Assembly (NCBI GenBank): GCA_036785375.1
Contig: JAWMAR010000081.1
Span: forward strand, 8,184,001 to 8,248,000
Source: Leucoraja ocellata
Lineage: Eukaryota
Direction: 5' to 3'
Length of the DNA: 64,000 bases
Shown here piece after piece: positions 1 through 64,000 of this stretch; positions within the stretch are counted from its first letter, which is position 1; each line of letters opens with the position of its first letter. Under the pieces are notes generated by a model. That model was given only the letters and a program-made list of their open reading frames with translations. It made no database searches and had not been told where the DNA came from. The position numbers and the translations under genes were made by a program.

Positions 1-3000
1 TTATGGATGTGATTTCTCCTGCTGGAGTTTGGGACATTGTCTCTCCTATAGTAATTTCAGAAGCCATCTCTCCAGCACTAGTTTGTGATGTTGTCTCTCC
101 TCCAGTAGAATGGGCCGTGCTCTCTCCTGCATTAATACTGGACGTTGTCTCTCCAGCAGTAGTATGCACTGTAGTCTCTCTTGATGTACTTTGGGACTGA
201 GTCTCCACTGTTGTACTTTGGGAGATCATCTCTACTGCAATAGTTTGGGAGGTGGTCTCACCTATGGCAGTTAGGGACATTGTCTCTCCTGTAGTAGATT
301 CAGATGAGATCTCAGGTGCAGTATTTTGGGATGTGGTCTCTACTGCTGTAGATTGGGACATAGTCTCTCCTGTTGTAGTTTTGAATGTGATCTCTTCAGT
401 TGAAGATTGGAACATGGTCTGTTCTACAGGAGTTTGGGATATTGTCACTACTGAAATAGTTTCAGATGTCAGCTCCTCTGTAGTAGCTTGGGCTGATGTC
501 ACTGGTGCAATTGTTTGGGTCGTGGTCTCTCCTGTGATAGATTGAGACATCATCTCTCCTGTTGTACTCTGGGACATGGTCTCTCCTGCAGTAGTTTGGG
601 ACAATGTCTGTCCTGTTGTAGGTTGAGATGTGGTCTCTCCTTCAGTAGGTATAGATGTGGTTTCTCCTGCAGGAGTTTGGGACATTGTCTCTCTTGTAGT
701 AGTTTTGGATGTCTTGTCACCAGCAGTAGTTTGAGATGTTCTCTCACCTCCAGTTGATTGGACCGTGCTCTCTCCTGCATTTGCTCTGGATGTGGACTCT
801 CCTGTAGTAGATTGAGCCGTTGTCTCTCCTGCTGTTCTCTGGGACATGGTCTCTCCTGCAGTAGTTTGCACTGTAGTCTCTCTTGATGTCTTTTGGGACT
901 GAGTCTCCACTGTTGTACTTTGGGACATCATCTCTACTGCAATAGTTTGAGAGATGGTCACACCTGTGGCAGTTAGGGACATTGTCTCTCCTGTAGTAGA
1001 TTCAGATGTGATCGCAGGTGCAGTATTTTGGGATGTTGTCTCTACTGCTGTAGATTGGGACATGGCCTGTCCTGTTGTAGTTTGGAATGTGGTCTCTTCA
1101 GTAGAAGATTGGAACATGGTCTGTTCTGCACTAGGTTCGGATGTTGTCACTACTGAACTAGTTTGGGACATTGTCTCTGCTGTAGTAATTTCAGATGTCA
1201 GCACTCCTGCAGTAGCTTGGGCCGTAGTCACAGGTGCAATTGTTTGGGTTGTGGTCTCTCCTGTAGTAGATTGAGACATCATCTCCCCTGTTGTAATTAC
1301 GGACATGGTCTCTCCTGTAGTAGTTTGGGACGCGGTCTCTCCTATGGTAGTTTTAGATGTGCTTTCTCCTTCAGTACTTTGCGAAATTATTTTTCCTGTT
1401 GTAGATTGGGACATGGTCTCTACTTCAATAGTTCGTGATGTAGTCACTTCTGCAGTAGTTGGAGACACGATCTCTCCTGTAGTAGTTTTTATCGTTGTCT
1501 CTCCTGCAGAAGTTTGGGCAGTGTTCTCTGCTGCAGTCGTTTCGGCCGTTGTCTCTCCTGCAGTAATTTGGGATATCGTCTGTCCTATTGTAGTTTGAGA
1601 CAAGCTCTCTTCTGTGATAGTTTGGGATGTTGTCGCACCTTCAGAAGTTTGGGATATGATCTCTCCTGCCGTAGTTTGAAACGATATCTGCCGTGTTGTA
1701 CGTTGGGATGTGGTCTCTCCTTCTGTGGTTATGGATGTGATTTCTCCTGCTGGAGTTTGGGACATTGTCTCTCCTATAGTAATTTCAGAAGCCATCTCTC
1801 CAGCACTAGTTTGTGATGTTGTCTCTCCTCCAGTAGAATGGGCCGTGCTCTCTCCTGCATTAATACTGGACGTTGTCTCTCCTGCAGTAGTATGTACTGT
1901 AGTCTCTCTTGATGTACTTTGGGACTGAGTCTCCACTGTTGTACTTTGGGAGATCATCTCTACTGCAATAGTTTGGGAGGTGGTCTCACCTATGGCAGTT
2001 AGGGACATTGTCTCTCCTGTAGTAGATTCAGATGTGATCGCAGGTGCATTATTTTGGGATGTTGTCTCTACTGCTGTAGATTGGGACATAGTCTCTCCTG
2101 TTGTAGTTTTGAATGTGGTCTCTTCAGTTGAAGATTGGAACATGGTCTGTTCTACAGGAGTTTGGGATATTGTCACTACTGAAATAGTTTCAGATGTCAG
2201 CTCCTCTGTAGTAGCTTGGGCTGATGTCACTGGTGCAATTGTTTGGGTCATGGTCTCTCCTGTGATAGATTGAGACATCATCTCTCCTGTTGTACTCTGG
2301 GACATGGTCTCTCCTGCAGTAGTTTGGGACAATGTCTGTCCTGTTGTAGGTTGAGATGTGTTCTCTCCTTCAGTAGGTATAGATGTGGTTTCTCCTGCAG
2401 GAGTTTGGGACATTGTCTCTCTTGTAGTAGTTTTGGATGTCTTGTCACCAGCAGTAGTTTGAGATGTTCTCTCACCTCCAGTTGATTGGACCGTGCTCTC
2501 TCCTGCATTTGCTCTGGATGTGGACTCTCCTGTAGTAGATTGAGCCGTTGTCTCTCCTGCTGTTCTCTGGGACATGGTCTCTCCTGCAGTTGTTTGCACT
2601 GTAGTCTCTCTTGATGTCTTTTGGGACTGAGTCTCCACTGTTGTACTTTGTGACATCATCTCTACTACAATAGTTTGAGAGATGGTCACACCTGTGGCAG
2701 TTAGGGACATTGTCTCTCCTGTAGTAGATTCAGATGTGATCGCAGGTGCAGTATTTTGGGATGTTGTCTCTACTGCTGTAGATTGGGACATAGTCTCTCC
2801 TGTTGTAGTTTTGAATGTGGTCTCTTCAGTAGAAGATTGGAACATGGTCTGTTCTGCACTAGGTTCGGATGTTGTCACTACTGAACTAGTTTGGGACATT
2901 GTCTCTGCTGTAGTAATTTCAGATGTCAGCACTCCTGCAGTAGCTTGGGCCGTAGTCACGGGTGCAATTGTTTGGGTTGTGGTCTCTCCTGTAGTAGATT

Positions 3001-6000
3001 GAGACATCATCTCCCCTGTTGTAATTACGGACATGGTCTCTCCTGTAGTAGTTTGGGACGCGGTCTCTCCTATGGTAATTTTAGATGTGCTTTCTCCTTC
3101 AGTACTTTGCGAAATTATTTTTCCTGTTGTAGATTGGGACATGGTCTCTACTTCAATAGTTCGTGATGTAGTCACTTCTGCAGTAGTTGGAGACACGATC
3201 TCTCCTGTAGTAGTTTTTATCGTTGTCTCTCCTGCAGAAGTTTGGGCAGTGTTCTCTGCTGCAGTCGTTTCGGCCGTTGTCTCTCCTGCAGTAATTTGGG
3301 ATATCGTCTGTCCTATTGTAGTTTGAGACAAGCTCTCTTCTGTGATAGTTTGGGATGTTGTCGCACCTTCAGAAGTTTGGGATATGATCTCTCCTGCCGT
3401 AGTTTGAAACGATATCTGCCGTGTTGTACGTTGGGATGTGGTCTCTCCTTCTGTGGTTATGGATGTGATTTCTCCTGCTGGAGTTTGGGACATTGTCTCT
3501 CCTATAGTAATTTCAGAAGCCATCTCTCCAGCACTAGTTTGTGATGTTGTCTCTCCTCCAGTAGAATGGGCCGTGCTCTCTCCTGCATTAATACTGGACG
3601 TTGTCTCTCCTGCAGTAGTATGTACTGTAGTCTCTCTTGATGTACTTTGGGACTGAGTCTCCACTGTTGTACTTTGGGAGATCATCTCTACTGCAATAGT
3701 TTGGGAGGTGGTCTCACCTATGGCAGTTAGGGACATTGTCTCTCCTGTAGTAGATTCAGATGTGATCGCAGGTGCATTATTTTGGGATGTTGTCTCTACT
3801 GCTGTAGATTGGGACATAGTCTCTCCTGTTGTAGTTTTGAATGTGGTCTCTTCAGTTGAAGATTGGAACATGGTCTGTTCTACAGGAGTTTGGGATATTG
3901 TCACTACTGAAATAGTTTCAGATGTCAGCTCCTCTGTAGTAGCTTGGGCTGATGTCACTGGTGCAATTGTTTGGGTCATGGTCTCTCCTGTGATAGATTG
4001 AGACATCATCTCTCCTGTTGTACTCTGGGACATGGTCTCTCCTGCAGTAGTTTGGGACAATGTCTGTCCTGTTGTAGGTTGAGATGTGTTCTCTCCTTCA
4101 GTAGGTATAGATGTGGTTTCTCCTGCAGGAGTTTGGGACATTGTCTCTCTTGTAGTAGTTTTGGATGTCTTGTCACCAGCAGTAGTTTGAGATGTTCTCT
4201 CACCTCCAGTTGATTGGACCGTGCTCTCTCCTGCATTTGCTCTGGATGTGGACTCTCCTGTAGTAGATTGAGCCGTTGTCTCTCCTGCTGTTCTCTGGGA
4301 CATGGTCTCTCCTGCAGTTGTTTGCACTGTAGTCTCTCTTGATGTCTTTTGGGACTGAGTCTCCACTGTTGTACTTTGTGACATCATCTCTACTACAATA
4401 GTTTGAGAGATGGTCACACCTGTGGCAGTTAGGGACATTGTCTCTCCTGTAGTAGATTCAGATGTGATCGCAGGTGCAGTATTTTGGGATGTTGTCTCTA
4501 CTGCTGTAGATTGGGACATAGTCTCTCCTGTTGTAGTTTTGAATGTGGTCTCTTCAGTAGAAGATTGGAACATGGTCTGTTCTGCACTAGGTTCGGATGT
4601 TGTCACTACTGAACTAGTTTGGGACATTGTCTCTGCTGTAGTAATTTCAGATGTCAGCACTCCTGCAGTAGCTTGGGCCGTAGTCACGGGTGCAATTGTT
4701 TGGGTTGTGGTCTCTCCTGTAGTAGATTGAGACATCATCTCCCCTGTTGTAATTACGGACATGGTCTCTCCTGTAGTAGTTTGGGACGCGGTCTCTCCTA
4801 TGGTAATTTTAGATGTGCTTTCTCCTTCAGTACTTTGCGAAATTATTTTTCCTGTTGTAGATTGGGACATGGTCTCTACTTCAATAGTTCGTGATGTAGT
4901 CACTTCTGCAGTAGTTGGAGACACGATCTCTCCTGTAGTAGTTTTTATCGTTGTCTCTCCTGCAGAAGTTTGGGCAGTGTTCTCTGCTGCAGTCGTTTCG
5001 GCCGTTGTCTCTCCTGCAGTAATTTGGGATATCGTCTGTCCTATTGTAGTTTGAGACAAGCTCTCTTCTGTGATAGTTTGGGATGTTGTCGCACCTTCAG
5101 AAGTTTGGGATATGATCTCTCCTGCCGTAGTTTGAAACGATATCTGCCGTGTTGTACGTTGGGATGTGGTCTCTCCTTCTGTGGTTATGGATGTGATTTC
5201 TCCTGCTGGAGTTTGGGACATTGTCTCTCCTATAGTAATTTCAGAAGCCATCTCTCCAGCACTAGTTTGTGATGTTGTCTCTCCTCCAGTAGAATGGGCC
5301 GTGCTCTCTCCTGCATTAATACTGGACGTTGTCTCTCCAGCAGTAGTATGCACTGTAGTCTCTCTTGATGTACTTTGGGACTGAGTCTCCACTGTTGTAC
5401 TTTGGGAGATCATCTCTACTGCAATAGTTTGGGAGGTGGTCTCACCTATGGCAGTTAGGGACATTGTCTCTCCTGTAGTAGATTCAGATGTGATCGCAGG
5501 TGCATTATTTTGGAATGTTGTCTCTACTGCTGTAGATTGGGACATAGTCTCTCCTGTTGTAGTTTTGAATGTGGTCTCTTCAGTTTGAGATTGGAACATG
5601 GTCTGTTCTACAGGAGTTTGGGATATTGTCACTACTGAAATAGTTTCAGATGTCAGCTCCTCTGTAGTAGCTTGGGCTGATGTCACTGGTGCAATTGTTT
5701 GGGTCATGGTCTCTCCTGTGATAGATTGAGACATCATCTCTCCTGTTGTACTCTGGGACATGGTCTCTCCTGCAGTAGTTTGGGACAATGTCTGTCCTGT
5801 TGTAGGTTGAGATGTGTTCTCTCCTTCAGTAGGTATAGATGTGGTTTCTCCTGCAGGAGTTTGGGACATTGTCTCTCTTGTAGTAGTTTTGGATGTCTTG
5901 TCACCAGCAGTAGTTTGAGATGTTCTCTCACCTCCAGTTGATTGGACCGTGCTCTCTCCTGCATTTGCTCTGGATGTGGACTCTCCTGTAGTAGATTGAG

Positions 6001-9000
6001 CCGTTGTCTCTCCTGCTGTTCTCTGGGACATGGTCTCTCCTGCAGTTGTTTGCACTGTAGTCTCTCTTGATGTCTTTTGGGACTGAGTCTCCACTGTTGT
6101 ACTTTGTGACATCATCTCTACTACAATAGTTTGAGAGATGGTCACACCTGTGGCAGTTAGGGACATTGTCTCTCCTGTAGTAGATTCAGATGTGATCGCA
6201 GGTGCAGTATTTTGGGATGTTGTCTCTACTGCTGTAGATTGGGACATAGTCTCTCCTGTTGTAGTTTTGAATGTGGTCTCTTCAGTAGAAGATTGGAACA
6301 TGGTCTGTTCTGCACTAGGTTCGGATGTTGTCACTACTGAACTAGTTTGGGACATTGTCTCTGCTGTAGTAATTTCAGATGTCAGCACTCCTGCAGTAGC
6401 TTGGGCCGTAGTCACGGGTGCAATTGTTTGGGTTGTGGTCTCTCCTGTAGTAGATTGAGACATCATCTCCCCTGTTGTAATTACGGACATGGTCTCTCCT
6501 GTAGTAGTTTGGGACGCGGTCTCTCCTATGGTAATTTTAGATGTGCTTTCTCCTTCAGTACTTTGCGAAATTATTTTTCCTGTTGTAGATTGGGACATGG
6601 TCTCTACTTCAATAGTTCGTGATGTAGTCACTTCTGCAGTAGTTGGAGACACGATCTCTCCTGTAGTAGTTTTTATCGTTGTCTCTCCTGCAGAAGTTTG
6701 GGCAGTGTTCTCTGCTGCAGTCGTTTCGGCCGTTGTCTCTCCTGCAGTAATTTGGGATATCGTCTGTCCTATTGTAGTTTGAGACAAGCTCTCTTCTGTG
6801 ATAGTTTGGGATGTTGTCGCACCTTCAGAAGTTTGGGATATGATCTCTCCTGCCGTAGTTTGAAACGATATCTGCCGTGTTGTACGTTGGGATGTGGTCT
6901 CTCCTTCTGTGGTTATGGATGTGATTTCTCCTGCTGGAGTTTGGGACATTGTCTCTCCTATAGTAATTTCAGAAGCCATCTCTCCAGCACTAGTTTGTGA
7001 TGTTGTCTCTCCTCCAGTAGAATGGGCCGTGCTCTCTCCTGCATTAATACTGGACGTTGTCTCTCCAGCAGTAGTATGCACTGTAGTCTCTCTTGATGTA
7101 CTTTGGGACTGAGTCTCCACTGTTGTACTTTGGGAGATCATCTCTACTGCAATAGTTTGGGAGGTGGTCTCACCTATGGCAGTTAGGGACATTGTCTCTC
7201 CTGTAGTAGATTCAGATGAGATCTCAGGTGCAGTATTTTGGGATGTGGTCTCTACTGCTGTAGATTGGGACATAGTCTCTCCTGTTGTAGTTTTGAATGT
7301 GATCTCTTCAGTTGAAGATTGGAACATGGTCTGTTCTACAGGAGTTTGGGATATTGTCACTACTGAAATAGTTTCAGATGTCAGCTCCTCTGTAGTAGCT
7401 TGGGCTGATGTCACTGGTGCAATTGTTTGGGTCGTGGTCTCTCCTGTGATAGATTGAGACATCATCTCTCCTGTTGTACTCTGGGACATGGTCTCTCCTG
7501 CAGTAGTTTGGGACAATGTCTGTCCTGTTGTAGGTTGAGATGTGGTCTCTCCTTCAGTAGGTATAGATGTGGTTTCTCCTGCAGGAGTTTGGGACATTGT
7601 CTCTCTTGTAGTAGTTTTGGATGTCTTGTCACCAGCAGTAGTTTGAGATGTTCTCTCACCTCCAGTTGATTGGACCGTGCTCTCTCCTGCATTTGCTCTG
7701 GATGTGGACTCTCCTGTAGTAGATTGAGCCGTTGTCTCTCCTGCTGTTCTCTGGGACATGGTCTCTCCTGCAGTAGTTTGCACTGTAGTCTCTCTTGATG
7801 TCTTTTGGGACTGAGTCTCCACTGTTGTACTTTGGGACATCATCTCTACTGCAATAGTTTGAGAGATGGTCACACCTGTGGCAGTTTGGGACATTGTCTC
7901 TTCTGTAGTAGTTTCAGATGCAATCTCTGGTGCAGTATTTTGGGATGCGGTCTCTACTGCTGTAGATTGCGACATGGCCTTTCCTGTTGTAGTTTGGAAT
8001 GTGGTCTCTTCAGTAGAAGATTGGAACATGGTCTGTTCTGCAGTAGGTTGGGATGTTGTCACTACTGAACTAGTTTGGGACATTGTCTCTGCTGTAGTAA
8101 TTTCAGATGTCAGCACTCCTGCAGTAGCTTGGGCCGTAGTCACGGGTGCAATTGTTTGGGTTGTGGTCTCTCCTGTAGTAGATTGAGACATCATCTCCCC
8201 TGTTGTAATTACGGACATGGTCTCTCCTGTAGTAGTTTGGGACGCGGTCTCTCCTATGGTAGTTTTAGATGTGCTTTCTCCTTCAGTACTTTGCGAAATT
8301 ATTTTTCCTGTTGTAGATTGGGACATGGTCTCTACTTCAATAGTTCGTGATGTAGTCACTTCTGCAGTAGTTGGAGACACGATCTCTCCTGTAGTAGTTT
8401 TTATCGTTGTCTCTCCTGCAGAAGTTTGGGCGGTGTTCTCTGCTGCAGTCGTTTCGGCCGTTGTCTCTCCTGCAGTAATTTGGGATATCGTCTGTCCTAT
8501 TGTAGTTTGAGACAAGCTCTCTTCTGTGATAGTTTGGGATGTTGTCGCACCTTCAGAAGTTTGGGATATGATCTCTCCTGCCGTAGTTTGAAACGATATC
8601 TGCCGTGTTGTACGTTGGGATGTGGTCTCTCCTTCTGTGGTTATGGATGTGATTTCTCCTGCTGGAGTTTGGGACATTGTCTCTCCTATAGTAATTTCAG
8701 AAGCCATCTCTCCAGCACTAGTTTGTGATGTTGTCTCTCCTCCAGTAGAATGGGCCGTGCTCTCTCCTGCATTAATACTGGACGTTGTCTCTCCAGCAGT
8801 AGTATGCACTGGTGCAATTGTTTGGGTCATGGTCTCTCCTGTGATAGATTGAGACATCATCTCTCCTGTTGTACTCTGGGACATGGTCTCTCCTGCAGTA
8901 GTTTGGGACAATGTCTGTCCTGTTGTAGGTTGAGATGTGTTCTCTCCTTCAGTAGGTATAGATGTGGTTTCTCCTGCAGGAGTTTGGGACATTGTCTCTC

Positions 9001-12000
9001 TTGTAGTAGTTTTGGATGTCTTGTCACCAGCAGTAGTTTGAGATGTTCTCTCACCTCCAGTTGATTGGACCGTGCTCTCTCCTGCATTTGCTCTGGACGT
9101 GGACTCTCCTGTAGTAGATTGAGCCGTTGTCTCTCCTGCTGTTCTCTGGGACATGGTCTCTCCTGCAGTTGTTTGCACTGTAGTCTCTCTTGATGTCTTT
9201 TGGGACTGAGTCTCCACTGTTGTACTTTGTGACATCATCTCTACTGCAATAGTTTGGGAGGTGGTCTCACCTGTGGCAGTTAGGGACATTGTCTCTCCTG
9301 TAGTAGATTCAGATGTGATCGCAGGTGCAGTATTTTGGGATGTTGTCTCTACTGCTGTAGATTGGGACACAGTCTCTCCTGTTGTAGTTTTGAATGTGGT
9401 CTCTTCAGTAGAAGATTGGAACATGGTCTGTTCTGCACTAGGTTCGGATGTTGTCACTACTGAACTAGTTTGGGACATTGTCTCTGCTGTAGTAATTTCA
9501 GATGTCAGCACTCCTGCAGTAGCTTGGGCCGTAGTCACAGGTGCAATTGTTTGGGTTGTGGTCTCTCCTGTAGTAGATTGAGACATCATCTCCCCTGTTG
9601 TAATTACGGACATGGTCTCTCCTGTAGTAGTTTGGGACGCGGTCTCTCCTATGGTAATTTTAGATGTGCTTTCTCCTTCAGTACTTTGCGAAATTATTTT
9701 TCCTGTTGTAGATTGGGACATGGTCTCTACTTCAATAGTTCGTGATGTAGTCACTTCTGCAGTAGTTGGAGACACGATCTCTCCTGTAGTAGTTTTTATC
9801 GTTGTCTCTCCTGCAGAAGTTTGGGCAGTGTTCTCTGCTGCAGTCGTTTCGGCCGTTGTCTCTCCTGCAGTAATTTGGGATATCGTCTGTCCTATTGTAG
9901 TTTGAGACAAGCTCTCTTCTGTGATAGTTTGGGATGTTGTCGCACCTTCAGAAGTTTGGGATATGATCTCTCCTGCCGTAGTTTGAAACGATATCTGCCG
10001 TGTTGTACGTTGGGATGTGGTCTCTCCTTCTGTGGTTATGGATGTGATTTCTCCTGCTGGAGTTTGGGACATTGTCTCTCCTATAGTAATTTCAGAAGCC
10101 ATCTCTCCAGCACTAGTTTGTGATGTTGTCTCTCCTCCAGTAGAATGGGCCGTGCTCTCTCCTGCATTAATACTGGACGTTGTCTCTCCAGCAGTAGTAT
10201 GCACTGTAGTCTCTCTTGATGTACTTTGGGACTGAGTCTCCACTGTTGTACTTTGGGAGATCATCTCTACTGCAATAGTTTGGGAGGTGGTCTCACCTAT
10301 GGCAGTTAGGGACATTGTCTCTCCTGTAGTAGATTCAGATGAGATCTCAGGTGCAGTATTTTGGGATGTGGTCTCTACTGCTGTAGATTGGGACATAGTC
10401 TCTCCTGTTGTAGTTTTGAATGTGATCTCTTCAGTTGAAGATTGGAACATGGTCTGTTCTACAGGAGTTTGGGATATTGTCACTACTGAAATAGTTTCAG
10501 ATGTCAGCTCCTCTGTAGTAGCTTGGGCTGATGTCACTGGTGCAATTGTTTGGGTCGTGGTCTCTCCTGTGATAGATTGAGACATCATCTCTCCTGTTGT
10601 ACTCTGGGACATGGTCTCTCCTGCAGTAGTTTGGGACAATGTCTGTCCTGTTGTAGGTTGAGATGTGGTCTCTCCTTCAGTAGGTATAGATGTGGTTTCT
10701 CCTGCAGGAGTTTGGGACATTGTCTCTCTTGTAGTAGTTTTGGATGTCTTGTCACCAGCAGTAGTTTGAGATGTTCTCTCACCTCCAGTTGATTGGACCG
10801 TGCTCTCTCCTGCATTTGCTCTGGATGTGGACTCTCCTGTAGTAGATTGAGCCGTTGTCTCTCCTGCTGTTCTCTGGGACATGGTCTCTCCTGCAGTAGT
10901 TTGCACTGTAGTCTCTCTTGATGTCTTTTGGGACTGAGTCTCCACTGTTGTACTTTGGGACATCATCTCTACTGCAATAGTTTGAGAGATGGTCACACCT
11001 GTGGCAGTTTGGGACATTGTCTCTTCTGTAGTAGTTTCAGATGCAATCTCTGGTGCAGTATTTTGGGATGTGGTCTCTACTGCTGTAGATTGCGACATGG
11101 CCTTTCCTGTTGTAGTTTGGAATGTGGTCTCTTCAGTAGAAGATTGGAACATGGTCTGTTCTGCAGTAGGTTGGGATGTTGTCACTACTGAACTAGTTTG
11201 GGACATTGTCTCTGCTGTAGTAATTTCAGATGTCAGCACTCCTGCAGTAGCTTGGGCCGTAGTCACGGGTGCAATTGTTTGGGTTGTGGTCTCTCCTGTA
11301 GTAGATTGAGACATCATCTCCCCTGTTGTAATTACGGACATGTTCTCTCCTGTAGTAGTTTGGGACGCGGTCTCTCCTATGGTAGTTTTAGATGTGCTTT
11401 CTCCTTCAGTACTTTGCGAAATTATTTTTCCTGTTGTAGATTGGGACATGGTCTCTACTTCAATAGTTCGTGATGTAGTCACTTCTGCAGTAGTTGGAGA
11501 CACGATCTCTCCTGTAGTAGTTTTTATCGTTGTCTCTCCTGCAGAAGTTTGGGCGGTGTTCTCTGCTGCAGTCGTTTCGGCCGTTGTCTCTCCTGCAGTA
11601 ATTTGGGATATCGTCTGTCCTATTGTAGTTTGAGACAAGCTCTCTTCTGTGATAGTTTGGGATGTTGTCGCACCTTCAGAAGTTTGGGATATGATCTCTC
11701 CTGCCGTAGTTTGAAACGATATCTGCCGTGTTGTACGTTGGGATGTGGTCTCTCCTTCTGTGGTTATGGATGTGATTTCTCCTGCTGGAGTTTGGGACAT
11801 TGTCTCTCCTATAGTAATTTCAGAAGCCATCTCTCCAGCACTAGTTTGTGATGTTGTCTCTCCTCCAGTAGAATGGGCCGTGCTCTCTCCTGCATTAATA
11901 CTGGACGTTGTCTCTCCAGCAGTAGTATGCACTGTGGTCTCTCTAGATGTACTTTGGGACTGAGTCTCCACTGTTGTACTTTGGGAGATCATCTCTACTG

Positions 12001-15000
12001 CAATAGTTTGGGAGGTGGTCTCACCTATGGCAGTTAGGGACATTGTCTCTCCTGTAGTAGATTCAGATGTGATCGCAGGTGCAGTATTTTGGGATGTGGT
12101 CTCTACTGCTGTAGATTGGGACATAGTCTCTCCTGTTGTAGTTTTGAATGTGATCTCTTCAGTTGAAGATTGGAACATGGTCTGTTCTACAGGAGTTTGG
12201 GATATTGTCACTACTGAAATAGTTTCAGATGTCAGCTCCTCTGTAGTAGCTTGGGCTGATGTCACTGGTGCAATTGTTTGGGTCATGGTCTCTCCTGTGA
12301 TAGATTGAGACATCATCTCTCCTGTTGTACTCTGGGACATGGTCTCTCCTGCAGTAGTTTGGGACAATGTCTGTCCTGTTGTAGGTTGAGATGTGTTCTC
12401 TCCTTCAGTAGGTATAGATGTGGTTTCTCCTGCAGGAGTTTGGGACATTGTCTCTCTTGTAGTAGTTTTGGATGTCTTGTCACCAGCAGTAGTTTGAGAT
12501 GTTCTCTCACCTCCAGTTGATTGGACCGTGCTCTCTCCTGCATTTGCTCTGGACGTGGACTCTCCTGTAGTAGATTGAGCCATTGTCTCTCCTGCTGTTC
12601 TCTGGGACATGGTCTCTCCTGCAGTTGTTTGCACTGTAGTCTCTCTTGATGTCTTTTGGGACTGAGTCTCCACTGTTGTACTTTGTGACATCATCTCTAC
12701 TACAATAGTTTGAGAGATGGTCACACCTGTGGCAGTTAGGGACATTGTCTCTCCTGTAGTAGATTCAGATGTGATCGCAGGTGCAGTATTTTGGGATGTT
12801 GTCTCTACTGCTGTAGATTGGGACATAGTCTCTCCTGTTGTAGTTTTGAATGTGGTCTCTTCAGTAGAAGATTGGAACATGGTCTGTTCTGCAGTAGGTT
12901 GGGATGTTGTCACTACTGAACTAGTTTGGGACATTGTCTCTGCTGTAGTAATTTCAGATGTCAGCACTCCTGCAGTAGCTTGGGCCGTAGTCACGGGTGC
13001 AATTGTTTGGGTTGTGGTCTCTCCTGTAGTAGATTGAGACATCATCTCCCCTGTTGTAATTACGGACATGGTCTCTCCTGTAGTAGTTTGGGACGCGGTC
13101 TCTCCTATGGTAATTTTAGATGTGCTTTCTCCTTCAGTACTTTGCGAAATGATTTTTCCTGTTGTAGATTGGGACATGGTCTCTACTTCAATAGTTCGTG
13201 ATGTAGTCACTTCTGCAGTAGTTGGAGACACGATCTCTCCTGTAGTAGTTTTTATCGTTGTCTCTCCTGCAGAAGTTTGGGCAGTGTTCTCTGCTGCAGT
13301 CGTTTCGGCCGTTGTCTCTCCTGCAGTAATTTGGGATATCGTCTGTCCTATTGTAGTTTGAGACAAGCTCTCTTCTGTGATAGTTTGGGATGTTGTCGCA
13401 CCTTCAGAAGTTTGGGATATGATCTCTCCTGCCGTAGTTTGAAACGATATCTGCCGTGTTGTACGTTGGGATGTGGTCTCTCCTTCTGTGGTTATGGATG
13501 TGATTTCTCCTGCTGGAGTTTGGGACATTGTCTCTCCTATAGTAATTTCAGAAGCCATCTCTCCAGCACTAGTTTGTGATGTTGTCTCTCCTCCAGTAGA
13601 ATGGGCCGTGCTCTCTCCTGCATTAATACTGGACGTTGTCTCTCCAGCAGTAGTATGCACTGTAGTCTCTCTTGATGTACTTTGGGACTGAGTCTCCACT
13701 GTTGTACTTTGGGAGATCATCTCTACTGCAATAGTTTGGGAGGTGGTCTCACCTATGGCAGTTAGGGACATTGTCTCTCCTGTAGTAGATTCAGATGAGA
13801 TCTCAGGTGCAGTATTTTGGGATGTGGTCTCTACTGCTGTAGATTGGGACATAGTCTCTCCTGTTGTAGTTTTGAATGTGATCTCTTCAGTTGAAGATTG
13901 GAACATGGTCTGTTCTACAGGAGTTTGGGATATTGTCACTACTGAAATAGTTTCAGATGTCAGCTCCTCTCTAGTAGCTTGGGCTGATGTCACTGGTGCA
14001 ATTGTTTGGGTCGTGGTCTCTCCTGTGATAGATTGAGACATCATCTCTCCTGTTGTACTCTGGGACATGGTCTCTCCTGCAGTAGTTTGGGACAATGTCT
14101 GTCCTGTTGTAGGTTGAGATGTGGTCTCTCCTTCAGTAGGTATAGATGTGGTTTCTCCTGCAGGAGTTTGGGACATTGTCTCTCTTGTAGTAGTTTTGGA
14201 TGTCTTGTCACCAGCAGTAGTTTGAGATGTTCTCTCACCTCCAGTTGATTGGACCGTGCTCTCTCCTGCATTTGCTCTGGATGTGGACTCTCCTGTAGTA
14301 GATTGAGCCGTTGTCTCTCCTGCTGTTCTCTGGGACATGGTCTCTCCTGCAGTAGTTTGCACTGTAGTCTCTCTTGATGTCTTTTGGGACTGAGTCTCCA
14401 CTGTTGTACTTTGGGACATCATCTCTACTGCAATAGTTTGAGAGATGGTCACACCTGTGGCAGTTTGGGACATTGTCTCTTCTGTAGTAGTTTCAGATGC
14501 AATCTCTGGTGCAGTATTTTGGGATGCGGTCTCTACTGCTGTAGATTGCGACATGGCCTTTCCTGTTGTAGTTTGGAATGTGGTCTCTTCAGTAGAAGAT
14601 TGGAACATGGTCTGTTCTGCAGTAGGTTGGGATGTTGTCACTACTGAACTAGTTTGGGACATTGTCTCTGCTGTAGTAATTTCAGATGTCAGCACTCCTG
14701 CAGTAGCTTGGGCCGTAGTCACAGGTGCAATTGTTTGGGTTGTGGTCTCTCCTGTAGTAGATTGAGACATCATCTCCCCTGTTGTAATTACGGACATGGT
14801 CTCTCCTGTAGTAGTTTGGGACGCGGTCTCTCCTATGGTAATTTTAGATGTGCTTTCTCCTTCAGTACTTTGCGAAATTATTTTTCCTGTTGTAGATTGG
14901 GACATGGTCTCTACTTCAATAGTTCGTGATGTAGTCACTTCTGCAGTAGTTGGAGACACGATCTCTCCTGTAGTAGTTTTTATCGTTGTCTCTCCTGCAG

Positions 15001-18000
15001 AAGTTTGGGCAGTGTTCTCTGCTGCAGTCGTTTCGGCCGTTGTCTCTCCTGCAGTAATTTGGGATATCGTCTGTCCTATTGTAGTTTGAGACAAGCTCTC
15101 TTCTGTGATAGTTTGGGATGTTGTCGCACCTTCAGAAGTTTGGGATATGATCTCTCCTGCCGTAGTTTGAAACGATATCTGCCGTGTTGTACGTTGGGAT
15201 GTGGTCTCTCCTTCTGTGGTTATGGATGTGATTTCTCCTGCTGGAGTTTGGGTCATTGTCTCTCCTATAGTAATTTCAGAAGCCATCTCTCCAGCACTAG
15301 TTTGTGATGTTGTCTCTCCTCCAGTAGAATGGGCCGTGCTCTCTCCTGCATTAATACTGGACGTTGTCTCTCCAGCAGCAGTATGCACTGTGGTCTCTCT
15401 AGATGTACTTTGGGACTGAGTCTCCACTGTTGTACTTTGGGAGATCATCTCTACTGCAATAGTTTGGGAGGTGGTCTCACCTATGGCAGTTAGGGACATT
15501 GTCTCTCCTGTAGTAGATTCAGATGTGATCGCAGGTGCAGTATTTTGGGATGTGGTCTCTACTGCTGTAGATTGGGACATAGTCTCTCCTGTTGTAGTTT
15601 TGAATGTCATCTCTTCAGTTGAAGATTGGAACATGGTCTGTTCTACAGGAGTTTGGGATATTGTCACTACTGAAATAGTTTCAGATGTCAGCTCCTCTGT
15701 AGTAGCTTGGGCTGAAGTCACTGGTGCAATTGTTTGGGTCATGGTCTCTCCTGTGATAGATTGAGACATCATCTCTCCTGTTGTACTCTGGGACATGGTC
15801 TCTCCTGCAGTAGTTTGGGACAATGTCTGTCCTGTTGTAGGTTGAGATGTGTTCTCTCCTTCAGTAGGTATAGATGTGGTTTCTCCTGCAGGAGTTTGGG
15901 ACATTGTCTCTCTTGTAGTAGTTTTGGATGTCTTGTCACCAGCAGTAGTTTGAGATGTTCTCTCACCTCCAGTTGATTGGACCGTGCTCTCTCCTGCATT
16001 TGCTCTGGACGTGGACTCTCCTGTAGTAGATTGAGCCGTTGTCTCTCCTGCTGTTCTCTGGGACATGGTCTCTCCTGCAGTTGTTTGCACTGTAGTCTCT
16101 CTTGATGTCTTTTGGGACTGAGTCTCCACTGTTGTACTTTGTGACATCATCTCTACTACAATAGTTTGAGAGATGGTCACACCTGTGGCAGTTAGGGATA
16201 TTGTCTCTCCTGTAGTAGATTCAGATGTGATCGCAGGTGCAGTATTTTGGGATGTTGTCTCTACTGCTGTAGATTGGGACATAGTCTCTCCTGTTGTAGT
16301 TTTGAATGTGGTCTCTTCAGTAGAAGATTGGAACATGGTCTGTTCTGCACTAGGTTCGGATGTTGTCACTACTGAACTAGTTTGGGACATTGTCTCTGCT
16401 GTAGTAATTTCAGATGTCAGCACTCCTGCAGTAGCTTGGGCCGTAGTCACGGGTGCAATTGTTTGGGTTGTGGTCTCTCCTGTAGTAGATTGAAACATCA
16501 TCTCCCCTGTTGTAATTACGGACATGGTCTCTCCTGTAGTAGTTTGGGATGCGGTCTCTCCTATGGTAATTTTAGATGTGCTTTCTCCTTCAGTACTTTG
16601 CGAAATTATTTTTCCTGTTGTAGATTGGGACATGGTCTCTACTTCAATAGTTCGTGATGTAGTCACTTCTGCAGTAGTTGGAGACACGATCTCTCCTGTA
16701 GTAGTTTTTATCGTTGTCTCTCCTGCAGAAGTTTGGGCAGTGTTCTCTGCTGCAGTCGTTTCGGCCGTTGTCTCTCCTGCAGTAATTTGGGATATCGTCT
16801 GTCCTATTGTAGTTTGAGAAAAGCTCTCTTCTGTGATAGTTTGGGATGTTGTCGCACCTTCAGAAGTTTGGGATATGATCTCTCCTGCCGTAGTTTGAAA
16901 CGATATCTGCCGTGTTGTACGTTGGGATGTGGTCTCTCCTTCTGTGGTTATGGATGTGATTTCTCCTGCTGGAGTTTGGGACATTGTCTCTCCTATAGTA
17001 ATTTCAGAAGCCATCTCTCCAGCACTAGTTTGTGATGTTGTCTCTCCTCCAGTAGAATGGGCCGTGCTCTCTCCTGCATTAATACTGGACGTTGTCTCTC
17101 CAGCAGTAGTATGCACTGTAGTCTCTCTTGATGTACTTTGGGACTGAGTCTCCACTGTTGTACTTTGGGAGATCATCTCTACTGCAATAGTTTGGGAGGT
17201 GGTCTCACCTATGGCAGTTAGGGACATTGTCTCTCCTGTAGTAGATTCAGATGAGATCTCAGGTGCAGTATTTTGGGATGTGGTCTCTACTGCTGTAGAT
17301 TGGGACATAGTCTCTCCTGTTGTAGTTTTGAATGTGATCTCTTCAGTTGAAGATTGGAACATGGTCTGTTCTACAGGAGTTTGGGATATTGTCACTACTG
17401 AAATAGTTTCAGATGTCAGCTCCTCTGTAGTAGCTTGGGCTGATGTCACTGGTGCAATTGTTTGGGTCGTGGTCTCTCCTGTGATAGATTGAGACATCAT
17501 CTCTCCTGTTGTACTCTGGGACATGGTCTCTCCTGCAGTAGTTTGGGACAATGTCTGTCCTGTTGTAGGTTGAGATGTGGTCTCTCCTTCAGTAGGTATA
17601 GATGTGGTTTCTCCTGCAGGAGTTTGGGACATTGTCTCTCTTGTAGTAGTTTTGGATGTCTTGTCACCAGCAGTAGTTTGAGATGTTCTCTCACCTCCAG
17701 TTGATTGGACCGTGCTCTCTCCTGCATTTGCTCTGGATGTGGACTCTCCTGTAGTAGATTGAGCCGTTGTCTCTCCTGCTGTTCTCTGGGACATGGTCTC
17801 TCCTGCAGTAGTTTGCACTGTAGTCTCTCTTGATGTCTTTTGGGACTGAGTCTCCAATGTTGTACTTTGGGACATCATCTCTACTGCAATAGTTTGAGAG
17901 ATGGTCACACCTGTGGCAGTTTGGGACATTGTCTCTTCTGTAGTAGTTTCAGATGCAATCTCTGGTGCAGTATTTTGGGATGCGGTCTCTACTGCTGTAG

Positions 18001-21000
18001 ATTGCGACATGGCCTTTCCTGTTGTAGTTTGGAATGTGGTCTCTTCAGTAGAAGATTGGAACATGGTCTGTTCTGCAGTAGGTTGGGATGTTGTCACTAC
18101 TGAACTAGTTTGGGACATTGTCTCTGCTGTAGTAATTTCAGATGTCAGCACTCCTGCAGTAGCTTGGGCCGTAGTCACGGGTGCAATTGTTTGGGTTGTG
18201 GTCTCTCCTGTAGTAGATTGAGACATCATCTCCCCTGTTGTAATTACGGACATGGTCTCTCCTGTAGTAGTTTGGGACGCGGTCTCTCCTATGGTAGTTT
18301 TAGATGTGCTTTCTCCTTCAGTACTTTGCGAAATTATTTTTCCTGTTGTAGATTGGGACATGGTCTCTACTTCAATAGTTCGTGATGTAGTCACTTCTGC
18401 AGTAGTTGGAGACACGATCTCTCCTGTAGTAGTTTTTATCATTGTCTCTCCTGCAGAAGTTTGTGCGGTGTTCTCTGCTGCAGTAGTTTCGGTCGTTGTC
18501 TCTCCTGCAGTAATTTGGGATATCGTCTGCCCTATTGTAGTTTGAGACAAGCTCTTTTCTGTGATAGTTTGGGATGTTGTCGCACCTTCAGAAGTTTGGG
18601 ATATGATCTCTCCTGCCGTAGTTTGAAACGATATCTGCCGTGTTGTACGTTGGGATGTGGTCTCTCCTTCTGTGGTTATGGATATGATTTCTCCTGCTGG
18701 AGTTTGGGACATTGTCTCTCCTATAGTAATTTCAGAAGCCATCTCTCCAGCACTAGTTTGTGATGTTGTCTCTCCTCCAGTAGAATGGGCCGTGCTCTCT
18801 CCTGCATTAATACTGGACGTTGTCTCTCCAGCAGTAGTATGCACTGTGGTCTCTCTAGATGTACTTTGGGACTGAGTCTCCACTGTTGTACTTTGGGAGA
18901 TCATCTCTACTGCAATAGTTTGGGAGGTGGTCTCACCTATGGCAGTTAGGGACATTGTCTCTCCTGTAGTAGATTCAGATGTGATCGCAGGTGCAGTATT
19001 TTGGGATGTGGTCTCTACTGCTGTAGATTGGGACATAGTCTCTCCTGTTGTAGTTTTGAATGTGATCTCTTCAGTTGAAGATTGGAACATGGTCTGTTCT
19101 ACAGGAGTTTGGGATATTGTCACTACTGAAATAGTTTCAGATGTCAGCTCCTCTGTAGTAGCTTGGGCTGATGTCACTGGTGCAATTGTTTGGGTCATGG
19201 TCTCTCCTGTGATAGATTGAGACATCATCTCTCCTGTTGTACTCTGGGACATGGTCTCTCCTGCAGTAGTTTGGGACAATGTCTGTCCTGTTGTAGGTTG
19301 AGATGTGTTCTCTCCTTCAGTAGGTATAGATGTGGTTTCTCCTGCAGGAGTTTGGGACATTGTCTCTCTTGTAGTAGTTTTGGATGTCTTGTCACCAGCA
19401 GTAGTTTGAGATGTTCTCTCACCTCCAGTTGATTGGACCGTGCTCTCTCCTGCATTTGCTCTGGACGTGGACTCTCCTATAGTAAATTGAGCCGTTGTCT
19501 CTCCTGCTGTTCTCTGGGACATGGTCTCTCCTGCAGTAGTTTGCACTGTAGTCTCATTTGATGTCTTTTGGGACTGAGTCTCCACTGTTGTACTTTGGGA
19601 CATCATCTCTTCTGCAATAGTTTGAGAGATGGTCACACCTGTGGCAGTTTGGGACATTGTCTCTCCTGTAGTAGTTTCAGATGTAATCTCTGGTGCAGTA
19701 TTTTGGGATGCGGTCTCTACTGCTGTAGATTGCGAACTGGTCTCTCCTGTTGTAGTTTGGAATGTGGCCTCTTCAGTAGAAGATTGGAACATGGTCTGTT
19801 CTGCAGTAGGTTGGGATGTTGTCACTACTGAACTAGTTTGGGACATTGTCTCTGCTGTAGTAATTTCAGATGTCAGCACTCCTGCAGTAGCTTGGGCCGT
19901 AGTCACGGGTGCAATTGTTTGGGTTGTGGTCTCTCCTGTAGTAGATTGAAACATCATCTCCCCTGTTGTAATTACGGACATGGTCTCTCCTGTAGTAGTT
20001 TGGGACGCGGTCTCTCCTATGGTAGTTTTAGATGTGCTTTCTTCTTCAGTACTTTGGGAAATTATTTTTCCTGTTGTAGGTTGGGACATGGTCTCTACTT
20101 CAATAGTTCGTGATGTAGTCTCTTCTGCAGTAGTTGGAGACACGATCTCTCCTGTAGTAGTTTTTATTGTTGTCTCTCCTGCAGAAGTTTGGGCGGTGTT
20201 CTCTGCTGCAGTAGTTTCGGCCGTTGTCTCTCCTGCAGTAATTTGGGATATCGTCTGTCCTATTGTAGTTTCAGACAAGCTCTCTTCTGTGATAGTTTGG
20301 GATGTTGTCGCACCTTCAGAAGTTTGGGATATGATCTCTCCTGCCGTAGTTTGAAACGATGTCTGCCGTGTTGTACGTTGGGATGTGGTCTCTCCTTCTG
20401 TGGTTATGGATGTGATTTCTCCTGCTGGAGTTTGGGACATTGTCTCTCCTATAGTAATTTCAGAAGCCATCTCTCCAGCACTAGTTTGTGATGTTGTCTC
20501 TCCTCCAGTAGAATGGGCCGTGCTCTCTCCTGCATTAATACTGGACGTTGTCTCTCCAGCAGTAGTATGCACTGTAGTCTCTCTTGATGTACTTTGGGAC
20601 TGAGTCTCCACTGTTGTACTTTGGGAGATCATCTCTACTGCAATAGTTTGGGAGGTGGTCTCACCTATGGCAGTTAGGGACATTGTCTCTCCTGTAGTAG
20701 ATTCAGATGTGATCTCAGATGCAGTATTTTGGGATGTGGTCTCTACTGCTGTAGATTGGGACATAGTCTCTCCTGTTGTAGTTTTGAATGTGATCTCTTC
20801 AGTTGAAGATTGGAACTTGGTCTGTTCTACAGGAGTTTGGGATATTGTCACTACTGAAATAGTTTCAGATGTCAGCTCCTCTGTAGTTGCTTGGGCTGAT
20901 GTCACTGGTGCAATTGTTTGGGTCATGGTCTCACCTGTGATAGATTGAGACATCATCTCTCCTGTTGTACTCTGGGACATGGTCTCTCCTGCAGTAGTTT

Positions 21001-23800
21001 GGGACAATGTCTGTCCTGTTGTAGGTTGAGATGTGTTCTCTCCTTCAGTAGGTATAGATGTGGTTTCTCCTGCAGGAGTTTGGGACATTGTCTCTCTTGT
21101 AGTTGTTTTGGATGTCTTGTCACCAGCAGTAGTTTGAGATGTTCTCTCACCTCCAGTTGATTGGACCGTGCTCTCTCCTGCATTTGCTCTGGACGTGGAC
21201 TCTCCTGTAGTAAATTGAGCCGTTGTCTCTCCTGCTGTTCTCTGGGACATGGTCTCTCCTGCAGTAGTTTGCACTGTAGTCTCATTTGATGTCTTTTGGG
21301 ACTGAGTCTCCACTGTTGTACTTTGGGACATCATCTCTACTGCAATAGTTTGAGAGATGGTCACACCTGTGGCAGTTTGGGACATTGTCTCTCCTGTAGT
21401 AGTTTCAGATGCAATCTCTGGTGCAGTATTTTGGGATGCGGTCTCTACTGCTGTAGATTGCGACATGGTCTCTCCTGTTGTAGTTTGGAATGTGGCCTCT
21501 TCAGTAGAAGATTGGAACATGGTCTGTTCTGCAGTAGGTTGGGATGTTGTTACTACTGAACTAGTTTGGGACATTGTCTCTGCTGTAGTAATTTCAGATG
21601 TCAGCACTCCTGCAGTAGCTTGGGCCGTAGTCACGGGTGCAATTGTTTGGGCTGTGGTCTCTCCTGTAGTAGATTGAAACATCATCTCCCCTGTTGTAAT
21701 TACGGACATGGTCTCTCCTGTAGTAGTTTGGGATGCGGTCTCTCCTGTGGTAATTTTAGATGTGCTTTCTTCTTCAGTACTTTGGGAAATTATTTTTCCT
21801 GTTGTAGGTTGGGACATGGTCTCTACTTCAATAGTTCGTGATGTAGTCTCTTCTGCAGTAGTTGGAGACACGATCTCTCCTGTAGTAGTTTTTATCGTTG
21901 TCTCTCCTGCAGAAGTTTGGGCGGTGTTCTCTGCTGCAGTAGTTTCGGCCGTTGTCTCTCCTGCAGTAATTTGGGATATCGTCTGTCCTATTGTAGTTTC
22001 AGACAAGCTCTCTTCTGTGATAGTTTGGGATGTTGTCGCACCTTCAGAAGTTTGGGATATGATCTCTCCTGCCGTAGTTTGAAACGATGTCTGCCGTGTT
22101 GTACGTTGGGATGTGGTCTCTCCTTCTGTGGTTATGGATGTGATTTCTCCTGCTGGAGTTTGGGACATTGTCTCTCCTATAGTAATTTCAGAAGCCATCT
22201 CTCCAGCACTAGTTTGTGATGTTGTCTCTCCTCCAGTAGAATGGGCCGTGCTCTCTCCTGCATTAATACTGGACGTTGTCTCTCCAGCAGTAGTATGCAC
22301 TGTAGTCTCTCTTGATGTACTTTGGGACTGAGTCTCCACTGTTGTACTTTGGGAGATCATCTCTACTGCAATAGTTTGGGAGGTGGTCTCACCTATGGCA
22401 GTTAGGGACATTGTCTCTCCTGTAGTAGATTCAGATGTGATCTCAGATGCAGTATTTTGGGATGTGGTCTCTACTGCTGTAGATTGGGACATAGTCTCTC
22501 CTGTTGTAGTTTTGAATGTGATCTCTTCAGTTGAAGATTGGAACTTGGTCTGTTCTACAGGAGTTTGGGATATTGTCACTACTGAAATAGTTTCAGATGT
22601 CAGCTCCTCTGTAGTTGCTTGGGCTGATGTCACTGGTGCAATTGTTTGGGTCATGGTCTCACCTGTGATAGATTGAGACATCATCTCTCCTGTTGTACTC
22701 TGGGACATGGTCTCTCCTGCAGTAGTTTGGGACAATGTCTGTCCTGTTGTAGGTTGAGATGTGTTCTCTCCTTCAGTAGGTATAGATGTGGTTTCTCCTG
22801 CAGGAGTTTGGGACATTGTCTCTCTTGTAGTTGTTTTGGATGTCTTGTCACCAGCAGTAGTTTGAGATGTTCTCTCACCTCCAGTTGATTGGACCGTGCT
22901 CTCTCCTGCATTTGCTCTGGACGTGGACTCTCCTGTAGTAAATTGAGCCGTTGTCTCTCCTGCTGTTCTCTGGGACATGGTCTCTCCTGCAGTAGTTTGC
23001 ACTGTAGTCTCATTTGATGTCTTTTGGGACTGAGTCTCCACTGTTGTACTTTGGGACATCATCTCTACTGCAATAGTTTGAGAGATGGTCACACCTGTGG
23101 CAGTTTGGGACATTGTCTCTCCTGTAGTAGTTTCAGATGCAATCTCTGGTGCAGTATTTTGGGATGCGGTCTCTACTGCTGTAGATTGCGACATGGTCTC
23201 TCCTGTTGTAGTTTGGAATGTGGCCTCTTCAGTAGAAGATTGGAACATGGTCTGTTCTGCAGTAGGTTGGGATGTTGTTACTACTGAACTAGTTTGGGAC
23301 ATTGTCTCTGCTGTAGTAATTTCAGATGTCAGCACTCCTGCAGTAGCTTGGGCCGTAGTCACGGGTGCAATTGTTTGGGTTGTGGTCTCTCCTGTAGTAG
23401 ATTGAAACATCATCTCCCCTGTTGTAATTACGGACATGGTCTCTCCTGTAGTAGTTTGGGATGCGGTCTCTCCTGTGGTAATTTTAGATGTGCTTTCTTC
23501 TTCAGTACTTTGGGAAATTATTTTTCCTGTTGTAGATTGGGACATGGTCTCTACTTCAATAGTTCGTGATGTAGTCTCTTCTGCAGTAGTTGGAGACATG
23601 ATCTCTCCTGTAGTAGCTTTTATCGTTGTCTCTCCTGCAGAAGTTTGGGCGGTGTTCTCTGCTGCAGTAGTTTCGGCCGTTCTCTCTCCTGCAGTAATTT
23701 GGGATATCGTCTGTCTTATTGTAGTTTGAGACAAGCTCTCTTCTGTGATACTTTGGGATGTTGTCGCACCTTCAGAAGTTTGGGATATGATCTCTCCTGC
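1..23800 (-). repeat. Higher-order tandem repeat, 1,728-bp unit (64 x 27 bp; 576 aa), about 14 near-identical copies
   Basis: Near-identical shadow ORFs recur at 1710, 3438, 5166, 6894, 8622, then 10017 (+1395), 11745, 13473, 15201, 16929, 18657, 20385 and 22113. Confidence 0.96.
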
Positions 23801-26800
23801 GGTAGTTTGGGACGATGTCTGTCCTGTTGTAGGTTGAGATGTGGTCTTTTCTTCAGTAGTTATAGATGGCGTTTCTCCTGAAGGAGTTTGTGACATTGTC
23901 TCTCTTGTAGTAGTTTTTAATGTCATGTCACCAGCAGTAGTTTGAGATGTTGTCTCCCCTCCAGTTGATTGGACCGTGCTCTCTCCTGCATTTGCTCTGG
24001 ACGTGGACTCTCCTGTAGTAGATTGAGACGTTGTCTCTCCTGCTGTTCTCTGGGACATGGTCTCTCCTGCAGTAGTTTCAGAAGTGATCTCTGGTGCATC
24101 TACTGCTGTTGATTGGGACATGGTCTCTCCAATTGTAGTTTGGAATGTGGTCTCTCTTGATGTACTTTGAAACTGAGTCTCCACTGTTCTACTTTGTGAC
24201 ATCATCTCTGCTGCAATAGTTTGTGTCATGGTCTCACCTGTGTCAGTTTGGGACATTGTCTCTCCTGTAATAGTTTCAGATGTGATTTCTGGTGCAGTAT
24301 TTTGGGATGCGGTCTCTACTGCAGTAGATTGGGACATGATCTGTCCTGCTGTAGTTTGGAATGTGGTCTCTTCAGTAGAAGATTGGAACATGGTATGTTC
24401 TCCAGTAGGTTGGGATGTTGTCGCTACTGAACTACTTTGGGACATTGTCTGTGCTGTAGTAATTTCCGATGTCAGCTCTCCTGCAGTAGCTTGGAGCATA
24501 GTCACTGGTGCAATTGTTTGGGTTGTGGTCTCTCCTATAGTAGATTGAGACATCATCTCCCCTATTGTACTTGGGGATATGGTATCTCTTGCATTAGTTT
24601 GGGACGCGGTCTCTCCTATGGTAGTTTTGGACATGGTATCTTCTGCATTACTTTGGGAAATTATTTTTCCTGTTGTAGATTGGGACATGGTCTCTACTTC
24701 AATAGTTCGTGATGTAGTCTCTTCTGCAGTAGTTGGAGACATGATCTCTCCTGTGGTAGTTTTTATCCTTGTCTCTCCTGCAGAAGTTTGTGCGGCGTTC
24801 CCCGCGGCAGAAGTTTCGGCCGTTGTCTCTCCTGCAGTATTTTGGGATATCGTCTGTCCTGTTGTAGTTTGAGACAAGCTCTCTTCTTTGATAGTTTGGG
24901 ATGTTTTCACTCCTTCAGTAGTTCGGGATATGATCACCCCCACGGTAGTTTGGGACGATGTCTGTCCTGTTGTACGTTGGGATGTGGTCTCTCCTTCTGT
25001 GGTCATGGATGTGATTTCTCCGTCAGGCGTTTGGGACATGGTCTCTCCTGTAGTAGTTTCAGATGCCATCTCTCCAGCACCAGTTTGTGATGTTGTCTCT
25101 CCTCCAATAGAATGGACCGTGATCTCTCCAGCATTAATTCTGAATGTAGTCTCTCCTGCAGTAGTATGCACTGTAGTCTCTCTTGTTGTACTTTGTGACT
25201 GGGACTCCACTGTTGTAATTTGGGACATCATCTCTACTGCAATAGTTTGGGAGGTGATCTCAGCTGCGGCAGTTTGGGACATTGTCTCTCCTGTAGTAGT
25301 TACAGATGTGATCTCTGGTGCAGTATTTTGTGATGCGGTCACTACTGCTGTTGATTGGGACATGGCCTCTCCTGTTGTAGTTTGGAATGTGGTCCCTTCA
25401 GTAGAAGATTGGAACATGGTCTGTTCTACAGGAGTTTGGGATATTGTTACTATTGAACTAGTTTGGGACATTGTCTCTGCTGTAATAATTTCAGATGTCA
25501 GCTCTCTTGCAGGTGCTTGGGCCGTAGTCACTGGTGCAATTGTTTGGGTCATGGTCTTCCCTGTAGTAGATTGAGACATCATTTCCCCTGTTGTACTCTG
25601 GGACATGGACTCTCCTGCAGTAGTTTGGGGCACGATCTCTCCTATGGTAGTTTTAGACATTGTATCTTCAGTACTTTGGGAAATTATTTTTTCTGCTGTA
25701 GATTGGGACTTGTTCTCTTCTTCTATATTTAATGATGTAGTCTCTTTTGCAGTAGTTTGAGATGTGATATCTCCTGTGGTAGTTTTTAACGTTGTCTCTC
25801 CTGCAGTAGTTGCAGCCGTTTTCTCTCCTGCAGTATTTTGGGATATCATGTGTGCTGTTGAAGCTGGAGACAAGCTCTCTTCTGTGATAGTTTGGGATGT
25901 TTTCGCTCCTTCAGTAGTTTGGGATATGATCTCTCTTGCCATAGTTTGGGACGATATCTGCCCTGTTGTACGTTGAGATGTGGTCTCTCCTTCTGTGGTT
26001 ATGGATGTGATTTCTCCTGCTAGAGTTTGGAACATTGTCTCTCGTATAGTAGCTTCAGAAGCCATCTCTCTATCACTAGTTTGGGATGTTGTCTCTCCAC
26101 CAGTAGAATGGGCCATGCTCTCTCCAGAATTAATTCTGGACGTTGTCTCTCCTGTGCTAGTTTCAGATGTGATGTCTGGTGCAGTATTTTGTGATGCGGT
26201 CTCTGCTGATGTAAATTGGGACATGGTCTCTCCTGTTGTAGTTTGGAATGTGGTCTCTTCAGTAGAAGATTCGAACTTGGTCTGTTCTGCAGGAGGTTGG
26301 GATGTTGTCACTACTATACTAGTTTGGGACATTGTCTCTGCTGTTGTAATTTCAGATGTCAGCTCTCCTGCAGTAGCTTGGGCCGTAGTCACTGGTGCAA
26401 TTGTTTGGGATGTGGTCTCTCGTGTAGCAGATTGAAACATTATCTCCCCTGTTGTAATTTGGGACATGGTCTCTCCTGCAGTAGTTTGGGACGCGGTTTC
26501 TCCTATGGTAATTTTAGATGTGCTTTCTTCTTCAGTACTTTGGGAAATTATTTTTCCTGCTGTAGATTGGGACATGGTCTCTACTTCAATAGTTTGTGAT
26601 GTGGTCTCTTCTGTAGTAGTATGAGACATGGTCTCTCCTGTAGTAGTTTTTATCATTGTCTCTCCTGCAGAAGTTTGGGCGGTGTTCTCTGCTGCAGTAG
26701 TTTTGGCCGCTGTCTGTCCTGCAGTAATTTGGGATATCGTCGGTCCTATTGTAGTTTGAGACAAGTTCTCTTCTGTGATAGTTTGGGATGTTGTTGCACC

Positions 26801-29800
26801 TTCAGAAGTTTGGGATATGATCTCTCCTGCGGTAGTTTGGGACGATGTCTGTCCTGTTGCAGGTTGAGATGTGGTCTCTCCTTCAGCAGCTATATATGTG
26901 GTGTCTCCTTCAGGTGTTTGGGACATTGTCCCTCCTGTAGTAGTTTCGGATGTCATCTCTCCACCAATTGTTTGAGATGTTGTCTCTCCACCAATTGATA
27001 GGGCTGTGCTATCTCCTTCATTTGCTCTGGACCTAGTCTCTCCTGCAGTAAATTGAGCCGTTGTCTCTCCTGCTGTTCTCTGGTACATGGTTTCTCCTGC
27101 AGTAGTTTGGAATGTAGTCTCTCTTGATGTACTTTGGAACTGAGTCTCCACTGTTCTACTTTGTGACATCATCTCTAGTGCAATAGTTTGTGTCGTGGTC
27201 TCACCTGTGGCAGTTTGGGACATTGTCTCTCCTGTAGTAGTTTCAGATGTGATTTCTGTTGCAGTATTTTGGGATGCGGTCTCGACTGCTGTAGATTGGG
27301 ACATCGTCTCACCTGTTGTAGTTTGGAATGTGGTCTCTTCAGTAGAAGATTGGAACATGGTCTGTTCTGCAGTACGTTGTGATGTTGTCACTACTGAACT
27401 AGTTTGGGACATTGTCTCTGCTGTAGTAATTTCAGATGTCAGTTCTCCTGCAGTAGCTTGGGCCGTAGTCACTGGTGCAATTGTTTGGGTTGTGGTCTCT
27501 GCTGTAGTAGATTGAGACATCATCTCCCCTGTTGTACTCTGGGACATAGTCTCTCCTGCAGTATTTTGGGATATCATAAGTCCTGTAGTAGTTTGAGACA
27601 AGCTCTCTTCTGTGATAGTTTGGGATGTCGTTGTGCCTTCTGTAGTTTTGGATATGATCTCTCCTGCGGTAGTTTGGGACAATGTCTGTCCTGTTGTAAG
27701 TTGAGATGTAGTCTCCCCGTCAGTAGTTATAGATGTGGTTTCTCCTGCAGGAGTTTGAGATATTGTCTCTCTTGTAGTAGTTCCGGATGTCATCTCTCCA
27801 GCACTAGTTTGGGATGTTGTCTCTCCTCCAGTAGAATGGGTTGTGCTCCCTCCTGCATTACTTCTGGATGTAGTCTCTCCTGTAGTTGTTTGAGACGTTG
27901 TCTTTCCCGCTGTTCTCTGGGACATGGTCTCTCCTGCAGTAGTTTGCACTGTAGTCTCTCTTGATGTACTTTGGGACTGAGTTTCCACTGTTGTACTTTG
28001 GGACGTCATCTCTACTGCAATAGGTTGAGAGGTTGTCTCACCTTTGGCAGTTTGGGACATTGCCTCTCCTGTAGTAGATTGGAATTTGCTCTCTTCTGCA
28101 GTAGATTGGGACATGGTCTGTTCAGCGGGAGTTTGGGACGTTGTCACTCCTGAACTGGTTTGGGTCATCATCTCTGTTGTAGTAATTTCAGATGTCATCC
28201 CTCCTGTTGTACTCGGGGATATGATCTCTCCTGCAGTAGTTTGGGATGTATTCTCTCCTCTGGTAGTTTTGGATGTGGATTCCTCTTCAGTTCTTTGTGA
28301 AATTATTTTTTCAGTTACAGATTGGGACATGGTCTCACCATCAGTAATTACAGATGTTGTTATTCCTGCAGTAGCTTGGGCTGTTGTCTCTCCTGCAGTA
28401 ATTTGGGATGATGAATATCCTGTTGTACTGTGGTATGTGGTCACTCCATCAGTAGTTAGCGATGTGGTTTCTCCTGCAGTAGGTTGGGACATTTCCTCTC
28501 CTGCAGTAGTTTGGGACATTTTCTTTCCTGCAGTAGTTTGGGACATTGTCCCTCCTGTAGTAGTTTCGGATGTCATCTCTCCAGCAGCAGTTTGGGGTGT
28601 TATGTCTCCTCTAGTAGCTTGGGCCGTAGTCTCTCCTGCAATAGTTCTGGACATGTTCTCCCCTGTAGTAGATTGAGTCATTGTCTTCCCCACTGTACTC
28701 TGGGTCATGGTCTCTCCTGCAGTTGTTTGGGGCATGGTCACTCCTGCAGTAGTTTGGAATGTTGTCTCTTCTGTAGTAGATTGGAACATGGTCTGTTCTA
28801 CAGTTGTTTGGGATGTCACTCCTGAACTAGTTTGGAACATTGTCTTTGCTGTAGTAATTTCAGATGTCAGCTCTCCTGCAGTAGTTTGGGCCGTAGTCAC
28901 TGGTGCAATTGTTTGAGTCGCTGCCTCTCCTGTAATAGATTTAGACATCATTTCTCCTGTTGTATTCTGGAACATGATCTCTCCTGCAGTAGTTTGGGAC
29001 GCGGTCTCTCCTATGGTAATTTTGGATGTGGTTTCTTCTTCAATACTTTGGGAAATGATTTTTCCTGTTGTAGATTGGGACATGGTCTCCATTTCAATAG
29101 TTAGTGATGTGGTCTTTTCTGCAGTAGTTTGGGACATGATCTCTCCTGTGGTAGTTTTTAACATTATCTCTCCTACAGGTGTTTGGGTTGTGGTCTCTCC
29201 AGCAGTAGTTTCAGTGGTTGTCTCTCCTGCAGTAGTTTGGGATACCATTAGTCTTGTTGTGGTTTGAGACAAGCTCTCTTCTGTGATAGTTTGGGATGTT
29301 ATTGCTCCTTCAGTAGTTTGGGATATGACCTCTCCTGCAGCAGTTTGGGATGATGTCTGTCCTGTTGTATATTGGGATGTGGTCTTTCCTTCAGTAGGTA
29401 TGGATGTGATTTCTCCTGCAGGAGGTTGGGACATTATCTCTCCTGTAGTAGTTTCAGATGTCATCTCTCCAGCAGTCATTTGGGATGTTGCCTCTCCTCC
29501 AGTAGATTGGGCCGTGCTCTCTCCTGCAACATTTGTGGATGTGGTCTCTCCTGTAATAGATTGAGACACTGTCTCTCCCACTGTTCTCTGGGACATAGTC
29601 TCTCCTGCAGTAGTTTTGACTTTAGTCTCTCTTGTTGTACTTTGGGACAGAGTCTCCCCTGTTGTACTTTGAGACATCGTCTCCCCTGCAGTAGTTTGAA
29701 ACAAGGTATCTACTACAGTAGTTTGGGCCGTGATTTCATCCGTTGCAGTTTGGGACATTGTCTCTCCTATAGTAGTTTCAGATGTGATCCCTGCTGCAGT

Positions 29801-32800
29801 AGATTGGGATGTGGTCTCTTCTGTTATCGATTGGGACATGGACTCTCTTGTTGCAATTTGGGACATGGTCTGCTCTGCAGTAGTTCGGGTCACTCCTGCT
29901 ATTGTTTGGGACATTATCTTTCCTGTATTAGTTTTGGATGTGATATCTCCTGAAGTAGTTTGGAATGATGTCTGTCCTGTTGTAAGTTTGGATGTGGTCT
30001 CTCCATCAGTAGTTAGGGATATGGATTCTCCGACAGCAGTTTGGGATATGGTTTCTTCTGTAGTAGTTTCAGATGTCATCTCTCCTGCAGTAGTTTGGGA
30101 TGTTGTCTCTGCTCCAGTAGATTGGGCCATAGTCTCTCCAGCAATAGTTCTGGATGTGTTCTCTCCTGTAGTAGATTGAGACATCATCTCTCCCATTGTT
30201 CTCTGGGGCATGGTCTTTACTGCAGTAATTTGGACTGTGGTCTCACCTCTTGCTGTTTGGGACAATGTCTCTCCTGTAGTAGTTTCAGAAGTGATATCTG
30301 CTGCAGTAGTTTGGGATGTGGTCTCTAATGTAGTAGATTGGGACATAGACTCTCCTGTATTAGATAGGGACATGGTCTCTCCTGCAGTAGTTTTGGTCTT
30401 GGTAGCCCCTGCAGTATTTTGGGACATCGTCTGTCCTGTTGTAGTTTGAGAATTGGTCTCTTCGGTGATAGTTTGGGATGTTGTCTGTCCTTTAGAGGTT
30501 TGGGACGTGATCTCTCCTGCAGTAGTTTTGGACAATGTCTGTCCTGTTGTACGTTGGAATGTGGTCTCTCCTGCAGTAGTTAGGGATGTTATCTCTCCTG
30601 CAGTAGTTTGGGATGTTATCTCTCCAGCAGGACTTCGGGTCCTGGTCATGCCAGTAGTAGTTTGGGATGTTGTCTCTCCACCAGTAGCTTGGGACATAGT
30701 CTCTTCTGTTATACTGGATGTGGTCTCTCCTGTAATAGATTGAGACATTGTCTCTCTTGTTGTACTCTGCAACATTGTCTCCCCAGTTGTACTTGGGGAC
30801 TTCATCTGTCCTGCAGTAGTCTGGAACGAGGTCTCTACTGCAATAGTTTGGGCTGTGGTCTCACCTGTTGCAGTTTGAGGCATTGTCTCTCCTGTAATAG
30901 TTGCCGATGTGATCTCTCTTACAACAGTTTGGGATGTGGGCTCTACTGTAGTAGATTGAGACATGGACTCTCCTGATATAGTTTTGGACATGAACTGTTC
31001 TGTAGTAGTTTGGGATGTGGTCACTACGGCAGGAGATTGGGACATTATCTCTCCTGTAGTAGTTTCAGATGTGATCTCTCCTGTAGTTGTTTTGGATGTT
31101 ATCTCTACTGCAGTACTTTGGGCCATAGTCTCTCCTGGAATAGTTTGGGATGTGGTCTCCCCAACAGTAGATTGTGACATGATCTCTCCTGTGGTAGTTT
31201 TTAACGTTGTCTCGTCTGAGGTCTCTCCTGCAGTAGTTTGGGCCATGGTTTCTCCTGTAGTAGTTTGGGCCATGGTTGCTCCTATAGTAGCTTTGACCAT
31301 TGTCTGTCCTGCAGTAATTTTGCTCATCGTCTCCCGAATTGTGGTGTTGGACATCACCTCTCCTCCAGTAGTTTGGGAGATGCTCTGTTCTGCAATAGTT
31401 TGGGACGTGGTCTCTCCTATAGTAGTTTTTAATGTCATCTCTCCTTCAGTAGTTTGAGCCATTTTCTCTCCTGCAGTAATTTTGGATGCCATCTCTCCAG
31501 CAATAGTTTGTGATTTTGCCTCTGCTGCAGTACTTTTGGCCACGGTTACACCCTCAATAATTTGCGATGTTGTCCCTCCTCCAGTAGCTTGGGCCATGCT
31601 CTTTCCTGAAATAGTTGTGAACGTGGGCTCTCCTGCAGTAGTTTGATACATGGTCTCCCCTGTTGTATTTTGGAACATCTCCTCTCTTCCAGTAGTTTGG
31701 GACGAGGTCTCAATTGCAGTAGCTTGGGCCGTGCTCTCTCCTGCAATATTTCTGGACGTGATCTCTCCTGTAGTAGACTGAGACATTGTCTCTCCTGTTG
31801 TACTCGACATGGTTTCTCCAGGAGTAGTTTGGGATGTGGTCTCCCCTGTTGTACTTTGGGACATCATCTCTCCTCGTGTAGTTTGGGACCAGGTCTCTAC
31901 TGCGGTAGCTTGGGCTGTGATCTCACCTGTTGCAGTTTGGGACATGGTCTCTCCTGTTGTAGTTTGGGACATGGTCTGTTCTACAGTAGTTTGGGATGTT
32001 GGCTCAACTGCAGTAGCATGGGCCGTGGTTTCTTCTGCAATAGTTTGGGACGTGGTCTCATCGGTACTAGATTGAGACATTGTCTCTTCGGTGGTAGTGT
32101 ACTTTGCTGTACTTTGGGACATCATCTCTCCTCCAGTAGTTTGGGACATAGTCTGTTCTGCTGTAGTTTGGGACGTGATCTCTCTTATGGTAGTTTTTAA
32201 CGTGGTCTCGCCTGCAGTAGTTTGGGCTGTGTTCTCGACTGTTGGTGTTTGGGACAAGGTCCCTCCTAATGTAATTTGAGTTGTGGTCTCTCCTGCAGTA
32301 GTTTGGGATGTGGTCTCTCCTGCAGTAGATTGGGACATCGTCTCTCCTGCAGTCGTTTGGGCCATTGTCCCTCCTGTTGTACTTTGGGATGTGGTTTCTG
32401 CTACTTTAGATTGTGACATCGTCTCTCCTGTTGTGGTCTGGGACATGGGCTCTCCTATTGTAGTTTTTAACGTGGTCTCTCCTGCAGTAATTTGGGACGT
32501 TGTCTCTCCTGCAGTAGTTTCAGCTGTTGTCTCTCCTGCAGTGATTTGGGACATCATCCGTCCTGTTACAGTTTGAGACATGGTCTCTTCTGTAATAATT
32601 TGGAATGTTGTTTTTCCTTCAATAGTTTGTGACACTATCTCTCCTGCATTAGTTTGCGACGATGACTGTCCTGTTGTAAGCTGGGATGTGGTCTCCCCTT
32701 CTGAGATGTGGGCCGTGGTCTCTCCTGTTGTACTTTGGGACATTGACTTTCCTGCTGTAGTCTGGGATGTCATCTCTCCTGCAGTAGTTTGGGATGTGGT

Positions 32801-35800
32801 CTCTACTGTAGTAGATTGGGACATAGTCTGTTCCGCAAAAGTTTGAGATGAGGTCAATTCTGTAGTAGTTTGGGACATCGTCTCGCCTGTATTAGTTTTG
32901 GATGTGATCTCTCCTGTAGTAGTTTGGAATGATGTCCGTCCTGTTGTACGTTGGGATCTGGTCTCTCCTACAGTAGTTTGGGCCATTGTTTCTCCTGCAG
33001 TAGTTTCAGCTTGTGTCTCTCCAGCAGTGATTTGGGACATTGTCTGTCCTGTTACAGTTTGAGACATGGTCTCTTCTGTGATAGCTTGGGGCATTGTCTC
33101 TCCTTCTGTAGTTTGTGACATTAGCCCCCCTGCTGTAGGTTGGAAGGGTGACTGTCCTGTTGTAAGTTGGGATGTGGTCCCCCCTTCAGAGGTTTGGGCT
33201 GTAGTCTCTCCTGTTGTACTTTGGGACATAGACTCTCCTGCTGTAGTTTGGGGCGTCATCTCTCCTGCAGTACTTTGGGATGTGGCCTCCACTGTTTTAG
33301 ATTGGGACATGGTCTCTCCATTTGTAGTTTGAGACGTGGTCTGTTCTGCTGAAGTTTGGAATGTGGTCACTCCTGCAGTAGTCTGGGACACCGTCTCTCC
33401 TGTTCTACTATGGGACATGGTTTCTCCTGTAGTAATTTGGGATGTGTTCATTCCTATGGAAGTGGTGGATGTGGATTCTCCGTCAGTACTTTGCAATATG
33501 ATTATTCCTATTGTAGATTGGGACATGATCTCTCCTTCAGTAGTTACGGATGTTGTTTCTCCTGCAGTAGTTTGGGACATGGATTCTCCTGTGTTAGTTT
33601 TTGACACTGTCTCTCCTGCAGTATTTTGGACCATGATCTCTCCTGTTGTACTTTGGGCTGTGGCCTCCCCTGTTCGAGTTTGGGACATTGTCTCTCCTGT
33701 AGTGGTTTTGGATGTGATCTCTCCTGCTGTTATTTGAAGTGTTGTCTCTCCTGCAGTTCTTTGCGCCGTAGTCTCTCCTGCAATAGTTTGGGTCGTTGTC
33801 TTTCCTGTTGTACTTTGGGACGTGGTCTCTACTGTAGTTGTTTGGGATGTGGTCTTTTCTGTGGATGTGGGCTGCGACATTGTCTCTCCTGTTGTAGTTT
33901 GGGACATGATCTCTCCTGTAATTTGGGATAATGACTGTCCTGTTGTATGATGGGATGTGATCACTCCAGCAGTAGTTTGGGATGTTGGCTCTATTGCAGT
34001 AGTTTGGGTCGTGGTCACTCCTGCAGTAGTTTGGGATGCTGTCTCTCCTGTGGTAGTTTTGGATAATCCTGTGGATTCTTCAGTACTTTCGGATATGATT
34101 TTCTCTATTGTTGATTGGGACATGGTCTCTCCTTCAGTAGATAGGGATCTGGTTTCTCCTATTGTAGTTTGGGACATGATTTCTTCTGCATTAGATTTTG
34201 ACATAGTCTCTCCTGTAGTCGTTTGGGACACGGTCTCTCCTGCAATAGTTTGGGACATGGTCTCTCCCATTGCACTTTGAGATATTGTATCTTCTTCTGT
34301 AGTTTGGGACATCATAACCCCTGCAGTAAGTTGGGGTGTTGTTTCTCCTGTAGTAGATTGGGACATGGTCACACCTGTTGATGTTTGGGACATGGTCTGT
34401 TCTACAGTAGTTTGGGATGTGGTCTCTTCTGATGTGGTTTGAGACATGATCTCTCCTGTAGTAGATTGAGACATTGTCTCTTCTGTTGTACTCTGGGACG
34501 TTGTCTCTCGCACTGTAATTTGGGACATTATCTCACCTGCAGTAGACTGAGACATGGTTTCGCTTGTAGTTTGAGGCATCATCATGCCTGCAGTAGTTTG
34601 TGTAATGATCTCTCCTGTGGTAGTTTTGGATGTGGATTCTCCTTCAGTACTTTGGGATATGATTTTTCCTGATGTGGATTGGGACATGGGCTGTCCTTCA
34701 GTAGTTAGGGATGTGGTTTTTCCTGGAGTAGTTTGGGACATGGTTTCTCCAACAATAGTTTGTGAGGTGATCTTTCCTGTGGTAGTTTTTGACATTGTCT
34801 TTCCTGCAGGAGTTTGGGCTGTGGTCCCTCCTGTTGTAGTTTGGGACTTGATCTCTTCTGCAATAGTTTGGGATATGTTCAATTCTGATGTAGCCTTGGA
34901 CATGATCGCTCCTACAGTTGTTTGGGTTGTCGTCTCCCTTGTTGTACTTCGAGATGTAGTCTCTCCAGCTGTAGCTTGGGACATTGTCATCTCTGCAGTA
35001 GTTTGGGGTGTGGTCTCTCCTGTTGTAATTTGGGATGTTGTCTCTCTTGATGTAGCTTGGGACATCATCTCTCCTGCAATAGTTTGGGATGTTGCATTTC
35101 CTGCGGTACTTTGTGTCGTGGTGACCCCTGCCGTAGTTTGCGATGCAGTCTCTCCTGCGGTAGTTTGGGCCATAGTCTCCCCAACAATTGTTTGAGATGT
35201 GGTCTCTCCTGTAGGAGTTTGTGATATTGTCTCTCTTGTACTTTGGGGTGTGGTCTCTACTGCAGTCGCTGGGGACATGGTCTGTCCTGCAGTAGACTGT
35301 GACATTATCTCTCCTGTTGTAGATTGGGACATGATCTCTCCTGCAGTAATTTGGGATGATGTCTGTCCTGTTGTATGTTGGGACGAGATCTCTCCTGAGG
35401 TCGTTTTTGATGTCCTCTCTGCTGCAGTAGTTTGGTCCATGGTCTCACCTGCAGAAGATTGGGATGTGGTTTCTCCTGCAGTAGTTTGGGACGTGATTTC
35501 ACCTTCAGTAGTTTGAGACATTTTTCCTGATGTAGATAGGGACATGGTCTCTCCTTCAGTAGTTGGGGTCGTGGTCTCACCTGTTGGAGTTTGTGATGTT
35601 GTCTCTCCTGTAGCGGTTTCAGATGTGATCCTTGCTGTAATAGTTTGCGATATAATCCCTATTGTTGTACTTTGTGACATGCTCTCTCCTGCTGTAGTTT
35701 GGTGCATCAACTCTCCTGCAGTAGACTGGGACATTGTCTCTCCTGTTGTAGGTGGGGACATGATCTTTCCTTCACTAGTTTGGGCCGTGGTCTCTCCCAC

Positions 35801-38800
35801 AGTAGATTGGAATGCAGTCCCTCTTGTGGTAGATTGGGACATTGTTTCTCCTGTTGTAATTTGGGACATGATCTCACCTGTTGTAGTTTGGGAAATGGTC
35901 ACTTCGGCAGAAGTTTCAGATGTGGTTTCCTCTGCAATAGTTTGGGCCGTGGACTCTCCTGTTGTACTTTGGGACGTTGTCTCTCCTTCAGTAGTTTGGG
36001 CCTTGAACTCTCTTACAGTAGTTTGGGACATGATCTCTCCTGTAGTAATTTGGGACAATGTCTGTCCTATTGGAGTTTTGGATGTAGTCTCTCTGGCAGG
36101 AGAATGGGACATGGTCTCTCCTGTAGTAGTTTGTGTCATGATCTCTCCTGTGGGAGGTTTTGATGTTGCCTTGTTTGTTGTAGTTTCGGACATGATCTCT
36201 CCTTTGGTAGTTTGGGCCGTGGTGTCACCTGCAGTGGATTTGGACATGAGCTCTGCTGCAGTAGTTTTGGATATGGTCCTTCCTGTGATAGTCTCAGTTT
36301 CAGACATGATCACTCCTGTGGTAATTTGCGATGTTGTCTGTTCTATTGTACTTTGGGGTCTGGTCTCTCTTGCAGTAGTTAGGGAAGTGGTCTCATCTGT
36401 TCTAGTTTGGGACGTGATCTCTTCAGCAGTATTTTGGGCGATGATCTCTTCTATGGTAGTTTGGAACGATGTCTGTCCTGTTGTACGTTGGGGCCTGGTC
36501 TCTCCTGCAGTCGTTTGGGAAGTGGTCTCCTCTGTTGTAGTTTGGGACGTAATCTTCCCTGTGGTAGTTTGGGACATTAATACCCCGTCAGTACTTTGGG
36601 ATATAATCTTTCCAGTTATAGATTGGGATATGGTCTCTCCTTCAATAGTTTGGGTCATGCCTTCTTCTGTAGTAGTTTGTGACCTGATCTTTCCTATAGT
36701 AGATTGAAGCATCATCTCTCCAGCAATAGTTTGGGATGTGGTTTCTTCTGTTGCAGTTTGGGACATGACTTCATCTGTGGTAGATTGGGATGTTGTCTCT
36801 CCTTCAGTTGCGTGGGTGATGGCCTCTCCTGCAGTAGATTGGGACGTAGTTTCACCTTCACTAGTTAGAGACATGACTTGTCCTGTTGTAGATTGGGACA
36901 TGATCTCTCCTTCAGTAGTTAGGGATATGGTTTCTCCTGAAGTAGTTTGGGATGTTGTCTCTCCTGCCCTAACTTGGGATATAGTCTCTCCCACAGTTGA
37001 TTGGGACATGTCTTGTTCTGCAGTAGTTTGGGATGTGATCACTCCTGCATTTGTTTGGGCTGTGGTCTCACCTGTTGTACTTTGGAATATCGTCTCTCCT
37101 GTTGTAGTTTGGGACATGGTATCTCCTGTGGTAGTTTTGAACGTGAAATCTCCTTGAGTACTTAAGGATATAATTTTTCGAGTTGTAGGTTGGGATATAT
37201 ATTGGGACATCGCCTCTCCTGCAGTAGTTTGAGATGTTGTCTCTACTGCAGTAGCTTGGGCCGTAGTCTCTCCTGCAATAGTTTGAGACATGGTTTCTAT
37301 TGTAGTAGATTGAGACATTGTATCTCCAGTTGTACTCTGGGACATCATCTCTCCTGCAGTTGTTTGGGCTGTAGTCTCTCCTGTTGTAGTTTGGGATGTG
37401 GTCCCTCCTGTAATAGTTTGAGACATGGTCTCTCCTGCTGTAGTTTGGAACATCTGTCTTGTTGTACTTTGGGATGTGGTCTCTCCTGCAATAATTTGGG
37501 ATATGGTTTGTTCGTATGCAGTTTGGGACATGATCTCTCCTGTGGTAGTTTTGAACTTTGTCTCTCCTGCAGTAGTCTGGGCTATTGTCTCTCCTGCTGT
37601 AGTTTCATACATGGACTCTCCTGCAGCAGTTTGGGACGTGGTTTCACCTTCAATAGTTTGAGACATGATTTTTCCTGTTGTAGATTGAGACATTGTCACT
37701 CCTCTAGTATTTTCGGATGTGGTCTCTCCTGCAGTACTTTGGGCTGTGGTCTCCCCTGCAATAGTTTGGGATATACTCTCTCCTACTGTCGTTTGAGACT
37801 TCATCTCCCCTGCAGTAAACTGGGTCGTTGTCTCTCCTGTTGTAGTCGGAGACACAATCGTTCCTGCAGACGTTTGGGCCATTGTCTCTCCTGCAGTAGC
37901 TTGGGATGTGTTCCCTCCTGTTGTAGACTGGGATATCATCTCTCCTTTTGTAGTTTGGGATGTATTCCCTCTGGTTGTAGTTTGCAACATGGTCTCTCCT
38001 GCAGAAGTTTCAAATGTGGTCGCTTCTTCAATAGTTTGGGACATAGTCTCTCCTGAAGCAGTTTGGGCCATGTTTTGTCCTGCAGTAGATTGTGATATGG
38101 TGTCTCCTGTTGTAATTTCAGACATGATCTCTCCAACGATAGCTTGGACCGTAGTCTCTCCTGCTGTGGATTGGGACATGAACGATCCTTCAGTAGTTAG
38201 GGATATGGTCTCTCCTGCAGTAGTTTTTGCCTTGGTTTCTACAGTAGATTCGGACATCGTCTGCCCTGTTGCAGTTTGGGACATGATCTCTTCTGTGGTA
38301 GGTTGTATTGTTGTCTCTCCTATTCTACTTTGGGACAGAGTCTCTCCTGCAGTAGTTTGAGTTGTGGATTCTCCGTCAGTACTTTGAGATTTGATTTTTC
38401 CTGTTGTTGATTGAGACATAGTCTCTCCTTCAATATTTAAGGATGTAGTCTCCCCCACAGTAGATGGGAAATTGATCTCTCCTATGGTAGTTTTTGATGT
38501 TATCTCTTCTGCAGTAGTTTGGGCCATGGTCTCTCCTGTTGTACTTTGGGACATACTCTCTCCTGTTGTCATTCGGGACATTATCTCCCCTGCAGTAGAC
38601 AGGGACATCTTCTCTCCCATTGTAATTGGGGACATGATCTTTCTTGTAGTTGTTTGGGCCGTGGTATCTCCTGCAGTAGTTTGGGACGTGATCTCTCCTG
38701 TAGTAGATTGGGACAATCTCTCTCCTGTTGTAGTTTGGGACATTGTCTCTTCTGCAGCAGTTTTGGGAATGGTCTTTCCTGAAGTAGTTTGTGTTGTGGT

Positions 38801-41800
38801 CTCTCCTGCAGTAGTTTGTGCCATGGTCTCTCCTCCAGTAGATGGGGACATGATCTCTCCTGCAGTAATTTGGGAAGATGTCTGTCCTGTTGTACTTTGG
38901 GCTGTTATCCCTGTGGGTGTGTTTGTTGTAGTTGTCTCAGCTGCCTTGGTTGTTGAACTCTCAGATAATGTCATTGTCGAGGTGGTCTCAGTTTGTGGCA
39001 CTCTTGAGCTGGTCCCACTTGGTGTAGCTTTTGGGTTGGTCTCACCTGAAGTAGTTGTTGGGGTGGTTTCTGCTGGTGTAACTCTTGAAGCAGTCTCTGC
39101 TGGTATCTCCATTGGGGTGGTTTCAGCTACTGTCATTGATGTGGTGGTCGCACTTGGTGTAGATGTTGAGGTTGTTGATAAGGTGCTCTCAGCTGCTGTC
39201 GCTGTTGACCTGGTCTCACCTGATGCACTTGTTGAAGTGGTCTCACCTGGTGTAACTGTTGAGAAAGTATTTGTTGCTGTTGAGGTGATCTCCGCTGGTA
39301 TCGATGTTGAGCTGGTCTTAACTGGTAGAGTTGTGTAGGTGGTGTCTGTGAGAGTGGTTGTTGAAGTGATCTCAGCTGGTGGTTCTGTTGAGCTTGTCTC
39401 AGTTGGTGCTGCTGTTGGAGTGGTCTCAACTAGTATAGTTGTGGAGATGGTCTTTGCCAATGTAGTTGTTGAAGTGGCCTGTGCTGGTGTTGCTTCTGAG
39501 GTAGTGTCAGATGATGTCAGTGTAGGAGTGGTCACTGCTGGTGCAGTTGTTGTTCTGGTCTCAGCTAGTTTTGGGATGGTCTCTGCTAGTTTTGGGATGG
39601 TCTCTGCTGGTGCAGCAATTGAGATGGTCTCAACTGGTGTTGCTGCTGAGGTAGTCTCAGCAGGTGTGGTGGCCTCAGCTGATGTGACTGTCTCTGCTGG
39701 TATTGCTGTTGGGGTGGTCTCAGCTACTGTCATTGAGATGGTCAAACTCGGTGTAGTTATTCGACTCTTCCCACCAGGTATGGATGTTGCATTTGTCTCA
39801 CCTGGGATAATTGATGAAGTGGTCTCAGATGATTTAGCTGTTGTGAATACCTCAACTGCTGTCGTTGTTGACCTGCTCTCACCTGGTGTACTTGTTGAAG
39901 TGGTCTTACCTGGTGTAACTGTTGAGGTGGTCTCAGCTTCTGTCATTGTTGAGGTAGTCTCAACTCGTGTTACTGAAGAGGTGGTCTCTTCTGAGGTCAT
40001 TGTTATGGTGGTCTCAGCTGGTGTAATTGTTGATGTAGTCTCAGCTGATGTCGCTGTTGAACCGCTCTCAGCTGGAATCGTTCTTGAGCTGGTCTCATCT
40101 GGTGCTGCTGTTGGATTGGTCTCAACGTGTGTAGCTGTGGAAGTTGTCTCTGTGCGTGTAGTTGATGAAGTGGTCACAGATGTTGTGGCTGTAGGAGTGG
40201 TCACAGCTGGTGTAGTCGTGCTAGTCTTGAGCAGTGTCACTGTTGGGATGAGTGCATCTGGTGTTGTTGTTGAGATGGTCTCAGATGGTCTCACTGTTGA
40301 TGTAGTCTCACTTGTTCTCTCTCTTGAGTTGGTCTCACCTGGTGTTATGGATGAAGATGCCTCAACTGGTGCGGCTATAGGAGTGGTCTCAGCCGGTGAA
40401 GTTGTTGAATTGACTTTTGTCAGTGACGTTTTTGAGGTGATCTCAGATGGCTTCACTGTAAGAGTGGTCACAGCTGGTGTAGTTTCATTGGTCTCATCTT
40501 GTATCGCTGTTAAGAAGGGTTTCGCTGTTAAGTTGGTCTGATCTGGCTTAGGTGTTGAGGTGGCCTCAGCTAATGTAATTATTGAGGTGGTCTCACCTTG
40601 TGTAATTCTTGAGGTTGTCTCTGCAGTTGTTGACGTGGTCTCAACTGGTGTAGTGCTTGAGCTGGTCTCAGTTGGTGTTGGTGACCTGCTGTCAAATGGA
40701 GTTGCTGTTGAGATAGTCTTAGCTGGTGACATTGTTGAAGTTGTCTCAGCTGCTATAACGTTGAAGGTGGTCTCATCTGGTGTCACTATTGAGATGGTCT
40801 CAGCTGCCGATGCTATTAAGGTGGTCTCAGCTTGTGTCACTGTTGCAATGGTTTCAGCTGCTGAAGCTGTTGTTATGGAGTCAGCTGGTGTAATAATTGA
40901 GCTGGTCTCAGCTGGTGTTGCTGTTGATCTGGTCCCTCTTGGTGTAGTTGTTGGGTTCATGCCATCTGGAGTAGTTGTTGGGATGGTCTCAGCTGATATC
41001 GCTGCTGAGGTGGTCTCAGCAGGTGTCACTGGTGAGGTGGCCTCAGCCGGACTCACAGTTGAAGCTGTCTCTGCTGTTATCTCTCTTGGGGTGGTTACAG
41101 GTGGAGTCATTGTGGAGATGGTCACACTTGGGGTAGTTGTTGAGCTCGTCCCACCGGGTGTAGATATTGAGGTTCCCTCGCCTGGAGAAATTGATGAGGT
41201 GATCTCAGCTGACATAGATGCTGAGAATACCTTAGCCACTGTCGCTGTTGACCTGGTCTCACCTGCTGTACTTGTTGAAGTGGACTCACCTGGTGTAACT
41301 GTTGAGGTCTTCTCAGCCTCTGTCGTTGTCGCGGTGATCTGCGCTGGTCTCTCTATTGAGGTGGTCTTGACTGGTGTTGTGGGTGTAGATGCCTCAGCTG
41401 GTGTTGCTGTTGGATTGGTTTCAACTGGTGTAGTTGTGGAGGTAGTCTCTGGGGGCCTGGTTGTCACAGTGGTCTCAGCTGGTGCCGCTGTTGGAGTGGT
41501 CTCAACTATAGATGTGAAGATGGTCTTTGCCGAAGTAGTTATTGAAGGGGCCTGTGTTGGTGTTGCTTTTGAGATGGTCTCAGATCGTGTCACTGTAGGA
41601 GTGGTCACAGCCGGCATTGCTGTTGTGCTGGACTCCACTTGCGATGCTCTTGTGGTGGTTTCAGCTGGTGCATTTGCTGAGGAGGCCTCAGCTGATGATA
41701 CTATTGAAGTGGTCTCAGCTGATGTTACTGTTGAGGTGATCTCATCTGGTGTTACTTTTGAGATAGTCTCTGTTAGTGTAGTAGTTGAGGTAGTCTCAGC

Positions 41801-44800
41801 TGGTGTTACTTTTGAGATGGTCTCAGTTTGTGCAGCTGTTGTAATAGTTTCACCTAGTGTAGCTGTTGAGGTGGTTTCAGCTGGTGTTTTTGTCGATGTG
41901 TCTTGGGATACTTTTGAGGTTCTCTCAGCTGGTGTCAGCATTGAGGTGGTCTCAAATGATGTTGCTGTTGAGATAGTCTCTGCAGATGCGGTTGTTGAGG
42001 TGGCCTCAACTAGCATTGTTGTTGTCCTGCTGTTAAATGGAGTAGTTGTTGAGATGGTCTTAGCTGGTGTCATTGTTGAGCTAGTCTCTGCTGGTGTCAC
42101 TGTAGATGTGGTCTCAGCTGGGATCACTCTTGAGAAGGTCTCATCTGTTGAGGTGGTCGCAGCCTGTATTGCTGCTGAGGTGGTCTCAGCTGTTGTTACT
42201 GCTGAAGTAGCCTCAGCTAGTACAGCTGTTAAAGTGGTCTCTACTGGTGTTGCTGTTGAGGTGATATCAACTGGCGTATTTGCAGAGGAGGTCACACCAG
42301 GCATAGTTGTTGAGATGGTCTCAGCTTGTGTAGTCGTTAAGGTGCTCTCAGCTGGTGTTACTGTCGATGTTATGTCTTGGGTTACTGTTGAGGCTATCTC
42401 AGATAGTGTCATTGATGTGGTCTCAAATGATGTTGCTGTTGAGATAGTCTCTGCAGGTGCATTTGTTGAAGTGGTCTCTGATAGTGTCACTGTTGAGGTG
42501 ATGTCTGCTTGGGTTAGGGTTGAGCTGGTCTCAGCTGGTGTTGCTTTTAAGGTGGTCAGATCTGGATTAGATGAGGTGGCCTCAGCTAGTGCGATTGATG
42601 AGGTGGTCTCACCTGGTGTAGTTCTTGAAGTAGACTCAGCTTGTGTGGTTGTTGATGTGGTCTCAACTGGTGTAGTAGCTGAGCTGGTCTCAACTAGCGT
42701 CGTTGACCTGCTGTTAAATGTAGTTGCTGTTGAGATAGTCTTAGCTGGTGTCATTGTTGATGTGGTCTCAGCTGTTGTAGGGTTGATGGTGGTCTCATCT
42801 GATGTCACTGTTGAGATGGTCTCATCTGGTGATGCTATTAAGGTGGTCTCAACTGGTGCAGCAGTTGTAGTGGTCTCAGCAGCTGCTGCTGTTGAGGTAG
42901 TCAATGTTGCAATGGTTTCAGCTGGTAAAGCTGTTGATGTGGAGTCAGCCGATGTAATAGTTGAGATGGGCTCAGCTCGTTTAGCTGCTGAGCTGGTCTC
43001 AGCTGGTGTTGCCGTTACGGTGGTCTCAGTTTGTGTTGCTGCTGAGGTGGTCACAGCTAGTGTCACTGTTGGAGTGATCTTATCAGTTGTAGCTGTTGGG
43101 ATGGTCTCACTTGGTGTAGGTGTTGAGGTGGCCTCAACAGATATCACTGTTGAGGTGGTCTCAGCAGGTGTAGATGCAGAGGTGGACTCTGTTGGCGTTA
43201 CTGTTGTGTCGGTCACATCTGGTAACACTGTTGATGAGGCTGTAGTTGTTTCAGCTTGTGTTGTTGTTGATTTGGTCTCAACTGGTGTAGTATTTTGGGT
43301 TACTGTTGAGCTTCTCTCAGATGGTGTCAGCATTGATGTGGTCTCAAATGATGTTGCTGTTGAGATAGTCTCTGCAGGTGCATTTGTTGAAGTGGTCTCT
43401 GATAATGTCGCTGTGGAGGTGATGTCTGCTTGGGTTAGGGTTGAGCTAGTCTCAGCTGGTGTTGCTTCTAAGGTGGTCAGATCTGGATTAGTTGAGGTGG
43501 CCTCAGCTAGTGTGATAGATGAGATGGTCTCACCTGGTGTAGTTCTTGAAGTAGTCTCAGCTTGTGTGGTTGTTGATGTGGTCCCAACTGGTGTAGTAGC
43601 TGAGCTGGCCTCAACTAGCATTGTTGTTGACCAGCTGTTAAATGGAGTTGCTGTTGAGATGGTCTTAGTTGGTGCCATTGTTGATGTGGTCTCAGCTGCT
43701 ATAGTGTTGAAGGTGGTCTCATCTGGTGTGACTGTTGAGATGATCTTAACTGGTAATGCCATTAAGGTGGTCTCAGCAGGTGCAACAGTTGTAGTGGTCT
43801 CAGTAAGTGTTACTGTTGCAATGGTTTCAGATGGTAAAGCTGTTGATGTGGAAGTGGTGTCAACAAATGTCATTGTTGTGTTGGTCTCAGCAGGTGTGGA
43901 TGCTGAGGTGAGCTCTATTGGTGTTGAGTCGGTCGCATTTGGTAACACTGTTGAGGTGGTCTTACCAGCTGTAGTTCTTGAAATTTTCTCAGGTCGTGTA
44001 TTTGTTGATGTGGTCTCCAATGGTGTGTTGTCTGAGCTGGCCTCAACTAGCGTTGATGTTGGCCTGCTGTTAAATGGAGTTTCTGTTGAGATGGTGTCAG
44101 CTGATGCAGCAGTTACAGTGGTCTCATCTGGTGTCGCTCTTGAGGTTGTCTCAGCTGGTGTTGCTGTTGTGATGTTCTCAGCTGGCGATGCTATTAAGGT
44201 GGTCTCAGCTGATGCAGCAGTTGTGGTGGTCTCAGTGGCTGCTGCTGTTGAGGTAGTCTCATCCAGTGTCACTGTTGCAATGGTTTTAACTGATGAAGCT
44301 GTGGATGTGTAGTCCACTGATGTAATAGCTGAGATGGGCTCAGCTCGTTTTGCTGCTGAGCTGGTATCAGCTGGTTTTGCCGTTACAGTGGTCTCTGCTT
44401 GTGTTGCTGCTGAGGTGGTCACAGCTGGTGTCGCAGTTGGAGTGATCTTATCAGATGTAGCTGTTGGGGTGGTCTCACTTGGTGTAGTTGTTGAGATAGT
44501 CTCGCCTTGAGTCACTGTTGGGTTGGTCTCATCAGATGTCGCAGTTGAGCTGGTCCCAGTGGGTGTTATTGTTAAATTGGTTTCATCTGGTGTTGCTATT
44601 GGGGTGCTGTCAACTAGTGCCTCTATTGAAGTGGTCTCAGCAAGTGTTACTGTTGCAATGGTTTCAGATGGTAAAGCTGTCACTGTTGAGGTCGTTTCAA
44701 CTGGTGTTGCTGTTGAGATGTTCTCGGCTGGTGTTTCCATTGAGCTGGTCTCAGCTGATATTAATGTTGAGGTGGTATCAGCTGTTGATGTGGTCTCAGC

Positions 44801-47800
44801 TTGTGTAGTGTTGGATTTGGTATCATCTTGTATTGCTGTTGAATTGGACTCAGCTGGTGTAGTTGTTGAGATTGTCTCTGGTGTCACGATTGAGCTGATC
44901 TCTGCTTGTGCTGCTGTTGTGGTGGATTCTGTTAATGCTGCTGTCGATGTGGTCTCCGCAGGCATCACTGCTGAAGTGGTCTGATCTGGTGTAGTTGTTG
45001 TGATGATCTCCCCTGGTGCCACTGTTGAGGAGGACTCAAGTGATGTTACTGTTTTGATGGTCTCAGCAGATATCAATGTAGATGTTGTCTCAGCTGGTGT
45101 AGCCTTAGATGTGGTCTCACCTGGTGTTGCTTTGGAAGTGATCTCAGCTGATATCGCTGTTTGGGCTGTCTCAGCTCGTGTTACAGTTGAGAAGGTCTCA
45201 GCTGGTGTTATTGTATTTGAGGTGGTTTCCATTGGTGTCGTTGCTAGGTTGGTCTCAGCTGGTGTCGTTATTGAGGTGGCAACGGCTAGCATTGCTGTTG
45301 GGGTGGTCTCATGTGGTGTAATTGTTGAGGTGGTCTGTGCTGGTGTTACTGTAGGAGTTGTCTTAGCTGGTATTGTTGTTGGGGTTGTCTCAGCGACTGT
45401 TGTTTTTGAGCTGGTCTCACCTGCTGCCATTGTTAATGTGGTCAGAGCTGGTGTTACTATTGAGACTGTCACACCTGGTGTAATTGTTAACATGGTCTTA
45501 GCTGGTATAGATGTTGACGTGGTCTCAGCCAGCAAAAACAGTGAGGTGGTCTCAGCTGCTGTCTCTGTTGAGGCTGTCACGTCTAGTATAGTTGTTGCAG
45601 TGGTCTCAACTGTTGTAGTGGTTAATGTGTTCTCAGATGCCAATATTGCAGAGGTGGTCTCAGCGGTTGTTGTTGTTGATGATGTGCCAGCGGTTGTCGT
45701 TGAGGTGGCCTCACTAGTTGTTGCTGCTGTTGAGGTGCTCTTAACTGGTACAGCTGTTGAGGCCGTCTGAACTCGTGTAACTGTGATCTCAGTTATTGGA
45801 GTTGCAGGGGTTGTCACAACTGGTGAAGAAGTAGTGGTACTTTTAGTAGAGGTTCCTGTTGGTATGGTCTCAGCTAGCATAGTTGTTGTCATCTCAGCTT
45901 GTGTAGTTGATGAAGTGGTCTCAGCTGGTTTGGTTGTTGTAGTGGGCCTACCTAATGTCACTGGTGAGGTCGTCTCAGCAGAATTTCCTGCTGAGCTGGT
46001 CTCAGTCTGTGTCCCTATTGAAGTGATCTCGCCTTCTTTAGCAGTTGAGGTGGACATAGGTACTAGAGGTGACATGATGGTTGAGGTGGTCTCAGCGGCT
46101 GTTATTTTCGTGCTGGTCTCGCTTGTTGTAGTTGTTGATGTTATCTCAACTGATGTACCTGCCAAATTTGTCTTACCTGTTGTTAAAGTTGGCATGGTCT
46201 TTGCTGGTGTAGTTATTGCTATTGTCTGATTTGGTGTAGTTACTGAGGTGACCTCTGCTGGTTTATGCATTGTAGTGGGCACAGCCAGTGTAGTTATTGA
46301 GGAGGATTCAAATGGTGTAGTTGTCGATGTAGTCTCACCTGCTGGAGGAATTGAGGTGGTCTCACCTGGTGCAGATGTTACGAATGTTGAGATCATCTCA
46401 ATTGGTGTCGGCGTTGATGTGGTCTCAAGAGGTGTACCTGCTGAGGTGGTCTCAGCTGGTGTAAACGTTGAGGAGGCCACAGCCATTGTCACTGTTGAGA
46501 TGGTCACAGCTGGTTTAGACATTGAGGTGTGCTCTGCTGGTGTAGTTGCTTTTGTGGTCTCAGAGGATGTTGTTGCGAAGATGGTTTCAGCTGGTGTCAT
46601 TGTTGTGGTGGTCTCACTTGGTGTGGTTGTTGATCTTCTCACACCTGGTGTAATAGTTGAGCTGGTCTCTTTTTGTGTAATGGTTGAGGTAGTCTCAGCT
46701 TCTGTTGTCAAGGTGGTCTCAGCTGATGTCACTGTTGATGTTGTCTCAGCTCCTCTCACTGTTGCAGTGGTTTCATTTTGTAAAGTTATTGAGATGGTCT
46801 CAGCTGGTACAGCCCTTGTGATGGTCTCTGCTTGTGAAGCTGGTGAGATGGTCTCTGATGGCAATTTTGCTGAGATGGTCTCAGCTGACGTAGCTATTGA
46901 GGTGGTCTCAGCTTGTGCTGTTGTTGAGGTGGTCTGAGCTGGTGTAGTTGTCAGGATGGTCACAGCTGATGTACCTGTCAGGGTAGTCTCAGCTGGTATA
47001 CCTGTTGAGGTGGTGACATGTGGTTCATTTATTGATGTGGTCTCAGCGATTGCTAAGGTTATCTGATCTTGCGTATTTGTTGCGCTGGTCCTCCCTGGAG
47101 TAGATAAGGTTTCAGGTGCTGTAGGCGTTGAGGTTGTTTCATCTGGTATAGGTATTGATATAGTCGAACTTGGTGTAATTGTTGATATGGCCGGAAGTAG
47201 TGAGGTTCCTGAGGTGTTCACAGCTGATGTAATTGTTGAGGTTATCTCAATATGTGTATGTGTTGAGATTGTCTCAGCTGGTGTAGTGATGGTTGTTTCA
47301 GATGATGTAGTTGGTGACATTCTCTCAATTGGTCTCATTGTTGAGTTGGTCTCAACTGGTATCGGGGTTGTGGTTATAACCTGTGTACCTGTTAAGGTAG
47401 TGTCAGGTTTTGTGGTGCGGATCATCTTAGCCGATGTACTTGTTAATGCGGTTTCAGATGGCGTAGTTGCTGAGGTTGTCTCTGCCAATGTATCTGTTAA
47501 CCTTCTCCCAGTTGGCGTAGTTATTGTGTTATCTAGTATTGTTGTCTTTGTGGTCTCATTTGGTGTAGTCATCTCTGCTGGAGTAACTTTTGAGGCGGTC
47601 ACAGGCTGTGTATCTGTCTTAACTGGTTTTGTTGTTGTGCTGGACTCACCTGGTATAGCCTTTGAGGTTGTCTCAGCTAGTGTTGTTGATGACAAGATCT
47701 CAGACGATGCATTTGGCGAGGTGTTCTCCGCCGGTCTAGCTGTTGAATTTCTAGCTGTAGTTTTTATTTGTGATGTGTTTTCTGCAGTGATCGTTTGTTT

Positions 47801-47901
47801 TTTCATATGTGTGGTTACGTTTTCGGTTGTTGCTTGACTGTCTGTGCTGGAAAAACCCGCCGTGACATAAGTTGACGTATAATTTGCTCTTGTGTCTGCA
47901 T
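1..47901 (-). CDS. Giant mucin-like Thr/Ser-rich (PTS-type) coding exon, 3'-partial, >=15,966 codons
   Basis: The minus frame (codon first base at positions =1 mod 3) reads (x)ADTRANYTSTYVTAGFSSTDSQATTENVTTHMKKQ... at 47,899 and ...EITIGETMSQTPAGEITSI at the left edge. Every Val-rich plus-strand shadow ORF from 3 to 47,187 starts at 0 mod 3, so the frame is kept throughout. The ORF track reports no stop-terminated ORF in this frame. In-frame stops lie just upstream (TGA 47,926, TAA 47,932), with the acceptor TTTCTTCTTGCAATTTAG| at 47,903-47,902. The specific mucin gene cannot be identified without the C-terminal domains. Confidence 0.92.
23800..38905 (-). repeat. Degenerate 27-bp coding minisatellite, consensus SQTTAGET(T/M), with irregular older block repeats
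   Basis: The plus-strand motif gtggtctctcctgcagtagtttggga(c/t) recurs throughout. The landmark 'gacaag(c/t)tctcttc' recurs at irregular ~0.8-1.7 kb spacing (about 23730, 24873, 25869, 26760, 27597, 29268). Confidence 0.93.
38906..47600 (-). repeat. Second degenerate 27-bp coding repeat family, consensus STTTPAETT
   Basis: The plus-strand motif gtggtctcagctggtgt(a/t)gttgttga gives TCA ACA ACT ACA CCA GCT GAG ACC AC on the minus strand. Internal block duplications are present (e.g. ~42.4 kb and ~43.3 kb). Confidence 0.9.
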
Positions 47902-47920
47902 CTAAATTGCAAGAAGAAAT
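47902..47920 (-). other. 3' splice acceptor (polypyrimidine tract + AG) of the giant exon, phase 1
   Basis: Minus strand ATTTCTTCTTGCAATTTAG|AT GCA GAC. It coincides with the switch from AT-rich non-coding sequence to the open Thr/Ser-rich frame. Confidence 0.8.
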
Positions 47921-48885
47921 ATATCATATTTATCTGAATAATTTTGGAATTACTTTTATGTCTTTAGCACAATCTCTTTGCATAATGTTGCCCACCTTCT
48001 TGTCTTTGTGATAGAATATTTTTTAGTTTGAACGTTGTGATTTTGTCTGTGGCTTCGTCTGGTACTTAATCTAACCTTTGTTTAAATTGTGCATTGTTGC
48101 GGTAACATTACTGTTTTTAAATGGCTGTAAAGACAGCTCGTCAGCTTACCTTTCAGTAGATTAAAGTAGGCAGTTATCATAGAACATCGAACAGTGGTTG
48201 TGCTGAACATAATGCCAAGTTAAACTTATCTGCCTGCACATAACCTCTATTCTTCCAGTTATAACATTTTATTTCAAGAGCTACTGCAAAGTTCAATCAT
48301 TTCTGTGTAAATTTTGCTTTGTGATGAAATGTGATCTCTGAATTAACACCAAAATACAAGAACATTTCAGTAGATCAGACAGCATCTACAGAGAGAGACG
48401 AGTAAATAATTCAGACCCATGGCATTTGCACATATTCTTCAATCTTAAAAGTGTTAACTCACTTTCTCCCTCTCCACAGATAGCATCTGAGTACTTCCAC
48501 CATTTTATGTTTTTATTTCCGGTCCCCATATCTGTTTGGACCCTATTTGCTCCTGTCTGCTGCTTTCCACAACTTCCCTAATGTGTACTGATTATGGTTC
48601 ATTCTTGTGGCTAGCAGTTCACTGCTGTACCTCTGTGACGTTAGGCAATACCTGGCACACAGAATGAAAATATACTCATTGCATACGGAAATCCAGCACG
48701 TGGATATCCGGATATTTCCTGCTGCGATTCCTCGAATGGTATAGCATTATGATTAAGTGGGTGGAGACACAGGGAGCTGCAGATGTTGGAATTTTGATGA
48801 AGTTGATGGAGTTGTGCCCAGAGGTCAAGAATATTAATGTAGATTTATTTATGAGGTTAAATTCTACCACAAGGCAGTCGGGGAA

Positions 48886-49392
48886 ATTAGAACAGCACAA
48901 CACAGGAACAAACACTTTGACCCACAGTATCTGTACCAAACTAATTATTTCAACCTGCACATTGTCCACGTCACTCTATCCCTGCATACCCATGTGTCTA
49001 TCTAAAAGGCACTTAAATGCCACTATCGTATCTGCTTCCACACACCAACCTAGCAGCACATTCTAGGCACTAACCATCTCAGTGTAAAAACATTTGCACC
49101 ATTCATCGCCTTTAAATTATCCCTCTCTCATTTTAAAGCTATGCCCCCTAGTATTGGACATTGTCACTCTGGGAAAAAACATACAGATGTTTTATTCCGT
49201 CTATGCCTTTTATAATTTTATAAACTTCTATCAGGTCTCTCCCTAGCCTCCGGCGCACCAAAGAAAATAATCCAATTTTGCCCGACCTTATAGTAAATAC
49301 CTTCTAATCCATGCAACATGCTGGTAAAGCTTCACTGCACCCACTACAAAGCTTGCACCTACTTCCACTAATGGGGAGGCCAGAACTGCAAA
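48886..49392 (-). mobile_element. Degraded CR1-clade LINE 3' fragment
   Basis: Similar by eye to the better-preserved CR1 3' ends at 49,945 and 51,523. Ends at ccagaactgca, the reverse complement of the CVQFW-coding segment. Confidence 0.7.
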
Positions 49393-49604
49393 CTATAAGG
49401 CTGCACATAATAAACTCAAGATCAAGCAGGCGAAAAAAGCTAGAGATATAAAAAGTAGTGGTCTCTGTGAAACTACCAGGTTGTCAGAAATGCAACTTAA
49501 TCACATTCACTCGTTTCCTTTAGGAAGGAAATCTACCATTTCAAGATGGTCTGAACTATATGTGACAGGCAGGCCAACCAAATGTTGAAACTTAACCGCC
49601 CTGA

Positions 49605-49798
49605 AGATGTAGAAACAAGGAACTGCAGATGTTGGTTTACAAACAATGACACAAAGTGCTAGAGTAATTCAGCAGGACATGCAGTATCTCTGAAGAACTA
49701 GGATAAGTGATGTTTTGGGTTGGAATCCTTCTTCAGAAGAGTCTGAAGAAGGGTCCTGACCCAAAGCATCCATGTTCTCCATAGATTCTGCCTGACTT
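49605..49798. mobile_element. Inverted pair of short Penelope-like/hammerhead-motif repeat
   Basis: ...ccttcttcaga|aga|gtctgaagaagggtcctgaccc... arranged head-to-head. Same family as the copies at 51.2-51.5, 61.3-61.9 and 63.65 kb. Confidence 0.6.
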
Positions 49799-49802
49799 AA
49801 GA

Positions 49803-49925
49803 GGGCGGCACAGTGGTGCAGCAGTGGAGTTGCTGCCTTACGGCTCTAGAGGCCCAGGTCAAATCCTGACTACGGGTGCTGTCTGTATGGAATTTGTACA
49901 TTCTCCCTGTGACCATGTAGTTTAT
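49803..49925 (+). mobile_element. tRNA-derived V-SINE/HE1-like SINE, 5' part
   Basis: gggcggcacagtggtgcagcagtgg (A box) ... ggtcaaatcc (B box) ... ttctccctgtgacc core. Confidence 0.8.
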
Positions 49926-49944
49926 TACATAGGATTTGTTTCTA

Positions 49945-50315
49945 TCATAGAATCATAGTCATGGAGTCATAGAGTGACACAGTGTGGAAAAAGGCCCAAC
50001 GTGCCCACACCGACCAACATGTCCCAGCTACACTAGTCCCACCTGCCTGTGTTTGGTCTATATCCCTCCAAACCTGTCCTATCCATATACCTGTCAAACT
50101 GTTTCCTAAATGTTGGGATAGTCCCTGCCTCAACTACCTCCTCTGGCAGCTTGTTCCATACACCCACCACCTTTTGCGTGAAAAAGTTACCCTTCAGAAT
50201 CCTTCTACATTTTTTCCCCTTCACCTTAAACCTATGTCCTCTGGTCCTCGATTCACCTACTCTGGGCAAGAAACTCTGTGCATCTACCCGATCTATTCCT
50301 CTCATGATTTTATAC
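49945..50315 (-). mobile_element. CR1/HER1-like LINE 3' end (ORF2 C-terminus + 3'UTR)
   Basis: Translation YKIMRGIDRVD...SRTRGHRFKV...NFFTQKVVGVWNKLPEEVVEAGT is typical of the CR1 ORF2 C-terminus. Confidence 0.88.
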
Positions 50316-51212
50316 ATTAAAATCACTACTTTATCAACTAAAAGTATTGTTGTAAAATAAACATTTGATGAAGGATTGAGTTGTAGCAGTCTTAGAACAT
50401 GGAACGAGAACAGACCCTTCAGTCCACAGAGACATGATGCCAATTTAATGAATTGAATAATTACTAGAGGTGGCAAATGTTGGCATACCTTGTGCATAGT
50501 ATGCAAAACAAAGAATTTCACAGTATCAATCAATTTAATCAATCAAAAATAAAGTATCAATCAACTTTTAGCTGCCACATATCAATCCAGTCTTACTCTT
50601 CAATTTTAGTATTTGGCAGAGAACCCTAACCATTGTACAGGAAAGCTTCAGTAATGGCAGAGAGCCTTGTGAAACATGTCACCACATCATGAACTAACAT
50701 AATGTTGTCTCTCGTAAACAATTGAGGCTGCCAAGATTGTCAGCCAGTTCCTCCAGGATGTAATCAGTTCCTTTATTATCTGATTAAAATAACACCAAAG
50801 CTTAATGTTGCTGCCAACATTGCCAGAAGTTGCCCACGTTTTGCTGTGGAGTTTTCCTTTGAAATTAAGCTCCCACAGTTGTTAATTTTATCCTCCTTTT
50901 CATCGAGCATAGCACTGTCTACAAACATTACACGGAAAGGTACCCAAGGCACCCAGAATAGAGAGGTTAATTTCAAGGTGTGTCCCATGTAGAAATATAA
51001 ATACTTGCACAGGAATTTCCAGAGCTGGAAGGCATGGCCAACTAGTTGGAATGCAAAGAGTAGGGTATCGTTTTAAGTCTAAAGTTGGGGGATTGCAAAA
51101 TACTTGCGGAACTCCACACCTCTTTGGAACGAGCTGCCGGAGAAGGAAGTTTAGGTTTAGGTTTATTATTGTCGTGTCTACTGACGTACAGTGAATACGA
51201 ATAAGGAAAGAA

Positions 51213-51522
51213 AAATACATAAAGTGCTGGATTCAGCAGATCCGGTAGCATCTCCGGAGAACACAGATAGGTGACGTTTTGGGTCGGGACATTTCTTCAG
51301 CCTGGAGGAGAACTTGATCAAAGTAGACATACTTGAACTGTGTCTACTTTGAAGAGATTTCATAGTGGAGCAGTAAATGTAGACAAAAGAAGCTGCAGAA
51401 CTGAAGATTTCTGAAGAAGTCTGAAGAAGGGTCCTGACCCGAAACGTTACTTATCCATGTTTCCCAAAGAGACCTGACCTGATCAGTTACTACAGCATGC
51501 TGTGTCATTTTTTTGTAAACCA
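51213..51522. mobile_element. Short Penelope-like repeat copies (inverted pair) carrying a hammerhead motif
   Basis: Minus copy at ~51,213-51,300 and plus copy at ~51,420-51,522 (ctgaagaagggtcctgacccgaaacgtt...). Confidence 0.65.
51417..51452 (+). ncRNA. Minimal hammerhead ribozyme motif (Penelope-type)
   Basis: AAGT-CTGAAGA-A-GGGTC-ct-GACCC-GAAAC-GTT-ACTT: CUGANGA box, stem II, GAAA, NUH triplet GUU, a 4-bp helix I (AAGU/ACUU) and a palindromic ACGT in place of helix III. Confidence 0.65.
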
Positions 51523-53420
51523 ACATAGAAACATAGAAAATAGGTGCAGGAGTAGGCCATTCGGCCCTTCGAGCCTGCACCGCCATTCAATATGATCATG
51601 GCTGATCATCCAACTCAGTATCCTGTACCTGCCTTCTCTCCATACCCCCTGATCCCTTTAGCCACAAGGGCCACATCTAACTCCTTCTTAAATATAGCCA
51701 ATGAACTGGCCTCAACTACCTTCTGTGGCAGACAGTTCCAGAGACTCACCACTCTCTGTGTGAGAAAATGTTTTTCTCATCTCGGTCCTAAAGGATTTCC
51801 CCTTTATCCTTAAACTGTGACTACTTGTCCTGGACTTCCCCAACATCGGGAACAATCTTCCTGCATCTAGCCTGTCCAACCCCCTAAGAATTTTGTAAGT
51901 TTCTATAAGATCCCCCCTCAATCTTCTAAATTCTAGCGAGTACAAGCCGAGTCTATCCAGTCTTTCTTCATATGAAAGTCCTGACATCTCAGGAATCAGT
52001 CTGGTGAACCTTCTCTGTACTCCCTCTAAGGCAAGAATGTCTTTCCTCAGATTTGGAGACCAAAACTGTACACAATACTCCAGGTGTGGTCTCACCAAAA
52101 CCCTTACAACTGCAGTAGAACCTCCCTGCTCCTATACTCAAATCCTTTTGCTATGAATGTTAACATACCATTCGCTTTTTTCACTGCCTGCTGCACCTGC
52201 ATGCCTACTTTTAATGACTGGTGGACCATGACACCCAGGTCTCGTTGCATCTCCCCTTTTCCTAATCGGCCACCATTCAGATAATAGTTTACTTTTTTGC
52301 CACCAAAGTGGATAACCTCATATTTATCCACATTATACTGCACCTGCCATGCATTTGCCCACTCACCCAGCCTATCCCAGTCACCTTGCAGCCTCCTAGC
52401 ATCCTCCTCGCAGCTAACACTGCCCCCCAGCTTCGTGTCATCCGCAAACTTGGAGATGTTGCATTCAATTCCCTCGTCCAAATCATTAATATATATTGTA
52501 AATAGCTGGGGTCCCAGCACTGAGCCTTGCGGTACCCCACTATTCACTCCCTGCCATTCTGAAAAGGACCCGTTTACTCCTACTCTTTACTTCCTGTTTG
52601 CTAGCCAGTTCTCTATCCACATCAATACTGAACCCCCAATACCGCGTGCTTTAAGTTTGTATACTAATCTCTTATGTGGGACCTTGTCGAAAGTCCAGAT
52701 ATAACACATCCACTGGTTCTTCCTTATCCACTCTACTAGTTACATCCTCGAAAAATTCTAATTCGTCAGACATGATTTACCTTTCGTAAATCCATGCTGA
52801 CTTTGTCCAATGATTTCACTACTTTCCAAATGTACTGCTATCCCATCTTTAATAACTGACTAATAACCCTTCCTCATTACTCAATACATTACTCAATAAC
52901 TAATAACCCTTCCTCATTACTCAATACCCAGTCTAGAATAGCCTGCTCTCTCGTTGATTCCTCTACATGTTGGTTTAGAAAATTATCCCACATACATTCC
53001 AAGAAATCCTCTTCCTCAGCACCCCTGCCAATTTGATTCACCCAATCTATATGTAGATTGAAGTCACCTTATAACTGTTTTACCTTTGTTGCACGCATTT
53101 CCCTGGATGTTCAGCTCCCAGCCTTGGTCACCCTGGAGCCATGTCTCCGTGATCCAAACTATATCTTAAGCATTAATAGCTATCTGCACATTCAACTCAT
53201 CCACCTTATTACAAATGCTCCTTGCATTGAGACACAAACCTTTCAGGCATGTTTTTACAACGCTCTTACCCCTTATACAATTATGTTGAAAAGTTGCCCT
53301 TTTTGATTTTTGCCCTGGATTTGTCTGCCTGCCACTTTTACTTTTCACCTTGCTACCTATTGCTTCTACCCTCATTTTACACCCCTCTGCTCATACATTT
53401 AAGAACCCCACCACCTCTTA
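51523..53420 (-). mobile_element. CR1-clade LINE, internally deleted and frameshifted (RT and endonuclease remnants)
   Basis: SGVPQGSVLGPQLFTIYINDLD...ISKFADDTKL RT motifs (52,104-52,547), VRPHLEYCVQFWSP (51,712-52,098), endonuclease start CLNARSICNKVDEL (53,166-53,375), and (CATAGAAA)n tail at 51,523-51,540. Confidence 0.93.
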
Positions 53421-53859
53421 TTCTCTGTTTATTATTTTTTCTTCTTTCCACCCAACATCTGCAGTTCCTTGCATATAAGTGATACTGAATTGAAAACAAA
53501 CTGCTGGCTGAGGATAATTAATTGGCTTGACCACTCGTCTGAATTCATTGAACTTATGCAATGCAACTGCATACAGGTCATTAGGGTTGGACATCATTAG
53601 CTTCTGACCCCACTGACTTTGAAGTGTTTTAACAGGGTCTCTGAGTCCTTGACAACTATCAACATCCCTTCAATGAGTCCCTTTCCAAGTTCCCAAATGC
53701 AGCATCCAACAACCTTAGAACCTATAATCTTTGCTTAGAACACATTGCATCCCATGTGCAGAAGTTTGTTAACATCTCAAATTCACTTAATATTATATGC
53801 CTTCATTTTTGCTTATACTGTATACTGTCTTTGACTTCCTTTGTTGGCTGCAGTCATCT

Positions 53860-54125
53860 CATTCTCCCCTTAGTATTTTTTTTTTCTTTGGAATGAAAAG
53901 ATACTGTCTCTTCCAAATTACTCCCAGAAACTAATGCCCTTGCTGCTCCACCATCATTCCTCCTGGGATCCATTTCCGATCAACTTTAGCCACCTCCTCC
54001 CTCACACATCTGTCGTTACCTTTACTCAACAGTAATACAGATACATCAGATTTCAGCTTCTCTTTCTCAAACTACGGGTTGAATTCTATCATATAATGAT
54101 CACTGCCTCCTAGGGGTTCCTTTAC
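53860..54125 (-). mobile_element. Degraded CR1 endonuclease-region fragment
   Basis: Resembles the 56.8-57.4 kb fragment (gaattctatcat...tgatcactg...agggg motif). Confidence 0.5.
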
Positions 54126-54149
54126 TTTAAGCTCTGTAATCAAATCTTG

Positions 54150-54545
54150 AAGGCTGAAGGGTTATCTTACAGATGTGTATAAAATCATTGAGGGGAATAG
54201 ATAAGGTGAATGCACACAGTCTTTCATCTAGAGTAGTGGAATCAAGTAGCAGAGGACATGGGTTTAAAGTAAGAGGAGAAAGTTTTAGTAGGAACCTGAA
54301 GGGCAACTTTTTCACACATAGGGTGGTGTGTATATGGAACGACTTGCCAGAAAATATAGTTGAGGCAGATGCTATAGCAACATTTAAGAGGTATTTGGAC
54401 TGGTTCATTGATCGAAAAAGTTTAAAGGTATAAGGACCAAACGCGGGCAAGTAGGATTAGCGTAGATGGGGCATTTGGTTGGCATGAACAAGATGGGCCA
54501 AAAGGCCTGTATCCGTGTTCTAAGGGTGTATGACTCCATGACCTT
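54150..54545 (+). mobile_element. CR1 LINE 3' end
   Basis: RGIDKVNAHSL...SRGHGFKV...NFFTHRVVCIWNDLPE translation followed by a 3'UTR with the gggccaaaaggcctgt hairpin. Confidence 0.85.
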
Positions 54546-54599
54546 TACAACCATTTTCCTGTTGTTTATCCCACCCTAAGGTGATCTATTTATTTCAGC

Positions 54600-54930
54600 C
54601 TTGTTGCCATTTCTGACTGACAAGAAGTTGAGAAAGCTTCACCCAAAACAAATAAAGCACAAGATCTCAGGAACAGATGGTATTTCTGCTAAAATCCTAA
54701 AACTCAGCAGAAAAGATCTTCAGGCACATATCCACAGTCCCATAGCCTACAGCTGGGAAGAGAAGGATTTGCCATGCCATATGATACGATAGATTTATTT
54801 ATCCCGTGCGACAAATTGATCTGCCAACAGTCATAAAAACACAAAATACATGATACATGAAATTAAACAACAAGTGGCAAGGAACTTTGGAGATGCTGTA
54901 ATAATGGCCATCTTAAAGAACGAAGGCCTG
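54600..54930 (+). mobile_element. Old LINE RT fragment (RTE-like), interrupted by a small insertion
   Basis: KISGTDGISAKILK...SWEEKDLP resembles the K.PG.DGI..E..K motif at the N-terminus of non-LTR RT domains. Confidence 0.45.
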
Positions 54931-55044
54931 TCCAACTCAGGAACCCTCACTACGAGCCGGGATAATTTACACTGTCCTCAATTCTTCTTCTGTGTCTAAT
55001 CCCCGTTGCCCTCATTTACCGATCTTTCAAAAAACTATCTACTT

Positions 55045-55305
55045 AAGGAAGGAAAAACATTTTTCACACAGAGAGTGGTGAATCTCTGGAATTATCTGCC
55101 ACAGAAGGTAGTTGAGGCCAGTTCATTGGCTATATTTAAGAGGGGGTTAGATGTGGCCCCTGTGGCTAAAGGGATCAGGGGTTATGGAGAGAAGGCAGGT
55201 ACAGGATACTGAGTTGGATGATCAGCCATGATCATATTGAATGGCAGTGCAGGCTCGAATGGCCGAATGGCCTACTCCTGCACCTAATTTCTATGTTTCT
55301 ATGTT
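55045..55305 (+). mobile_element. CR1 LINE 3' end with (TTCTATGT)n tail
   Basis: FFTQRVVNLWNYLPQKVVEASSLAIFKRGLD. Near reverse complement of 51,525-51,780. Confidence 0.9.
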
Positions 55306-55336
55306 AAATTACTCCAATGATCTAAGCTCCACAATT

Positions 55337-55625
55337 GGGGCAGCACGGTGGCGCAGCGGTAGCCTCACAGCGTCAGAGACCCGGGTTTGATCCTGTCTAG
55401 GGGCGCTGTCTGGATGGAGTTTGTACCGTCTCCCTGTGACTGCGTGGGTTTTCTCCGGGTGCTCCGGTTTCCTCCCACACTCCAAAGGCACACAGGGTTT
55501 TTGGTTAACTAGCTTCTGAAAATTGTCCCTGGTGTGGAGCATGGAGCTAGTGTACAGGGTGATCACTGGTCGGCATGGACCCGGTGGGCTGAAGGGCCTG
55601 TTTCCATTCTGTAACTTCAAAGTAA
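55337..55625 (+). mobile_element. V-SINE/HE1-like SINE, near full length
   Basis: tRNA-like head (tggcgcagcgg / gggtttgatcc), V-domain core ttctccgggtgctccggtttcctcccacactccaaag, and LINE-like tail gggctgaagggcctgtttcc. Confidence 0.88.
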
Positions 55626-55639
55626 GGTCTAAACCCTCT

Positions 55640-56280
55640 CAGGCAAGGAATCACAAAGATTCCCGACCATCTGCAGGAACTTTCTGTGTACCTCAGTTCA
55701 TCTACAGCCCTCTAATCTTGCAACTGTATTCCTTAGTTTGAGATTATCCCACGCAGAAATTTCTCAACACCTACTCCGTCATACACCCCTCACAATCTTC
55801 CTCCCTCATTTTTCTAATTGCAAAGGATATACGTCTAATGTCTTTAGTTGCCATGAAAGAACGAACCATTTAATCCCATGAGTTAGCTGACTGAATCGCC
55901 TTTGGATCGCTTCCAATGCCAACTTACCCTTTTTTACACAAGGTTAGCAAAATAGCACACGGTGCTCCAGGTGTGACCCCCTCATTATCGTGTACAACCG
56001 TAACAATACTTTCCTTTTCCTGAATTCGAACCCTCTGGCAATAAAGGCCAATATGCTATTTTCCCTCCTAACGTCTTGCCTCACCTGCTTGTTAACAGTT
56101 TATGATTAACACTGATCAGCAGTGCACAAGAACACTTAGATCTTTTGTATTTCACATCTGCAGTCCTGAGATAATAGTTTGCCTTTAGATTACTCTTACT
56201 GAAGCGCACAACCTTACACTTTCCCACTTTAAACTTCTTTTCCCACGTTTTCACCCACTCACTCATATCCAATTGCCATT
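55640..56280 (-). mobile_element. Old degraded CR1 LINE ORF2 fragment
   Basis: LDMSEWVKTWEKKFKVGKCKVVRF-like translation, a CR1 post-RT motif. Confidence 0.65.
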
Positions 56281-56809
56281 GAGTGGCCAAGAAGAGATAA
56301 AAGGGCTAGATATAATATTTAGATCTTTCAGCTTTGTTTCATCTATATGTTTTAATCATTCATGAGATATAGTAAACTCTGAAGTGCCAGTCATTTTTGC
56401 CTATCCTAAACTAAAGGCCAATATGTTTAACGTGATTATTGTCACATGTGACTCGGCACAGTGAGATTCTTTGTTTGCATACCCAATGTATACATGTAGT
56501 GGCCACCTACGGCACTGACAAAGTAATAAAGTATGCAGGCTCCTCCTTTTGTTCTCACCCCCCCCCCCCCCCTCAGCGGTTCCCCCACGCTGGGTCCCAA
56601 TTGTCCATTCTTATCCCCCCACCTCCCTCACGGCAGTCGCCCCACTCCATTATTCTTCCCCTCCCCCCCTCATGGAGATCCTTCACGCTCTCGTCAACCA
56701 CTAGTAGACATCGCCACATCTGGGAGGCTTCACCATCGCCAAGGCCCCATCAGCGTGAGGCTTCACCGACGCCGAGGCCTCGCCGCTGTCGACGCCCCTT
56801 TTCTTTTTA

Positions 56810-57390
56810 CATGAGGCTTTCAGAATCAGTTTTTATATTCGCGCAAGCTTTCCTTCATGCTCTTTTTTAAACCCCTCTTAATTAACCCCTCCATCCTCCT
56901 CTGTTGAGTTCTAAATTTCTTCCAATCCTCCAGTTTGCTGCCAATTTATATGCCTTTTCCTTGGATTTAACAGTCCTTGATTTCCTTCATTAGCCACGCT
57001 TGAGTCGCCTTCCCTGTTTTATTTTTTCGCCAGACAGGGATGGACAATTTATGGAGTTCATCCATGCAGTCTTTAAATCTTTAGCATTACATCTCCACCG
57101 TCAACCCTTGAAGTATAATTTTCCAGTCTATCCTAGCCAATTCCCGTCTCATACCTTCAAAGTCTCCTTTCTTTAAATTCAGGACCCTAGTCTCTGAATT
57201 AACCGTGTCACTCTCCATCCTAATGCAGAATTCCACCCTATCATGGTCACTGTTGACCAAGGGTGCTTTGCACAACAATATCGCTAACTAATCCTTTCTC
57301 ATTATCCAATACCCAGTCTGGGATGGCCTGTCCTCTAGTCGGTTCTTCTACATATTGGTTTACAAAACCATCCCGTATACATTCCAGGAG
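56810..57390 (-). mobile_element. CR1 LINE endonuclease/linker fragment
   Basis: LECIRDGFVNQYVEEPTRGQAIPDWVL and SDHDRVEFCI...RVLNLKKGDFEGMRRELARIDW are APE endonuclease C-terminal motifs. Confidence 0.88.
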
Positions 57391-57394
57391 CTCC

Positions 57395-57516
57395 GAGAGA
57401 AAGCCCACGTGGTCACATGGAGAACATAAAATCTCCGGATAGACAGCACCTGTAGTCAGGATTGAACCTGGGTCTCTGGCGCTGTGAGGCAGCAGTTGGC
57501 TGCACCATTGTGCCGT
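57395..57516 (-). mobile_element. V-SINE 5' fragment
   Basis: Reverse complement of the SINE head (ggattgaacctgggtctctggcgctgtgaggcagca...caccattgtgcc). Confidence 0.75.
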
Positions 57517-58449
57517 CCACATGTTTGGCTGTAAAACACTTACCCAAAGTACAAAAGCCAATTTGTTTGTAAATGAATCTGGCACTTTTATTCCAAAAAC
57601 TTCAAACTTGTTCAAAGCTTTCTTGAAATACATATGCACATCACCTAACATCTTCCCTTCATTAGTTTTCCCAACAGACTCATTAAAAAATTGAATTAGG
57701 TCAGTGAAACACGAACTGCCTTTTACAAATCCGTTCTGACGCACCTTAGTAAACTCAAACCTCCCTGAGTGACTATTAATTTTCAGAGCTGCCTCCTCAC
57801 AGTCTAATAAACTCAAGAGAATATACACTCCCTTCCTGCTCACTCTTCTCAAAGAGCAGGCCTGCCAACGCTAAAACACATATATTGAAACTTTGCTGGA
57901 TTGGCGTTTCTTAGATAAAGAGACTGTGGGGAGAATAAAAACAAGGGGATAAATGTAAGATTTGTTTAAATGGATGTTTGATGCTCAGCATGAACAGGCT
58001 GAAGGGCCTGTTTCCATGCTGTCTCTCAATAATGCAGCTAGTATAACCACTGTGTCACAGTGGCACAGTCTCAGGTTCAATTCAAACTAGTGTGTTGTCT
58101 ATGTGGAGTTAGCATATTCTTTCATTGACCGCATGGATTTCCTCCCACATCCAAAGACATATGGGTTCATTGGCCTCTTGCAAATTGTCCACTGGGGTGT
58201 AGATAAGTGCTGGAATCTGGGGGCAGTTGATGCGACAGTGGAGGGAATGAAAAACAGGGTTAATGTAGGATTATTGTAGATGGGTGGTTAATGGTGGGCA
58301 CAGACCTGGTGAGCCAAAGACCTGTATGCGTGCTCTTTCTCTCTGTGCCACCAAAACAGTCCATATTAGTTCAACAATGGTCTCACCAAGCATTGATACA
58401 TTTACAACAAGAATTCCTTATTCCTATATACCAATCCTCATAATAAATA

Positions 58450-58785
58450 GGGCGGCACAGTGGCGCAGCGGCAGAGCTGCTGCCTCACAGCGTCAGAGAC
58501 CTGGGTTCTATCCTGACGATGGGTGCTAATTTCTGTACGGAGTTTGTACGTTCTCCCCGTTACTGGATGAGTTTTCTCCAGGTTTTCTTACACAGGGAAT
58601 GTGCTGCCGTGGGTGGTGGTGGAGGCAGGTATGATATAGGCATTTAAGAGGCTTTTGGAAAGGCGTATGGATATGCAGGGAATGGAGAGACATGGACACA
58701 TGCAGGCAGAGTAACTTAGTTAAATTGGCATCATGTTTGGCACAGACATTGTGAATCAAAGAGCCTGTTCCTGTGCTGTTCTGTG
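58450..58785 (+). mobile_element. V-SINE 5' half followed by a CR1 3' fragment
   Basis: gggcggcacagtggcgcagcgg head, then gtggtggaggcagg...catttaagagg CR1 tail sequence. Confidence 0.75.
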
Positions 58786-59112
58786 ATATCTCATGTCCCT
58801 TTTTTTGCCTGAGCTCCTTAATTTTACTCCAACATGCCTTATACTACTGAGGTGATTCTGAGCAACTTTGGATCCAATTTGGCAACTTGACATGAATCCC
58901 ATGTGCTCCAAACTTTTCGATCAGTCTTCCATGTTAGGCTTTGTCAAAGGTCAACGGGCATCCATGTGTAACATCAACAGCACTGCCCTCATCAATATAG
59001 TTCTTCATTTCTTTAAAAAAACTCAATCAGATTTGTCTGACAGCGTCTTTCACCAACAAAGCCTTGCGGACAATCCTTGATCAATCCTTGCCATTCCATG
59101 TGTAGATTACAG

Positions 59113-59340
59113 TTCAGTTTTGTTTATTCTCACGTGTACCGAGGTACAGTGAAAATCTTTTGTCTCGTGCTAACCAGCCAGTGGAAAGACAATAATACAT
59201 GATTACAATCAAGCCATTCACAGTGCACAGATACATGATAAGGGAATAACGTTTAGTGCAAGGTAAAGCCAGTAAAGTCCGATCAAAGATAGTCCAAGGG
59301 TCCCCGATAGGTAGATAGTAGTTCAGGACTGCTCTCTCTT
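59113..59340 (-). mobile_element. LINE 3' UTR fragment (Rex/Babar-like, clade tentative)
   Basis: Tail tttatt.tcacgtgtaccgaggtacagtgaaa. Related tails occur at ~51,150, ~56,435 and ~50,500. The clade is recalled, not verified. Confidence 0.45.
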
Positions 59341-60065
59341 GCAAGAGCATGGGTGAGGCCTATTCTTCCCCTAGTTAATCCTGTCCGTCAGAATTTTTCC
59401 CAATGATTTCCCTACTACTTTACAGAATTATGCCATTCGGCCCATCAAGGCCATTCAATCACGGCTGATCTATCTAGTCTATAACATCACGACAAAAATA
59501 GAATGATCCAAGTTCTCACCTGTGGGGAGATTCACTGTCCACACCCTATAAAACATTTACCCATATTCAGCACTTCCTATCCTGAGGCCAATGTTTTCTT
59601 TAATTTAGGCTGACAATTCCATTGCAGCAACCTCAAACTTGTCAAATGCTTTCTCAAAATCCATATTGACAACACCTAAATCCTTCCCTTCAATAATATT
59701 CTCTGTTACTGGATCAAAAATTCAAATCAGGTCAGTGAAAGACAATGTGCCTTTTACAAAGCGGTGCTGGCTCACCTCCGTTAAACATAGAAACATAGAA
59801 ACATAGTTAACTCAAACCTCCCTGAGGGCCTGCAATTTTGGCTCCACAAAGTCCAAGAAACTCAAGAGAATACACTCCCTTTCTTCTCACTCTCTCCTCA
59901 AACAGCAAACCTGCCATCTCTAGAACATGTGGCGTGAGTCTCTGCTGCATTCACTTTTCTTAAATACAGATAATGTGGGGAGAATAAAAACAATGGGATT
60001 AATGTAAGATTTGTGCAAATGGGTCCCTCATCACTACCTCCCCCCCCCCCCAACCTCTTTAAAAA

Positions 60066-60356
60066 GGGGCGTCACAGTGGCACAGCGGTAAAGTTGCTGC
60101 CTTACAACGCCAGAGACCCGGGTTCAATCCTGTATGATGTATGTATGAAGCTTGTATGTTCTCCCTGTGACCACATGGGGTTTCTCCAGCTGCTCCATTT
60201 TCCTCCTACTCTCTAAAGACCTAGAACTTTGTAGGTTAAATGGTGTCAGTAAATTATAAATTGTCCCTAGTGTGTAGGTGTATGGGCTGATCGCTGGTCG
60301 GCACGGACACGGTGGGCCAAAGGGCCTGTTTCCACGCTGAACCTTTCTAAAGTCTA
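60066..60356 (+). mobile_element. V-SINE/HE1-like SINE
   Basis: A/B boxes (tggcacagcgg, ggttcaatcc), core and gggccaaagggcctgtttcc tail. Confidence 0.87.
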
Positions 60357-60444
60357 AAAGGGTTCCTGATACTCTGCATGCTCGCGACCTGTTTCTGTGT
60401 TGTATCTCTCCGAGGAAGGTACAATTTACAAGACAGTGTTTTTC

Positions 60445-60716
60445 AGTTTTAGTTGTACAGTCCCTTTGGCCAACCGAGTCCGTGCCGACCAGCGATCCCC
60501 ACACACTAGCACTATCCTACGCACTAGGGACAATTTACAATTACACCGAAGCCAATTAACCTACAAACCTGTACGTCTTTGGAGTGTGGGAAGAAACCAG
60601 GAAAAAACCCACATTGTTACATGGAGAACGTACAAACTCCGTACAGACCACAGACGTAGTCAGGATCAAATCCGTGTCTCTGGCGCTGTAAGGCAGCAAC
60701 TCTACCGCTACGCCAG
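60445..60716 (-). mobile_element. V-SINE/HE1-like SINE
   Basis: Reverse complement of the same family, tail-to-tail with 60,066-60,356. Confidence 0.87.
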
Positions 60717-61323
60717 AGGTACACCATTGGTAGGATTGTACAAATGTAGGATTGGTGTAAATGGGTGATTGACGGTCTGCATGGACTCATTGGGCCAAAG
60801 GATCTGCTTGCAAGCTCTTCTTCTCTGTCACTATGACACCAAAGCTGTGCACATTACTTCATGGATATTCTTATCAAGACCCAATCCATTTGCAGCAAGA
60901 ATTCCTTACTCTATTCCAATCCTCTCATAATAAAGGCAAATATATCATTTACCTTCCTAATCTCCTATTGCAATCGTATGTTGACTTGTTGTGATTTGTG
61001 TACATTGACACCCAGAGCCCTTTGAATATTACTTTCGCTTCAATCTCTCACAATATAAAAAAAATTCTGCATTTCTGTTTTGTGCATTAACAATATTAAT
61101 TCACATTCCCCACGTTAAATTACATCAGCTCATTCAACTTGCACGTAATGCCTTGAAGTTACTTTCCTCTACTCCTGCACTCACAATCCCACCTAATTTA
61201 GTATCCATTCAAAAATTAATCTTTTGACATTTGGCCATTTAAGTCTAATCGCTGACAAAGAATCTGAAGAGAATCTGTTTATTCTCACACAATGCTTTCT
61301 GCCCAATAACATCCATATCAGTA

Positions 61324-61950
61324 AAAGACACAAAGTGCTGGAATGACTCAGGTGGTCAGTCAACATCCCTAGAGAACATGGATAGGCGACGCTTCAGGTC
61401 GGGACCATTCTTCAAACCGATTGAATCCAGACCCAAATTGTCACCTGTCCATGTCCTCCAGGGATGCTGCCTGCCTCCCACCTTGTGTCCTTCTTTGTAA
61501 ACCTGCATCTGCAGTTCCTCGTTTCAATATCCATATCAGTAAGTTCCTCCAATCCCATGTTTGGCTGAAGAAGGGTCTCGACCCAAAACGTCATCCATTC
61601 CTTCTCTCCAGAGATGCTGCCTGTAAAGGTTTCTGTCGGAGGCAAGGTTCTGTTGTGACTAGCACAAGAAGACACGTCCACCACCGAATTAGAGTTAAAG
61701 AGCATCTTTATTCCGCAATCACTGCTTTTTATAATTAAAGGTCACCTGGCCTCAGTCTTGAGGCCCAGGCATGAGTTTCCACTTTAGATTACACAATCTA
61801 ATTACTTGGCCTCCATCACGAAGCTCAGGCACGAGTTTCACAAGCTTCTACTTTAGATTACACATATATTTATATTACATATATCACATTTCGTGCCCAG
61901 ACATCACACTGCCTGTCCCGCTGAGTTACTCCAGGTTTTTGTGTCTACCT
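61324..61950. mobile_element. Cluster of Penelope-like hammerhead-motif repeats, one split by a solo LTR
   Basis: ctgaagaagggtctcgacccaaaacgtc at 61,565. The consensus resumes as gcctgtcccgctgagttactccag at 61,911 after the insertion. Confidence 0.65.
61622..61908 (-). mobile_element. Solo LTR (287 bp)
   Basis: TGT...ACA termini and a 5-bp TSD CTGCC (61,617-21 / 61,909-13). On the minus strand, TATAAAA (61,733-27) is followed by AATAAA (61,712-07). Confidence 0.7.
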
Positions 61951-62296
61951 CCATGTTGTCTAATCTGTTCACCAAATACCAGTGTGGAGCCATAGCAAAT
62001 GCTTTAGAAGAATCCAAATACATCACATTGACTGGTCACCCCTTAACTATTCTACAGCCCATATCCTCAAAAAACTTCAGCAGATTAGTCAAAATGATTT
62101 TCTTTTTCTTAACCCATGTTAATTCTGCTCAATCCTATTATGATTTATGTGGCAAACATTTGATCCATTAATAATACATTAATTCAAGCATATGTATTCA
62201 ACAAATATGACTCTCCCTTGCATTAAAATGTCCCTAGAGAAACTTCAGAATAGAACATTCATATAGTTAAAATACAACAGACAACAGTAAACTTAC

Positions 62297-62345
62297 AGTA
62301 AACTGAAGCCATTAAAATAATCCATTGCGATGTCCTGCACCCCAT
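62297..62345 (-). CDS. Candidate first coding exon (signal-peptide-like) MGCRTSQWIILMASVY
   Basis: ATC-ATG-G is a strong Kozak context. There are 16 codons + 1 nt, then a consensus GTAAGT donor. The peptide has a basic n-region and a hydrophobic WIILMASVY core, sits in non-repetitive sequence, and its phase matches the giant exon. Confidence 0.55.
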
Positions 62346-62600
62346 GATGAGACAGAGATACGTCAGACTCTGAATCCTTTCACTATCTGAATGTCCAGTG
62401 CATTGCGCTCTATTTGAAAAGCCTTCAGAAACGTTTTGTTGATGTTCTTTAATTACTTATGTTGGGAAGGAGGTGACGGAAATGTAATCTTTGGGCAAAG
62501 GAGCTCAACCAGTTTTCAGCTTTGTCAAGGTAAAGGATTAACTGGAAATATTTCCTCATTTAAATATGTGGTTACGTGCTCTGCTCAATAAAATTTGCTT
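62346..62600 (-). promoter_or_regulatory. Putative 5'UTR/proximal promoter of the mucin-like gene
   Basis: Unique-sequence island upstream of the candidate ATG. It contains an ETS-like ACGGAAAT (62,476), an HNF4/DR1-like TGGGCAAAGG (62,492), a palindromic GGAAATATTTCC (62,544-62,555) and AT-rich TATA-like words. These are motif matches by eye only. Confidence 0.3.
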
Positions 62601-62699
62601 TTAGTTTTTTTTTCCCTGAGACAGTTAATGCACAGGTGGGGAACTGAATATTCATTGCAAAACATATCTTGGCCTCTCTAAATCTTGGCCTCAATAAAA

Positions 62700-63156
62700 T
62701 TGGCTTCTGAAAATTGTCCCTAGTGTGTGGGAAGTGGGAAAGTAGGAAAGCACAGAACTAGTGTGAACAGGTGATCGATGATCTGCATGGACTTGGTGGG
62801 CTGAAGGGCCTGTTTTCATGCTGCTTCTTAGTCTAGTTTTTAATTTAGTTTAGAGATACAATGCGGAAACAGGCTCTTCGGCCAACCGAGTCCGCGCCGA
62901 CCAGCGATCCCTGCACACTAACACTATCCTACACAGACTAGGGACAATTTACAATTACAATGGGCCAAATAACACTAGGGACGATTCACAGAAGCCAATT
63001 AACCTACAAACCTGAACATCTTTGGAGTGTGGAAGGTAACCAGAGATCCTGGAGAAAACCCATGCAATTCACGGGAAAACGTACAAATTCAGAACAGACA
63101 GTACCGGTACTCAGGACCGAAATCGGATGTAGGGCAGCAATTCTACCGCTGCGCCA
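62700..63156. mobile_element. Tail-to-tail V-SINE pair (plus 3' half 62,700-62,830; minus copy 62,845-63,156)
   Basis: aaattgtccctagtgtg...gggctgaagggcctgttt, followed by the reverse-complement SINE with an internal small duplication. Confidence 0.8.
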
Positions 63157-63469
63157 ATGTGCTAACCCCAAAATTCTCTAAAATATATTTTTAAGTTTTC
63201 TTTTAAATATCCATTGGATAAAAAATCAAAGTACAGCTGTATCAGTCAAAGTGCACCGAGTTATCAGTACAATATATTGAAATAAATCTAGCTGATGTAC
63301 GGATAGAAATCGTGTGAGGCAGCCCGCCATTCTCGGCCTAGCTTACCATGCACCTCCACACTTACTGGGCCACACATGGAAATCCAATGCAATCCAGCAG
63401 TCAGATACCACCTCATGCTCGAGATAGAGCTGGATATACTTCCTTTTGAAAAGGAAGCATGTCATGAAG

Positions 63470-63560
63470 CTGGAAAAAACGCAGAGAAAATTTACGAGGA
63501 TGTTGCCAGGACTTGAGGGCCTTCGCTATAGGGGGAGGTTGGGCAGGCTAGGACTTTCTT
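63470..63560 (+). mobile_element. CR1 ORF2 fragment
   Basis: cagagaaaatttacgaggatgttgccaggacttgag encodes QRKFTRMLPGLE. Confidence 0.75.
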
Positions 63561-63656
63561 CATCGGAGTCAAGAATCAACAGCCAAGAGTGTTTTACTGT
63601 CATAGGTCCCGATACAGAATAATGAAATTTTTACTTGCGGCAGCACAACAGATATG

Positions 63657-63785
63657 AGGAAGGGTGTCAATCCGAAACGTCACCGATTCCTTCACTCCCG
63701 AGATGCTGCCTGATTTACCGCAGATTTACTCCAGCTTTTTGTGTCTATCTTCAGTTTAAACCAGCATCTGCACTTCCTTCCTAAT
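63657..63785 (+). mobile_element. Short Penelope-like/hammerhead-motif element with 8-bp target-site duplication
   Basis: Flanked by CAGATATG at 63,649-56 and 63,786-93. Contains gaagggtgtcaatccgaaacgtcac. Confidence 0.65.
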
Positions 63786-64000
63786 CAGATATGTAAACAT
63801 ACTATTCTGTAAAACCCATAATGAACATCAATATAGAAAAACAGACAATAATAATGTAAAAATAATGTCCACAAGGCGATACAGTTCAGAGCCTATTTGG
63901 AGGTTGCTGTGTTTAATAGCCTGATGGTTATAGGGAAGAAGCTGTTCATGAACCTGGACATTACAGTTTTCAGGCTCCTATACCTTCTAACCAATGGCAA

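Follow-up and report, generated by a model that had tools for sequence, protein, structure and literature searches.

The window, by which we mean the whole 64-kb stretch of skate (Leucoraja ocellata) DNA that was analysed (C81:8184001-8248000, forward strand, where C81 is contig JAWMAR010000081.1 of a 3.44-Gb assembly), is dominated by one minus-strand reading frame. A six-frame stop count found this frame free of stops from window position 47,923 to the window edge, a run of 15,974 codons; across the window, the number of stops in each of the other five frames is 470-1,934. The frame is preceded by a splice acceptor with its AG at 47,903-47,902, which puts the first base of the exon at 47,901, with phase 1. 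Leftward, the open frame ends at C81:8,178,143, 5.8 kb outside the window, and the exon is closed by a GT donor directly after C81:8,178,166, 5,835 nt left of the window. The whole giant exon is thus 53,736 nt or 17,912 codons long, with phase 1 at both ends, and its product is 1.85 MDa, of which the in-window portion alone contributes 1.64 MDa. The original prediction had been a stop-free coding exon of at least 47.9 kb with an acceptor at 47,902, encoding an apoprotein segment of roughly 1.6 MDa; translation of the reverse complement, with 0 stops in frame up to the window edge, agrees with each of these statements, and the extension to the donor enlarges the exon to its full size. A Val-rich open frame of 1,256 codons on the plus strand (window 40542-44309) is a shadow of the Thr-rich codons and was not counted as a gene. 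The features of the locus are the following.

C81:8262860-8306358, same strand as the mucin: UMODL1-like gene (EGF, FN3, SEA, EGF, ZP, anchor), ending ~16 kb upstream of mucin exon 1
Window 62409..62420, minus strand: TATA-like element ~70 nt 5' of the ATG, common to both paralogues by alignment, function inferred
Window 62297..62345, minus strand: exon 1, 49 nt, from ATG to the phase-1 donor GTAAGT, putative signal-peptide exon, by match to paralogue first exons
Window 47902..62296, minus strand: intron 1, 14.4 kb, with dispersed repeats and stops in all frames
Window 47902..47920, minus strand: giant-exon splice acceptor, identical in sequence on contig C116
Window 1..47901, minus strand: in-window portion of the giant Thr/Ser-rich exon, by frame, acceptor, composition and 30-mer analysis
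Window 47015..47901, minus strand: exon head, non-repetitive and Thr-rich, with zero shared 30-mers
Window 47644..47652, minus strand: perfect (9/9) internal donor-like site, phase 1, 252 nt into the exon, kept on C116
Window 39000..47014, minus strand: Array A, a degenerate 27-bp (9-codon) repeat of Ala-Glu-Thr-Thr-Ser type with ~6-8% Pro, by repeat analysis
Window 41284..41292, minus strand: second perfect internal donor-like site, phase 1, kept on C116
Window 23500..38900, minus strand: old part of Array B, a degenerate 27-bp repeat of Gly-Glu-Thr-Met-Ser-Gln-Thr-Thr type with 1-2% Pro, by repeat analysis
Window 1..23500, minus strand: young part of Array B, a 1,728-bp (64 x 27) higher-order repeat, by 14 anchors
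C81:8163858-8163614, minus strand: terminal membrane-anchor and tail exon, 53% identical to the anchor and tail of a homologue
C81:8115200-8126650 and 8088969-8101652: paralogous large Thr/Ser exons with ~2-kb repeats and open frames

When the 49-nt first exons of the two downstream paralogues were aligned locally to 31 kb of sequence, exon 1 scored highest with each (82 and 70.5, against 53.5 and 52.5 for the next-best sites). Its region is ~100% identical on C116, which carries a second copy of the locus. It encodes a modestly hydrophobic stretch, on the strength of which we assign it a putative signal peptide. Seven alternative start-exon candidates were without a match to the paralogue first exons, and a tblastn search with a shark signal peptide returned nothing useful. 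Within intron 1, window 51523-55306 holds a ~1.3-kb dispersed repeat with 91-96% identical copies on many contigs, a 250-bp piece of which is inverted at 55,053-55,306.

On the other side of the giant exon, an EGF exon 7.3 kb beyond its donor pointed to shark and ray SEA-EGF proteins. Mapping these proteins back onto the locus yielded, in order, an FN3 exon, two exons for a first SEA domain, two EGF exons, one Cys-rich exon, two exons for a second SEA domain and an anchor exon that contains the stop. SEA/EGF/TM is one of the domain sets that had been guessed for the C-terminus. Spliced without the second EGF exon, which is broken, the model has ten exons totalling 55,146 nt; it encodes 18,381 aa, and its sole stop is at the end. 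All of its junctions are canonical, one intron being of the GC-AG kind; a GC donor lies at the end of the second SEA exon (C81:8164955). Both SEA domains of the model hold a Gly-Ser-Val motif. Pfam matches of the gene's own single SEA and FN3 exons stay under the curated cut-offs (SEA E 0.009, 0.0017); SEA matches exceed the cut-off in the homologues P0009 and P0004. EGF and FN3 matches were also obtained. A predicted structure of homologue P0004 (mean pLDDT 68, 10 sequences) matches FN3 structures; a single-sequence fold was unusable at pLDDT 34. Over its C-terminal 454 aa the model is 59.6% identical to P0009 of Hemitrygon, the best of 19 proteins compared, which by itself points to a ray as the probable source; a Corvus protein reaches 37% over 244 columns.

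A simple motif scan found no VWD domain, and no CUB domain was found after the Cys at the exon end. In place of the VWD, CysD and cystine-knot domains of a gel-forming mucin, the giant exon has one Cys and the model ends in SEA and anchor exons. The giant Ser/Thr exon, the SEA domains with Gly-Ser-Val and the anchor with its short tail give this gene the sequence features of a SEA-type transmembrane mucin. Judged from the sequence, the stretch is probably exon 2 of a type I mucin of this class, encoded by a complete gene.

The in-window translation consists of 30% Thr, 14% Ser, 11% Glu, 8% Ala, 7% Gln, 6% Gly and 3% Pro. Over the whole exon, built on a 27-bp repeat unit, there are 7,786 Ser and Thr residues (43.5%), 1,998 Asp and Glu against 626 Lys and Arg, three Trp, and the single Cys at the extreme end. 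Glu is high and Pro is low (2.8%), the latter below what a textbook PTS domain would have and so a point against the mucin reading; such a chain would be unusually acidic even before glycan addition. In the young part of Array B, 12 of the 13 intervals between the 14 anchors measure 1,728 bp and one measures 3,123 bp; the 12 full copies differ pairwise by 5-46 bases, without an identical pair. Sharing of 30-mers per kb falls to at most 19% above window position 24,000 and to less than 4% above 28,000. The degenerate 24-kb section is therefore really non-redundant, and it is stop-free, the latter as had been proposed.

In the exon, 5,383 of 17,911 codons (30%) lie one substitution from a stop; an abundance of such codons had been noted in the original prediction for the degenerate repeat. 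An open frame of this length goes far beyond what chance would give. Variants in the CAA column of the degenerate 27-bp repeat number 44 for AAA and 34 for GAA, and none is TAA; the GAG column has 22 AAG and 40 CAG, with no TAG. More generally, single-base variants of CAA, GAG, GGA and TCA are frequent in the old arrays save for those that make stops, and the TCC codon has 34 TTC variants and no TGC. A column-wise null predicts 14.8 and 13.9 stops for the two arrays, where 0 are observed; the units share ancestry, so that these counts are not independent. A cruder codon-position null over 7,966 codons, in which shared ancestry likewise overstates independence, predicts 38 Cys and 17 Trp, and 0 and 2 are seen. 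A test on variants of the higher-order repeat was weak, with 0 real stops among 84 distinct variants against 3.2 expected; the sole variant scored as a stop is a codon with two changes. As a local control for decay, a decayed Thr/Ser exon of the neighbouring paralogue survives as pieces of at most 167 codons, which illustrates the fate of such an exon without selection. Codon content accounts for any shortage of poly(A) signals or donors along the giant exon (AATAAA occurs twice, against 2.8-3.5 in the nulls).

The second copy of the locus allows a more direct comparison. On C116 the exon is 53,307 nt long with its frame open; the stop-to-stop runs are 17,927 codons (C81) and 17,798 codons (C116), and both exon lengths are multiples of three. 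The two copies diverge by 1.4%. Over the 8 kb of intron 1 that was compared they are 98% identical with one ~220-bp indel, and because many other genes are also doubled in the assembly, C116 is most likely the other haplotype, although it may be a recent duplication. Across the 8.4 kb of the 53.7-kb exon (16%) compared between them, 112 substitutions include 0 nonsense changes against ~4.0 expected (crude P 0.017). All four exon indels are triplet (18, 882, 9 and 3), as had been claimed for indels in this frame, whereas seven of ten intron indels are non-triplet. The head keeps 97% amino-acid identity across 300 residues, with 70 missense and 22 synonymous differences; the resulting pN/pS of 1.30 speaks for no amino-acid-level constraint there. 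Between C81 8231899-8276160 and C116 1986799-2040593, the copies differ by ~9.5 kb between the EGF exon of the UMODL1-like gene and the giant exon.

Contigs assembled from sequencing runs bear on the same question. Those from four runs, out of 24 listed, fill all 30 bins into which window 28,200-48,150 was divided; one of the four runs bears the label of the same organism, the other three those of different ones. Among the 32 contig pieces listed (of 1,174), eight are gapped, and seven of these have triplet gap totals; the eighth belongs to a cross-species contig with a gap total of 31 that reaches into the intron, its extra base unplaced. The 12 indels listed (of 55) divide into six triplet indels and six that form compensating +1/-1 pairs within six bases, and the 40 substitutions listed (of 1,473) include 0 nonsense changes. 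None of the contigs listed bridges the whole of the stretch with which they were compared.

Taken from these patterns, selection preserves the frame, the composition and the absence of Cys, and leaves the exact sequence free. The idea of a single mucin-type coding exon kept in frame by selection is hence upheld; purifying selection, which had been proposed without distinction, is seen for frame, stops and Cys and does not extend to the amino-acid sequence, as the head shows.

A gene that is active may still rarely use its giant exon in full. We found 33 internal sites that match the donor consensus at 8-9 of 9 positions, compared with only 6 of 9 for the true terminal donor, and all 33 are in phase 1, that is, in phase with the FN3 exon. 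If these sites dominated, the product would mostly be a much shorter mucin, and use of all 53.7 kb of the exon would represent a single step on a ladder of in-frame ectodomain lengths. The two perfect sites, both kept on C116, fit this proposal as well. However, the sites stem from Gly-Glu codon pairs and are not enriched, the first 24 kb holding 32 of them where a synonymous null gives 27.4 +/- 4.7, and no strong internal acceptor was found within the giant exon. Moreover, beyond the last of these sites the frame remains open, and the Cys at the end of the exon, which precedes FN3 in the homologues, is supplied by the terminal donor alone; for these two reasons the full exon appears to be used at least sometimes. 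We regard dominance of the internal donors as unlikely, and it would limit the abundance of the full form while leaving its existence intact.

A second alternative arises from the broken second EGF exon, and it is quite unlikely in our view. In both copies this exon retains its acceptor along with five Cys, lacks the last Cys (retained in 10 of 10 homologues) and the donor, and reads into a stop 12 codons past the break, for which no common repeat at the break point offers an explanation. The product could then be a secreted mucin ending just past the break, or the gene could have been crippled recently, its open frame reflecting past selection. The anchored model does require skipping of the second EGF exon. 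Yet this exon is phase 1-1, such that skipping preserves the frame, and the Cys-rich, SEA and anchor exons downstream of the lesion are intact. Homologues differ in the number of such EGF exons, and a truncated EGF exon sits at the same place in both paralogues. Two copies 1.4% apart also show no nonsense or frameshift difference.

That the stretch is a non-coding satellite, stop-free by chance, or an assembly expansion is highly improbable: a young repeat of a kind prone to assembly error makes up about half of the exon, and no read spanning it was seen among the contigs listed, but its 12 full copies are all different, which argues against simple assembly expansion, the separately assembled C116 copy has near-equal length and an open frame, 24 kb of non-redundant sequence is stop-free against clear expectation, and the exon boundaries fit a complete gene.

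The neighbourhood of the transmembrane mucin gene offers a clue to its origin. The exons read in the UMODL1-like gene upstream, which encode EGF, FN3, SEA, ZP and anchor, correspond to the domains of UMODL1 (PMC8874799). Its intron positions and phases in FN3, the two SEA exons and EGF are equal to those in the mucin. On C81, ZP matches occur solely at 8,269,409 and 8,267,873, both upstream and followed by that gene's own anchor exon and stop, in a genome search whose counts are lower bounds. We considered the upstream FN3-SEA-EGF exons as part of the mucin gene and dropped the idea, for ZP, anchor and stop exons intervene. Because of the shared intron positions and phases, we favour an origin of the mucin stalk by partial tandem duplication of the UMODL1-like FN3-SEA-EGF module. 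The search returned no ABC2-membrane match on C81, again as a lower bound, and ABCG1 synteny is unsupported.

Downstream lie two paralogous Thr/Ser exons, each followed by the same module; their open frames run to 3,817 and 4,228 codons in the C81 copy, and in the C116 copy, where both are open as well, to 1,966 and 4,868. The middle paralogue has FN3, SEA and EGF exons (C81:8107741-8105649) and no second SEA or anchor before the first exon of the next gene. It may be either truncated or spliced in frame into the large exon of the third gene, and some two-module shark models suggest the latter. Between its first exon and its intact large exon, a Thr/Ser pseudo-exon lies at C81:8132190-8135900, decayed through insertions, frameshifts and stop codons.

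With regard to size, it had been claimed that the largest human coding exons (MUC16 ~21 kb, TTN ~17 kb) are under half as long. These figures come from an hg19-era count, which puts the MUC16 exon over 21 kb (PMC3467050), and they are outdated. Later long-read work gives 39,267 bp for human MUC3B exon 2 (PMC9578598), and a 2026 preprint reports human MUC12 alleles that reach 23,080 aa and span a size range of 55,233 bp, and calls the MUC12 exon the largest human coding exon (PMC13345508). At 53,736 nt the skate exon therefore falls within the human range and sets no size record; it is among the largest coding exons reported, and the longest human MUC12 alleles appear larger. Outside vertebrates, the spider aggregate spidroin AgSp1 has 42,270 bp of repetitive coding sequence (PMC6553539). 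Unlike the skate exon, it is split into two similar-sized exons and encodes a secreted silk glue with unrelated domains.

In its layout the skate gene resembles human MUC3A, MUC3B, MUC12 and MUC17: exon 1 is short, exon 2 is a single giant Ser/Thr exon, SEA, EGF-like and anchor regions follow, the genes form a tandem cluster and alleles vary in length. It differs in its FN3-SEA-EGF-Cys-SEA stalk with FN3 and two SEA domains, where the MUC3 cluster has a single SEA, in a Glu/Gln/Gly-rich, Pro-poor repeat, and in having a UMODL1-like neighbour rather than ACHE, TRIM56 or SERPINE1, the upstream neighbour being the one identified. MUC16 carries a long run of SEA domains, and it shares with the skate gene a very large degenerate Thr/Ser exon and more than one SEA domain. 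In contrast to MUC16, whose length is near-fixed in humans (PMC13345508), the skate gene has two SEA domains and a variable length. The FN3-SEA-EGF module is shared with UMODL1 (olfactorin; PMC8874799), but the skate mucin is without ZP exons, has its own first exon and stop, and places a giant Thr/Ser exon before FN3.

The homologues include shark, ray and bird FN3-SEA-EGF-SEA-anchor proteins (P0009, P0004, P0006, P0011-P0015) with the same stalk. Unlike the skate gene product, their database models run to 500-1,200 aa, in a search that returned proteins of at most 2,000 aa. Their names are mismatched: 'uromodulin-like 1 partial', 'mucin-5AC-like', 'DAN4-like', 'jagged-2-like' or uncharacterized. 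Avian FN3-SEA relatives are mostly labelled 'UROL1 partial', there being 171 matches, of which the 120 listed are avian or unnamed. A zebrafish lateral-line mucin is a CysD protein and unrelated (PMC11765562). A term search of a chicken mucin inventory gave no 'fibronectin', 'FN3' or 'uromodulin' (PMC1552070), and we found no description of an FN3-SEA-EGF-SEA mucin family in a literature search outside which most subscription journals lay.

If the gene works as its structure suggests, the full giant exon would be transcribed and translated and the chain would enter the secretory path, where the Gly-Ser-Val sites of the SEA domains would be cleaved and many of the Ser and Thr residues O-glycosylated. 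The outcome would be an acidic bottle-brush on an epithelial surface, of up to ~4.5 micrometres at 0.25 nm per residue, which could keep microbes and particles off the membrane and be shed. The tissue might, at a guess, be gut or skin epithelium. The apical barrier and decoy role, the SEA cleavage and the shedding are proposed by analogy with MUC17 and its relatives (PMC13643018, PMC9578598). Historically, the stalk would have been born by tandem partial duplication of the UMODL1-like module minus its ZP domain, and the exon would have grown by in-frame unequal exchange, first of the 27-bp unit and later of the 1,728-bp block. We raise, with considerable doubt, the broader proposal that jawed vertebrates hold a second giant membrane-mucin family, derived from UMODL1 minus ZP and independently MUC12-sized; in the skate, the choice among the in-frame donors laddered along the 53.7-kb exon would by itself set the height of the glycocalyx, anywhere between tens of nanometres and micrometres.

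The locus provides a test case for exon definition, as the spliceosome must bypass 33 better-looking donors to reach the true one 53.7 kb away. It also gives the mis-named proteins of sharks, rays and birds a defined gene structure, adjacent to a UMODL1-like gene. Coding exons of more than 50 kb occur beyond a single primate gene: this cartilaginous fish has one of comparable size, with a different stalk and probably of a different origin. On present sequence evidence, this is a previously unnamed kind of membrane mucin gene, whose product would work like the known membrane mucins.

What the first reader, a model, noticed from the sequence alone, without database searches (positions are those of the whole stretch)
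1..23800. Satellite-like nested hierarchy inside a coding exon: 27 bp -> 702/1,026 bp halves -> 1,728 bp -> 3,456 bp
Seen: the 1,728-bp unit equals 64 x 27 bp and is itself a dimer of diverged halves (homologous blocks at 252 and 954, 702 bp = 26 monomers apart). Inference: this is a higher-order-repeat architecture like centromeric alpha satellite, but constrained to stay in frame. It yields a 576-aa protein repeat, much longer than typical mucin VNTR units.
Basis: seen in the sequence. Interest (0 to 1): 0.72.

Follow-up and report, generated by a model that had tools for sequence, protein, structure and literature searches.

The report
Nested repeats in giant mucin-like exon
A giant mucus-protein-like coding stretch in a vertebrate grew by copying ever larger blocks of a 9-amino-acid repeat, leaving old-to-young layers like those of centromere DNA while staying readable as protein; nested coding repeats are known, but this is an unusually large and legible example.

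Summary
Mostly real. Bases 1-23,800 hold 14 units of 1,728 bp (64 in-phase 27-bp monomers; monomers 65% alike, units 97-100%). They lie in a minus-strand ORF of at least 47.9 kb (15,974 codons, no stop; Thr+Ser 44%).

Two corrections. The halves are 648 and 1,080 bp, a 24-mer and a 40-mer; 702/1,026 is only the offset of their best-kept 320-bp block. The 3,456-bp level is local: four pairs at about 5.2-18.7 kb.

Also, 13 of 19 fixed differences that create the 3,456 level sit in one 110-bp tract that looks gene-converted from the 24-mer into the 40-mer.

Stops and cysteine are absent, while amino-acid changes are near neutral (pN/pS 0.8-0.9). Best reading: ordinary satellite-type turnover filtered only for frame and composition, in a mucin-like PTS exon. 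The gene family and expression are unproven, and no close protein relative was found. It works like an alpha-satellite HOR but is not one. Spider-silk genes and giant human mucin exons are precedents.

The parts
2..47901 (-). Giant open reading frame, inferred single coding exon of at least 47,900 bp; runs off the window start, so the 3' end and C-terminal domains are unseen
   Evidence: Stop-to-stop ORF 2-47,923, 15,974 aa, 0 stops; phase-1 acceptor with pyrimidine tract, first exon base 47,901, alternative at 47,895
1..23800 (-). Young array: 14 units of 1,728 bp (64 x 27 bp; 576 aa), 97-100% identical; 89 variable columns
581..1660 (-). Subunit B, 1,080 bp = 40 monomers (first whole copy); 1,310-1,660 has no partner in A
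1661..2308 (-). Subunit A, 648 bp = 24 monomers (first whole copy); a copy of B lacking 54, 27 and 351 bp; 82-93% identical to B
5185..18675 (-). Local 3,456-bp level: units 4-11 alternate type Y and type X (four pairs)
2703..2812 (-). Example (unit 2) of the 110-bp tract at unit positions 975-1,084 where Y-type B subunits carry A alleles; inferred gene conversion; same tract in units 3, 4, 6, 8, 10 and partly 1
   Evidence: 9 of 10 diagnostic sites are A-like in Y units, 0-1 of 10 in X and Z units; 13 of 19 fixed X/Y differences lie here; older copies mostly share X/Z alleles
8807..8811 (.). Junction of a 333-bp (111-aa) deletion in unit 6; 5-bp microhomology; in frame but out of monomer phase
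18676..23800 (-). Units 12-14 (type Z), the units next to the older layer; 1.7-3.0% different from units 1-11
23801..30600 (-). Older layer: about 7-8 decayed, variably deleted tandem copies of the 40-mer, blocks 80-91% identical to B; one copy carries the same 54-bp deletion as A (25,146/25,147); the farthest two or three copies approach background
30601..38900 (-). Monomeric layer of the same 27-bp family with no large unit; nearest-paralogue identity 0.72-0.74
39000..47360 (-). Second, more decayed 27-bp family with Pro in place of Gln/Gly (Pro 7.6% over the first 3,000 aa); nearest-paralogue identity 0.65-0.67
62297..62345 (-). Candidate first coding exon: ATG, 16 codons with a hydrophobic core, phase-1 GTAAGT donor matching the phase-1 acceptor at 47,901 (14,395-bp intron); tentative
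   Evidence: (2nd of 20 candidates by hydrophobicity)

Best explanation
This is the Thr/Ser-rich (PTS-type) exon of a very large secreted or membrane mucin-like glycoprotein of a vertebrate. Its hierarchy is a by-product of repeat turnover, not a designed protein architecture. Inferred order: (1) a 27-bp monomer array formed and diverged to about 65% identity; (2) a 40-monomer, 1,080-bp block was duplicated several times by unequal exchange, and the copies decayed and lost pieces (23.8-30.6 kb); (3) one full copy plus a neighbouring deleted 24-monomer copy were amplified together as the 1,728-bp unit, at least 14 times; (4) a roughly 110-bp conversion from A into B, with a few other changes, made a second unit type, and an X+Y pair was amplified four times as 3,456 bp. 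Selection removes stops, frameshifts and probably cysteines and keeps Thr+Ser near 44%, but hardly constrains individual residues. The product would be an extended, acidic, O-glycosylated bottle-brush whose length matters more than its sequence. SHOWN: the periods, subunit alignment, layers, tract, and stop depletion. INFERRED: the order of events, the recombination mechanism, splicing, expression, glycosylation and mucin function.
For: Age gradient: median nearest-paralogue identity 1.0 (1-23.8 kb), 0.905, 0.885, 0.794 (to 30.6 kb), 0.72-0.74 (to 38.9 kb), 0.65-0.67 (to 47.6 kb); Spearman -0.67 over 23.8-38.7 kb, with tiles that are not independent. Collinear 40-mer copies flank the array, and one shares A's 54-bp deletion; that copy (O2) is sister to the A clade with FastTree support 0.86. 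Conversion tract. In the 702-offset core, 11 of 38 A/B-differing sites are polymorphic, all 11 with the partner's allele, against 36 of 556 other sites (Fisher p = 6e-5). Stop purge: in 30.6-38.9 kb the three stop neighbours of the consensus Gln, Gly and Glu codons occur 0 times, while the six other changes at the same positions occur 91 times. Phase-aware independent-site expectations are 9.0, 6.2 and 14.0 stops in the three older layers, observed 0. pN/pS is 0.79-0.89 in the young array and 0.79-0.90 in the older layer. Thr+Ser is 42-46% throughout, with 0 Cys in 15,966 aa.
Against: No RNA or protein evidence. No relative found: three word-indexed searches gave nothing, and the full HMMER search gave only 27 weak hits, 17-44% identity, best E 6e-20. 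No Pfam family on three exon pieces, and no informative Atlas hit (best 0.83, recognition low). Proline in the array is 1.9%, below the >5% often seen in PTS domains. The exon-1 candidate is one of 20 and ranks second. The conversion-tract limits were chosen after seeing the variants; some partner-allele sites could be retained ancestral alleles, and old copies do not match X/Z at every tract site. The tree rests on 319 bp with recombining copies. pN/pS is only weakly below 1 (p 0.03-0.34 depending on the transition weight).
Confidence: 0.75

Rival explanations
1. The 576-aa unit is itself selected, as a periodic glycan, charge or binding pattern, like the homogenised aggregates proposed to matter in spider silk.
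For: Units are 97-100% identical; monomer columns keep strong residue preferences; only one large deletion among 14 units.
Against: pN/pS 0.79-0.90; the 111-aa deletion breaks monomer phase; older copies lost varied pieces; no Cys and no Pfam family in the unit. High identity is what recent amplification gives anyway.
Confidence: 0.1
2. The upper levels (unit number, X/Y alternation) are assembly artefacts, such as haplotype switching or collapsed or expanded copies.
For: Units 2 and 3 are identical, with a 2,260-bp exact run at lag 1,728; no reads were available.
Against: 89 variable columns with many unit-private alleles and three nested unit types; strict four-fold alternation with 19 fixed differences; no frameshift in 47.9 kb; type Z sits beside the old layer and B of types X and Z shares its alleles.
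Confidence: 0.1
3. It is a non-coding satellite or pseudo-exon whose frame is open only because the 27-bp consensus lacks a stop.
For: No expression data and no homologue; amino-acid change is near neutral.
Against: 0 stops across 24 kb of monomers diverged by about 30%, where 29 are expected phase-aware (9.0 + 6.2 + 14.0); 19 of 19 phase shifts are multiples of 3; the frame is also open through the weakly periodic start of the ORF, up to a phase-matched acceptor.
Confidence: 0.03

Closest known systems
Human tethered mucins MUC3A/MUC3B/MUC12/MUC17 (7q22)
   Same: One giant PTS-coding exon of tandem repeats early in the gene: MUC3B exon 2 is 39,267 bp with 549 17-aa repeats plus imperfect repeats (PMC9578598, passages); MUC12 reaches 23,080 aa with a 55,233-bp size range (PMC13345508, passages and section 7). 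Degenerate repeats at array edges are noted in about half of human mucins.
   Different: No sequence relative was found; the array is Pro-poor (1.9%) and acidic (Asp+Glu 12%); SEA, EGF and transmembrane parts are unseen. The passages I read describe no nested 40-mer/64-mer/128-mer ladder; I did not read the whole texts or their supplements.
Spider dragline silk genes MaSp1/MaSp2
   Same: In-frame motif, ensemble and aggregate hierarchy in one huge exon: MaSp1 has a ~120-aa aggregate iterated 20 times at 97.5% nucleotide identity; MaSp2 has a 778-aa tandem pair at >99.7% (PMC1885213, passages). Ensemble units change by gain or loss of whole subunits, with gene conversion between paralogues (PMC9779670, passages).
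   Different: Gly/Ala fibroins, not Thr/Ser-rich; exons of 9-11 kb; 3-7 subunits per ensemble against 64 monomers here.
Primate alpha-satellite higher-order repeats
   Same: Diverged monomers inside near-identical HORs, with older layers pushed outwards: monomeric, transition, HOR (PMC8099727, passages). Local small HOR patterns also occur in maize (PMC13011684, abstract).
   Different: 171-bp non-coding monomers, megabase arrays, centromere chromatin, mirror symmetry. Here: 27-bp coding monomers, 24 kb, one flank seen.
MUC5B super-repeat and MUC6 169-aa unit; NBPF/Olduvai triplets
   Same: Large repeat units in or spanning coding DNA: MUC6 has 24 units mostly of 507 bp (PMC6269512, passages); the MUC5B super-repeat was seen only as a reference title in that paper; NBPF 3-mer HORs (PMC11675761, abstract).
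   Different: MUC5B units include CysD domains (none here: 0 Cys). NBPF monomers are about 1.6 kb; that they include introns is recalled, not checked.

Membership tests
Higher-order repeat architecture (works-like claim) | Monomers within a unit far more diverged than units from each other | tested here: met
   0.647 mean monomer identity against 97-100% between units
Higher-order repeat architecture (works-like claim) | Older, more diverged layers flank the homogeneous core | tested here: met
   One side only:
Higher-order repeat architecture (works-like claim) | Mirror symmetry of layers on both sides | not testable with these tools
   The array runs off the window start
Alpha satellite (membership) | 171-bp non-coding monomer | tested here: not met
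   27-bp monomer in a 15,974-codon ORF
Alpha satellite (membership) | Centromere chromatin (CENP-A) | not testable with these tools
   No chromatin data
Mucin PTS domain | Thr+Ser at least 40% (PMC4948705) | tested here: met
   42.0-45.7% across three segments; 44.1% in the unit
Mucin PTS domain | Pro often above 5% (PMC4948705) | tested here: inconclusive
   7.6% in the first 3,000 aa, but 1.6-1.9% in the rest, including the array
Mucin PTS domain | Encoded by one large tandem-repeat exon | tested here: inconclusive
   47.9-kb ORF and acceptor site; splicing not shown
Mucin PTS domain | Dense O-glycosylation | not testable with these tools
   Needs protein
Gel-forming mucins of the MUC2/5AC/5B type | CysD domains within the central exon | tested here: not met
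   0 Cys in 15,966 aa
Gel-forming mucins (MUC2/5AC/5B/6/19) | N-terminal VWD-C8-TIL exons upstream of the PTS exon | tested here: inconclusive
   Pfam on 10 of the 21 minus-strand ORFs in 47.9-64 kb (all those of 99 aa or more) found only RVT_1; shorter exons or exons beyond 64,000 would be missed
Tethered mucins (MUC3/12/17, MUC4, MUC22 type) | Short signal-peptide exon directly before the PTS exon | tested here: inconclusive
   Phase-compatible candidate at 62,297-62,345, 2nd of 20; no signal-peptide predictor was available
Tethered mucins (MUC3/12/17, MUC4, MUC22 type) | C-terminal SEA/EGF and transmembrane segment | not testable with these tools
   Lies beyond the window start
Spidroins | Gly/Ala-rich motifs with poly-Ala | tested here: not met
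   Gly 6.9%, Ala 7.5%, Thr 29.5%

The most novel reading that the evidence does not exclude
An undescribed vertebrate mucin-like gene carries one of the longest coding exons known outside human MUC12 alleles (at least 47.9 kb, end unseen). It preserves a complete centromere-style layered expansion in frame (monomers, decayed 40-mers, 64-mer, 128-mer), with the newest level born largely from a single conversion between subunits. Every base has a codon context, so it would be a natural system for measuring how HORs arise when selection on frame and stops can be counted. It would also imply that mucin length is driven by the same core-outward turnover as satellites.
Probability: 0.4. Interest if true: 0.62.

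Novelty: new variant of a known kind. Interest (0 to 1): 0.45.

Why it matters
If the assembly is right, it shows satellite-type higher-order repeat birth step by step inside coding DNA, including the precursor copies and the event that started the next level. Neutral models of HOR origin become testable in a 40-kb locus rather than in megabase centromeres. It also marks a very large mucin-like gene that public protein sets seem to lack. The ingredients (giant mucin exons, nested coding repeats in silk genes, layered satellites) are each published, so this is a clear example rather than a new principle.

Tried and rejected
Homologue searches that found nothing: the unit against proteins of 1,009-2,880 aa (7,998 candidates scored); residues 3,000-4,200 of a 9,299-aa piece against 5,114-16,274 aa (507 candidates); the N-terminal 1,500 aa against 1,375-4,375 aa at E up to 1 (7,995 candidates). 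Composition correction and the length windows make these blanks weak evidence. The full HMMER search gave 27 weak hits; they are unnamed and may be human mucin-like sequences, so their identity stays unchecked. Atlas on the unit was uninformative. Pfam found nothing on three exon pieces. Rfam found nothing in 47.9-64 kb.

Rejected: '702/1,026 halves'; '3,456 across the whole array'; raw autocorrelation as evidence for 3,456, because it is a harmonic and is distorted by the 333-bp deletion. The naive stop expectations (50-200 per layer) ignore monomer phase and were replaced by phase-aware ones. The single 'stop' allele is a per-column artefact of a two-base change; the real codon is Gln. Long plus-strand ORFs such as 40,542-44,312 were treated as antisense shadows and not searched.

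No fold or complex was run, since the sequence is low-complexity, has no alignment, and would most likely be disordered.

Literature: ten searches returned no paper describing this gene or an HOR-type analysis of a mucin exon. The library lacks most subscription papers, and no supplements were read, so absence from print is not established.
Full report
VERDICT. The nested repeat is real and lies in a giant open reading frame.

1. PERIODS. Autocorrelation over 1-23,800 is 0.624 at lag 27, 0.927 at 1,728, 0.683 at 702 and 0.675 at 1,026; a base shuffle gives about 0.27. A phase model finds one shift in 1-23,800, at about 8,806, so each unit is 64 monomers in unbroken phase. The shift is a 333-bp deletion with 5 bases of microhomology at 8,807-8,811, in frame but not a multiple of 27. 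The array ends near 23,800 and holds 13.97 units. Units differ by 0-3.0% at 89 variable columns. Monomers within a unit average 0.647 identity, and 63 of 64 are distinct.

2. INSIDE THE UNIT. It is one block of a longer chain. A 648-bp 24-mer (A; 1,661-2,308) aligns end to end with the first 729 bp of a 1,080-bp 40-mer (B; 581-1,660) in blocks of 207 bp (82%), 320 bp (93%) and 121 bp (86%), at offsets 648/1,080, 702/1,026 and 729/999. The last 351 bp of B are single. So 1,728 = 1,080 + 648.

3. THE 3,456 LEVEL. Units 5, 7, 9, 11 (X) and 2, 3, 4, 6, 8, 10 (Y) form two types; unit 1 is a mosaic; units 12-14 (Z) are a third type. Lag-2 difference beats lag-1 only from about 5.2 to 18.7 kb (0.1-0.7% against 1.6-2.5%). 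Permutation p is 0.075 for all 14 units and 0.007 for units 4-11, a subset chosen afterwards. Of 19 fixed X/Y differences, 13 lie in a 110-bp tract, 6% of the unit. At the 10 tract sites where unit 13's B differs from its A, Y units carry the A allele at 9, X units at 0-1 and unit 1 at 7; on either side of the tract the counts are about 2 of 13 and 2 of 10 in nearly all units 1-11. Older flanking copies mostly carry the X/Z alleles, so Y is the derived state. I infer a conversion from A into B. The tract limits were set by eye.

4. LAYERS. From 23.8 to 30.6 kb the sequence follows the 40-mer collinearly through about 7-8 copies with varied deletions, at 80-91% identity; the farthest copies approach background. 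One copy has the same 54-bp deletion as A, at 25,146/25,147, and is sister to the A clade (support 0.86, 319-bp alignment). It looks like a preserved intermediate. Beyond 30.6 kb the same monomers show no large unit, and from 39 kb a second, Pro-containing 27-bp family takes over. Median nearest-paralogue identity falls from 1.0 through 0.905, 0.885, 0.794 and 0.72-0.74 to 0.65-0.67. The gene reads on the minus strand, so the oldest layers are N-terminal. The far side is outside the window.

5. CODING CONSTRAINT. The ORF 2-47,923 has 15,974 codons and no stop; the other five frames have 213-1,671. All 19 phase shifts at the stricter penalty are multiples of 3; at the looser one 20 of 22 are. 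In the monomeric layer the stop neighbours of the consensus Gln, Gly and Glu codons occur 0 times against 91 for the six other changes at those positions, although the Gln-to-stop change is a transition. Phase-aware expectations total 29 stops in the three older layers; monomers are related, so these are not exact probabilities. pN/pS is 0.79-0.90. Thr+Ser is 42-46%, Asp+Glu 10-12%, Cys 0, and Pro 7.6% in the first 3,000 aa but under 2% afterwards. Frame and composition are protected; residue order largely is not.

6. THE GENE. A phase-1 acceptor lies at 47,901. A 49-base ATG exon with a hydrophobic core and a GTAAGT donor at 62,345-62,297 is phase-compatible, but it is one of 20 candidates and ranks second by hydrophobicity. 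Pfam on 10 of 21 upstream minus-strand ORFs found only a reverse transcriptase at 52,107-52,586, whose Atlas neighbours are mostly eukaryotic, commonest Chordata in 2 of the top 3. The flank reminds me of cartilaginous-fish CR1/SINE repeats; that is recalled and untested. No protein relative was found. The layout resembles tethered mucins, but the family cannot be assigned without the C-terminus.

7. MECHANISM. Most likely (0.75): unequal exchange amplified successively larger in-phase blocks, conversion between subunits created new unit types, and selection removed only frame-breaking or composition-breaking products. The function inferred from composition is an extended O-glycosylated brush. 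Rivals: selection on the 576-aa unit (0.10), assembly artefact in the upper levels (0.10), non-coding accident (0.03).

8. COMPARISON. It works like an alpha-satellite HOR with layered flanks (PMC8099727, passages) but is not alpha satellite. Nested in-frame repeats in one exon are known from spider MaSp1/MaSp2 (PMC1885213, passages; PMC9779670, passages). Giant mucin exons are known: MUC3B 39,267 bp (PMC9578598, passages) and MUC12 up to 23,080 aa (PMC13345508, passages and section 7). MUC6 has 169-aa units (PMC6269512, passages). PTS criteria come from PMC4948705 (passages). PMC13011684 and PMC11675761 were seen as abstracts only. Ten searches found no description of this gene or of such a ladder in a mucin. 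Subscription papers and supplements were not seen and may hold one, for MUC12 especially.

9. SCORE. New variant of a known kind; interest 0.45. The parts are familiar. The size, the 64-monomer unit, and the visible record from monomer to dimer of units are unusual and make a good test case.

Noticed in passing
window 39,000-47,360 (-): A second 27-bp monomer family (Pro/Ala instead of Gln/Gly) in the same frame, with its own old internal duplications (exact 20-mers recurring at lags near 921, 837 and 471 around 41-44 kb); 0 stops against 14 expected.
   Followed up: partly
window unit position 402-403 of unit 4 (about 5,586-5,587): One unit changes a Ser codon to Gln by two adjacent substitutions; one of the two alone would give a stop.
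   Followed up: partly
window about 1,351-3,610: 2,260-bp exact run at lag 1,728; units 2 and 3 are identical. Either the newest duplication or an assembly collapse/expansion.
   Followed up: no
window unit 6, about 9,246-9,267: The A-like tract extends further in unit 6 (three more A alleles at unit positions 950-960), the same unit that carries the 333-bp deletion.
   Followed up: partly
window 51,700-53,300 (-) and 57,247-57,870 (-): Decayed LINE-like sequence in the presumed intron; RVT_1 hit at 52,107-52,586. The CR1 label is recalled, not tested.
   Followed up: partly
window 40,542-44,312 (+): 1,256-codon antisense ORF over the second monomer family, with many shorter ones nearby; probably a shadow of the coding strand.
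   Followed up: no
window 39,556-39,608: Short 21-bp (7-aa) near-perfect duplication that breaks the 27-bp phase but keeps the frame.
   Followed up: no
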